The position numbers were made by a program, and so were the translations under genes. A DNA stretch of 64,000 bases from Chiloscyllium plagiosum (taxonomy: Eukaryota), in assembly GCF_004010195.1 (NCBI RefSeq), contig NC_057715.1:24301042-24365041 (forward strand), read 5' to 3'. This document shows, one piece after another, positions 1 through 64,000 of this stretch. Each line of letters opens with the position of its first letter. Positions within the stretch are counted from its first letter, which is position 1. The notes beneath the pieces are model-generated. The model was given only the letters and a program-made list of their open reading frames with translations, was not told where the DNA came from and made no database searches.

Positions 1-222
1 CTCCCCCCTCTCCTCCCTGACCTATCACCTTCATCTCCTTCCCCACTGACCTATTGTACTCTATGCCACTTCTCTCCCACCCCCACCCTCCTCTAGCTTA
101 TCTCTCCACGCTTCAGGCTCTCTGCCTTTATTCCTGATGAAGGGCTTTTGCCCGAAACGTCGATTTTGCCTGTCCTCGGATGCTGCCTGAATTGCTGTGC
201 TCTTCCAGCACCACTGATCCAG
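1..222 (+). mobile_element. Penelope-like element family A, terminal repeat (pLTR) portion, cut by window start
   Basis: Pyrimidine-rich tract, then cctgatgaagggcttttgcccgaaacgtcga and ggatgctgcctga...ccagca. The same block follows the GIY-YIG C-terminus at 1884-2392. Confidence 0.85.
134..161 (+). ncRNA. Minimal type I hammerhead ribozyme core (family A)
   Basis: CTGATGA-A-GGGC(TTTT)GCCC-GAAA-CG-TC; ACGT palindrome in place of stem III; stem I only about 2 bp (tc/ga). Confidence 0.7.
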
Positions 223-242
223 AATGTAATTACCTGACCTAT

Positions 243-375
243 GGCAAAAGTGAGGACTGGAGATGCTGGAAACCAGAGTTTAGATCAGAGTGGTGCTGGA
301 AAAGCACAGCAGGTCAGGAAGCATCCGAGGAGCAGGAAAATCAATGTTTCAGGCAAAAGCTCTTCATCAGGAACC
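243..375 (-). mobile_element. Short Penelope family A insertion (tail + pLTR with decayed hammerhead)
   Basis: Reverse complement of the family A end, flanked by a perfect 15-bp direct repeat aattacctgacctat (228-242, 376-390). Confidence 0.85.
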
Positions 376-390
376 AATTACCTGACCTAT

Positions 391-1880
391 CCCTGCTGCC
401 CTTTTTTTAAATCAAACTCTAGATATCCCTTGACATCCAGGGTTGCCTGGACTTACTACCTTTGCCTTTAAAAGGAACATGCTGGTCCTGAATTTTCACT
501 ATACAACTTTTAAAAGATCCTCACTTGCCAAATGTGGACTTCTCTGCAAGTAATCGCTTCCAATCTATTTTTGCCAGATCCTGTCTGATTATATTGAAAC
601 TGGCCTTCTCCTAATTTAGACACTTAACTTCTGCATTATCTTTAACATTTTCTAAAATGAATTTGAAACCTACAGAGCTTTGGGCACCAACCCTCAAAGT
701 GCTGGCCCACTGTAACTTCACTGTAACTCATGATCAGCTTCAATCCCTCGGATAGGGTCTAGCACTGCCCAACTCTAGCAGGACTATTAAAACCTCTCCT
801 TTAAAATTCCACCCCATCTGATCCATTCACACTAAGGCAACCCTAGTTAATGTTAACAAAGTTGAAGTCCGCAACAATAACCCAGTTCTCTCACACCTTT
901 CTGCAATTTGCCGACATATTTTCTCCTTTATCTCCTTCTGACTATTGGGAGGTCCGTGTAATAATCCCAGCAAACTAACCATCCCTGTTTTATTTCTGAG
1001 CTATAACCAGATGCTCTCATTTGAAGACCCTTCTCGGATCTCCTCACTCATTCTGGCAGTGATGGTTTCCTTTATCAATAATGCAAACTCCAAAGCTCTC
1101 ACCTCTCTTACTTCCCTTCCTCCTCCCCCCGGCCCCTCTCCCAAATCTGAAACTACCTGGAATATTGAGCTGCCTGTCTTGTGCTTCCTACAACCATGTC
1201 TCAGTAATTATAACAATACCATGTTCCCACTTATTGATCAGGGTTCTAAATTCATCCTTCTAACCAGTCAAACCTTTTGCATTAAAATAGGTAGAATTTA
1301 GATTTCTCAACCTCCCATGTTCCTTATCCTGCCCATCTTTCTCCACCTACTATATTCCTAGTATTCTTTCTATATCTGATTGGACCTTGCTCCCAACCTT
1401 GCACCTTTTCTGTGCCCCGTCCCCACTGCCAGAACAATTTAAAGCCTCTCCAACAGCACAACTGCCAGCAAAGATATTGGACCCTTTCCCATTCAGGTGC
1501 AATCTGTTCAACCTGTCGAGGTCCCAACTACCCCAGAAAGCATCCCAGTGATCCAAAAATCTAAATTTCTCTCTCCCACACCATCCCATCACTCATGCAT
1601 TCATTTGACTTATCTCCCTATTCCTATACTCAGTAGTGTGTGGCACTGAAATTATCCAAAGATTACAAACTTAAGTAGTCTTTTCCTTTAAGCTACTATA
1701 TAACTCCCTAAATTTCTGCTCATTTCTTTTTTTATCCATGTCATTGGTACTGACATATAGTATGACTGCTAGCTGTTCACCCTTCCCCTTCGGAACATCC
1801 TGCAGCCACTCTGGGACATCCCTGACCCTGACACCAGCGAGGCAAAGTACTGTTCCAGGGTCTGATTTGCTGGCACAGAA
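391..1880 (-). mobile_element. Decayed CR1 LINE 5' region (ORF1 SGNH-esterase C-terminus and start of ORF2 endonuclease)
   Basis: ORF 1350-1592(-) WCGREKFRFLDHWDAFWGSWDLDRLNRLHLNGKGSNIFAG..GEALN resembles the CR1 ORF1 esterase end; the downstream (lower-coordinate) DNA resembles the CR1 APE region at 53150-53850(-). Confidence 0.7.
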
Positions 1881-1883
1881 CTA

Positions 1884-2392
1884 CCTCTGGGACACCCGGA
1901 CCAACCAATCCAACCACCCTGTGGCTCAACATTTCAATTCCCCCTCCCACTCCACCAAGGATATGCAGGTCTTTGGACTCCTCCATCGCCAGACCACAAC
2001 AAAACGACGGTTGGAGGAAGAGCGCCTCATCTTCCGCCTAGGAACCCTCCAACCACAAGGGATAAACTCGGATTTCACCAGTTTCCTCACTACCCCTCCC
2101 CGCACCTTGGCACAGTCTAATCCAGCGAATTCAGCACCACCTTCCTAACCTGCAATCTTCTTCCTGACCTCTCCGCCCCACCCCAGTCTGACCTATCACC
2201 CTCACCTTGACCTCTTTCCACCTATCACATTTCCGACGCCCCTCCCCCAAGTCCCTCCTCCCTACCTTTTATTTTAGCCTGCTGGACAAACTTTCCTCTT
2301 TCCTGAAGAAGGGCTTATGCCCGAAACGTCGATTCTCCTGTTCCCTGGATGCTGCCTGACCTGCTACGCTTTTCCAGCAACACATTTTCAGC
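1884..2392 (+). mobile_element. 5'-truncated Penelope-like element family A (GIY-YIG endonuclease C-terminus + pLTR)
   Basis: Translation ..HPVAQHFNSPSHS..RRLEEERLIFRLGTLQPQGINSDF, a typical PLE endonuclease end, followed by a C-rich UTR and the hammerhead-bearing repeat. Confidence 0.9.
2303..2330 (+). ncRNA. Minimal type I hammerhead core (family A)
   Basis: CTGAAGA-A-GGGC(TTAT)GCCC-GAAA-CG-TC; only the free N7 position and the loop differ from the 134-161 copy. Confidence 0.7.
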
Positions 2393-4414
2393 TCTACCCT
2401 TTGTGAAGGCTTGACTCCTAGTGGGAGCAGCTGTGCCCTAAGGACATCAGAGGTGGCTGAGCTATTGTGGATGGGAGGTGCATTATCAGTTAATCTGAAG
2501 AAGTATATTCTCTTGGTCTGGGACTGGATGAGTCATGTCCCAAGGTATGTGTGATGTCTGGTGTGGCTGGTTTGGCCAACTTGAGACATTGTGGGTAGGC
2601 TTAGTGGCTAAGTGCAAACATTTTTTGTTGTCTGTTTTGTGGCCATGTCATGGGGAGGCCGGGACCTGTATTTTCTCCCACACAAAGTCATGACAGTCCC
2701 TGGTTCTGCTGGTACATTCTACACTCTTGTGCATCATCTGCCTTCCACAATGAATATTGGAAAATGGCGCCTGACACTTTTCAATGCACTCCCCTGGCGA
2801 CTGCCACTATATAGTTTCAGTTTGCACGCAATGCATTGAGTAAAGTCAAATGTTTATTTCACATGAATTCTCTCTCTATTTTAGTAAAAACTTGATTCTG
2901 TCTTCAGTCCTCAACCTGTCTAGCTGCTTCAGCCAATGTTAGGCCTTTTGCAGATTGGAGGACGTCTAAATGAGTTCCCTCTGAAACATCGACTGATTAC
3001 ATACTGAATCAAGTTGTTCTTTAATATGCTACAGTCGCAAGTGCTTGTCAAATGGAAATGGTCATTAATGAAAACGTGGATGCCCTTCTCCCAACTTTTG
3101 TTTCCTTCATTTAAGTTTTGGTTACTCAAGAATGAATGCTGTGCTAAACACAAATGTAAAAGGCCTGCACATTGATTACAATCATGTGTCTGTTTCATTG
3201 TTCACTTCTATCTTGCTAACACATCCTTTACAATTGTATATAGAAAGACACCAGGCTGGTCTTTATCAATGTTGCCAAACTTGAAGAATTTTTGTAACAA
3301 ACAAAATGTTCACCCCAATTCTTACATTTTCTGTCTATTGTGGACCATCTAAGTGTATAAATGTTTCTTGAAGTAACAAAGTCAAATCCATTTCTTACCT
3401 GGGTTACAGATATTCTTCCCAGGCTGTCTCTTCACAAGTTTCTGAATTGTATTTTCTGAGCATTTATTTATTTATGCTCTATTCAGTCAATGGGATTTGC
3501 CTCGAGGTTTCAACAACTGTTCCAGCTTTCTATAAGTTGTATTTTTAGACTTTTTCCCACTGCTGTAATTTGCTGCCATGTCTCTTCACAGCTGCAACCA
3601 TCTGTTGTTTTTGTTTGATGCCTTAGAGGATGTTTCACGTGCACTATGTGACCAGAATTTTAGGAATTTTCAATGTAATTTGTTATTTACACCATACTGG
3701 CTATGTTCAGTTTACATAAACTGAAGGTCTAAGCTGTTGCTCCTGTCTTCATAGTCTCTGTCAACATGTGCTCATTACATTATCATGGACATACCTCAGT
3801 ATAATCATAGTCAAGTGTTAATCCTTTGCTTTACAGATTTAATTTTCTATATGTTTGCAGAATAGGTTCATTGCCACACATGTGCATGTACATTTTTTTT
3901 GTATAAACATATTGACAAACTAATAACATGCAAGGCAGAGAAAGCTAAGACTTTCTTTGTACAATTGGGCTCAACCAATACTGTCTGGCTTTGTACTTAA
4001 GCAGATCTAGAAAAAAAAAATCAGTACTGAACCAGTATGTGATGGTTCCAGAATATTCTTATGGAATAAATAGTGATATATTAACAGGAAACAAGTGTCT
4101 ATTATGGTGCAACTAATTCATACTAACTATAGAATTTAACATGGGAAATGAAGTGCCCTGAGTTATTGAGATAGTGTACTGGAAATCAAGTACCACTGTT
4201 CCTGATATTTAACAAGAATGACAATTTATTACAAGTAATTAGACTGTAGTTGAAGTTAAAAGTTATAAATTGTCTGCATAGAACAAGTTAAAACTCTAAC
4301 TTCCCCTTTCACACAGACAAACCAAAATAAACAAATAGGTTAAAAGTGGAGGAAACCTGGGAAGTGTTTCAGTGGTCCCTATTCACAAGTTGCTGAGATG
4401 ATCCTTGTAGTGAT

Positions 4415-4640
4415 TGTAATGAGGTCAGCCACGTGGACCTCATGGAATATGAGTTCCTTGATTGGGGCTGTTAATCTGGTCCAATCAGGGAGCCTTGGCT
4501 GACAGCTATGAACAGAAACGTTAGAGGTTCTGTTCACTCTGAGAGCTGGATCTGAGGGAGCTGGACCAGTGTCAAGGACTCTCCATGTGTAAATAAAAAG
4601 TACTTAGGGACAGGATACTAACATCTGTGAAGCTATTTCA
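4415..4640 (+). mobile_element. Probable solo LTR (226 bp)
   Basis: TGTAAT...ATTTCA imperfect terminal inverted repeat, internal CCAAT/ATTGG boxes and AATAAA near 4592; flanks gtgat/gtcct match only partly as a TSD. Confidence 0.55.
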
Positions 4641-6542
4641 GTCCTTATGATTCCAATGTTGGTCAGAATATTGCTTTACAGACATCTTTCTCAGGATGCT
4701 TTAACTGCTTTGTAAGAGACACAAGGTGGTTGGTTCACTCACAAAGTGTTTTTGACTTAGCAGTTAGAAGTCACAGGCTTCAACAGCTGATGAAAAAAAT
4801 ATAAATAGGTTTCCTTCAGTTTTAAAGGGAATTTTGATTGCAGAAAATAGAGGGACAGCTCCTGTGTAAGTGGACAGCACTTTCCTCTTTATCTTCATTC
4901 CAGCCCCAAGATGTTCATTTACTTGAGAATCAAACTTACAACTGTTGGCAGGCAAATGTTTGTTTATCATTGATAACTGGTCACTAGTCCATAAACCAAT
5001 CAATATATTTCCACCATTTAGCTGCACCTCACCAATATCTTTTCAAGGGGAACTGGATGCCCACATCCCATGAAAAAAGAGATTTATTTGAGAGCCATTT
5101 GGCTCTGTTAACTAAACAGTTGGTGTAGATCAAATTGGTGATAGCAACATGGGGTGCTAACCTTACTCAGGATGGCATGGAATTGGAACATGCATTTTTA
5201 TTCAAGGTGTGGTGGAAATTATTTTGCTGAATGAGTACTTGTCTTTGTGCTGAAGAAGAAGAATGAACACTAGACTTAATGCCCAGGAGATAAGAATGTA
5301 GGAGGAAATAAGTTATCCTACAGTAATGCAAAGCGCTGTTTACACAACATTTGAAACTCTGCAAGCCCATTGTGCTGGATTCCTATTTCAAAGAAGGAAG
5401 TTTTTAGATATCTACCCTGTCAAGTCCCTTTATTCATTTAAACACCTCAGTTAGGTTAAGACTTAAACTTCGAAATGCAAGACTTTAAAGGTCACGTTTT
5501 AACAAGCTGGCCTCATAATTGCACTCTTTAAAACACAACATCCTGATGGAGAACAGTACTGCAGCCTCAGCAAGGCAAATATGTCTTTCCTGAGATGTAT
5601 TACCAGAACCTCAATTCAGTATGATGTGACCAAGAACCTAATGTTGGAAATTGGGGTCCTCTTTTAAAATTTCACCTTCTTAGTATTCCACTTTTAGCAT
5701 GGGCTGTGTAGCATGAGATCTCATAGCAACTGTGTTTCAGTAGCAATTAGTTGCAAATAGAAATCACTATAAACAAAAAACATATCTCGAGCACATGAAA
5801 AGGTCGCTGAACAGATGTCAAAGATGTAATGAGCTCCCTCAGACCTCTTATCAGTTCAGTGCTATGGAGAATACAATGTGTTGGTCTGAGAATACTGACA
5901 ACTAAACTTCAAATAAAGAAGGGCAAGGGTCAATGATCATCCTGATGTCATGAATAGCTACCTAATGATAAGTGGCCAAGGAGATTTAAACAACACATTG
6001 ACACATCATAATCTATCAGCCCCAAGAAATTGAGTGTATCAACAAGTGCACAGGGGCATTCTTCACCAGTCCTCATTAGGGAGGTGTTTCTGGTGGAAGA
6101 TGGATTGGAAAAGTAGGGAAAAGTTCTCTAAAACTTTGGCTAGAAAACAGAATGCAGATTTCACAACTTCAATAAATTCCATGCCAACAGTCTATTTGTT
6201 CTTGGGTATCAATGAAACATCCTCAATTGTTACCAATGTATACTTACTTTGTCAATTAAGTAAGATACATCTTTAAACAGATACTTAAATTTAATAAACT
6301 ATCTGAAAATTTCTCACAAACAGTTGACTTTCTATTTAATATAACACTGATCGTGAATCCCGAAAATCTAGCACTCAGTGATTGTAAAATAATTTCATAT
6401 TTCTTCGTACTGCAGCTAATATTCAATTAGCATTTTAGATTACTTGTCATGCATTGCACAAGTGAACAGATAAAGCTTTCTGCTCTTACACATTTCCTAT
6501 AGTCCTCATATATTCTGAGTTGATTTTCCAGGTCACCCAAGA

Positions 6543-6830
6543 GATAGGACATAGGTTTAAGGAGAGAGAGGAACAATTTAAAAGGGATGTAAGGGGCAAC
6601 TTTTTCATATAGAGGGTGGGCCTGTATGGAATGAGCTGCCAGAGGAAGTGCTGGAGGCAGGTACAATTACAACATTTAAAAGGTATCTGGATGGGTATAT
6701 GAATAGGAAGGATTTAGAAGGATACGGGCCAAGTGCTGGCAAATGGAACTGGATTAATTTCGGATATCTGGTCGGCATGGACTAGTTTGACCGAAGGGTC
6801 CATTCTGTGATGTGCATGTGTATGACTCCA
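6543..6830 (+). mobile_element. CR1/HER1 LINE 3' fragment
   Basis: Similar to 24850-25130: cataggtttaagg..gaatgagctgccagaggaagtg..gaccgaagggtc..tatgactc. Confidence 0.85.
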
Positions 6831-6879
6831 TAAATGCTTTCTGATCAGTTAATTAATTTTCAAGTACAGTAACTGAGAT

Positions 6880-7095
6880 ATAAGTCAAAGTTGCCGTGTC
6901 CAACTAGACCATAGGACTTCTCTCTTATTAGAAAGTGATGAGAGGTGCTGGTATAACCTAGGGTCACTATGCATTGGTAAAGGGTGAGATTGGAACAGAG
7001 AATCCTTCATGGTAACCACAGCTGGCATGGGAATTGAACCTATATTGTTAGTGTGTCACTCTGTATTATAAAGCAGCCAATCAAGCTAACTGAGC
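6880..7095 (-). mobile_element. Old tRNA-derived SINE
   Basis: Minus strand begins gctcagttagcttg (A-box-like) with a ggttcaattccc B-box near 7030-7041. Confidence 0.5.
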
Positions 7096-8509
7096 CTCAT
7101 ATGCCAAAATAGTTTACTTAATTCAAATTTTGAATGGTAAGTGTATCACGGGAAAACAATTGAAAAAAATGTGCTATTAACATTATATTATTTGTGTTCT
7201 CTAAGTAGTCTTCTGAAGAAATTCATCATTTCTATCTGTCATTCCAAGAAAGAATGAATACTATTGCATTTATATTTGGTACCACCTTTGTTGTTGCTGA
7301 CAAAGAAAAAGAATAATAATAAGTTTTGGATTTAGATTCTTCAGGATATTTGTGACACCATTTGTAACGCAGGAATTCATACACTTCTGTTAAACTAGTG
7401 TGCGGGGCACCTATATTAATTAAACTATAAAATGTAAGGGAAGATTATCAAAAGGAATGTGAGGAAATGTTTTGCAGATGTGTTGCTTTCAGCTTAATAA
7501 ACCCCATTAGTTTTGTTCCTTTGGCCAATAACTGTTGGAAATGTTGCTAACTTTAAAAGGAATAATTATCCCAATCTGCACTGTCTCATTAGTTTGTCAT
7601 ATTTTTTTCATTAGAACATATTGCAACTTAAAAGTAAAGCTTTGTCTAACGCACATTGTTTCAATTCACCACTTCAGCAGGTTACAGGATATTTCTGAAT
7701 TCCAGTTCTGTGTCAGCAGGTGTCTTTATTTTTCCTTTTAAAATCGTTTTATATATAACCCTCTAGACATTCTGTGAAAGTGGGGAGATTTTCAGCAACC
7801 ATAAAAAAACTAATGAAGTCGGCATTTTTCTGTTTTTCTGTTATGTCGAGATGCTAAAGAGAAAGTTAGAGAATACAAAGCTGAGTGTACTTTCTGACAA
7901 ACACTACTTCTGCTCTTTCAACCTCTAAAAGAAATATCTCATTGTTAAGACATAACCTCATTTCCTTACTAATGACATTATCATTATTATTATTGTTATT
8001 GCTTTTAATGTTTTCTGAATCTGTTTTCAGTCTCCTGAAGACATATGTAATTAAGTTATGGATCTCTTCTGCTGTTTTGGTGTCACAGCTAACAAAATCA
8101 ACTAAAAAGCATTCCAGAACCATTCCAGCTTAATGGGAACTGCCATTTCAGCAGACTGCAGTGAGTGAAGACATGAGTCAATATGTCACAAGCTACAACA
8201 TTGTAATTGTCCAGGGTTAAGATTGCTCCCTTAGGAATATTGGCACTATGCATAATGGTTCTTAAGATTATTCTTATTTTTCCTCTAGCCTTGTGACATA
8301 ATTCATTATAGCCTTTTAATGGCCTTGTGTAACCCTTTCATCATTAAGTTAATACAATTTGCCTGTTCGTTCAATATTTGATCCATGTTGATTAACCCTG
8401 TGTAATAGAGTTTTCTTGAGGACTTCTCTACAAATTTGTGTACTTTTTCCACAAGCAGATGTAAAGTCCATGCAGGAAGTAGATGATCTCTGTAAGTACT
8501 TTTAAAAAA

Positions 8510-8950
8510 ATAATTCAGGTGATGTAGGTGGGCCAGCATTTATTGCTCAGTCTTCTGGTACTATGCAGATGGTAGGGGTTGTGGATTTGAAAGGTTTCAT
8601 CTAAGGAGCCTTGGTGACACTCTGCAGTGCAACTTGCAGATGGTACACTGCTGCTACTGAACAAAGATGGTGGAGTCAATGTATATGGATGTGATGCCAA
8701 TCAAAAGGGCTGCTTTGATCTGAATAATATTGAGCTTCTCAAGTATTACTGGAGCTGGTCTCATCCAAGCAAGTGGGCAGTATTCCATTGATCCTTATTT
8801 GTGTCTTTCAGATGGTGAAAGTCTCTAGGGAGACCAGGGGTCAGTTATTCGCTGCAGAATTTCTATCCTCTGACCTGTACTTGTCGCCACAGTACATGTA
8901 CAGTTCATCCAGTTCAATTTGGAGTCAATGGTAACTCCAAGTATGTGAAT
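8510..8950 (-). mobile_element. LINE family B (CR1/L2-group) 3' fragment
   Basis: Reverse complement of the 37200-37850 sequence, including the aataaatgctggccc tail. Confidence 0.7.
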
Positions 8951-9308
8951 AGCTTTAGTTTACTTCTGTTTATCAGCAAGAATAGCACCATTTTAGAAAG
9001 TCAAACAATCTATATTGGGTACTCATTGTAATAGGTAAAATCTGAATTGTAAAAGGATGCCACATTTTGCCACAGCACCTCATATGCCATGGGATAATGG
9101 GCAGTGTTATTTTTCTCTTTCAAAACTGTTTGTGGATCTTGTTAAATTGCATACTGCAGCATCTCCAACACAGGAGATGCTGTTTTAATGCTGTGAGTGC
9201 TAGTGTCCTGAAAGCTCTAACCCATTAAGTAGTACTGATCAATGACTTGGAAAGGAAATTGATTGGGAAGATAAGAAAATAAACTTTTAGGGTGACAGAA
9301 ATAAAACA

Positions 9309-9471
9309 AAGTTAAAAAATCACACAACACCAGGTTATAGTCCAACAGGTTTATTTGGAAGTATTAGCTTTCGGAGCACTGCTCCTTCATCAGGTGGCTG
9401 TTGAACTATAAACTGGTGTTGTGTGATTTGTAACTTTGACCACCCCAGTCCAACACCAAAACCTCCACATC
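9309..9471. mobile_element. Penelope family B hairpin insertion; hammerhead core on minus arm (9365-9393)
   Basis: Inverted arms aatcacacaacaccag..tatag/ctata..ctggtgttgtgtgatt plus tail caccccagtccaacacc. Minus strand reads CTGATGA-A-GGAGC(AGT)GCTCC-GAAA-GC-TA. Confidence 0.85.
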
Positions 9472-10850
9472 AAGAATAAAGTAGGGGAACAGGATTGACT
9501 AGATTACTCTACAGAGAGATAACATAGGCTCCACTGAGTGACTATACTTCTATACAGGAAAAGTAAGCTACAAAGATCTGAACTGAATCTACAGCTATTC
9601 TCACTTCCACTTTCAACCATAACCATGGCATTAATTCCAGAACAACTACCGACTGGGGTGTGTTAGAGGATTGAAAGACTCGATTCAAAAACAAGAAGGT
9701 CAATATGAATGAGCCAAACTTGGACTTGTATGTTGCTGAGTCTTAAGGTAAGCTCACACCACAAACACAAATAGATTGAAATTTCATTTGAATTATGAAT
9801 TCAGATTTTGTTGAATTGTGTCAGAAATACCATTATTTGCAACCTTAAAGATAAATGAGTAATAATTTGCCCAATTCATCATTCCTGGACATTTTTATAA
9901 TCCTTAGTGCTTTTAAATAAGTAAAGGAAAAAGACTAAAAACTGATGTTGTTTTAACTTGTGTAGCAAGCCACAGCTACATGAGACTTGAGCATTGAGTG
10001 ATTGGTGCTGTGATTATGATACAAACTGATTGGTAACTTGTGCTATTTAGGAAACTTAATATTAAGGATAAGAGGAAAAAGGGTTTCCAACTCATCGGTT
10101 TTGGTCACAGTCAAATTCACATGCTGAGGAGTGTTAATCCCCAAATCAATACGTTTACTTTTATACAAGCATCTTAATCACAGTAACTGCCCCCTTCTAG
10201 TGCTCTGATGTATGGCATCTTAAAAATATCAAATTGTATTCAATCCTCATTCATTCTTTATTTGAAAATGACAATTTAAAATCTTCAATCAATACACAAC
10301 ACAATATACTCAACAGTTATATTAATTTGCAATCTCATAAGTGTTTGTTTAATTGTTTTCTACCAAACCAATTCCTAGCTGCTTACAATTGTTATTTGAA
10401 ATACATAAATTAATATGAACGTCATGCTTTTGCTTCCTTGATAATGGAACCATCTTTAGATCTGAAATTTACAACTCTAACTGAAATTTCAATTATGTTC
10501 CTAGTCCTGAAAATGTTTCAAGGAAATTTTTTTTAAGTGGATTTGGTTAAGTGAAAGGAATTGTGCGTGTGCCAATGCCAAGAGCAATTTTTTAAAATGC
10601 AACTGAAATCTGTCAACAGGATCACTTCCATGTTTGTGTTATTAGGTACATATAACTCATTAAGTTCTTAAATATGATATAAAAGGTGCCTACTTGTAAC
10701 TGGTACCGATACACAACAACAGTCCACCAGCTACCACCTCCAAACCCCCCCCCCCATCTCAGCTGTAAATACTTTGAGCCAGGGTGAGGGTGAGGGTTTA
10801 TTTTGGTTTATCCTCCCCTCATGCAAAGTTTTTTTTTCACATCTCAACAG

Positions 10851-10961
10851 TGCTGTCTCTCTTGGCTCCCCCTGCCCCAACACCAACTGAATGTGCCAAG
10901 ATTTCAGAGGAACTCACTACTTCTTCGACTGATCTGGTGGATATTTTGGGCTCAAGCCCAG
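10851..10961 (+). CDS. Candidate internal exon (111 nt, phase 1-1) of an unidentified host gene: VLSLLAPPAPTPTECAKISEELTTSSTDLVDILGSSP
   Basis: Acceptor tttttttttcacatctcaacag, donor cag|gtgcgt, open frame, length a multiple of 3, higher GC than flanks, non-repetitive context. Confidence 0.5.
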
Positions 10962-11465
10962 GTGCGTGTATTCAGAATGTACACATGAAGCACATCACTT
11001 GAATATTTAATTGTATTGCCATCACAATATTGCAGAATATCAATTATGTTCATGCAGCTACACAGAGCAGTTCTAAACAATATTCTCATTAACAATTCAT
11101 TTACAGAGCAAGATATACATACCAAAAAAAAATCTAAAAATCTCTGGAATACCTTCCACTAGAAAGCTGTAATTATAAGAAGTTTCTTTCCCATAAAAAA
11201 CAATTCAGTGTTATTGTTAAATGTTTCTGTGGATTCGGATCATTGGTTAAGAACATCTTCAAAACAAGGTTCCATGAGACTTGATGGTGCAATCTGATGT
11301 TTTCACTGTGGATGGAGCATTTGGGAAATTAGTATGATTTTTAGCCCATTGCAGTTAATGGTCTCCTGCTTAGGAGGGACTCATAGAATTGTCACTTTGA
11401 CACAATTCTTCTGGGATTGCTGTGTGTGATCTCCATTGGATGATGGAAAGAATACACTGACAAAC

Positions 11466-13261
11466 TCACTATCAAACTCAACATGGACTACTCTCTACTA
11501 TCTGTCTCATTCTTGGACACATGCATTTCCCTTAAGGATGGGCACCTCAGCACCTCACTCTACCACAAACCCTCAGATAACCTCACAATGCTACAGTTCT
11601 CCAGCTTCCACCCAAAATATATTGAAACAGCCATCCCCTATGGACAAGCCCTACGCATACACAGGATCTGTTCAGATGATGGGCACCTGGAAGTATCAAG
11701 AATGCCCTCATAATATGGGGTACAATACTCAACTCATCGACTACCGGTTCTGATGGGCCACAGCGAGAAACTGTAATGACCTCCTCAGGAGTCTGACACG
11801 AGCTTCATTGTCCAGTACTTCCCAGGAGCTGAAGAACTACACCATGTTCTTTGTATCATGCAACACCTTATCAATGAGGATGAGCTGAGCACCTTCCCAA
11901 GACCTTCCCCATGCCTCCACTTCTCACCTTTAAACAACCACCAAACCTCAAACAGATCATTGTTCACAGCAAACTGCCTGGCTTTCAGGACAACACCATA
12001 CAACCGTGTCATGGGAGACGCTGCAAGATGTGTCAGAGTTTCGACACCAATTTTACCATTACGTGTGGTGACACCTCCCACTGTGTATGTGGCAGGTACT
12101 CATGCGACTCAGCCACCATTGTCTATTTCATATGCTGTAGGTAAGGAGGCATGGTACATTGGTGAGACTGAGCAGAGGCTACGGTAATGGATGTATGGAC
12201 ATCATACAACAATCAACAGACAGGAGTGTTCTCTCCCAGTAGGAGAACACATCAGCGGTCCGGGACATTCGACCTTGGACCTTCGGGTGACCATCCTCCA
12301 AGACGGACTTTGGGACAGGCAACAACGCAAAGTGGCCAAGCAGAGGCTGATAGCCAATTTCGGTACCCATGGGGATGGTCTCAACCGGGACCTTGGGTTC
12401 ATGTCACACTACAGGTGACCCCACTGCACTACACACACACATAGACACAGACACACACAGACACACACACACTTACAAACAGACACACACACCTACACAC
12501 ACAAACTCCTATAGACACGCACTCCTAGAGATGCACACACACTCCTACAGACCCATACACTTACACAGACCCTCTCTCATGTACAAGCTCTCTCTCATAT
12601 GCTCATGCATGCACTTCCACACTCATACGCACACATCATCCTCTCCCAGACTTATACCCCTTTACACTCACACTCACAAATATACACACACTCTCACAGA
12701 CACTCATAACTCTGTGCACCCCCCCCCCCCCCCCCCACACACACACCCACATGCACACATACATCTAGGTTTGTGGGGTAAATGTGTACTTGCAGAATTA
12801 CATTTTATTTTGCTCAAAAACTGCATGAATCTATGTAAGATTCTATAAATTCATTCAGAATTAGTCTGAACATTGTGGCACAGACAGTCTCACACAGGGC
12901 ACCTCACACCTTCAATGCATTATCTGGGCAGACATGACACCAATTGTTAAAGTTCACTTGAGAATGTAACATTAAAAAGGTTCTGTGATTTACATATGAA
13001 AGAACTAAGACCAACATGTTCTTTCTAAAAGATGAGAGACTTAGCAAACAATCCAGGTATTTTTCAATATATAATTTCAGTTACATCACACTGTAAACTT
13101 TTGCTATAAATTCTGTGTCTCACGATCTTATGCCCATAACCACCTGATGAAGGAGCAATGCTCCAAACGCTAGTGCTTCCAAATAAGCCTGTCAGACTAT
13201 AACCTGGAGTTGTGAGATTTTTAACTTTGTACACCCCAGTCCTGATTTGCACCTCCAAATC
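11466..13261 (+). mobile_element. 5'-truncated Penelope-like element family B (Neptune-type): RT C-terminus, Cys-rich linker, GIY-YIG endonuclease, 3' UTR and pLTR; frameshifted
   Basis: VSFLDT..STSLYHKPSD..FSSFHP..AIPYGQALRIHRICSD; PCHGRRCKMC..YSCDS..IVYFICC..WYIGET..GLNRDLG. Ends in the family B repeat with a decayed hammerhead at about 13144-13172; flanked by a 9-bp repeat ctgacaaac (11457-11465, 13262-13270). Confidence 0.92.
12431..12762 (+). repeat. Degenerate (CA)n-rich tract and poly-C within the Penelope 3' UTR
   Basis: Directly visible acacacac/agacacac runs and a C-run near 12719-12736. Confidence 0.9.
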
Positions 13262-14049
13262 CTGACAAACGAGACATCCTGTTTACAAAAAAAAACTAAC
13301 CTTGAAGCTATTTTGCGTCGGCCTTTCTACCAATGTCCCAATGCAGTTGCAGAAGACGATCGGGAACACCCAATGGGAACCCAGGTCTGGTATATTTCAG
13401 TCCCAAGTCAAATAGCAACATGATGCAGCCCTTGTAATCTCATAACCTCAACTCATAACTGCTATGCTTACCAGATAGCATTCTGATCTTGAACTTAGCA
13501 GTTGGCATGTGAAAAATAAAGTGCATTTGGCAGCAGTGCTAGCTCATAATACCTCTAGTTTGGTTATTTTTAAGAAGAATTTCAAAACAGCCACCACAAT
13601 GAAAGGCAACTTGTTTAAGCCCAATGCTGATATCTCTATCTTCATAGTTCCCATTATGATTAAACAAACATAGTTTTTGCATTTCAGCTGGTGGTGAATT
13701 TAACATGAGCACTTACTGGATGAACAAATGTCAGTCACCACTAATGCCTGTTGGTTTACTTGCCAATGGAGCTCACTATTGGAATTTAATTGAACATCTG
13801 CTCTTCCCTGGAGTAGCTGTAACGTTTGCACATAAATAACTGCCAGTAACATTAGTACCACTATTATTTTGACACCAAGTGATGGGACAATTTACTTTGC
13901 CAGAAATAGTGATTCACAGTCAAATTCTGTGATGTGGTCTAAACAGCTTTATGGCATCACTACACCACTCTTACCTGGAATAACAAAAACACTGCTGCTA
14001 CATATGTAATATTTGGGAAGTATCCCACTTTGGTAGATGGATTAATGTG

Positions 14050-14345
14050 AATTTAGTTTAAAAAATCTGGAATTATTGTGGCACTATCACCATGCTGTAT
14101 TGGACAGAATAAAACCAGCAGCTCAAGACTGGACATCGATGAGACATTGTGGGCAATCAACAGCAACAGAATTGTACTGCAGCACATTGTGCAATGTAAG
14201 CCTGCTATTCCCTCTCTTAGGGCACTATGGGTCAACTGACAGGACATGGACTACAATGGTTCAAGAAGTCGGCTCACTACCTCCTTCTGAAGGGCAACTA
14301 ATGGGAAATAATTGCTAGCCAGATAGTGAGAACCAAGCGAATAAA
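14050..14345 (+). mobile_element. LINE family B fragments (internal piece + 3' tail)
   Basis: ..tggttcaagaag..gctcactacc..cttctgaagggcaacta..aataa matches 37740-37810. Confidence 0.6.
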
Positions 14346-14535
14346 AAAAACAACTATTGAAGACAGCTTAGTTTTTTGTATTGCCATCAATGTGTCCAGA
14401 TGGAAATTGTAGTGATGGCAATACAATCAGGTAGTCCAAGTTGCTTTGCCAACATGTATTTTTACATGCATGTTACTGCCTGCAACTTTTGACACTGATG
14501 GTAAAGACAACAAATTTCTTTCCATCATATGGCTA

Positions 14536-14606
14536 GTGTGTGTGTGTGTGTTTGCGTCTGTCTATGTGTGTGCGTGTGTGTTGTCTGTCTGTGTGTCTGT
14601 GTGTGT
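14536..14606 (+). repeat. Imperfect (GT)n microsatellite
   Basis: Directly visible. Confidence 0.95.
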
Positions 14607-14623
14607 ATATCAAGTCTTTGAGT

Positions 14624-14846
14624 GGAAAATTGTGGCACTGGACAAGCACAGCAGGTCAGGCAGCATCTGAGGAGCAGGAGAATCAATGTTTCGGGCATAA
14701 GCCCTTCATCAGGAAGCAGCATCATTCTTGATGAAAGGGTTATGCCCAAAACATTGATCCTCCTGCTCCTCAGATGCTGCCTGACCTGCTGTGCTTTTCC
14801 AGCATCGCACTTTTTGACTCTGATCTCCAGCATCCTCACTGTCACC
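14624..14846. mobile_element. Penelope family A hairpin insertion (two inverted hammerhead-bearing arms + tail)
   Basis: Inverted arms of about 85 bp centred near 14718; flanks tatcaagtctttgagt (14608-14623) and tatcaagtcttggagt (14847-14862). Confidence 0.88.
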
Positions 14847-14989
14847 TATCAAGTCTTGGAGTTGCATTTGAGACCAATAGAACCCTGAGTAAAGCAGTAA
14901 TGTAAAGGAAAAACATTTCAAAATGCAGTTATAAAAAATTACACAGAAACTAATTCTACTAAACACGCATAAGAGTGTTCATATTCAAA

Positions 14990-15390
14990 AGACTGGAGAA
15001 GCTAAGACTCTTTTCTCTTAAAGGCAGAGAAGTAATACGATAGAAGACTTCAAGATTGTGAATGTGTTTTATAGCCGAATGTGGAAAAGATGGTTCTACC
15101 AGTAAGAGACAACAATCGGGAAAAAGCAAAAAAGAGTAATTAACAAATCCAACAGGAAAATCAGGAGAAATGTCTTTACCCAGGGAATAGTTCGGAAGTG
15201 GAATCAATTCCTTTGGTGAGCAGTTGAGACGAATAGGATAGATGCTTTTAAGAGGAAGTCAGTAAACACAAGGGAGAAAGGATATGTTGATTAGGTTTAG
15301 ATGAAAAAAAGACAGGGAGAAGAGATTCATGTGGTGCATAAATACTGGCATGGACCTATAGGACTGAATGACCTGTTTCTGTGCTATAAA
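14990..15390 (+). mobile_element. Old CR1 LINE 3' end
   Basis: ggagaagctaagactcttttc..aggagaaatgtctttacccag..gactgaatgacctgtttctgtgcta. Confidence 0.65.
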
Positions 15391-16258
15391 TACTTACTAA
15401 AATGTGCATCTGATTCAACTATGAAAGTTCATTTGTCACTTGCTTTGTGCTGATTTGAAAGGGCGTTATTTCATTTAAACCGCTCTGTATTAGAAGGATA
15501 CTTGTGTTAGCTTGTTATTGAATGCTCCAGAAACAAACTCATTACCCCATCTATTCACACATATTAAATAACAAACAGATGGATGGCTGTAACAGGCTGC
15601 CAAGATTTCCATGAATGTTCTATTTAAAAAAAAACAAAGATGTTTTATTTAGATTTGTTCTTTGTTTCTTTCTGTTTTTCTGGCAGATGGCAGCTGGTTC
15701 CTGATGTTTGTACTGGCACGGATGAAATAACTGTCTGTTTGCATGAAACCTGATAACTCTTTGAACTGTTGCTTTTATGATTTTATTTAAGGAACTATAT
15801 TATTTGATAAATTAATTTACTAAAACAAAGATTTCCACGTTCGAAGAAAGAAGACAAGCAGATAATTAATCTTATGGTGGTCAGCTTTAGAAGAACATGG
15901 TTGCTTTGTCAATATCTGGCCAACAGGTCTGTTCATATTTCAGTATGTATAAAGTCGACTTACTTAATTCCAGAAAAATGCTGCTAAATGTTGCAGGGTA
16001 TTTGAGAACAATTTTCATTGAAACTGCACAAGGTCGCAATAATGTCCTTTTGCCATGGTGCTATTTCAAATCAAACTAAACCAATGGCTAAATTCCCTGT
16101 AGGATTAATATATTTTTAATCCAATATGAAAATATATTTACCATAAAATAGGTCGACATAATTCTGAGCTGATGTCATTAACTACCATGAAGCTAAAGTT
16201 TATTTGAGATTCATTGCCTAATTTGGTCATTGATGAAAGTCAAACTAGGAGTAACATT

Positions 16259-16469
16259 GTTAAAAATCACACAACACCAGGTTATAGTCCAACAGGTTTA
16301 ATTGGAAGCACACTAGCTTTCGGAGCGACGCACCTTCATCAGACAATCACCTGATGAAGGAGCGGCGCTCCGAAAGCTAGTGTGCTTCCAATTAAACCTG
16401 TTGGAATAACCTGGTGTTGTGTGATTTTTAACTTTGTACACCCCAGTCCAACACTGGCATCTCTGAATC
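16259..16469. mobile_element. Penelope family B hairpin insertion, young
   Basis: Near-perfect inverted arms of about 84 bp (16259-16342 vs 16351-16432), a single-copy tail of about 37 bp, and a perfect 12-bp TSD aggagtaacatt (16247-16258, 16470-16481). Confidence 0.93.
16348..16382 (+). ncRNA. Best-preserved minimal type I hammerhead ribozyme (family B)
   Basis: cac-CTGATGA-A-GGAGC(GGC)GCTCC-GAAA-GC-TA-gtg: stem I cac/gtg, 5-bp stem II, AGCT palindrome for stem III, predicted cut after CUA (16379). Confidence 0.8.
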
Positions 16470-16897
16470 AGGAGTAACATTAGTATCTTTCAGAAGATGT
16501 ATCCCCTGGCTGGGTACGGTTACCAACACACAATGGATTGTGTTAATTCCATGAGTATATAAACATTGATTAGGGTTCTTATGGCACACTGGTAGTGTCC
16601 TTACCTCTGAGGCCATGTTCAAGTGCTACCTGCTCCAAAGGTCTGTCAAAACATCTCTGAATATATTAATTAAAAATACATGTAATTATTGATAATCTAA
16701 TGATGTCTCTGCTTGTTCAGCCGCATTCATCAGATGGATTATAGCTATATACCTAAAGATCCTCTATTCAGTGATTTGATTATGACTGTCTGACCATCCA
16801 TATATCCACTACAAGAAAAACTGCAAATGAGCTATGAAGACATCAAATGTTGGAGACAATTACTGATGGCCATGATCTCTGTCATCCAACCCTTTGG

Positions 16898-17732
16898 ATG
16901 ATAAGGGAACTCCATTCCTCATTTTTGAAGTTCTAGCATGGTATATTTTACCTGTAAGGACTGAGGGATACCTCAACAACAAGAGACAATGATGTATCAG
17001 CATGATTATGTGCTAAAAGGGTTCTTTGAAACTACATCCTAACCATCACTATTCATTTAAACTAAGGTCAAAATAAAGGAGAGACAATCCCAATATTTTC
17101 TTGAGTGAATATGGATATAAGAAGAGGTGACAGAAACAATATGCTCAGCTGGCTGAGAAAATGTCTCAGAGATAACAGAGGCCAATGAATTGTTTCAGCC
17201 CATGCTTCTCCTCTGCAGCAAATGCAGCTATGTCAGAATGGAACTTCTGAGCTACATCAGGTGCTATCTAACACAGAGTTGACAACTTGGTACAAGCCAC
17301 CGTGCATATCAGCTCAAAGCCCGCCACTTTCAAATCCTCTGGGCAATCTAAAGCACTTTACAGGCAATAAAGCTCTTTTGAATTGTAGCCACTAGTGTAA
17401 GATAGACCAAATGCAGCAGCTCAAACTTGATGATGCAAAATCTCACAAAACACTAAGCAATAAATAACCAGCTATTCAGTTAGGAACTATTTTGGTTGGG
17501 AAATGCATGTGACCAGAATGATAAGGGAACTCCATTCCTCATTTTTGAAGTTCTAGCATGGTATATTTTACCTGTAAGGACTGAGGGATACCTCAACAAC
17601 AAGAGACAATGATGTATCAGCATGATTATGTGCTAAAAGTGTTCTTTGAAACTACATCCTAACCATCACTATTCATTTAAACTAAGGTCAAAATAAAGGA
17701 GAGACAATCCCAATATTTTCTTGAGTGAATAT
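16898..17732 (+). repeat. 215-bp direct duplication (16898-17112 and 17518-17732)
   Basis: Copies identical by eye except one base (aaaagggtt vs aaaagtgtt); offset 620 bp. Confidence 0.95.
17340..17600 (-). mobile_element. Old Deu-domain SINE (SacSINE1/AmnSINE1-like)
   Basis: aaagcactttacag..ttttgaattgtagccact..accag..gggaactcc.. is the reverse complement of the family seen at 54470-55145. Confidence 0.6.
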
Positions 17733-18068
17733 CAAGCTCCCCTGAGTTGGTGACCTTACACTCCAGAGCAGATACAATAGTGTACTGTTCCCAATCAAAT
17801 CCAGTAATCAACATGCTGACCGTTGATTACTCAAACCACCCTGTCTCCCCCTTCCCCCACATTATTGATTTCCCTCCTTTGCTCGATCATCCCATGTATG
17901 TTTCGTTGGAAGTACGGCCCCAACTGTTGAGCAACCAGACACCTGACTGATCTCTTTGCACCTCCCCAACTGTCTTATTGTGACTCCCTCAATTGGTTCA
18001 ACTGGACCTCTGGGACTGATAGCAATCCACTCCCTGGACTACAATGCAATGGAACCCCTGACACTAGG

Positions 18069-18521
18069 TGTTTTAAAAAATTCTCAAGGTCAGGTTCGTA
18101 GGAGAGTAGTCTGACACAGAACAAACGACCAAGAGGCGAGTCTGCTAGAATATGGGCATTTTATTCCCCGCAGCGTTGCCAGAACGGGTCTGGCTTATAC
18201 TCACTCTACATGTTACCAAAACTGGGAGCCGTCAGTTCTCGTAGAGCGGTTGCCAACAACCCAAGCTCGGCGGTTAAACGTAACCCCGGAGCAGACTCAC
18301 CGAACTGGAGACTTTTCCAGCTGATATACTCTTTTCCAGATATAAACATTCATGTGAACAGCAGAGCAAGGCTAAAAAACACATTCCATTCTGGTTACAT
18401 ACAGATAAGAAGATTCACACGGGACTAAGCAACACCTCCATTCCGGTTAGATTCACACATGTATTGGGACATAATTTTTAACCGTTTCACCACATTCCAC
18501 TGCTTGGAATTTTACACCACA
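18069..18521 (-). mobile_element. Solo LTR (453 bp), CpG-rich and apparently young
   Basis: TG...CA ends with a perfect 5-bp TSD ctagg (18064-18068, 18522-18526); minus-strand AATAAA at 18160-18165; many retained CpGs. Confidence 0.75.
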
Positions 18522-21042
18522 CTAGGTGATCCAAATAGCAGTCTGACCGTGTCTAAGGCCTTGGACTGAGGCTGGACGATGGTATTCACTGATTGTGATG
18601 AGACCCTCAGACTGATAACAGTGCCCATTGACTGCAGTGAGGACTATTTCCTCATTTCCATTACCATTGGTTGATGGACAATGCATTATGTTTGCCACAT
18701 ATGCTGCTAACACATTGTCTAAGTGTAACATTAACATAACACAGTGCCTTGCAGTAACATCTTCACCCCCTTGACTGATCATTGATGGTAAGTATGACAT
18801 ATTGCCTGGTTTCATCTTTGCACTAAAAGGCAAGATAAGACAGAAACATGGTGAGCTTTTAAGTTCTGAATATGTAAAAATGTAAGGCAAGGCTGATATG
18901 TACTCAGCATCCAAGTAAGTGCAAGGTGAATGAGCACTAAGAGAGCAAGTCTTGAACCCTGAACTGAAGCTTGTTTTGATGCATAAGATCAATACCTGTC
19001 CCTGTGTGCAAAGCAGCCTGGCAGGAATATTGTAAAGTGTTGGTGAGCTCCAAATGCAGTATTGACATGCTAAACTCAATTGTAAATGAGTTGTCATCAT
19101 GCCAAGTGATGTGGTGATGTTTGTGCATCTACAATGCCAATCTCCATGGATGGGAATGGGAGCTGGTTACTGCCTATGAAGCGTGCCCTGAGATGTTGGG
19201 GAATGATGGTCAGGATGAATATCAAGATGGTGCTGCAATGGCAGAGAAGATACTCATGAGCTAGTGGTGCCAGATCCCCACTCAGCTTTTCATGTTGGGA
19301 ATTGTTGTCATGCCACGCCTGGGAAAATAACAAATTATAAACAATTGAGGTGAGGCAACTTAATAATGAAACCTTAATACTTCATTGTTCACTGATGAGA
19401 TTTTCAGCTTGTGTTCAAAACCTTGGATGCTTATTTTTGCTCAACATTGAGAATCTCATTTGACCAAGCCTGCTGTATTTCCCCAGCTGTCAATGCCCAC
19501 AGTTGAGGGCCTGAGAAAATTCCACACTGTGTGTTTAATCTATGGTAAAATAATCAGAAACAATCATCACTGTATTAAATGTTTGCCATCTGAAAACGTT
19601 TTTGAGCGGACAAAGGATGGAAGGAATACCTTGGAAACAAGGAATCATTTTAAACCGAGTCCAGAAAGATAAATGACTATCTGAAGAATAGTGCAATTGT
19701 ATCTGTGATGTGATGTTGGCTTTCATTACAAATTAAAAGGAAAATGGGAAAGCTCAGTTCTATATTGAAGGTATACGATCCCTCCAAAATCAATGCATAG
19801 TCAATTGTGCTTCCAGCCTTATTCTTAAATTAAACTGCTTAAAACTGATAATCTCGTCATCCTCTCAGCTACAATTAGAAGTTCAACTCTCTTTTTTTAA
19901 AGTTTTTGGTCTCTGTAGGGATCATAGCCAAATAGAAATATCCTGCAGGAGCTCCAAAATTTTTATTTTCTGCACTCCCATATGTAACACCAATCCACAT
20001 CAGCAAGTGTGAATTTTCTAAGAGCAAATCAGTTCTCAATTAAACAAGTCAATTCATCAAGTACAATAGTTTGCAGTTGTACTTCTAACAGTAAGAGTAA
20101 TTTGCCAGACAAATGTTGTAAAAGGTTAATGGGACATAAAAGATGTCTGAAGGCTGAATAGGAAGTATATAATTCAGTTTGTGAGGAATGTTTACTTTAA
20201 TAGACTGCATGCGACCAGTAATCATTGATACCATTGAGGCGTTTTCACCCTGAAGGTAACAAAAGTGCAAATTAACTCAGAATTCTAGATCTGGGTAAAT
20301 GAAATGAGGATAATTGTGTGTCCTGCAGAGACCATTAAATCTGATAGAAATATTATGATATGTAGAATTCAAAGCAAGTGAAATATTCTCCATTATCTAA
20401 ATCGCTTTTACATGCAATCTTAAAGCTATTTGAAAGTTACACATTGTAATATTTACCAATACAATCCACTAGCACGTGCTTTGAGTGATGTTGGTGGTAT
20501 ACAGAAATGTAAATTGTAATGTTCCTTTCACCCAGGGCAACTTTTGTTTCCTGCCTTTGGAGGTTTCTAGGCAACATGTCATCACTGTGTGTTATATGTG
20601 CTCTGCATGTGTGCTGTATAAAGTCCCATGGCATCTTGGGTCACAACAGAAGAATAATATACCATATACTGAACATTGTTGACTGGAAGTGCTTCACACT
20701 GAATCTTTATTGCACAGTCAAGGCCATGGTACTACTATGACTTTGCCCATGGATTAAATGTAATGTGGAAACAATTCTAGACTTTGTCTCCGCTTATGTG
20801 ACTAGAACTTGTAAAACATTAGGGAGGTGTAAGATATGCTTCAGACTTATGTAACCTATGTCAGTGTATGATGCAGGAAAAGGGACGAAACAACAGCAAA
20901 CACTTATATTTGTACAAGAACTAAGAAAAAGCAGCAGGAGTAGGCCTTTTGGTAAGATCATTGCTCAAATTCAAACATAGATTCACTTTTATAGAAATAT
21001 TAAACATAACCCAGGTTTGTGAGTTTTTGCCATGTGCCTATA

Positions 21043-21368
21043 TAGAATCCCTACAATATGGAAGCAGGCTATTCAGCCCAATGAGTCACACTGAATTTCC
21101 AAAGAGCATCCCACACAGTCCCACCCATCCATCTGTAACCCTATATTACCATGGTTAATCCATCTAGCCTGCACATCCCTGGACACTATGGGAAATTTAG
21201 CATCACCAATCCACCTAATCTGCACATCTTTGGACTGTGGAAGGAAACCAACAGAGATAAAGGGAGAATGTGTAAACTCGACACAGACAGTTGCCCAAGG
21301 CTGGAATCAAGCCCAGATCCCTGACACCTTGAGGCAGCAGTGTGATCTATTGAGCCACTGTGCTGCCC
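21043..21368 (-). mobile_element. HE1-type SINE
   Basis: tRNA-like head, central tgtgtggagtttgcac-type domain and CR1-like tail, as in the 62471-62758 copy. Confidence 0.9.
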
Positions 21369-22329
21369 CAGTCTTTAGTCTGTTACTAAAGAGGCCTACT
21401 CTCGACTTGCATATCTTTGGACAACAGAACAGGAAGTCCCATAAGATTGTGGACTTGTGAGAGAAGTCTTTTCTTTCCTTCTCTGCTACCACTCTGCCTC
21501 AACATTAAGGTGCTGGGACTCGAAGCATGCTGATACTTGGTGGACAAATCATTGCCATTTATTGAACAAGCTGTAGCAAGCCATCTTCGTCATCAATGTC
21601 AACACTGCCATGAGGCCAAGGCAAGTTTCAGAGCGTTTGTGATGTGCTCCCCTGGGTTGTTGGCGATTTGACATTTGAGAAAACTGTATCTGGATTGGAG
21701 TGAACAGGGGTGTGTAGGGTAGTTGGTGGGCAGTAGGAATGAGGCAGATTCTCTGATAAACATTTGAAATAAGCAGGTCAAGATCTGCCTTCCAATGCTT
21801 TAATGGATGCATGGTGACTTTTAAGTAGCAGAGAGGGGAACCTGGTAGAAATGGATTTGCTATGAATCATTTCCACATTCCTACAACCACGAATAAATCA
21901 ATTGACAGAATAGTTATGGAAATGGTTAACCTTTACAGCCAAACTGTCCACAAGCATAAAAGTGCTAACAACTTACTAAGAAGAAATTTTCCCATTTTCT
22001 TGCCTGGTACTTTACTGGTAGAACTATGTCCCTTACAATGCACAGCTGGTGTTTATTATAATTCTATTTGTACAATAACCAGTAAAATGTAATATATTAA
22101 ATTCATATTGAAATAGTTGTAGAGAAAAATTCCAAAGAAAATCCCACTTAATATCCTGATCAAAAAATAAAATATGCAGAGATTAAAATACCAGAACATG
22201 TTAATAAAACTCATAACAAGGCTACTTAAAGTAATTGTATTCAAAATTGAAAGCCTGGCCTCTATTAGCTAACAGCTAATAGTCCATTTTACCATGTGAT
22301 ACGGCACTATCCGATATTAACAAATCTTC

Positions 22330-23687
22330 AATAAGAAAAGTTCCTGATACAGTATGTGGATGTACCTACTAGAGAAGTTGCAAAACTTGACCTACTCTTG
22401 GGAAATAAGGCAGGGCAGGTGACTGACGTGTCTGTGGAAGAGCACTTTGGGGTCAGCGACCATAATTCTATTAGTTTTAAAATTGTGATGGAAAAGGATA
22501 GACCGGATCTAAAAGTTGCAGTTCTAAATTTGCGGAAGGCCAATTTGGACAGTATTAGGCAAGAACTTTCAAAAGCTGATTGGGTGGGGATGTTCGCAGA
22601 TAAAGGGACCACTGAAAAATGGGATTCCTTCAGAAATGAGAAAGTATATTCCTGTTAGGGTGAAAGGAAAGGATGGTAGGTAGAGGGAATGCTGGATGAC
22701 TAAAAAAATTGAGGTTTTGGTTAAGAATAAGAAAGAAGCACATGTCGGGTATAGACATGGTAGATCGAGTGACTCCTTAGACGAGTATAAAGGCAATAGG
22801 AGTACAATTAAGAGAGATTTCAGGAGGGCAAAAATGGGACATGAGATAGCTTTGGCAAATAGAACTAAGGAGAATCCAAAGGGTTTTTACAAATACATTA
22901 AGGACAAAAGGGTAACTGGGGAGAGAATAGGGCCCCTCAAAGATCAGCAAAGTGGCCTTTGTGTGGAGCCACAGGAGATGGGGGAGATACTAAACGAGTA
23001 TTTTGCATCAGCATTTACTGTGGAAAAGGACATGGAAGATATAGAATGTAGGGAAATAGATGGTGACATCTTGAAAAAAAATGTCCATATTACAGAGGAG
23101 GAAGTGCTGGATGTCTTGAAATACATAAAAGTGGATAAATACCCAGGAACTGATCAGGTGTACCCTAGAACTCTCTGGGAAGGTAGGGAAGTGATTGCTG
23201 GGCCTCTTGCTGAGATATTTGTATCATCGGTAGTCACAGGTGAGGTGCCGAAAGATTGGAGGTTGGCTAACGTGGTGCCACTGTTTTAGGAAGGTGATAA
23301 GGTCAAGCCAGGAAACTATAGACTAGTGAACCTGATGTCTGTGGTGACAACATTGTTGGAGGGAATCCTGAGGGATGGGATGTACACGTATTTGGAAAAG
23401 CAAAGTTTGCAGATGACACCAATATTGAAGAGAATTACCTCAGATTACAACAGGATCTTGACCAGATGGGCCAATGGGCTGAGAAGTGGCAGATGGAGTT
23501 TAATTTAGATAAATGTGAGGTGTTGCATTTTGGGAAAGCAAATCTTAGCAGAACCCAGAACTAGAGGGCATAGGTTTAGGGTGAGAGGGGAAAGATATAA
23601 AAGAGACGTAAGGGGCAACCTTTTCACAAAGAGGGTGGTACGTGTATGGAATGAGCTGCCAGAGGAAGTGGTGGAGGCTGGTACAAT
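22330..23687 (+). mobile_element. CR1/HER1 LINE ORF2 fragment with internal deletions
   Basis: ORFs 22356-22658 (PTRE..LDLLL..SDHNSISF, APE end) and 22696-23289 (..ENPKGFYKY..VPKDWRLANVVPLF); later sequence skips blocks present in the adjacent copy. Confidence 0.92.
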
Positions 23688-23698
23688 NNNNNNNNNNN
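23688..23698. other. Assembly gap (11 N)
   Basis: Run of n between two overlapping CR1 copies. Confidence 1.
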
Positions 23699-25130
23699 AG
23701 GTGCCGGAAGACTGGAGGTTGGCTAACGTGGTCCCACTGTTTAAGAAGGATGGTAAGAACAAGCCAGGGAACTATAGACAAGTGAGCCTGACTTCAGTGG
23801 TGGGCAAGTTGTCGGAGGGCATCCTGAGGGACAGGATGTACATGTATTTGGAAAGGCAAGGACTAATTAGGGTTTGTCAACATGGCTTTGTGCGTGGGAA
23901 ATCATGTCTCACAAACTTGATTGAGTTTTTTGAAGAAGTAACAAAGAGGATTGATGAGGGCAGGATGATGGACGTCATCTACATGGACTTCAGTAAGGCA
24001 TTCGACAAGGTTCCTTATGGGAGACTGGTAAGCAAGATTAGATCTCATGGAATACAGGGAGAACTAGCCATTTGGACACAGAACTGGTTCAAAGGTAGAA
24101 GACAGAGGGTGGAGATGGAGGGTTGTTTTTCAGACTGGAGGCCTGTGACCAGGGGAGTGCCACAAGGATCGGTACTGGGTACACCATTTTTCATCATTTT
24201 TATAAATGATTTGGATGTGAGCACAAGAGGTATAGTTAGTAAGTTTGTAGATGACACCAAAATTGGAGGTGCAGTGGACAGCGAAGAAGGTTACTTCAGA
24301 TTGCAACAGGATCTTGATCAGATGGGCCAATGGGCTGAGAAGTGGCAGATGGAGTTTAATTTCGATAAATGTGAGGTGCCGCATTTTGGGAAAGCAAATC
24401 TTAGCAGGACTTATACACTTAATGAGAAGGTCCTGAGGAGTGTTACTGAACAAAGAGACCTTGGAGTGCAGGTCCATAGCTCCTTGAAAGTGGATTCACA
24501 GGTAGATTGGACAGTGAAGAAGTCGTTTGGTATGTTTTCCTTTATTGGTCAGAGTACTGAGTACAGGAGTTGGGAGGTCATGTTGTGGCTGTACAAGATA
24601 TTGGTTAGGCCACTGTTGGAATATTGCGAGCAATTCTGGTCTTCTTCCTATCGGAAAGATGTTGTGAAACATGAAAGAATGTTGCCAGGGTTGGAGGATT
24701 TGAGTTATAGGGAGAGGTTGAATAGGCTAGGGCTGTTTTCCCTGGAGCATTGGAGGTGAAGGGTGACCTTATCGAGGTTTACAAAATCATAAGGGGCATG
24801 GATAAGACAAATAGACAAAGTCTTTTCCCTGGGGTTCGGGAGTGCAGAACTAGAGGGCATAGGTTTAGGGTGAGAGGGAAAGATATAAAAGAGACCTAAG
24901 GGGCAACATTTTCACACAGAGGGTGGTATGCATAGGGAATGACCTGCCAGAGGAAGTGGTGGAGGCTAGAACAATTGTAACATTTATAAGGCATCTGGAT
25001 GGGTATATGAATAGGAAAGGTTTGGAGGTAATATGCACCGGGTGCTGGCAGGTGGGACTAAATTGGGTTGGGATATTTGGTCGGCATGGATGAGTTGGAC
25101 CGAAGGGTCTGTTTCCATGCTGTACATCGC
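23699..25130 (+). mobile_element. CR1/HER1 LINE RT domain and 3' end, non-functional
   Basis: NYRQVSLTSV..QHGFVRGKSCLTNL..YMDFSKAFDKVP..GVPQGSVLG..FINDLD..KFVDDTK..WQMEFN; premature stop at 24757-24759. Confidence 0.95.
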
Positions 25131-25347
25131 TGTTATGGTCCTCATAGAGATTATACATTTTAAAAAGGTCAAATGTCCAGTTAATTGCTGAAAAAAATGA
25201 CAAGTCAACATTTTATATTTTTAGATGCATACTATAACAAATCACTGAAACACTCAGTCTAAATATTATTGTTGCAAGTAACTTATATTTAAACAACAGA
25301 GCAAAATGTTTCTCATTTATATTTGTCACATATTGTCACCTCTACAG

Positions 25348-25431
25348 AATTTTCCAAAGGGATCAAAACACCCAATCTTGGAGAGTGGCAACTTCAAGTG
25401 ACCAATTCCAGGTGTTTCCTTTAGATTTGTG
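25348..25431 (+). CDS. Candidate internal exon (84 nt, phase 2-2): IFQRDQNTQSWRVATSSDQFQVFPLDL
   Basis: Acceptor ttgtcacctctacag, consensus donor tg|gtaagt, only one open frame, length a multiple of 3. Confidence 0.4.
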
Positions 25432-26862
25432 GTAAGTCTCTTGAATCTACTACCAGTTGTACAGCATGTTCCAATGATTCTTCCATTCTGGGTACATCAA
25501 GATGAAGTCAAATGAATTATTCACAGTCACAGGAATGTTGCAGTACAGACGGAGGCCATTCAGCCCTCCGTGGCTCTACTGTCTCCGGAACTGAGCATTA
25601 TGTCTTAGTGCCATTCTCCTGCTTTTTCCCCATAAGCCTGCACATTATTTCTATTCAAATTGTCTTCTAATGACCACTTGATTATATGAATAATAATTCT
25701 TAAATGGTTGCAGGATACAACTGTTCAAGAAAAGATCGACAATCTTTCACATCTAGCTGCTTTTAAGTCAAGTGATCTCTTCCCTTTGCTATCACACAAA
25801 ACTGCTGTTTGCCTGTGATTGTCACTGCCATTGTTTTATAGGGAAACCTGTAACCTGATCACAAAAAGAGCTTCCTTTGTCCTCTTGCCTATGGCAATAA
25901 AACATAATATTACTGCATTCAGGTAGAAAAGTGGGTTAGACATTCTTTATCCCAACTTCCTTCCTTCCATAAAGTAAGTGAACAGCATCATATTTACAAT
26001 CCAAAACTCCCAAAACATTTCTCAGATTATGGCCCTATTGTTAGACACATGGGCCACAGTCATTGTCTCTGAGTGTAAAACCTTGCACCACTTCCCAGTA
26101 AAATGATCCAGGTCTTTCTTTGATCTTTAACAATGAAACCATCCATTCTTCCTCCCAGAGTTTAAAACAGTCCATATAACACTCTTCGTTCTACCTTGTG
26201 TTTAAAAATGCCTTTATACCTAAGATGACAGTTGGAATGGCAACTTTGTACACTATTTACTCTACATTTGCATCTCTGTACATGTGACAATAAAATCTAA
26301 TTCTAATTCTACTCGTTACTTCTACCTATCTTAACATTAAAAGGGTAATCTCGATAGTAATTACTGGCTTTAAATTTCTGCAGTGGATGTAAGTCTTTTG
26401 TACCACACTACTATAGCAACTTCAAATATTCAATGCTTGTCCATGATGAGATGGAAGAGTGAAATGTTGTTTAATGAATATAATGACGATTAAACATAGC
26501 ACAGACAATAATCTTTGAATATTCACATTTAACTATACATTTGCCACTTATCTGAAGTTCCTGGAGTATTTTGTTATTAGTACAGGTGATTGCCATTTCT
26601 CTCAGCATTATTTTGACAGTGAAGTCTATCCATTGTCACTAGGTTCTGCCTTCCAAATGTTCTAAATTACAGGTAATTATTCAGTCATGCTGCAAGCGAT
26701 TGGTTTCAAAGTGAAAGAAATACTGCTGCAGAATCAGAACTCTGTGGTAAAACTTTTAAGATCCTCTGTTGGTGGGTTTGCAGGTATGGATGAGGAATGA
26801 ATTTCCTAATACCCTCATGATCACACTGACCTGTCAGCAATTTTACAGGAAGAGGCAAGGAT

Positions 26863-27198
26863 AGGCAATAGCCTAGTGGTATTATCATTAAATTATTAAT
26901 TCTGGGGACTTGGGTTCATATTCCACCATGACAGATGGTGGAATTTGAATTAAATAAAAATAATCAGAAATTAAGGGTCTAATGATGACCATGAAGGCAT
27001 TATGGATTATTGGAAAAACCCATCTGGTTCAGCAATGCTCTTTCGGGAAGGAAATCTGTCATCCTTAATTGACTTGGTCGATATGTGAGTCCAGTCTTAC
27101 AGCAATATGGTTGACTCAACCATTCTCTGAGCATTTAGGGAAGGGCAATGAATGCTGGCTTAGCCAGAGAAGCCCACATCACATGAGTGAATAAACAA
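26863..27198 (+). mobile_element. tRNA-derived SINE sharing its 3' tail with LINE family B
   Basis: gcctagtggt..gggttca head; ..atgtgagtccag..cagcaat..ttgactc core; aatgctggc..gcccacatc..gaataaa tail. Related copies near 34280-34500(-), 38545-38720(-) and 59247-59762(+). Confidence 0.7.
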
Positions 27199-28970
27199 AA
27201 AGGCCTACAGGACTCACTCTTATCCTTGGGCAGCAAAGAGTTGATGCTTCCTTCAAAGTCCCCATATTGTGTGCCTCTCCACTAGGTGTGTCTCCCTTGG
27301 GTGTTCTCTCCCCTCTAAGCTCTTTAACAAGATGCCATCCCTCTCATCCCGCCATGCTAAGAGTCTGTGAGGAACTTTTCCCACTGATAACATTTACACT
27401 TTCAGCCATTGTGTTGTGCTCTCGCTGACTGAGATTGCCAACTGGTATCAAATTAAGAGATATATGTTTAGGCTCTTGAATAGGGATGTCTTTGATGGGG
27501 AGTTCTGGATTATTTCAAATTAAAGTGGATACAGTTCATCGTCTTAAGTGCCGCTAGTATCAAATCCTTGAAAGTTTGGATCGTCAACCTGAAGCCTATT
27601 TCTGTTGTCACAGATGCTGTCAGAACTCCTGAACATTTTTTGGTTCATCTTCCAGAAATAGCCTAATACTCTAAGGAACTTACTTTAGACTCTGAAAGTG
27701 TTAGCAGTTGAGTCCATGGTTTGTTTCAGTTGGTAGGAACAGTCAAACATATTCTGTTTTTAATTTATTTCATTTTAACAAGCCAATTTATATATTTAAG
27801 AAGTAAAATATGAGCACTTATGGAAAAATCTTTTATTATTTCCTGCAATGTTTTTAAATTTCCCTTAAACTAGCCATATTAGACATATGTTCTCTGATTC
27901 ACGGAGTAGTTACCATGGTGGTTAAATGTGTTGTCCTTCTTCTGCTGGAACCCCTGAAGATACAGCTGATTGTAATATAATAATCTCTTGTTACCAAAGG
28001 GACCCACACAGATTACGCAGAGATTACATACCTACAGGATTAAACTGCTCTTGTTTTGTTATTGCCCTTATTAGTAGTATTAATTGCTCCTTATTTTGTA
28101 TGCAGAAGGTTCAGTGCTGCACAGAAAATAAAATAGCAGGATTGTTATGATTGTACCTCCAGTGGAAAGATCCACCCTTAGCTGCTGCCTTATTTAAAAT
28201 GGTGTGTGGTTAGTTTGTTGCCCCATAACTAGAAGTGGTAGGTGTGTTCATGTGATTATCTAATCTACACTTTCACATGCAAGAACTCAGAAAACCTTCC
28301 TTCATATCTCAGCACAGCAAATAAGATTCCCCTCGAGGCAACTGATTTACACAATGGATAAGAACAATGTCTTTGTGTCTAACCTGAATTAAGCTCTGAC
28401 TCTTTGGGAAATATGAAAAGTCTTTGAAGCCATTCTGACCCATTGCTGATATGTTTGGAAGCCATTTAAACCTTCTTCAACATTCACTTAGGTCATGACT
28501 GCTCTGTACCTGATATCCTTCTGCCTGCCTATCCCAAATACCAATAATTAACAATATTCTATGGATCTGAAATTTGAAATGTTCAGTTGACTCCCAACCT
28601 CAAAAGTTGGTGCCGAGGAGAGTACCCCAATGCTTTATGTTCTGAAGAAGTATTTTCTTGAGTTACCACTGAATAGTTTGGCTCTATTTTAAAAATCATG
28701 CCAACAAGTTCTGAACCATCTGACCAGAGGAAATAATCCCTCTCAACTCCATGTAACTCTCAACTCCATTTTAAACCCCTCCCCATTTCAAACATTCTTT
28801 AATCAAGCGCCCACATACACCTCTCCTATTTTAATATTAATTGACAAAGTCACTTAGAGGTCACACAATGTCTGATGTAGGAAGTGGAAACATTTGGAGA
28901 GTTGTTCCAGGAATGGTGAGTGGTAGAAGTGGGTGAGACGGAGTCATAAAGATGGGGTAGGTAGTTAATG

Positions 28971-29095
28971 AAACAAAAACCAAAAGAATTTTGGATGCTG
29001 TAAATCAGAAACAAAAACAGAAATTGCTGGGAAAGCTCAGCAGGTCTTGAAGCATCTGTGGACCGAAATCAGAATTAATAAGTCCTCAGAACTCT
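28971..29095 (-). mobile_element. Penelope-derived short element family C
   Basis: Reverse complement of 29373-29502 and 41030-41130 (gaaacaaaaacagaaattgctgg..ctcagcaggtc..gcatctg). Confidence 0.7.
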
Positions 29096-29372
29096 TTCTC
29101 AGAACTCATTAGATTAGATTAATAAGACATATTTAGTAAAACTCAGTGAGAGATATCTCTAAGCCTCATAGAGAGAACACCTCTATGAAACCTGATGAAA
29201 CTGATTCTGAGGCAAAACAACTTCAGGTATTAATTTGAGTTCAGGGAAGCATTCTGTCTGAGGCCTTTGTTAACATAGAACCCCGGGCAACGTGAAACAG
29301 ACTTATCTGAAATGTGTCAATCCTGTTGTCAGTGTTTAAGGTGAGAACCAAGTTATTCAAGTAGGAAATAGA

Positions 29373-29502
29373 TTCTGATGAAGAGTCACTGGACTCAAAA
29401 CATTAGTTCTGTTTTCTTCCCATAGACACTGCCAGACTTCCTGAGTTTCACCCGCAATTTTTTGTTTTTGTTTCAGATCTCCAACACCTGCAATTATTTG
29501 CT
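29373..29502 (+). mobile_element. Penelope-derived short element family C with decayed hammerhead (29375-29404)
   Basis: CTGATGA-A-GAGTC(ACTG)GACTC-aAAA-CATT, followed by a body and tail with the same layout as families A and B. Confidence 0.72.
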
Positions 29503-31049
29503 TGATAAAATAAATAGAAAAGGCATTGACTTGACCAATGTTTAGATTATCTCAATAGGTATAAATTTTAAAAAAAATGAATTAAAGCCAAAAATTGGGG
29601 AAATAAGTGTTTCAACACCAATGAGCTATGCCACGGATGAATTTAGATGATATGATAAAGGTGAAAAAGGCAGTTTTTGTAATGATGTGAATACATGTTT
29701 ACAATCTCATCGTTGGATTAAATGTAGCACCAAGGTTCAGCCTCTGAGAGTTGTAAAGGAGAGGAATGGAGCTGGTTAAAGAATTGAGTTTATGATGGGG
29801 AATGAAGACAATGCTTACTGTGTCCTAATATTTAACTGAAAGAAATTTTGACTCAACTTGCAATGGATAGTACACCTGCAGTCTGACAATTTAGGGAAAA
29901 TTCAAGACAGGGTGTGAATATTTTGCTGGTCTTCATTGAGAAATATTGTACAAATCTCTTGCTGCCTGATCCAAGAATCTGATTTTGAGCTGTTCAATCA
30001 TCTCTTGATTTCCCACGTGCCACATTGTATCTGTTCTCCATTGTGGTTCAGGATTGAGCAGAGATATCTGCCGTGGTTGCATTCAGCAGTCAACTGTACA
30101 ATCTTTTTTCTTAAAATGGCTGTATAACATTTGATTAGCACCTAAATTAAACCATTATGATTATTGCAAAGAGTAGCTGATATGCATTATAGTGTGTCAG
30201 AAGTTACATATCATTTCCACCCTGATGGAATGATAGGACTCCTTTTGGGTATGTTCTACAGTTATCAGACAATGCGTTGATAGTGTGGCAACTACTGAGT
30301 TAGTGATTTAGAGGGCTTGATGAACAGGAAATATACTATAATTCAAATCCAAAAATTAAAATTTGCAAATTTGAATTCCTTGTTCAGGAAATTGTGGAAT
30401 AATATAATGCAAAAGGGACCATTCAGTCCATCATGTCTTGCTGGTTCTTTTGTAGACCTATTAATTAATCCTACTCACTGGTCTTTCAGCACCACAAAAG
30501 ATTTCCTTTCAACCATTTATCAAATTCCCAATTGAATGTGTTTCCAAAACTTTACGAGGCAGCAGATTACAAAACCTTGTTTGTTAGAAACATTACCACG
30601 TTGCCAATGAAAATCATTTTAAATCTCCATCCTCTGATTGATAATCTTTGTCTTTAACTAGTCTATCAAGGCAACTCCTGACCTTCAACACCCCTATCAA
30701 ATGTCTTAGCTTTCTCTGCTCTAAGGCCGACAGTCCCAGCTTCACTAATCATGCCACAGACGTGAAGTCCTTCATCGCTGTTAAATGCAGTTATTATAAA
30801 CAGATTAATTACAAAATCAATTTGAATTTTCAAAAGGTCATATGTTGCAGTACCAGCTGCTGGTGGCTTTGTGGTTCATGTGGAGTGCAGCCACTTTTTA
30901 AAAATGAACACATTGAACAAAATGCAGGTGGCCACAAAGAGCATTGTGATGAAAATCAATTGAAACAAAAAGAAACTATGTGCTTTAAATAAAACATAAT
31001 TTTGTAGGGTGACATTGCACCCCAGCCCATGGTGCCCATAACTGACAAA

Positions 31050-32960
31050 AAGCTGGAGGCATTCCAATGGACACTATATGCATCTTTGGGCTTGAATGAA
31101 CCACGGAAGAAGGGCAAGCAGTCTGGTGCAATAACTCCCTCCATAACCCTATTATAGGTCATCTTGGCTAGGCTCAGGAACAGAGGAGGTCTTCCAATCT
31201 GATTTGAAAGCATAGGACTGATGTGCTAGCAAATGTTTAATAATAGCCCATTCAAAAAGCAGGAGAGGGGTTGAATCTGAAAATAAGCACTGCCCACGGA
31301 CTTCTTAAGGCTGCAAAAATTAGAGTTGGTCTTGGATTTTGTGAACCTACTTTGATCTATAATTTCATGGGACTGCTTCAGCATCACTCTCCATCTCAGA
31401 TTCCTGATAATAAGGGGAGGTCTGGCCACTCATGGCCTCTATTACCGCCAAATGGCATGATGAAATGCCAGGACAGATAAGGAAGAGAAAGGTGTGCAGC
31501 AGGGAATCCCCCCCATACTGACCAGAAGGACATGGAGGTATGTTCCTCAAGACAACTCAAATTGTGGAGTCCAGGTCTCAGAGGATGGTCTCAGGGCCTG
31601 GAGGCATTATGACATTCCATCCGAACAGATGTCAGTTCAGACAGAAACTCACCATGTTCTTAAGCCATCTTGACACTACAGTCCCCTCATGGCTGAATAC
31701 CTCTGTTTTAAAACTCTCAATGGGTCTGGCTTCAAACCTCACATTAACATAAACCAGTATGGCAAGTTCTTGTGGCATCATTTAACCTGTTTCTCCAAGT
31801 CAATCCCCACAGCAGTCTAAGCCCTCCCTCAGACAGCCACAGACACCCATATTGGTAGAGGTTCAGATCCAAGAGCAGTGGTTCCCTGACAACAGTCACT
31901 ATTCCTGGCAGAGAACTCCAACGTGAGGTGATTACGCACAAACCCAGTTCTGGTAAAAGGCTAACAATTTCTATAACAAGTTATAAAGGTCAGATCAATC
32001 TGAAACAGGACCTACATGTCATAATTAAGGCTAAGCACTTTATGGAAGAAATGTGTCACTGGGGCACACAATCTAAGAGGGGAATCATTATAAAGGGTCT
32101 AAATGTAGTAAGACCTCATGGTCAATGAAGGCACTCAAAACCATATTATCCAGTGCTCAATGTGAGTGGTGAATTTGGCCTCCAGCTTTGACCAATTCAC
32201 TGGCCAAAGTTCCTCTACAAAGCTAAGATAAACTCCCAAGTAGGGGAGCTGGGTGAAGGTGCAGGTGAAGGACCAGAAAGCCTCCAGCACATGACTAGCC
32301 AGGAGGTCAGGAAAGTTTTCCCCAGTTGATCCTTGCACAGCACCTGCAGGATAAACACTAGGCATCCTTGCAATCTACGCTGGTCAGCTGGGTCTGTGAA
32401 CATAAGGTGTACATCATCAGATAAACTTAAAGGACTACCTGAGCCCCAGGCCTGCAAAACCAAGCCCAGAACCTCCTCAACAAGAGGCTCCACACAAATT
32501 GAATCAAATAGGCTGGTCTGATGCACTCCTCATCCAGAGTGATGGGGCACTGCCTAACTAGTCCTATACAGAAGATGGAACTGGGACACAAACTGCATCC
32601 AAAAGCCAAATCCTAGTGGAGTCCTGAAAGCATATTCCTGACCCACCCTGTTGAATGCCTTCACCTGATCAATGAACAGGAAGGCGGCCAACAGACCAAA
32701 TCCCTGGGTAAGATAGAACAGGATCCAGACCATTTGGATATTGTCATAAACAATCCAGTCTGCAATGATGTAGGCCTAGTCATGGTTGACCATTTGGTCC
32801 AGCATGAGTACCAAGATGGGAAGACATTGCCACGACAAAGAGTTTATAATCTGTGTGGAGGAGGAAGACTGAGTACCAGTTTTTAAGAAAATCTCGATCG
32901 CCCCTCTTTGGCAGTAGAAGTACACCATAAGAGGTCACCAAACATTCCTCAAGAAATTCC
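31050..32960 (-). mobile_element. Decayed L1-clade (Tx1-like) LINE ORF2
   Basis: Minus-strand motifs in order: LLLPKRGD..LKNW..V.LL.TDYKL, FIDQVKAFNRV, VRQCP, LSDDV, VNWSK, YLGVYL. The left boundary is uncertain. Confidence 0.8.
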
Positions 32961-35279
32961 ATTGTTTTCTAATGCAATTATTTTCCAAGATGTCAGGTTC
33001 CCCTGTGAAACTCCATAGTTTACCTGTCCGGAACCAGGATTTTCTCCTGGAGAGCTGGTTGAAGATGCCAGTCAGCTGCTTTGGACTAATAGGAACAACT
33101 AAATGTCTGGTGTCTCTGAGGTGACCTGCATCAGGTTCTCCCACACCCTGCTCCCAATCAGCAAACTTCCTCTTGACTATATTAAAATAACAAATTGAAC
33201 ACATGTCATGCAACATTAACCCTTTCAAAACCATTATCTATAACACTCAAAGCAATTCTTCATCAGGCATGAAAATAACTCAGTTATGTACACCAAGTTG
33301 AAGGAGGCAAACTAGCTGTAAACAATTATTGGAGTTGAGAACCAATGACATGAATCAAGAGATGGGACTTGGAGTAGGCTTTTAGAAAAATGGCAGTGGA
33401 ATGGGACAGGGAATTTCAGAGTACTGGAGCAAAGCAGCCGAACAAGCAACATCAAGGTTGGAACAGAGGCAGAATGGGACTAGGGAAAGTCTACCATGAG
33501 AGGAGAAAAGAGAATGTTGAGGAATAGAAGGAAGAAGGACACAAAGTGTAGCCATGGAGACAATTAAAAGCACTGGAGAGAAATCTAAGTCATGGAGATT
33601 GGAAATATTGTGTCTTTTAGAGTGCTTGATTGTATACATGTGAGGGTTGAGGTTGTATAGTTTAAGCTGGAGCAGGCAAATGCTTAAAGTAGAAAGATCA
33701 GCTGGATGTGCATTGCAGAGATTGAGTTATGTTCAAGATATGCTATAGCTTTTTGGTGGTTTGGGTAGAGAAGGTGATTGACAGGATTGTGGAGAAAAGC
33801 AGCGTACAAAATGATTGATTCTTAACAGTTCTCTAGAGTGGCTGAGCAAGGCATTCAGTAGTATCAAAATTACTACAAAGGTTGAATGTACATCACCACC
33901 AACTCAGATGAAGAAACCAAATTGTTATTATCAATGATATCCAACTTCCAACCAACAACTACTGCATTAATCACCTTCCTTCAATCATAAGATCATTTGT
34001 GAGGTTGTTCACTAATACTTGCAGTATTTGCATCCTTTGACAGGGCTGCAGATATGAAGCAAGGAAAGTGAGGCAGGTTAGATTAAGTGGTTCTACATAA
34101 ACAACTTCGCCTTCCGAGGACGATAAAACTGATTGTGAATTCATGCTCCAGAATAATGATCTTTACTGTGCTTTTTATATGTTAGTTTGGAAGAGAGGGA
34201 CTGCAAAGGGTAATGAAGTACTGATTACATTTCAATTAGATTATATAAATGGAAACCATTTGGGAAAAAGTTTGATTTTTCTTACGGGATGTGAGCATCA
34301 CTGGCAAGGGCATCATTTGTTGCAATACCCAATTGCTCTTGAATGGAGTGGCTTTGAAAGATGATTGGAGAGGGCAATTAAGAATCAATTATATTCCTGT
34401 GGGTCAGAAGACTAACTTTATATTCCAGGTGTGGTGGTGAGATTTGAACCCAGAGCATTAACCTGGACCTCCTAGTAATGTTGCCAATGCATCACCATTG
34501 CCCACTATCATTGTACAGGTTTTCCAAGGTCATCCAGCCTCCATGTCACGCAACCACCCTCCTGGGACTTAACCATAGACCCCTGCCTTTGCCAAAAGTG
34601 ATCTAAAATTATTTTCTCCACATGGGAGAGCAGCTAATGAAAGTGCAACGGACACTTGCACCGTCTCCAATTAATAATGATGAAGCCTGAGGCCCAATTT
34701 TGGGACAGTCTTGAGTGTCCTGGATCAGGGAGTCTTGCAGTGACATTGTTGGTTTTACTCCTGTGCCTTTGCACTAAAACACTTATACCGTAAAGACTGT
34801 CTGTCCCTCAAGACTAACTCTATTATGAGATCACTAAGTGATCAATACCATCCACAATATTTCTCAATCTGTTTTGGCTTATAAAGGAACCTAACTGCCT
34901 GTTCAATTCATAAATACCATCTACTTCCATGACTTCCTTGGTAACGTATTGTAACTCTTATGCCTTTTAAATGTCTTTTTTTTTGTTTCCTTTCATATTC
35001 TTCACTTAATTTTATAAATTTGGTTCTCTTTCATTAAAAATGGAATATCAAAGTGAGCAGTTTGCCTGAACGGATTGTGTTCATTCTCATCATAAACTTC
35101 ATCATTTTACTTTGAACAATTCAAAATCTCTTTGCTAAGAATAACTTCAATTTCTGAATGTTTCTTTCACACTCAAATCTCTGCTGCTCAATTTCATTAC
35201 TTGTCTCTGTACCTTTTTCTAACAAGATTGACATCTTATTGTTATTGATAACACTGTAGCTAATCGATAGACACTGTGA

Positions 35280-35620
35280 TAAGATTGTTACAGTAGTGAA
35301 AAGGATTAGATAGGGTAGGTATCATGAAACTACTTTCTCTGATGTGGAAATTCAGAGGTTTGGGTCATAACCTTGAAATTTGAATTAGGCTTAAAAGTGA
35401 AGCATTTTCTCATGCAAAGGCTAGTGAAAATCTGAAGTTCTAAACTGTCCTTGGAAATGGTTTTGGTTAGTGGATTAGTTGAATTTTTAAAATTTTAGAT
35501 TGATGCATATTAATTGTCAAGAATATCAAGGGACGTGGATTAAAGATGAGCAAATGAAGTCAAGTACAACATCTCATAGAATGGCTGAATAGGCTTGAGG
35601 GTTGAATAGGCTATGGAATA
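35280..35620 (+). mobile_element. Old CR1 LINE 3' end
   Basis: gggtcataacc..gaagcattttctca..aggcttgagggttgaataggct. Confidence 0.6.
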
Positions 35621-37019
35621 GATAAGTGTGCTGAGAAAGTAAGGCCTTAATGGATATTTTGTTGAATATTGTGAACATTAAAAATTGTTTGAACATGGAG
35701 TTTGGGAATATTTCAGTGGATAACTCTATAGACGTAGGTGGCAAGAATAGAAGCATCTGAGCAAGCAGGAGTTTATAGAATAGTTATGGACGAGGAGGTG
35801 GGAAGGCGGGTAAATACAGACAAGAGTATTGACTTATTTTGTTAAGTGTGTCTCAACTGTTATCTACTGAAAAAAATTACCTGTAAGTTGAGGCCTCCTT
35901 TTTTTGCGACCAAGCTCAATGTTCTCTGACTTTATCTTCTGTAATGTTCTGCTTTATTCTTTTAATGTGAAAATATAGAGCTTTCTCCATCTAATTTATC
36001 AGCACACCCTTAAGCTTCAGGATGCACGAAACATTTTGACATTTTAATATAATGAAGCAAGCAGCAATTAATCTTAGACTATGCAGAATTCTGATAGATT
36101 CTTCCAGGCACATCAAACAAAACATCAAAATTCCTGTAATTTTCTCGATTAAAATTTATGCAGTTCCACATGTTTCATTTATTACCATTGTTCCTTTCTA
36201 CTTGGGTAGATCTCCCACAGTCATAGGTGATGAGTTCCAAGATCATCGCTGATCATTAATCAACCATCCTAACATGTGACCCTGATTAATTATGCTGATA
36301 CATAATGGATTGTCACACGGTGAAAACATCATGATAGCAAGCATGAACATAGATGCTGAGGTGATTGGCATCACACATTATTTGGACATTTATTGAATGA
36401 ATGCCTTTCCGATTAATTAAATGGAGGGGGGCTGGGGTCATTGATCAACACTTTCAATTCTTCATGAATTTCATCAATTGTTTCTTGCCCCTGTGGTAGT
36501 GCTGCCAATCCGCATCATTGGACTGCTAACCTTTTTTTTTGCCCATGAAGATGATAATATAATACAAGGCCCGGAGTACAGATGTACCAATGGTTCTTCA
36601 TAATGCTGTGCTGCCAACTTAGCAAAATGACAATGTTCCCCCAAAGATGCCTGAAAAAACCTAATGGCCAAAACATTTATGACACTTGTTGCTCTCATAG
36701 CTACAATGTTGTTCTCCTGTGGAAAGTGAGCCTTAGTTCACCAACCTATCATAATGACATAGGAATAAGAGTAAGTCATTCAATGTCTCATGTCTTAATC
36801 AATTAGACCATAATTGTGCTGTATCTTAAATACATCAACACTTCACGTGAGGAAATGTTACTTGCCATTACATCCCAGTGGCCTAGTTCAAAGCCAATTT
36901 ACTCTAGACTCTTCTGCAGGGAAAAATAACTCACATGTAATCTTTTTTAATCATCTTAAATTGATAGGGAATAATAAATTATTCTCAATTTGATAAATAC
37001 CTGCTTTAATTCATCTACC

Positions 37020-37850
37020 ACTTAAAGCAGTCCATGCTCGAATGCATAAATATCTGGACAATATCCAGGTTTGGGCTGACAAGTGGCAAATAACATTTGT
37101 GCCACACAAATGCCAGGCTATGACCATTACCAATAAGAGACAGTCTAACCACCATCCCTTGACATTTAATAGTGTTACCATCACTGAATCCCCCATGATC
37201 AACATCCTAGTGGTTATCATTGACCAGAAACTCAACTGCACTCACCACATAAACACAGTAGGTCAGAGGCTAGGAATACTGCAGCAAGTAACTCACCTCC
37301 TGACTCCCAAATGCCTGTCCACCCATCTATAAAGCACAAGTCAGGAGTGTGATGCAATACTCCCCACTTGCCTGGATGAGTGCAGACCCAATAACACTCA
37401 AAAAGCTTGGTATCATCCAATACAAATCAGCGTGTTCGATTGGCAAGACATCCACTCCCTCCATTACTGACACTCAGCTGCAGCGTGCACTATCTACAAG
37501 ATGCACTGCAGAAATTCACCAATGATCCTCAGGCAGCACCTTTTAAACCCATAATCACTTCCATCTAGACGGTCAAGGGCAACAGATATTGCGGAACACC
37601 ACTACCTTCACGTTCCCCTCCAAGTCACTCACAATCCTGACCTGGAAATTTATATCACCATTCCTTAACTGGGGCACTGAGTCAAAACTCTAGAATTCTG
37701 TCCCTAATGGCACTGTCGGTCAACCCATAGCGTGTGGACTGCAGTGGTTCAAGAAGGAAGCTCATCACTACCTTCTTAATGGCAACCAGGAATGGGCAAT
37801 AAATGCTGGCCCAGCCAGCGATACCCACATCCCACAAATTAATAAATAAA
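37020..37850 (+). mobile_element. LINE family B (CR1/L2-group) RT C-terminus and 3' end
   Basis: ORF 37042-37332 LDNIQVWADKWQITFVPHKCQAMTI..INILVVIIDQKLN..HI; tail aataaatgctggcccagccagcgatacccacatccca. Confidence 0.85.
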
Positions 37851-38081
37851 AATAAATCTACCTTCTCTGATGGTATCCCTCTCCAAATTATTGATGGGAA
37901 GACAAATCTACATGGAGATTTTGAGTTCTATAAACCCAGTAGTCTAGAGTTTCCTTTTGTTTATTTGTTTTCTCACTGTTATTTGCCTGTATATGACCAA
38001 ACTGGTGCAACAGTTCACAAAATTTCATTTACAATTACGTGCACTTTCCAGAATGTTTTGTGTTGAAGGCCCATACACCAG

Positions 38082-38258
38082 GAGAAAGTGAAGATTGCAG
38101 ATGCTGGAGATTAGAGTCGAGAGTGCGGTGCTGGAAAAGCACAGCAGGGCAGGCAGTATCCAAGGAGCAGGAGAATCGAAATTTCGGGCATAAGCCCGTC
38201 CTCAGAAATTCCTGATTCTCCTGCTCCTTGGATGTTGCCTGACCTGCTGTGCTTTTCC
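38082..38258. mobile_element. Penelope family A hairpin insertion (tail on left)
   Basis: Inverted arms ctggaaaagcacagcagg../..cctgctgtgcttttcc; flanks aggcccatacaccag (38067-38081) and aggtccgtacaccag (38259-38273). Confidence 0.85.
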
Positions 38259-39939
38259 AGGTCCGTACACCAGCCACAATACTGGCCATTTCCCTCAGAT
38301 CAAATTCATCACCATAATGTTAACAGACCTTCAAAATATTCTTTAAAATATGGTGATTTTTCAGTGCAAGGATACTGACTGGCAACTTTTAAATGTTAAG
38401 ACAGGAGTCTTTATTGCATTCATTGAGGAGCAGACTAGTGAATGACAATGAAACTAGCAGATGTCTTTGTAGTTTTAAAGTTATTTTCAGTTGTTTAAAT
38501 TAATTATCACGATGAATAATGTTCCTGTATCTTATTCTTTTCATTCTTAGATTCATCCTGGGATATGAATGTCACTACCAATGCCAGCACGTGTTGCCCA
38601 TCCCTAATAGCCTTTGAACTGAATGGTTTGCTAAGTCATTTTAGGGAGCAATTAAGAGTGTACCTTGTTATTTTGAATTTCAAGTCACATGTAGGCCAGA
38701 CCAGATAAGAATGGCACTTCTTCTTCCCAAAACAATTATATTCTCTGCACTGTACTAAATTCCCCCTTCAGCTGCAAAGCCCCTCAGTAGGCTATTATAT
38801 TGAACAGGTCATGTTTCCTTTATTAATAGAGAAAATAATTGATGCAAAAAATTATGCTTTGATATGATAACAACTGATACTAATGTCCATGATGAATCAT
38901 TGTTCTTCTCGATTTCTTTTTTTAATTTCTTTAATTTGTTTAAAAAGACTTGTTGGCATTACTGGAGGAATTGAGTTTGGAAGAGTTATTGAGTCTGATT
39001 GAGTGAGAAACAGGCTTAACATTTCATTAAATCTTGCCAGCTTTATGTCTATGTGCATAATACTTAGACAGCCATCCATCAGTGACTTTAATAATTCTTC
39101 TTGACATACCTATACTTCAATTGATTTCAGAGAGAAAAGTATTGGGGAACAGAAACCAATAATGTGTAGCAAAAACAAAAGGATAAATGAAAGTTAATGA
39201 CAACTCTTTGCAATAATTTATTTTTAGGAGTTACTAATTGCAAGCCTCCTTCTTTAATTCTTTTGCAAATAATTGAAATTGATTGCCCCATTATGAAAAT
39301 ATGATTCGTCGCCATTCATTATTAATTTTCAACCTGACACATCTAATTACATGCAAAATTTTCTCAGTTAAGTAAAACATTAAAAGCAAATGTGCTTCTT
39401 ATACTGCATCTACAAGGTGGGGCCATTTTGCCTGAAGGACAAATTGGGAAGATTGGTAATTTCAGTAGAAATAATGCTGTTGAAATCTTACATTCTTTAC
39501 ATATCTAATAACCAAAGTCTCCAGTGATTATGTGGACTGAACTGTGGGATTTGCTGCTAAAATCAAATTATTTAACTCTTTTAACTGCTTTCTGGGGTTT
39601 ACTGAGATGATTCGGGATGTTTACAGTAAAGACTGGTAGGGGAGAAGTAGGTTTCAGTTGATGAGACACTGGCACTGTACTGGAGAAAGTGGAATCTGTA
39701 CAAATGTCACAATCTACAGCAGAATCGTGTTGGAGCTAATGTTGTAGTGAACCACATAATAAGAAACATAGAGGGAGCGATAAACCAAATAGTTGGGGCA
39801 AGGGGTCAATTTTAGAAGATAAGGCAATTCAAAGATTAGTGACAAGACAAGAGATAAAGGTGTTAATATGGCAATTGATAAATAGACCATAAAAGGAAGA
39901 GATAGAAAGTACATATCTAAATCTAAATCAACAGAGAAG

Positions 39940-41020
39940 GCTAGAGGTTATAAAAAGAATAAAAGGATAAAACTAAAGGTTTTATGTAGCATGTAGAATT
40001 CAGAACAAAACAGTAAGTGTAAATAGCAATAAATAAGTACAATCTGATAGCCATTACAGAGACATGGATGTTATAAATTGTGATCCGAATATTGAAGGGC
40101 ACGAGACATCTTGGAAGGACAAGAAGTGAGGAAAAGGTAGAAAATTAACTCTGTTAATTAATGATAACATTAGTATAATACAGAGGGATAGCCTATGTTC
40201 ATGAAACCAGAATGAGAACATGGATTTGGTGAATATGAAAATTATAAAGGAAAAACGTCACTGATGTGAGTGATGTACTGGTGCACTAACAGTAGTCACA
40301 TAGAAAGATGTTGAATAAAGAAATAAATAATGAGAGCTTGACAGAAAGAATGGTGATAATCAGAGGAGATATTATTCTACATTTGGATAGGAAAAAATAG
40401 GTGGACAAAGGTAGCTAAAAGAAAAGTTCAAAGAATATTTTTGAGATAGTTTCTTAGAATAGCATGTTAGGAAGTTAATTGTTAGCAGGTTTTGCTAGAC
40501 CTGGTATTGTTCAAAGAAATTGGATTTACTAATGACCTTATGGAGAAGGCACTCTGTGGGTAGCAACGTTCACAAATGATTGAATGTTTAATGCAGTTTG
40601 AGGGAGAAAAGAGTGGGTCAAAGATGAGTATTTCAAAGTAATTAACAATAATTATGAGACATGAAACCAGATCAAGCTAAAGTGAACTGACAAATTAAAC
40701 TGAAATAGGTCAATAGAGATGCAATGGCAGACATTTAAGAGGATATTACATAATACACAGATTAGATAGGTTGCAATAGGAAAAGAAAGGAATCTTCCAA
40801 GGGGAGGATCCACCATCTATGGTTAAGAAGAAATTTCAAAGTAATAGGAAAAGCACATAATTTTGCAAAGGTGAGAGGCAGATCAGAAGAAAAAGAATTA
40901 ACACAGTGAACATTGCTCCTACAGAAAATGTATCTGGGGAAGTAATCCAGGAAAACAAGGAGATGGCAGATCCATTGAACTGATACTTTGTATCAACCTT
41001 CACTGTAAAAGGATACGAGT
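39940..41020 (+). mobile_element. Heavily decayed CR1 ORF2 5' (APE endonuclease) region
   Basis: atagccattacagagacatgg (IAITETW), ctagacctggtattg (LDLVL); purine-rich like 22330-23030. Confidence 0.65.
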
Positions 41021-41029
41021 AACACACCA

Positions 41030-41132
41030 GTTCTAATGAAGAGTCACTAGACTCAAAATGTTCACTCTGCTTTCTCTCAACAGATGCTGCCAAACCTGCT
41101 GAGTTTCTCTAACAATTTCTGTTTTTGTATTT
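41030..41132 (+). mobile_element. Penelope-derived short element family C, decayed hammerhead
   Basis: ctaatga-a-GAGTC(ACTA)GACTC-aaaa-tgtt, then cagatgctgccaaacctgctgagtttct. Confidence 0.7.
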
Positions 41133-41899
41133 AATAAAGAGACTTTATTCTGATGGAAGTTAGTCTATGCAAGTATAGTAGGAGATTGTATGTACAGTAG
41201 GAGATTGTAAGTGCAGTAGGATTACTGAAACCTAGTTTCACCACCCATACCCCTCTACCCTATCTCCTACATCACCCAAGAAGCATTGCACATAAGAGCT
41301 TGTTGGTGAATACTTACAGGTCAAGATGAGAGAAAACCAGCTCCCTGCCCTTATGCAGCATATGAGCCCTTGGTTTAACTTTGGACAGTGTGGTCTACAG
41401 GTTTTTTTTTCAGGTCATCTGTGATCACTTCTGCTTCATAGAGATGACTATGACCAATCTGTAATAACCAATGTCCTGTTCAAAACTACATGTGATCAGG
41501 ATTTGTATCACACACAATTGGACACTGCAAATGTTTCTGATGCATGATTCTATGATTAAAGGTATCTTTAGCCTGTACAGTCTTAGAGCCTGATTAATGC
41601 ATTTTCCCTTTGAAGGAAGTGGAAAATGTATGCTCCGACAAATAAAAAGACAATCACTCCACCAGCTCTGGGTGTGATCATAGATATTTTACATTTCCAT
41701 TGTGCATTTATGATTCTTCTTAAATTGGAAAGTATCAGAGAGAGTGAGGAGCGGGCACAGCCTGGTAATCAGAGGCCTCCCAAATCCCCATGATCCTTTT
41801 ACTGTCTGATCCCTGTTGACTGCATCAATACTGAGCTTCCACACATTCCCACTCAACTCTTGCATTTACATCTTACCTCTCAAAATAATCCCCTGAGCC

Positions 41900-42800
41900 C
41901 CAGCCCTATAGCTTCGTCACACAACCAATTATTCTTCGTCTGCCCTTCCTTGAAAGTCAGGTTGATTGTGACCATTGAAGACATCTCCTCCTCCTCCATA
42001 ATCGCATATCCCCCAGTATAATATTGTCTTGTGCCCATAATTACTGACTTGCCCCCTCCATCAAAATTATTGTCTCTTTTGCATCCCAGCAATTTGCCTC
42101 CAATCTGCACAATTCACTTCCCCAATTCACTACCACAACAGTGGCCTTTGATAACTTTCCATAATTGTCATTGAGCTGACCCTTCTGGCAGGTCATGGCT
42201 CATCCTCTGACCAACTTGGGTGGACAGTCCTGACCGTTGAGGGATTGGGCACCAGAGTGATCTCTATGCAGCTCTCTGACTGACTTACGGCAAATTAGTT
42301 GCACTGAAACTGCAGAAATGACCATGGCCCACTCCCCAGACTGTAAGGCTATGGATTCCCTGTTCCTGAGTGGTCGAAGCAACCAACTGAAAGTGTCAAA
42401 GTTCCTTGACTGAGATTAGACAATGCTGTTAATTAACTGCATTCCTGACTCTGTGAGCAAAGTGTGTTGGCAGCAGCATTAAAATGAAAGGTGCCAGTTC
42501 ACTCCAAAATACAGCATTGGAGTGTGTTGGAGAAAAGTCATGAAGATGCAGTGAGCTGGTGTGTGCCTGATCCCAATGTCTGTGGATGACGGGTGTGAAC
42601 AGTTGTTGTCCGTGGAGCTCAATTGAGATGTATACGACTACTGTTGGAGATGGAGGCCCCAAGGAGCACACAGTGAGGTAGATCTGCCAAGTACCTACTC
42701 TGACATTCATATCAGGCACTGTGTCTACCCAGTTCCTCTCTAGCAGGTGGGGGAAGATGAAAATGCATATCAATGACCAGAGCTACTAGGCCTCACGCAA
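41900..42800 (-). mobile_element. Possible ancient retroviral/LTR integrase remnant
   Basis: Minus-strand pieces in integrase order: LVID..WVDTVP..GPP..HGQQLFT..WSELAPFILM..LQSGEWAMV; very degraded. Confidence 0.4.
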
Positions 42801-43423
42801 CATGGTTTCAGAATCAAACTTGGTTTCAGTCAATATTGAGAACATTGTAACTGCTGATCTCACTATATTTTCCCAAGCATGCCCACATTGTTTAGGGGCT
42901 GAGGAGATTCTACCCATCATTTCCAATAAGTGTTCAGGTTCACCACTATGATTGGTGAAGTTTATGTAATTTCTGGTTCCAGTTGAGGATCTGGAATGAC
43001 TTTATTTGAACTGGCTTCACTGAGAAAGTCATCCTTTTGTTTTCTTTTTCACATGATGTCTAGGATGCTGTTTGCAGAAAGACAAAAGTCAGCATCGTAA
43101 TTCTGCAGAATTGCACTCTGCGTGTTATTGCTGATAATGTATACTACTGAGAAAATGTATTACTGATCATATTAAGGTTACAGTGAATTACAGGCATGTA
43201 AAGATGTGCATTTTTGTTCAATTTTGAATGTTAGTCTCTTGGGATGCAACATAAGATACCAGGAAGTGTATAAGTTGTGAATGATCATTCATATCTGAAG
43301 TATAACATGTGATTTTATTTTATGGCTTCATTGGTATATGGTGGATTATTTAATGTGTAAAGTTTATCTTGAGGTAACATGCATGTATGCACCATATAGC
43401 CAGATTTCACACAATTATTATAG

Positions 43424-43522
43424 CAAAATACACAAACTGAAGGGACAGCTTTTTTTCTAAAAGGCACTGATTCAGAGTCGGAAAGTGACTCAGAAGATTC
43501 ATTGCCACATTTGAGTAGAAAG
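43424..43522 (+). CDS. Candidate internal exon (99 nt, phase 0-0): QNTQTEGTAFFLKGTDSESESDSEDSLPHLSRK
   Basis: tag| acceptor (weak pyrimidine tract), strong donor aag|gtgagc, 33 open codons, and a protein-like acidic/Ser tract encoded by varied synonymous codons. Confidence 0.6.
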
Positions 43523-46139
43523 GTGAGCACAGCAACTTGGTTCCCCGGATATACATTGAAGGTTCAATCAAGTTAAATGCTTCAATTTAATTCTAATAAA
43601 CTTAAAAGTAAATTATGAAAACAAGGTTAAAGGTGTCAGCATGTACAAACCTGTGAGTTTGTTTTAACAGCTGAATTAATGTCAAGAAGTTGTGTAAGTG
43701 TAATAGAATGGACATAGATTTTAAACATTGTGTGTTTTTCCAAAGGGTTTACCAACCCAATCTATCACTTAGAGAGGTGTGCTCCCAGCATAGTGTGAAT
43801 ACTCTAAACATAAGCAAGATTTACACTAGCCATTTTGCATTATGTTATTGAATCAGGATGATTTGAACTGAATGCCTTTGGCAGTGCTTTTGCTCTCTAT
43901 TTAGGTCCATTTCAGCACATATGTTGGATGGTACTAAACTATTAGCCCAGACTGATATGTCTGTTCTTTTTGCCGATCAATAAAAGGAAAACAGACTCAA
44001 AGAATACCATTAAAGTGCAACTCATACATCTCTGATCTGCAACCTGCCTAAATCACCCAGATTTTAAAAGCTATGTGCTTTTTTGAAGTCAAATTAGGGC
44101 AGTTCTGCACAGTGTACATCAGAAATTTCACTTCACTTCAGCTGCCAAAAGACAATAAATGTGAATTTTCAGCTACAGTGAACAGGGGCTCCTGTCTAGT
44201 TAACAGCTAACCATGGAAGTGAGATCCATGGTGCATGCACTGCAGACAGTAATAATGCATAGATTTAGAATATCCCTACTGAGTCCTCTCTTCAATAGAT
44301 GATCCAAATCAAAATGTGATGAGTCTTCATGTAAAAATGCTGATTTGAATTTGATTTGGAATACATGTCATCCTCAATTAGCCTTTGCTTCATCAAAATG
44401 ATCCTGCAAACACATAGAATGAATCTTTATTTCCTCTATTCCACATGGGAGGCTATTTGTCAGATTTAATATATTTCTACTCACGCTTTCCTGCATGTGC
44501 CTAGATTTCAGATCATTGGCTGAAAAATCTTAAATATGTTTTAGAAAAATAATCATAGCCATAAATTGCTGCTCTTTGTAGCATTAGATGAAAGATAGTC
44601 TGAACCACAAACACAAAACATAGCCTTTCTTTTGTGAACTGAGTCTTTTTATAGGTTTCTTCATTCAATAAAAGTGACTGTTTCCTGGAGGCAAATGCAT
44701 TAGGCATGCTTCTTCAATCTGAAGCAAGCCCTTCATCATAATTATACATCTGAAAATTATTATGAAATTTAGAGAATGACAAAGTATTCAGAATTGTTTA
44801 GATGTTAAATGCCTGAAATGTTTAAAGTCTATTTTGGTTTGCAAAGATCAATGAAGAATAATCACATTATTTATTTTTCCTTTTGAGATTTCTCTTCAAA
44901 TATTTGCTGTGACTTTCCAGCAAAAATAAAACTTTCATGTTCATCGAGAATCCAAAGTCGTTTGCTTCCTAAGGAATTTAACTGATGTGATTTGCCTGAT
45001 GCCTTGACCAATATTAGAACAACTGACATGTGATCATTGCGTAAGATCATAACATAATCTTAGGCAACATAATTATCAAAAAATATTAATTGTATGTATC
45101 CAGTAAAATTTTTATCCAACCACAAATACAAAGGGAGACAAATGCAATGACATTTTCAGGCAGTGAACAAATAATTTGCCTTGCTTTTCACTTGAATGAG
45201 ACAAAAGCGCTAATACTTTGGGAGTCAGTCAAAGTTTTTAACAATATAAACTACATATTATAAATTTTGTGTAAAAGGTTTTAGGGTTAGGCAAAAATTA
45301 CAAAGCTTTTTCTAATTTTGATTCTGGGCTTATTGTAACTTGTATGACAGTAATATTAGATTATTTAAAGGTTACTGCCATAGGTTAGTGCGTTTATTTA
45401 TTCATTATAATACACCAACAATATTGAGTGATGCTGTGGAAAGGTGCACCATGTAGTTTCTAAACAATATTATTGGGCTCTCCATTGAGTAACAGCGCAT
45501 TTAGCAGTACTTGAAAGAAGAAAATGGTGCAGGGCCCAATCAACCAATGATTACATATGTTTAGATGAGGGAAAAGGAGCAAAACATCTGACCTAAATAA
45601 ATAGTGGCATGACCTCCACAAATCAGGATTCAAGAACATCTCACACCCAGAAGTTTTATTGATGGTTGAATAGTTTCATCATGGACAGAATGTGAAGTGA
45701 ATGGACTTGCAAATGATCTGATAGAAATCTGAAACAAAAGAAGATATTTGAGAAAGCTGGAAAAAGGTCAAGAGATTTTTTTTAATGAGGTTAGATGACC
45801 ACAGATATGTCTATTACTGAGGTGGTTTGAAATTGAGAAGCAACTGATAGATATGTTTTCGTGTCCATGCTAATTATCTGATGCCAGATAATTTTGTCCC
45901 CAAAATGTGATTCAGGAATTTGCCAACAGTAAGTATGACATTCCAATGGTTCTGTTCTTTAGTTTGTTGTATATCTTAATCAGGATGATCAATTAGCTAA
46001 TGTTTCAACAATGCTGTGATTTATTCTGGATCATTAAATAACATCACATGCCATTTTTCTACATTCCAATTCTATATAGCCATTTATTCTTTATTCATCT
46101 TATATGTGATTTCTTTGCATTAGCTTTCTTGCATTCCTA

Positions 46140-46440
46140 GTCAACCTTCTTTGAGTGTTCTCTGTGGTAAGAAGTTCCAAAGAATCACAACCCTCTGAGA
46201 GAAGAAATTCCTCCTCATTTTAGTCTTAAATTGATGCCTCTTTATTCTGACACTATGTCCTCAGGCCCTAAACTCTTTATGAGGAGAAATACCCTCTCAG
46301 CATTTACCCTGTTTTGCCCCTTAAGAATCCAATAAGTTTCAATGAGATAATCTTTCATTCTTCTAAAGTCGGACGAGTCAAGTCCCAACTTGTTTAACTT
46401 TTGCTCATAAGACAATTTGCACTTACTGGGGATCATATTA
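46140..46440 (-). mobile_element. CR1 LINE 3' fragment
   Basis: ORF 46242-46454 LSYEQKLNKLGL..RRMKDYLIETYWILKG. Confidence 0.8.
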
Positions 46441-49158
46441 GTGAATGTAGTCAAGGCTGTCTCATAGGTCCCTTATTACTCACTGACTTGCACCTACTTA
46501 GAAACTCACAGCATCCTCACTTTGCCTTGCTATGTATTTCAGCACTTTTCCCACTCAGTTGCAATTTAATAGCACACAATACCACTGAGTTACTTCACTG
46601 TTTAGCACAGACAAAAAGGAGGAATACTGGTTAGCAGTCATAGTCTAGAGTGTGAACACTTTGTTGCAGACTACAATACTACATTAATCCCACACCAGCA
46701 CCATGTGCCAGAAATATATGGAGTTAACACACTACCCCAACAATATATATAACAAACAGCTATATCTCAAAATGTAAGAGGACTGATTTTCAGTGAAGTC
46801 CAGTGTGTCATCTTCAATCATCAGGTCCTGGCGCAGTAAGTCGAGAGTAGCCTTTGAGATCAGTCTAGGAGGTAAGTCTCAGTCTGTCAGCTTCCCAGGA
46901 TGGTCAGAGTAGGAATCCTCTGCTGAAGAGCTAAATGTCAGGCACCGACCACCAGCACATCACTCTCTTTTTATCCTGTTGTGGACTGTTTTCTCCTGGA
47001 ATGAGAGAAGGACTGATGTTAAGTGAGTTGGTAGTTGGTGATACAGCTGTCAGTTTGGGTGCAGGTGGAGGAAAAGTGGTTAGGAGTTTCAAGTGAGTGA
47101 GTAGACAGCACAGAGGCCACCTGGGCTTAGTGGTGTCGGGAGTTGGGCCAGGTGAGTGAGGATAGATGTTGTGTCCAATAATGAGAATAGCAGAGCATGA
47201 GCCTTGATCGGTGCAGAGATTGTGATTGTGAAATAGCAGAGAGAAGATGTTGGCACTTACAGTGGTAATGCTGAGGAGATAAAGTATCTTCTTCCTACAG
47301 TACTGGGCATTCTTTCAGATGGCTGAGACTGCATTGACTCAGGTGGAAGCTTCAGACTACTCTGATGTCACAGCCTTCCTTGACACTCCTGTGGGAACAG
47401 AATGTCCCTTCTCTGTACATCTAGCGCCCAAGGACTTCTAAGTCCCTGTCCACAAAGTTGGGCAGCAATTTCCTCTTATCTGCCATGTCCAAAGCAAATG
47501 GTACAAATCATGCAGTGCACCTCCACATTAACCACACTTGATTAGGTGCACAACGTTGCATTAACCCATCTGGATAAAAATACTTCCTGATATGTTCAGT
47601 GGGAAAATTGGACGAACCTCAGACGTAAGGGCGGTGGTAAGTAGTTAATAAGGCAGGTTTAGGATGATTGAAGATGGATTATTCACTAGCCATCAAGTGG
47701 GACTGTGAAGAGAAACCCTCCATGAATCTCAGTCCTTTCCCAAATCCAGCACAGTCAGAAATGAAGCTCCAAATTCTTTCTATCACACGACTGACCTGTT
47801 ACTCTTACTGTTCTACTCTTACGGTCTGCCGTTGGTGTGTTTTGGAAGGATAAACAGGTTGATAATCAACCTGTCTGGTCACATTATGAAAGCACTGTCC
47901 TTGGCATCAACTTCTGGAGTGGAATTTGAACTCAGAATTTTTGGCTCTGTGACAGAAATGCTAACAGTTCACCACAAGGACCTCCCCCATTTAAATATAT
48001 TGTAAACAGACTTTGTTGCTGGAAAATTAGCAATTTGTTTTAGTTCTGTCCCATTTCCAATATATTGGAGATACCATGGTGTCACTGGGAATTCTGCAGG
48101 TTTTAATACCATGCTAAAATTAACATATTTATGCGCCAATAGTGGCGAGACACTTGTAGATGGTAACTAGCGTGTTGTTAAACTCATTGAACGGTGCAAA
48201 CATTAGCATTTACAAGGATAAGAATGGACGATTAATCTGCTGCTGACATTTGTGTTGTGTGTATGGATTGCAGAATGATACGTTTTAAGAAAAATTATCT
48301 TACTTATGCATGCAGCTTTCAAAAAGAAAATGAATTGCTTGGGATTAAATTGATTTTCTTGTTTTTGCCTCTACATTTAAAGTCATAAATACATTTACTC
48401 TTTATATATATGAATCTAATATATACATACATATAATATGAAATTTTATATTTGAGAGCAGTGAATCAAATGTCAAAATGTCCAGTCTAGGCTTTTAGCA
48501 GAATATTGAACTATCTTGTTACTCACTGTTAAATATGCAGTCAACCAGAGTGGAATGCTTAAATGTGCTGAATACCTCCTAACTCATCAAGTGCAAATGG
48601 AAAATCTTTCAATTTAATCTTTCTCAGCAGCATCAGTACTCAAGCAATTTTTTTTTGCAATAAAAGTAAGCACTTAGGGCAAAACCAACACAATCTATGT
48701 GACTTGATATCTCAGTGCTGGTAGACAACACTTTCTCTGGACTTCTGTTTTGTCTTGCAGTTTATTACGGGGATCACCAGTTTGTGTGTACATCAGTTTG
48801 AGTTTGTTTATTAGCCACATAAAAGCATTAATACAAAATGTATGTGTTCAACATAGGTCAATTCATACAATTGTCCCAAAAATGCTCTATGAAGCATGAA
48901 CATCAGCAGGACCACAAATTAGCTACCATGAGGATCTGTTACACTGAAGTCTCTTTTATGCTCAAAATATAATAAGCGGATAATTATTGAACACAGTTAG
49001 CATCTTTAAGACAATTGCTTGAAGCACAAACTTATCATTTTGTGCATAAAATATACATATATTCTGACTCACCATCTTCAATGCTGAGCACTGATTTTTT
49101 TTTGATAAAATTCATAAATAAAGAATGCCTTTAGAATTTGCATTATTTTATATTTCAG

Positions 49159-49278
49159 TTGCCCCATCCGATCACAGTAGTGCTGACAACAGCAGCAAGT
49201 CCAGGGACACAGCTCCAGCCCTGTATGACCTCATCTAACCAGTTGTCATCGATGGAACTGGAAAATGAGCATCAATGA
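49159..49278 (+). CDS. Possible terminal exon (phase 0: LPHPITVVLTTAASPGTQLQPCMTSSNQLSSMELENEHQ*; phase 1 alternative stops at 49238)
   Basis: Good acceptor ttattttatatttcag and an abrupt GC rise; no homology recognised. Confidence 0.3.
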   Translation: MPHPITVVLTTAASPGTQLQPCMTSSNQLSSMELENEHQ

Positions 49279-49369
49279 ATAATGTAACTATGGGTGCCAT
49301 TATAGAAAAGCGAGTCAACACATGTTTTTCCTAGTACATGCTTCCACGCATGGGAACCTTAGGCTGGGT

Positions 49370-50145
49370 GTCACTGTTGTTCACACTTGCTTTTGAATCA
49401 CAAGGTTTTTGAGTTCAACTCTCTCTCTGGAACATGAGCACAGAACTCAACATTGCCACTCCAGGATAGTACTGAGGGAACACTAGTCTTTTGGACAGGT
49501 TGTTAACCTGAGGCCTTGCCTGCACTCTGAGTTGGATATACAGTGTGCTATTTCAAGGAAGAACAGGGAAGATATTCTCAGTGTACTAAACAACATTTCA
49601 TGCTCACTTCACATTAACAAATCATATTATCATAGAATCCCTACAGTGTGGAAGCAGGCCATTCAACCCATCAAGTCACATTGACCCTCTGAACAGCAAG
49701 CCACCCAGACCCCCTCTCCTACCCTAGAGCGCTGCATTTCCTATGGCTAATCCACTCAGCCTGCACATCTCTGGATGCAATGGCGCAATTTAGCATGGCC
49801 AAACAACCTAACCTGCACATCTTTGGACTGTGGAAGGAAACCAGAGCACTTAGGAGAAACCCACACAAGCAAGGGCAGAATGTGTAAACTCCACACAGAC
49901 AGTTGCCCAAGGCTGGAATTGAACCCAGGTCCCTGACACAGTGAGGTAGCAGTGCTAACCACTGAGCCGCCATGCCACCCAAATTACTTGAAAATCTTCA
50001 AATTGTTGTTTGTGGGACCTTACTGTGTGCTTCGTGGTGACAATGTTTTCATATCACAAAGAGATATCACTTCAAAAATAATCTGTTGGCAGTAATGTTT
50101 TCTGATATCTCCAGTGACCATGAAAGATGCCATATAAAAGCAAAC
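49370..50145 (+). mobile_element. Old Deu-domain SINE split by an HE1 insertion
   Basis: gtactgaggga..tgctatttcaaggaagaacaggg..[HE1]..gtttgtgggaccttactgtgtgc..cacttcaaaa. Confidence 0.65.
49631..49980 (-). mobile_element. HE1-type SINE
   Basis: Full head (gggtggcatggcggctcagtggttagcactgct on minus), core and tail. Confidence 0.92.
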
Positions 50146-50394
50146 CTCTCACAAGAAAACAAGAATTAGGAGCAGGAAAAGGCAACTTGAACCTCATCCA
50201 CCAATCAATAAGCTGATCTGATTGTGGCCCTGCCTGACAGCTCACTTTTACCCTTGACTCCCTTCTCAGTCAAGAGTCTATCAAACTTGGCCCTGAGTAT
50301 ATTTCCATACTCTCTTTTGTTCTTCCTCTTTTTCTGAAACTGTACCGAATGAGTTAAAATCGCACCCATATATTCTGTTTTCATCTTGTAAAAG

Positions 50395-50427
50395 TTACAT
50401 GAGTTGGAAAATACAGTTTTCATTAAG
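50395..50427 (+). CDS. Possible 33-nt microexon (phase 0-0): LHELENTVFIK
   Basis: ttctgttttcatcttgtaaaag acceptor and perfect aag|gtaagt donor; too short to be decisive. Confidence 0.25.
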
Positions 50428-50989
50428 GTAAGTGCTAGAAAATGGAATATTTCCAGTTTAAAATTGCAGTATCAGTATCAAGCTGACCCAGGTTATTTAT
50501 AACAGCGGTTACATCCAAAATAAAGCTCCTCTCAATCTGAGCCAATAATGTGCTCATCCTCATAGAGACTTTTTTTTATTTATTGCACACGCTACTGCTT
50601 TTTATGATGTTATGGGTGATAGAGTTAGATTCAGTCCACCCTTTGCTCAGTTATGAGCAGTGTGAAGCTCACAACTTCTCAGTCAAAAGTATTCTGAAAT
50701 GATTTATATACGACAATTGTGGATGATAGAATAGCAGTGGAACCAGCAATCTGGGACTGGGAGAGGAGGAAAGGATACATTCACAAATATAGAGCAAAGC
50801 CTGGAATTGGCAGTTGATCACAAATTTAGTGAATGCGGAAGTTCCTTCTGCACTCCCTACACCATCTTTTACAGGTAGGTCCCAGTCTTGTTTAGTAATT
50901 TAATCCAGCACAGTTTAACTAGGTCTAGTTGAAGGCTGGCGACTTCTGTTGTTGGCCCAAAATTGATCCCAAACAGAATTACTTTCAAA

Positions 50990-53850
50990 AGAACAAAAGA
51001 GAAGTACAGCAATGGGCAGGCCCTTTTGCCCTCCAAGCCTGCGCTGATCATCATGTCCCAACTAAACTAAAATACAAACCTTCTGCCCTCATTCTGTCCA
51101 TATCCCTCTATTCTTTCCCGTTCATGTAACCATCCAGATGCCTCTTAAATGTCACCAAAGTGCCTGCTTCTACCAGCTCTTCTGCCAGTGCCTTCCAGGC
51201 TCCTACCACTCTCGTACATCTCTATTAAACTTTCCCCCTCTCACCTTGAACCTGTACCCCCTTGTAATTGAAACTTCAACCCTGGGAAAAAGCCTCTGAC
51301 GACCTACCCTATCTATGCCTCTCATAACTTTGTATCATTTGGAGGTGCCGGTGTTGGACTGGGGGTATACAAGGTTAAAAATCACACACCACCAGGTTAT
51401 AGTCCAACAGGTTTATTTGGAAGCACTGGTTTTTGGAGCGCTGCTCCTTCATGAGGTGGTAAGGACCAGCACTCCAAAAGCTAGTGCTTCCAAATAAACC
51501 TGTTGGACTATAACCTGATGTTGTGTGATTTTTAACATTATTTTGTTAACCTCTATCAGGTCACCTCTCTGCTGCCATATTTCCAACAAAAACAATCCTA
51601 CTCTTTTTAACCTTTCCTCAAAGCCAATGTCCTCGAGACCAGACAATGTATTGGTGAACCTTCTCTGCATTCTCTCCAAAGCTTCCACACACTTCTGGTA
51701 GTGTGGCGATCAAAACTGTACACAATACTCCAAATAAGAGTTTTATACAGCTACAACACGGTTTGTCAACTTTTGAATTCCATGCCCAAGCTGATGAAAG
51801 CAAACATACCATATGCTTTCTTAATCACCTCAGCCACCTGTGTTGCCACTTTTAAGGAACTGTGGACCTGCACCAGATCTTTCTGTATTTTAATGTTCCT
51901 AAGGGTTCTGCCTTTTACAGTATAATTCACACCTGAATTTGATCTTCCAAAATGCACTACTTCGCATTTGCCTGGATTAAATCCCATCTGCCATTTCTGT
52001 GCCCAAATTACCAATCTATCTATATCCTGTTGTATCCTTTCATAATCATCGGCCCTATCAGCAACTCCACCAATCAGACCACCCACATTTTCCTCCAGAT
52101 CATTTATATATACTACAAACAACAGAGAACATAAGACTGATACCTGTGAAATACCACTAGTTACCAGTCTCCACTCTGAAAAACATTCTTCCACCGCTAC
52201 CCTCTGTCTTCTATGACCAAGCCAGTTTTGTATCCATCTCACCAGCCCACCCTGAATCCCATGCGATTTTAGTTTTTGTACCAATCTGCCATGTGGAACT
52301 TTATCAAATGCCTTACTGAAGTCTATATAAACTACATCTATAGCCTTTCCCTCATCAATTATCTTGGTCACCTCTTCAAAAATTTCAATCAGGTTGGTGA
52401 AACATGACCTTCCTCATACAAAACCATGCTGCCTGTCACTAATTAGTCTGTTTTTTTCCAAACATGTGTTTATCTTGTCCCTCAGTATCTTCTCCAAGAG
52501 CTTCCCCACCACAGACATAATGCTCACCAACTTATAACTTCCTGTATTATCCCTTCTTCCTTTCTTAAACAAGGGAACAAAATTGGCTAATCCTCAGTCC
52601 TCGAGAGCCTCACTTATGGTCAAAGAGGATGTGAAGATATCTGCTGATGCCCCAACTATTTCTTCCCTTGCCTCTCGTAGTAACCTGGGATAGATCTCAT
52701 GTAGCCCTGGAGACTTGTCTACCTTAATGCAATTTAGGACACCCAAACCATCCTCCTTCGATATATTGACATTCACTTGAGCATTCACACACTCATTCCT
52801 GACCTCAACATCAGTCATGTCCTTCTCCTTGGTGAATACCAATGCAAAGTACTCATTAAGGATGTCTCCTACTTTCTGTGGCTCCAGGCATAACATCCCT
52901 CCTTTGTCCTTGAGTGGACCCACTCTTTTCCTTGCTACCCTCTTTCTTCTGATACATGAATAAAAAGCCTTGGGATTCTCCTTGACCCTGTTTGCTCATG
53001 ACATTTCACAGCCCCTTTTAGCCTTCATTTTTTCCATATTTAAGTTTCTTTCCAATTTCTCTATACTCCCACAGAGTTTATAGCTGCCTAGATCTATCAT
53101 GTGCTTTCTTTCTTGCTTTGACTAAGCTTGCAATTTCCCTTGTCATCCATGATTCCTAAATCCTGCCATTCCTATTCTCTTGTTTTGCAGGAAAATGTAT
53201 GTCCTGCACTTTAATCAATTGGTCTTTAAAAGACTTGCCCGCAAATAACTGCTCCCAACCCACTTTCTCTGGTTTCTGTCTAATTTGGATACAATTGGCC
53301 CTTGCCCAATTAAGCACCCTCACCAGAGGGTCACTCTTGTCTTTGTCTATGACTACTTGAAATCTTATGGAGTTATGGTCACTAAGCCCAAAATGGTCTC
53401 CTACTGAAACATCAATCACCTGTCTTGGCTCATTCCCCAATACCCAACTCTAGCATGGCCTCCTCTGTGTTGGATTGTCAGCATACTGTCTCAAAGAGCC
53501 CTCCTGGACACATCTAACAAATTGGTCTCCATCTGAGCCCCTGGCTTTAAGGGAGGGAGTCCCAGTCAATAAGAGGCAAGTTGAAGTTAGCCACCAAAAC
53601 TACCCTGCTTTTTTCACACTTTTCCAGTATCTGACTACATATTTGCTCCTCTGTCTATAGAACGCTCCTAACATTGTGATTTCACCCTTCCTCTTCCTGA
53701 GCTCAACCCATAATGCCTCACTGCAAAATCCCTCCAGTGGCTCCTCCCTCAACACAGCTGTAATGTGATCCCGAATTAGCAATGCAACTCCCCCACCCCT
53801 TTTGTTTCCCTTTCTGTCTCATCTAAAACAATGATATTCTGGAAGATGCC
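50990..53850 (-). mobile_element. CR1 LINE ORF2 (APE + RT + 3' end), decayed
   Basis: ORFs 53600-53782 (EALWVEL), 53156-53440 (SDHNSI), 52594-52923, 51766-52371 (YIDFSKAFDKVPH..YINDL..WQMGFN) and 51449-51688 (LERMQRRF). Confidence 0.95.
51334..51536. mobile_element. Penelope family B hairpin inserted into the CR1
   Basis: Tail ggaggtgccggtgttggactgggg, then inverted arms gttaaaaatcacac../..gtgtgatttttaac; CR1 sequence resumes on both sides. Confidence 0.88.
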
Positions 53851-54469
53851 AGGCAGTTACCTGACCTTCTACAGATATTGTTCACTGTTCAACAACTCTA
53901 TCTTCAACTCATTAAGATTCTCCTAATCTGTCACCAGTTACTCCAAAATTTCTAGCTGCAAGTAGAATACATACCTCTTTTTGTGTCTGTGAAAGGCATC
54001 ACTCCAACTATTTTACTGAATCCTTTTTTATGACTCAACATGATGCTTTAATCTTATTACGTAGTGATTTAGTTTCTGGGCAAAATACAACTGCCAATAT
54101 GATCTGAATGTTCCTGTATACTATATTTGCTCTTGTAACAATTGCAATGAAGATTGTGTTCCTAATGAGATGTGTGTCTTGAAATTTATGAACAATACTA
54201 GATATTTGCACTACCATAAGATCTCAGACCTACTCATAGTCTGGATTCTGTGTTTCCTGACTACATAGAGCAAAGATATTGTAACTGCAAGCAGGCTACT
54301 GTAATTACAACTTCTACTGCTATAGAGCGTGGTGCGAGTATTTTTATACTGGAATGTTATCTGTCATTATGTTATCTAACTGCCCTAAACATACACGATG
54401 TGTCTCATGTGCAATGATACAACTGATGTTGGAGCAGGAACTCCAGATCCTTTAGCTTCTTCTATCCTG

Positions 54470-55145
54470 TGGCTCAGTTAGAGTACATTCGCTTCTGAGT
54501 CAGGAGATTTAGTATTCATGTGTTACTTCAAGAATTAAGCACAAAGTCTAGACCAGCACTCCTAATACAGGAAATGCAACACTATTGGAGATAATATTTT
54601 GTGGATGAGATGTTGAATTGAGGGCCTAACTGTCGTCTTCACTGGATGTCAAAGGTCCCACGGCACTATTCTGAAGAAGTGCAAAGGGATTTTCCTGAGT
54701 GATCTGAAAAATATTTATTCCTCGCCAAACAACATCACAAAAACAGATAGCTCAGTCATTGTCATATTGCTTCTTGTGAGGGTTTGCCGTGTGCAAGTTG
54801 TCTGCCTCATTTCCTTCAGTACAACTGAAGGAAATGAGGCAGACAACCGGGCGGCACGGTAGCACAGTGGTTAGCACTGCTGCCTCACAGCACCAGAGAC
54901 CCAGGTTCAATTTGTGCAGGTCAGGTGAATTGGCCATGCTAAATTGTCTGTAGTGTTAGGTAAGGGGTAAATGTAGGGGTATGGGTGGTTTGCGCTTCGG
55001 CAGGTCGGTGTGGACTTGTTGGGCCGAAGGGCCTGTTTCCACACTGTAAAGTAATCTAATCTAAACTGTGACTACACTTCAAAAATACTTCACTGACTGT
55101 AAAATGCTTTTGGATGTGCAACAAAAGGCCTTATTTAAATGCAAA
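54470..55145 (+). mobile_element. Deu-domain SINE (SacSINE1/AmnSINE1-like) split by an HE1 insertion
   Basis: ggatgagatgtt..ggcactatt..gaagaag..aacatcac..aaaacagat..gtgtgcaagtt..tacaac[HE1]tgtgactacacttcaaaaatactt..tgtaaa. Confidence 0.75.
54849..55063 (+). mobile_element. HE1-type SINE with central deletion
   Basis: Head gggcggcacggtagcacagtggttagc..ggttcaatt joins directly to tgtgcagg..ggccatgctaaatt; tail (taatc)n. Confidence 0.92.
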
Positions 55146-55369
55146 TCCTTCTTTTTCTTTCTCTTCATTTCACTAACCAGATCTGTGTCTGATCACAGAC
55201 TGAGAAAATCAATATGAAGTTGAATATTCTACCATTAGTCCTAAATAAAAGTGGGTTGGAATGACAAGCAGAATCAAAATAGCTGACTCGTCTAAATTAA
55301 AGTCAGGCATCTTTTCATTGCTAATTTAACATAGAGACAGTCATCAAAATGACCACCATAAATTAATTA

Positions 55370-55650
55370 AAATCCATGGAGCAGATTTAGCACTGAGTTG
55401 AGGAGGAACCTTTTTCTCCAAGAAGGATGTGGACTTCCTGCACAGTGAAGTATTTGAGGCTACCCCGTTGAATGTTTTTAAGACAAAGATAGATAGATTT
55501 TTGAACAGTAAAGAGTTAAGTGTTATGGTGAGTGGGGGAATAAGCGGTCCTGAGTCCACAAATCGATCAGCCATGATCTTATTGAATGGCAGAGCAAGCT
55601 CGAGGGGCCAGATGGCCTACTCCTGCTCCTATTGCTTGTGTTCTTATGAG
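55370..55650 (+). mobile_element. CR1 LINE 3' end
   Basis: ..tttaagacaaagatagatagattt..gatcagccatgatc..gaggggccagatggcctactcctgctcct..ttcttatg. Confidence 0.8.
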
Positions 55651-55698
55651 CGGATTTTCCAGATCCAATTCATGTTAATAACTATTTTTAATTTTCTT

Positions 55699-56002
55699 TA
55701 GATTACCTACAGTGTGGAAACAGGCTCTTCGGCCCAACAAGTCCACACCGACCCTCCGAAGAGCAACCCATCCAGACCCATTCCTCTACATTCACCCCTT
55801 CACCTAACACTATGGGCAATTTAGCATGGCCAATTCACCTAACCGGCACATTTTTGGACTGTGGGAGAAAACTGGAGCAAACCCATGCAGGCACAGGGAG
55901 AATGTGCAAACTCCACACAGTGTGTAGCCTGAGGCAGGAATTGAACCCGGGTCTCTGGCACTGTGAGGTAGCAGTGCTAACCACTGTGCCACCATGCTGC
56001 CC
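55699..56002 (-). mobile_element. HE1-type SINE
   Basis: Near full-length reverse complement of 62471-62758. Confidence 0.92.
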
Positions 56003-58359
56003 ATCTTGACTTTAAAATAATTAGAGAAATTATGTAGTTGACTCTTTCCAGTTGCTCTGGTGTGCATATTATCTTAATGTAGCATGCTCAAAATGTAAAG
56101 TTATTTAACTTCCACCAAGGAGAAGAAGTGTTTGCAATATGGGCAAAGACTCTTCTTTGACCAGAGTTAAAATATGAGCAATCTTAATTTTTCTAAGGGC
56201 ATTCCCTTCTACAGAAACTTTATTCACATTTCTGATTAAGCAGGGCATGATTCAGACTATACCAGGCACAAATGGTAAATATCAATTTCTTATTGCAATT
56301 GAAGCATGACGCTTAATTAATTTCAGAATTGATTTTAAACTTATGTAGGTCAAAGATAATTGTCTACAATTAAAATAAATGTTACAGTTGAAAATTAAGC
56401 ACTAAAATAGTTTTCACAATTATTTTGTTTCATTAAAAGGTCCATTCTTCCACTCCAGATCCCAGTTCTGATACTGGGAGAATGAAATGGAGACATGGTC
56501 CAGTTAAAACATTACATCCTGAATCTTGTTTTAACACTAGTTCAGACTCGTTACTTTCATTGGCAGCACATACCATAAAAAGGCAGAAGAATTTCACTGG
56601 ATGGGAGAAGTCTTGTTCACTGCCTGGACAGCAGACTTGGGTGGGGTCATAAAAGCAGGAAATGCTAGCAATATTCAACAGACATCATCTGTGCAGAAAG
56701 AAAGAGCACCAACCTTTCAGATCAGTGAACTTGCATCAGAACTCAATTCCCAGAAAGAAAAGCAAATAAGACTTAGTCCAAACCATCTTGCATCAAAATG
56801 GGCCATCACTATGACCACTACTTCATTTCCAAGTTTTATTGATTTTCTCCTTTGGTTTGTGGGATAATTGCCTGTCCAGGCTTGCTGATTTTGTTCCAAA
56901 CATTTATTATTCTATAATTGCTGAGTTGTCTGTTCCACTGAATTATCCACTAAACAGTGAAGGTGAAATTTTCCAAATTATTTAATCAGGAACTTCAGCA
57001 AATGAAACTATTTTTACACAATAATCTAGAAACTGGATTAGGAAGCTTCAGTTTTACAGTGAACAAATGGTTGCTGGAATCTCAATATGACAGGAGACAC
57101 ATTAACAGGAACCATTCAATCTGTGCTCAGGATTTGCTGTATGCCATATTGGCTATAGTGCTTGGCTGAATCAGGCATTAGGCTCATTGCCACAGACAAT
57201 CGGGCCTACTGACAGAGGTCTTTTAGTATATGTTCTCAATTGACTGCAGCATGAGCACTGCAGATTTCTCAAGTGAACAGCATCCAGCCATGGCAAAAGA
57301 TGAGGAGATTTCTATTTTTCTCTTGGTGAAAGTAGGCGAATCCTGGTGCAGTCTGGAGGCCAGGTGCTTGGGCGACTGTTTGGGAAGGTCTGTAATGTTG
57401 GACTTGTTAATTTATTTATTTTTCTAATGTTTTCCTAAGAATTGGCACTTCAGAATCTATAAGTAGGCGCCTTTGAACCTAAGATGGTGGCTTGTAAACT
57501 TTTCACTGTACTCATGTGACAATAAATCGAATTCTAATTCTGCTCTCCAGATTATTGCAGTGGCTGCATTTTAAAATTCATTCAAGACTTAGTTAGATAA
57601 TTTTTGGACAGACAGAGGAGTGAAATTTTATGTGACCCGAGCAGGAAATAGGATTTGAGATCACAACCATATAAGCCACAGTCTTATTGAATGGTGGAGA
57701 AGGTTAGAAGGGCCAATTGACCTACACTTACCTCTACGTTCTTACCTTCTGATGTAATGTAAGCATCTTATGTGTATAATAACTCTGCGACTCTTTATGC
57801 CACCAGGACAAAACAGCATCCACTGGCAAATGTCTCCAAACTGTTAAGATTGGCTTGCTTCAAATTATCTGAATGCAGAACCAGAACTAGCAACTGTGCC
57901 CCTTCCCACACTCTTCTGACTAATCCCTACCTACACCCATCCTCTCAGATTTCGGATTGATCTAATGATAGTACTTGAAAACTGATTTTCACCTTTCTCC
58001 TGCCTGATGATGCTTGCCTTTTGACATTCAGTTGGTGCTGCAAAATGCCATGGTGGAAAGTAGGGGTTAGGTAAGGTATAGGCCTCTTGCTCATCACTTT
58101 TCACAGGACAGCTGACAGTTTCCACAGGCTTTGGTCAAGCCAATTTCCAAGCCACAATGCAAACAGTGAACAAAGTTGTTTCACTTTAGGCCACGCTGCT
58201 TTTTTCAGCTTTCCTAAAAACTGACAATGCCTTTCTTTACAATTAATTAGGTAAAAACATAGATCCATTTGATAAATTATAAATTTGGACAGCTACAATT
58301 ATTAATGTCACTGAAATAAAATCTTGCTGATAGACTTAGGATCCTAAGTCATGCCAGGC

Positions 58360-59240
58360 ACGTAGGAAGATGGTTGTGATTGTTGGAGGTCAGTCATCTC
58401 AGCATCTGGAAATCTCTGCAGACATTCCTCAGGGTAGTATCCTTGGTAACTATCTTTAGCTGATTCATCAATGATCTTCGCTCCAACGTAAGGTCAGAAA
58501 CGGAGATGTTTGACAATGATTGCACAATATTCAGCACCATTTACAATTCCTCAGACACTAAAACTGTCTATATCCAAATGCAGCAAGATCTGGACAATAT
58601 CCAAGCTCCTGCTAACAAGTGGCAAGGAATATTCATGCCACAGAATAACTATCTTCAACAAGAGAGAACCGAACCATCACTTCTTCATATGCAATTGCAT
58701 TACCATCACTGAATACCCCACTATCAATAGCTTGGTGTTACCATTGAACAAATTAAAATGATCTGAATTAATCATGTGAATATTGTGGTCACAACAGCAG
58801 TTCAGAAGGTAGGAAGCCTTCAAGGTATCTCACTTCCTATCTCTTTGAAGCACATTCTAGTCAATATGGCTGACAGATCATCCCAAGCACAGACTGTGAT
58901 CCCTGCTTACATATCTCAAGTCATATTGGACATTTCAGCAACCATTTGTTGCCTGTGAAACTGGGGCTTCCTAATCCAGTTTCTAAATTATTGTGTCAGT
59001 AAGTTTTATTTGATAAAATTCCTGATTAAATAATGTTGGGAAATTTTCATCTACAAACCATAAGTCAGGATGAAATATTCCCCACTTGGCTGGATGAGTG
59101 CAGCTCCAAAAATGCTTTTTAAGCTGACACCATCTAGAACAAAGCAGCCCATTTGATTGGTACCGCATCCACAAATATTCACATCCTCCACCACTGTTGG
59201 TCAATAACAGCAGCATGTGCTATTATCAGATGCACTGCAG
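58360..59240 (+). mobile_element. LINE family B RT and 3' fragments
   Basis: cctcagggtagtatccttgg (PQGSILG), FINDL, MFDNDCTIF..QQDLDNIQA..KWQ. Confidence 0.8.
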
Positions 59241-59486
59241 AAATTTGGGGGCAATGATAGCCTGGTGGCATTATTGCTGGGCTGTTACTCCCGAGACCCA
59301 GGTAATGCACTGGGAACATGGGTTGGAATCCTGCTATGGCAGATGGTGGAATTTAAAGTCCATTAAAAAATCTGGAAGCTATCATCCTTATTTTGTCTGA
59401 TCTACGTGTGACTCCAGATCCACAGCAATGTTGTTGACTCTTAATTGCTGTTTGGGCAATTAGGGATGGACAGTAAATGCTGCCTG

Positions 59487-59716
59487 TGAAGATTAGAGTG
59501 GTGCTGGAAAGGCATAGCAGGTCAGGCAGCACCCTAGGAGCAGGAAAATTGACATTTCAGGCAAAAGCCCTTCATCAGGAATGCTCCTCATTCCTGATGA
59601 AGAGCTTTTGACCAAAACGTCGATTCTCCTGCTCCTCGGATGCTGCCTGACCTGCTGTGACTTTCCACACCACTCTAATCTTTAATCTCCAGCGTCTGCA
59701 GTGCCCACTTCTGCCT
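59487..59716. mobile_element. Penelope family A hairpin inserted in a SINE tail
   Basis: Inverted arms of about 93 bp around ctcct (59584-59588), a tail, and a perfect 15-bp TSD agtaaatgctgcctg (59472-59486, 59717-59731). Confidence 0.92.
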
Positions 59717-59797
59717 AGTAAATGCTGCCTGGCCAGTGATGCCTCATCCTGTGAATGAATAAAGAAATTCACCAAAATTCCTTAGACAGAACCTTAC

Positions 59798-59965
59798 ATC
59801 TTCCAAAAAAAAAGTCCTGCTGTAAATGGTGTTTTTGCCATTCTTCAAATAATGATTCTGTGGTTTTCTCCATATTGTTCGACAGTATGACCAACAAATT
59901 GATAGCAGGTGGTACAGGACAGAATGTAGAATATTGCTTTTCTGCGGAGGTAGTAGACATTATAC
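59798..59965 (-). CDS. Candidate minus-strand exon (168 nt, phase 1-1): IMSTTSAEKQYSTFCPVPPAINLLVILSNNMEKTTESLFEEWQKHHLQQDFFFGR
   Basis: Acceptor gatttctatag, donor gat|gtaagg, open frame, length a multiple of 3; no homology recognised. Confidence 0.35.
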
Positions 59966-60664
59966 CTATAGAAATCTAGCACATAAAACAGATGGTTAAA
60001 CATCACAGAACAACATGTAGCACTGCGTGGAATGCAATCACTTCTTAAAACTTGTTGTGAAGCCACCAGTGAGGCAGATTATAAAGACTTTGCTCACAGC
60101 AACGAAAAAGCTTTTACAAGGAAAGATAAATCTGATTGTTGTTCTCTGTGCCATCACTGCTATTACTGTTCATTTCTCCTTGGGGAATGTAAACATGCAT
60201 TTAACATTCTATTTCAGCTGTTAAATAGCAATAGGAATTAACAGAGAAACTACAGAGGACAAGAATGTTTAGAATAATTTCACACAACTATTCAATCAGC
60301 AGAATATGTTCATAAAGGCACAGAGGAAATTTCAAGCTGTCTCAGTGCCCAAACTTAAAAGAATAATAGACTAGTAAATAGAAACATCTTCTCTGCTTTC
60401 TCCAACTGTACCCTATACATTAATAATTCCACAGAAGTTTGCTGAATCAGGAGCGTATTACTTAAACAAGATCATTCCACATTGAAAGCAATTTAGAAAT
60501 GCAAAGGGTACCCTGAACAGTCAATCAGTCTCAATTTTATAAAGCTTTATATGCATCAAAACAGAGCTAAAATGTTTTTGCCAGGAAAGGGAGTATCATT
60601 GAGTTTCCTAATACCTTGAGTTGTGCTGACAGCATATGTTTACGTGAAACAGTAATACTCTTTG

Positions 60665-61650
60665 TTTATTCCTTCAGGGCATGTGGGTGTCACTGGCTAG
60701 GCAGCCTTTATTGCCCATGAGTAATTGCCCTGGAGAAACTGGTAGTGAGTTGCCTTCTAAACCACTGCACCATGATGTTAGGAAGGGATTTTGACTCAAC
60801 ATCAGTGAAGGAACAGCAATATATTTCCAAATCGGGATGGTGAGTGACTTGTGTTGATCCTACAGGTGGTAGTGCTCCCATGCAATTACGTCTGTTGCCT
60901 TTCTAGATAAAAGACATCACAGCCTTGGAAGGTGTTTTTGATGGATTCTTGAAGAGATATTGTAATGCATCCTCGTAGACAGTGCATATTGTTGCTACTG
61001 TGCACCAGTGGTGAAGGGAGTGAAATTTGATGGTTTGATTAGGGAACAAATCAAGTGGACCACTTTGTCCTGGATAGTTTCAAGCTTCTTGAGTCTTGAT
61101 GAAGCTGCACTTGTCCGGGCAAGTGGAAAAATTCCATTACACTCCTGACTTGTCCCTTGTACATCATTAGCTAAGGTGGATGAACATTAGGGAAACGACT
61201 TGAGTTACTCACTATAGAATTCCGAGTCTCTGACCTGTTCTTGTAACTACAGAGTTGGTATGGTTAGTCCAATTCTGTTTCTGGTCAATGGGAACCCCAG
61301 GTCCTTAATACTGAGGGATTCAGTGAGGGTAATGTCTTTGAAATTCAAGGGGAAGATGGTTGGATTCTCTCTTGTTGGAGACGGTCATTGCCTGGCACTT
61401 GTGTGGCATGAATGCTACCTTCCACTTATCAACACAAGTCTGTATGTTGTCCGAGACTTGGTGCATATGGACATGGGCTATATCGGTATCTGAGGAGTCA
61501 TGAATTTGTATAGAATGCTGTGCAACCATAGGTAAATTACCCTACTTTGGCCTCGTGGTGGAGAGAAGGTGAAGCAGCTGAAAATGGTGAAGGACACTTC
61601 TTTGAGACATTCCTTTAGCAATGTCGTGGATCGAAGATTATTGACCTCCA
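60665..61650 (-). mobile_element. LINE family B RT C-terminus and 3' end
   Basis: ORF 61320-61529 DNIQTCVDKWKVAFMPHKCQAMTVSNKRESNHLPL; tail is the reverse complement of 37790-37850. Confidence 0.85.
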
Positions 61651-62470
61651 ATAACTGCCATGTGGTTGACTATCAATTACCCTCTAAAATGGCCTATCAA
61701 GCCATTCAGTTCAAAAGAATTTGGAATGGACAACAAATACTGACCTTGCCAGAGATGACCACATCCCATCACAGAATAAATTAAAGGAAAAAAAGGTAAT
61801 TGTCTTCAGGATTTTCCTGAATATTACTTCAAATGAGTGTACTATATATGATCATGACTATTCTGCTTTACTGAGGACTATTCCTTCTGCTTTTCTGTCC
61901 ATGAACCAGATTTTTTGTTCTGCTGTCAAAGTGCTTTTGCCCCCTGTCTCAAGTTGTTCAGCTTCTGCTGCTTTCTTCTATGATCTCTTTTTTTGTCCTC
62001 TAACAGTCCAAGTTTGCATCGCTATAATGAAATGTCTTTTCTAAGTCTTCTTTATATGAATAGTTTTGCCAGTAAATATCCCTTATTTAATAGCATGCGC
62101 TTATAACTTAGAGAGGCTAATTCCAATAATATATTATTGTCCTTTAGCGAAATTGCTGGTTAGACTGCGCACCACCACCCCCCTCCCAATTTTCCATTTG
62201 CCTGAGAGTGAAGTGGAGAAGTTCTCAATTGCTTGATACCTGTTTTTGCCATGAACTTGAATTCCTCATTCACAAACTGTGATCCATTATCCAAAAGTAT
62301 TGCATGTGGAAAACAATGTGTTGTGAAAATTTACTTCAATGCTGTAATCAATGAGTCCGCAGCTGTCTTGTGGTCTTGAAGCTTCGATCCAAGTATGGAA
62401 CGTTTCTTTCCATCTAAGTCAAATAAAATGTAATAGTAGCCTGCGTCATGATCTATATGAAAAATTTGAA

Positions 62471-62758
62471 GCACGGTGTCACAGTGGTTAGCACTGGCCG
62501 CCTCACAGCGCCAGAAACCTGGGTTCAAATCCTGCCTCGGGCAACTGTCTGTGTGGAGTTTGCACATTCTCCCTGTGTCTGCGTGGGTTTGCTCCGGTTT
62601 CCTCCCACAGTCTAAAGATGTGCAGGTTAGGTGATTTGGCCATGCTAAATTGCCCATGGTGTTAGGTGCAGGGGAATGGGTCTAGGTGGGTTGCTCTTCG
62701 GAGGGTCGGTGTGGACTTGTTGGGTCGAAGGGCCTGTTTCCACACTGTAATCAATCTA
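62471..62758 (+). mobile_element. HE1-type SINE nested in the Gypsy element
   Basis: gcacggtgtcacagtggttagcactg..gggttcaaatcc..tgtgtggagtttgcac..gaagggcctgtttccacactgta. Confidence 0.93.
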
Positions 62759-62849
62759 CATTAAGTGCTTTTTAGGTATTTGATTATTAATGACACAAAT
62801 AATATTCTCTATTTCTTTCTAACTGCCTGACCACCAGATAGACTGATGA

Positions 62850-62980
62850 AGCCCTGATGAAGGGCTTTTGCCAGAAACATCAATTTTCCTGCTCCTCGGA
62901 GGCTGCCTGACCTGCTGTGCTTTTTCAGCACCACTCTAATCTTGTCTCTGATCTTCAGCATCTGCAGTCCTCACTTTTGC
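62850..62980 (+). mobile_element. Short Penelope family A insertion nested in the Gypsy element
   Basis: Starts 4 nt before CTGATGAAGGGCTTTTGCCAGAAAC and ends in the tail; flanks caccagatagactgatga and caccatataaactgttga (18 bp, 3 mismatches). Confidence 0.85.
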
Positions 62981-64000
62981 CACCATATAAACTGTTGACA
63001 CTGTGTTCTATAGTTAATGATTCCTAAGTGTCCCTTTGAAGTTATGTTTAAATGTCATCTCTCCAGGACTTCAATAGAATATGCATGTGCTTATACATTA
63101 ATAGGTCATTGACAACTGTTAAGTGTTGCTTCTCTTCAGGCTATTCCTTTAGATCTTAATCTATTGGACAATATCTGGACAAACCTTACAGAAACAGTTA
63201 CTGATTCTCGTGCAGCTTTCATCTGCTTTCTGGGTTAAAATATTAGTCTTTGCTTCATGTCTGTAGCTGGTATTGTATTCATTATTCCTGTGGAAAAAGA
63301 ATCCACCTTTTAAGTGGGGCGTAAGTATTCCTTTCCAGCCTGATCAGCTGTTGCCTCGGGTAGCACATCAAATGTAATTGTGTCTTGCCCAGGATATTGA
63401 CTGTTAAGTAGTAATATCTCAGAATGTGAACCTAAACCTTTGCATTTTCAATTCCAGTTTTGCTAGTTCTTTGGATCCTAACAATGTGACTCATAGTTTG
63501 TGCCGTGTTGACCTAGGTTGACCTAGCATCTCAAACACATGAGATAATCTGAGAAACACTTGCAGTCCCATGTAATGGCTAATGCTTCTTTCTTAATTGC
63601 AGCATATCTCAGCTCTATACCTGTCAATGCTCTTGCTACAAAGTATAATGGTTTTCTACTTACAATATTATGAATTTGAATAAGAATTGACCATAATCTC
63701 AAGGAAGATTCTTTTTCCACTATTCTATACAAAATCCTGAGTTGCATTGAGTTAACTATCTTCTTTGTTTTAAAATCTGTAAATCTGTTCCAGACTCTAA
63801 CATCACTGCAGCCTTTCATGAAGAGCTCTCACAATGACTGCGTAAGAGGGGCTAGGTTAGGAATTAGTTTTCCCACTTGGTTCATTCCTACCAAAATGGC
63901 TGAATGTTGCTGATGCAGTTCAGTTGTGGGATATCAATTATAGCCACTGTCTTTTTGAGATCCACCATGATACCCTGATCCTCTCTTTTGTTCCCCAAAA

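What the first reader, a model, noticed from the sequence alone, without database searches (positions are those of the whole stretch)
134..62980. Three families of hammerhead-ribozyme-bearing Penelope elements with covarying stem II
Seen: about 12 insertions carry CTGANGA-A-stem II-GAAA-NN-TH. Stem II differs entirely between families but stays paired: A GGGC/GCCC (134, 2303, 14690-14750, 59555-59620, 62854), B GGAGC/GCTCC (9365, 13144, 16314, 16351, 51430) and C GAGTC/GACTC (29375, 41034). Stem III is replaced by a 4-nt palindrome that also covaries (ACGT in A, AGCT in B). Families A and B are physically attached to GIY-YIG coding remnants (1884-2392, 11466-13261). Established: minimal type I hammerheads in Penelope-like element pLTRs that cleave as dimers are published (Cervera and de la Pena 2014). 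Inference: these are three shark lineages of that system, at roughly one insertion per 5 kb here. I cannot say whether the families are already catalogued.
Basis: partly seen in the sequence, partly recalled or inferred. Interest (0 to 1): 0.7.

Follow-up and report, generated by a model that had tools for sequence, protein, structure and literature searches.

The report
Penelope hammerhead stubs recording RNA fate
These short repeats are end-pieces of Penelope-type jumping genes carrying an already described tiny self-cutting-RNA motif; most short copies were likely copied from the uncut, capped front of the element's RNA, while a few U6 RNA copies joined exactly at the predicted cut suggest that the motif does sometimes cut in living cells.

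Summary
The motifs are real but mostly decayed. The window has 20 arms at 14 sites; 6 arms keep an intact core, against 0.005 per shuffle. They are minimal type I hammerheads in the terminal repeats (pLTRs) of Neptune-type Penelope-like elements, a published class. No close tandem dimers occur; six sites are head-to-head pairs. In a 1.16 Mb genome sample plus the window, 52 of 55 A/B pairs join one tailed and one untailed arm, usually inside one target-site duplication. Family A 5' ends pile up just before the hammerhead, where 61% have a non-element G (about 25% expected). The predicted cut shows no pile-up, so short copies likely ran off capped, uncut RNA. Yet U6 is joined exactly at the predicted cut at 4 of 46 U6 loci. 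Family B RNA is polyadenylated 27-28 nt past the cut, upstream of both element ends. This scan reported these points earlier on other pieces of this genome; U6 was their lead, retested here. Verdict: new members of a known kind, with a testable genomic record of in vivo cleavage.

The parts
1..234 (+). Family A 3' end (3' UTR + pLTR, runs off the window start); intact hammerhead, C3 at 134, predicted cut 161|162
243..375 (-). Family A solo short copy with tail, inserted at the end of the previous copy; 15-bp TSD (228-242 / 376-390); two extra G between TSD and element start; decayed core (C3 at 370).
1875..2392 (+). Young family A 5'-truncated copy: C-terminal half of the GIY-YIG endonuclease, 3' UTR, pLTR without tail; intact hammerhead, C3 at 2303, predicted cut 2330|2331; 96-97% identical to the best other copies
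9305..9473 (.). Family B head-to-head pair (- arm with core at 9393, no tail; + arm truncated, tailed)
11441..13263 (+). Family B 5'-truncated copy: RT thumb, Cys linker, GIY-YIG endonuclease (stops and frameshifts), 3' UTR, tailed pLTR; hammerhead at 13144 with broken GAAA
14619..14846 (.). Family A head-to-head pair (C3 at 14712- and about 14728+), one arm tailed; TSD from 14608 / 14847
16258..16471 (.). Family B head-to-head pair (C3 at 16342- and 16351+; the + arm is intact and tailed); 11-bp TSD 16247-16257 / 16470-16480
28993..29104 (-).
29373..29499 (+). Family C short copy, stem II intact, GAAA and palindrome decayed
38083..38267 (.).
41031..41130 (+). Family C short copy, core decayed
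51334..51540 (.). Family B head-to-head pair, both cores broken, - arm tailed
56647..56741 (-). Weak, old C-like copy (score 22, below the counting threshold)
59483..59716 (.). Family A head-to-head pair (C3 at 59578- and 59594+), decayed; 11-bp TSD 59472-59482 / 59717-59727
62852..62980 (+). Family A solo short tailed copy, stem II with a mismatch; 10-bp TSD with 1 mismatch

Best explanation
The motifs are minimal type I hammerheads in the terminal repeats of several Neptune-type Penelope-like retrotransposon families, and most short copies are likely DNA run-offs from the capped, uncut 5' end of the element's RNA, while the ribozyme likely cuts a minority of transcripts in vivo. Steps. (1, shown) Each family ends 65-100 nt past the predicted cut at one of two fixed points, the pLTR end or a 30-40 nt tail. 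(2, inferred from Frangieh 2024) These are the two internal reverse-transcription start sites. (3, inferred) Transcription starts about 4 nt before the hammerhead core, so priming on the 5' pLTR of the mRNA gives a 90-130 nt product with an intact hammerhead and often a cap-derived G. (4, anatomy shown, mechanism inferred) Both nicked target strands are often extended, one from each start site, giving head-to-head pairs in one duplication. (5, inferred) A cut leaves a 5'-OH that an RtcB-type ligase can join to U6, and these chimeras were then reverse-transcribed. The dispersed copies are dead by-products: solo or opposite-strand, mostly decayed, with no dimer partner nearby.
For: PLE identity: RT (Pfam RVT_1, E 1.8e-7, 31.5 bits over cut-off 29.6) in an 839-aa frame ending at an A hammerhead inside a 14-bp TSD; Cys linker and GIY-YIG in A and B. 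Structure: family consensuses keep stem II fully paired, 18 of 20 stem I cells paired with several pair types per position, palindrome C-G vs G-C, and U3-A8 in 6 of 6 family D copies. Two 3' ends. Pairs: 52 of 55 A/B pairs are tail + no tail, against about 50% expected (p 6e-13); TSD score >=8 in 42 of 58 pairs against 9 of 300 mismatched flanks. 5' ends of 170 A arms: 40 extend 59 nt or more upstream of C3, 2 end at -58..-14, 69 at -13..0, 59 further in. Genome-wide, 6,037 of 9,899 copies with a non-element base before the start have G; G lies outside the TSD in several solos. Junctions at the cut are about as frequent as 2 nt further on (ratio 1.2, interval 0.7-2.2) and about 10-fold rarer than at the start. 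U6: 4 of 46 loci (5 junctions) join family A exactly at the cut base, none elsewhere in the pLTR.
Against: No start site or cap was measured: RNA lays show no pile of molecule starts or ends, at the start or at the cut (fragmented poly(A) library, 2% read, one run laid). Part of the G excess comes from inverted partner arms (10 of 21 G loci were called head-to-head, more on inspection), and in 5 of 7 independent solo G loci with a TSD the G is in both TSD copies, so target preference contributes. The pile-up is clear for A and C, broader for B, and absent for family E. U6 also joins the endonuclease-coding region at 2 loci and a SINE head at 18 loci, so U6 fusion needs no ribozyme; only the best 48 U6 matches were scored. 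No full-length element with the pLTR joined to the ORF start was recovered. No cleavage assay exists for these families.
Confidence: 0.7

Rival explanations
1. The 5' pile-up is not a transcription start: reverse transcriptase stalls at the folded hammerhead or at bound protein, and the G excess reflects endonuclease target preference and microhomology with the inverted arm.
For: Many G's are shared with the TSD or the partner arm. Stem II is the one hairpin that folds stably.
Against: Ends pile on the far (5') side of stem II, not at its 3' foot, and drop about 100-fold per nt upstream of -13 (4.9 vs 0.04 ends per nt). Extra G or GG lies outside the TSD at window 374-375, L235, L240, L112 and L083. 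TSDs of long copies that I inspected do not generally end in G (not counted formally).
Confidence: 0.15
2. The short copies are a separate non-autonomous ribozyme element (retrozyme- or MITE-like) that multiplies by itself through hammerhead-cut circles.
For: Very high number of 90-250 bp units. Animal retrozymes are described as PLE derivatives (bioRxiv 10.64898/2026.07.22.740005).
Against: No tandem direct arrays: 0 direct neighbours within 60 nt, 7 same-strand neighbours within 400 nt. Units are not cut-to-cut. Junctions differ from pair to pair, and short and long copies share the same two 3' ends.
Confidence: 0.07
3. The hammerheads are conserved only as a protein-binding or promoter fold and do not cut in vivo; the U6 joins arise by template switching or by nuclease cuts at an exposed bond.
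For: Low in vitro activity (PMC4209133); cleavage dispensable in vitro and no RNA-seq ends at the cut for the anole element (PMC11167929). No spike of ordinary junctions at the cut. Main family A has a U-U mismatch in a 4-bp stem I, and family C has a GUU site.
Against: All 4 U6-pLTR loci join at the scissile bond with no T-run microhomology; a join one base earlier would need C-to-T decay in all four (15 of 87 copies show it). The U3-A8 swap keeps a catalytic-core pair.
Confidence: 0.15

Closest known systems
[quoted passage not shown]
   Same: Type I core, extra base between 9 and 10.1, G10.1-C11.1, no helix III with palindromic 15.2-16.2, several covarying families per genome, mostly single motifs, some opposite-strand pairs, a U3-A8 variant, and a proposed cut-and-circularise role
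   Different: No shark or chimaera term in the two supplement files searched (file 1 unreadable). Stem I here is only 3-4 bp. About 200,000 descriptor-intact motifs are extrapolated here against 4,000-9,000 in coelacanth and Xenopus (descriptors differ). No end mapping or in vivo evidence there.
Anolis Poseidon PAc, Frangieh et al. 2024 (PMC11167929; parts 1-2 of 4 read)
   Same: Hammerhead in the pLTR, two internal RT start sites explaining the tail, both target strands cut and extended, uncut RNA as main template, protein-assisted cleavage in vitro
   Different: Poseidon clade; no reads found at the cut; no analysis of run-off copies, cap G, pair asymmetry or U6 chimeras in the parts read
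EN+ PLE insertions with inverted pLTR, tail and TSD (Arkhipova 2013, PMC3846280; Craig 2021, PMC8557442; passages read)
   Same: Head-to-head inverted 5'-truncated copy, tail at one end, TSD around the whole unit, Cys linker in Neptune/Nematis
   Different: Here most such units are ORF-less 150-250 bp pairs, and the asymmetry is nearly strict (52 of 55). Arkhipova explains them by self-priming on an antisense template.
U6/LINE-1 chimeras made by RtcB ligation (Moldovan 2019, PMC6789731; abstract and outline read)
   Same: U6 3' end (cyclic phosphate) joined to a 5'-OH retrotransposon RNA, then reverse-transcribed
   Different: L1 joins are variable; here the pLTR joins fall on one predicted ribozyme bond
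Animal non-LTR retrozymes (bioRxiv 10.64898/2026.07.22.740005; part 1 of 5 and passages read)
   Same: PLE-derived type I hammerheads; one chondrichthyan sampled and positive
   Different: Retrozymes are tandem direct repeats; these are solo or inverted

Membership tests
Minimal type I hammerhead (min-HHR) | Core CUGANGA ... GAAA ... UH with paired stem II opening G10.1-C11.1 | tested here: met
   6 window arms intact; all family consensuses
Minimal type I hammerhead (min-HHR) | Helix III reduced to a palindrome at 15.1-16.1 | tested here: met
   ACGT in A, D, E (and C before CpG decay), AGCT in B
Minimal type I hammerhead (min-HHR) | Short helix I with compensatory changes | tested here: met
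   18 of 20 cells paired over 5 family consensuses, with different pairs per family; main A has one U-U mismatch
Minimal type I hammerhead (min-HHR) | Self-cleavage at the predicted bond | not testable with these tools
   Only indirect: U6 joins at the bond at 4 loci; no read-end pile
Rfam hammerhead families | Score at a hammerhead covariance model | tested here: not met
   No hammerhead hit at E<=1 in the window; these motifs lack helix III
EN+ Penelope-like elements | RT followed by a C-terminal GIY-YIG endonuclease in one ORF, with DKG motif | tested here: met
   A: L185, L162; B: L013, L016, L021 and window 11441-12420. The GIY-YIG call is by motif; Pfam returned no GIY-YIG family on the pieces scanned
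EN+ Penelope-like elements | pLTR ends with optional 30-40 nt tail, inverted 5' copies, TSD | tested here: met
EN+ Penelope-like elements | Partial tandem (pLTR-ORF-pLTR) full-length copy | tested here: inconclusive
   None among loci L146-L210; all are 5'-truncated and many have N gaps
Neptune/Nematis clades | CX2-5CxxC linker between RT and EN | tested here: met
   Present in A and B
Neptune clade proper | Placement in an RT phylogeny with reference elements | not tested
   No Repbase or Dfam references available
Non-LTR retrozymes | Tandem direct repeats, each with a hammerhead | tested here: not met
   0 direct neighbours within 60 nt

The most novel reading that the evidence does not exclude
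The genome records a whole two-route Penelope cycle. The mRNA starts at the hammerhead and, in family B, is polyadenylated before the reverse-transcription start sites, so uncut mRNA can only give short strong-stop-like stubs. Long, coding copies need the two terminal hammerheads to dimerise and cut, and an RtcB-type ligase to close a circle that rebuilds one complete pLTR. U6 chimeras are the by-product of that ligation. The ribozyme would then be the switch between dead stubs and productive transposition.
Probability: 0.3. Interest if true: 0.8.

Novelty: new member of a known kind. Interest (0 to 1): 0.52.

Why it matters
What PLE hammerheads do is an open question: Craig 2021 calls their function unclear, and Frangieh 2024 found cleavage dispensable in vitro and no RNA ends at the cut. 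This genome holds an estimated 800,000 insertion sites (extrapolated), whose ends act as a large natural record of the RNA templates. They point to uncut capped RNA as the usual template for short copies and to real cleavage in a minority of molecules. That gives exact positions (start, cut, poly(A) site, two priming sites) for direct tests.

Tried and rejected
Rfam scan: no hammerhead model hit; the miRNA hits are the head-to-head palindromes, all under their gathering scores. Pfam on GIY-YIG fragments: nothing; PDB sequence search with the 839-aa frame: 0 hits. Search for a full-length tandem element: long 'open frames' were mostly N gaps; walking 5' ended in a proline-rich repeat; no shared sequence downstream of tails among 93 A, 42 B and 32 C tailed arms beyond a few chance or duplicated flanks. 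MFE folding of four monomers: stem II forms, the hammerhead fold does not, z -0.1 to -2.2. MAFFT alignment of 18 copies put family B one column out of register, so no pair count was run on it; covariation rests on anchored consensuses, with no R-scape-type test. No RNA holder listed on record as RNA; run X20 laid 0 reads. Lunse et al. (dimer cleavage) is not held; seen only as a citation in PMC6765202. Fifteen other window ORFs have no Pfam family above cut-off; no host gene was identified. Literature searches: hammerhead + Penelope + shark gave 4 irrelevant papers; U6/RtcB/Penelope/hammerhead gave 1 irrelevant paper; untemplated/cap/strong-stop gave none relevant; polyadenylation/pLTR gave only the known papers; all judged from listings. 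Dfam and Repbase could not be searched, so cataloguing of these families is unknown.
Full report
1. Observation. The window is G000:C6:24301042-24365041 of an unnamed 3.56 Gb genome. A strict descriptor finds 6 hammerhead cores in it, against a mean of 0.005 in 200 shuffles. Profile searches find 20 arms at 14 sites (A 10, B 7, C 3), six of them head-to-head pairs. Rfam has no hammerhead hit.

2. Identity. The window's A remnant (1875-2392) encodes the C-terminal half of a PLE endonuclease and is 96-97% identical to the best of 4,230 candidates. Longer A copies carry the DKG motif, the RT core, a CX4CxxC linker and the GIY-YIG region. L185 has an 839-aa frame with Pfam RVT_1 (E 1.8e-7), an A hammerhead at its end and a 14-bp TSD. 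The B remnant (11441-13263) and its relatives (about 85% identical, 6,852 candidates) show the same layout. A and B frames are 35% identical over the aligned part. The linker marks Neptune/Nematis (PMC8557442, passages); I ran no phylogeny. C and D long copies lie behind PLE coding remnants in 3 of 7 and 1 of 2 cases.

3. Density. In 120 stretches of 10 kb taken at fixed positions on large scaffolds (1.159 Mb without N) there are A 160, B 81, C 43, D 7 and E 20 arms, or 258 sites, one per 4.5 kb. The window is therefore typical. Extrapolation gives about 790,000 sites and about 205,000 descriptor-intact motifs (67 hits in the sample; 0, 0 and 1 in three shuffles). One A subfamily alone has 35,644 exact 25-mer matches.

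4. Covariation. From anchored consensuses: stem II is fully paired in all five families, and pair 10.2-11.2 switches jointly inside A (87 G-C, 7 A-T, 6 other) and inside C (14 G-C, 8 A-T, 4 other). Only arms with a recognisable core entered these counts. This supports selection on a hammerhead fold in the parent elements.

5. 3' ends and pairs. Every family ends either at the pLTR end or after a 30-40 nt tail, the PLE signature that Frangieh et al. traced to two internal RT start sites (PMC11167929). Close same-family neighbours are head-to-head in 59 cases, tail-to-tail in 2 and never direct. Of 55 A/B pairs, 52 join a tailed and an untailed arm, although 54% of solo arms are tailed. TSDs flank 42 of 58 pairs against 9 of 300 control flank pairs; one pair at a locus edge was dropped. 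L073 shows the same for two long arms. Each pair is thus one event using both start sites. The anatomy is known qualitatively (PMC3846280; PMC8557442).

6. 5' ends. Of 170 A arms, 69 start within 13 nt upstream of C3, only 2 start in the next 45 nt, 40 extend further and 59 start inside the motif or beyond. C is similar, B broader, E shows no pile-up. The modal start is the A of TC|ATTCC, which resembles an initiator (consensus recalled); D. virilis Penelope has an internal Inr/DPE promoter (PMC2377424, passages). RNA reads also leave the element most often at that base (95 loose ends), which reflects passenger copies rather than starts. Genome-wide, 6,037 of 9,899 copies with a non-element base there have G. 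Some G's come from inverted partner arms or lie in the TSD, but several lie outside it, including window 374-375. Junctions exactly at the predicted cut are estimated at about 1,070 (1,068 matches; 15 of 30 inspected are true junctions), at the control position 2 nt further about 890 (1,668; 11 of 30), and at the start about 11,000. Short copies therefore mostly come from uncut RNA.

7. Evidence for cutting. Following earlier scan notes, I searched U6 (48 best matches scored) and fetched all 48 as 46 loci. At L335, L352, L362 and L369 the U6 3' end is joined to family A exactly at the first base after the predicted cut, and nowhere else in a pLTR. In L362 both arms of a head-to-head pair carry the same U6 join, which suggests both arms came from one RNA. 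Two other U6 copies join the endonuclease-coding region and 18 precede a SINE head, so U6 fusion is not specific. RtcB joins U6 cyclic phosphate to 5'-OH L1 RNA (PMC6789731, abstract), and a hammerhead cut leaves a 5'-OH.

8. Poly(A). In run X19 (same species label as the best DNA holder; 2% read), 972 reads carry a non-genomic poly(A) behind L033:4984-4985. That is 27-28 nt past the predicted B cut and 12-13 nt after ATTAAA; same-strand depth falls from about 1,370 to 240 there. The hexamer is in 65 of 79 B arms, 6 of 141 A arms and no C or D arm. The site lies upstream of both B ends, so a polyadenylated B mRNA keeps the priming sites only at its 5' pLTR. Host transcripts using the site as passengers could give the same reads.

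9. Mechanism. Best reading (0.7): capped mRNA starts at the hammerhead, internal priming on its 5' pLTR gives the stubs, two-strand priming gives the pairs, and a minority of RNAs is cut and ligated. How long copies arise is open: read-through RNA, a template jump over the repeated end, or the cut-and-circularise route that Cervera and De la Pena proposed. No full-length tandem was recovered to test the dimer geometry.

10. Novelty. Hammerheads in PLE pLTRs, their covariation, inverted pLTRs and tails are published. My searches found no paper on shark PLE hammerheads, cap-marked run-off copies or U6 joins at the cut (listings only). The scan has noted the same points on other pieces of this genome and on other genomes; those notes are not independent support. 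Verdict: new member of a known kind, interest 0.52.

Noticed in passing
L039:345-487, L039:1453-1600, L050:5585-5736, L065:1270-1562, L072:1276-1423, L077:6368-6524: Family D, not in the window: U3-A8 core swap in 6 of 6 parsed copies, self-complementary 4-bp stem I
   Followed up: partly
L049:9725-9876 and 19 other arms: Family E, not in the window: 6-bp stem II, an ATG in the core opening a short frame (Poseidon-like by analogy to PAc, untested), no head-to-head pairs and no 5' pile-up
   Followed up: partly
window 29410-29440, 41070-41100 and C/D copies: In C and D a pyrimidine tract and CAG precede a conserved ATG about 20 nt after the predicted cut, resembling a splice acceptor at a possible ORF start; A keeps the ATG mostly without the AG
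   Followed up: no
L333, L340, L341, L345, L350, L353-L360, L363, L366, L372-L374: 18 of 46 U6 loci are followed by the head of a tRNA-like SINE; L336 by a tRNA-like sequence
   Followed up: partly
L192-L205 (G000:C1:136150183-136153037): Tandem array of a 213-bp unit that includes the N-terminal coding region of family A, next to an A pLTR
   Followed up: no
window 21042-21368, 49632-49995, 54849-55059, 55698-56018, 62470-62758: Five copies of a SINE about 300 bp long (resembles the shark HE1 SINE; name recalled, untested)
   Followed up: no
window 22300-25100 (+), 51766-53026 (-), 36997-37850, 58516-61450: LINE reverse-transcriptase remnants (RVT_1 hit at 51769-52413; CR1-like by recall)
   Followed up: no
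window 63523-63828 (-): RNase H fragment of an LTR retrotransposon (PF17919, PF17917)
   Followed up: no
window 16898-17112 and 17518-17732: 215-bp direct duplication, 99.5% identical; recent duplication or assembly artefact
   Followed up: no
L033:5042 in run X19: 285 reads with A-rich loose ends behind the B tail end (agreement 0.53): possibly a second poly(A) site or A-rich flanks
   Followed up: no
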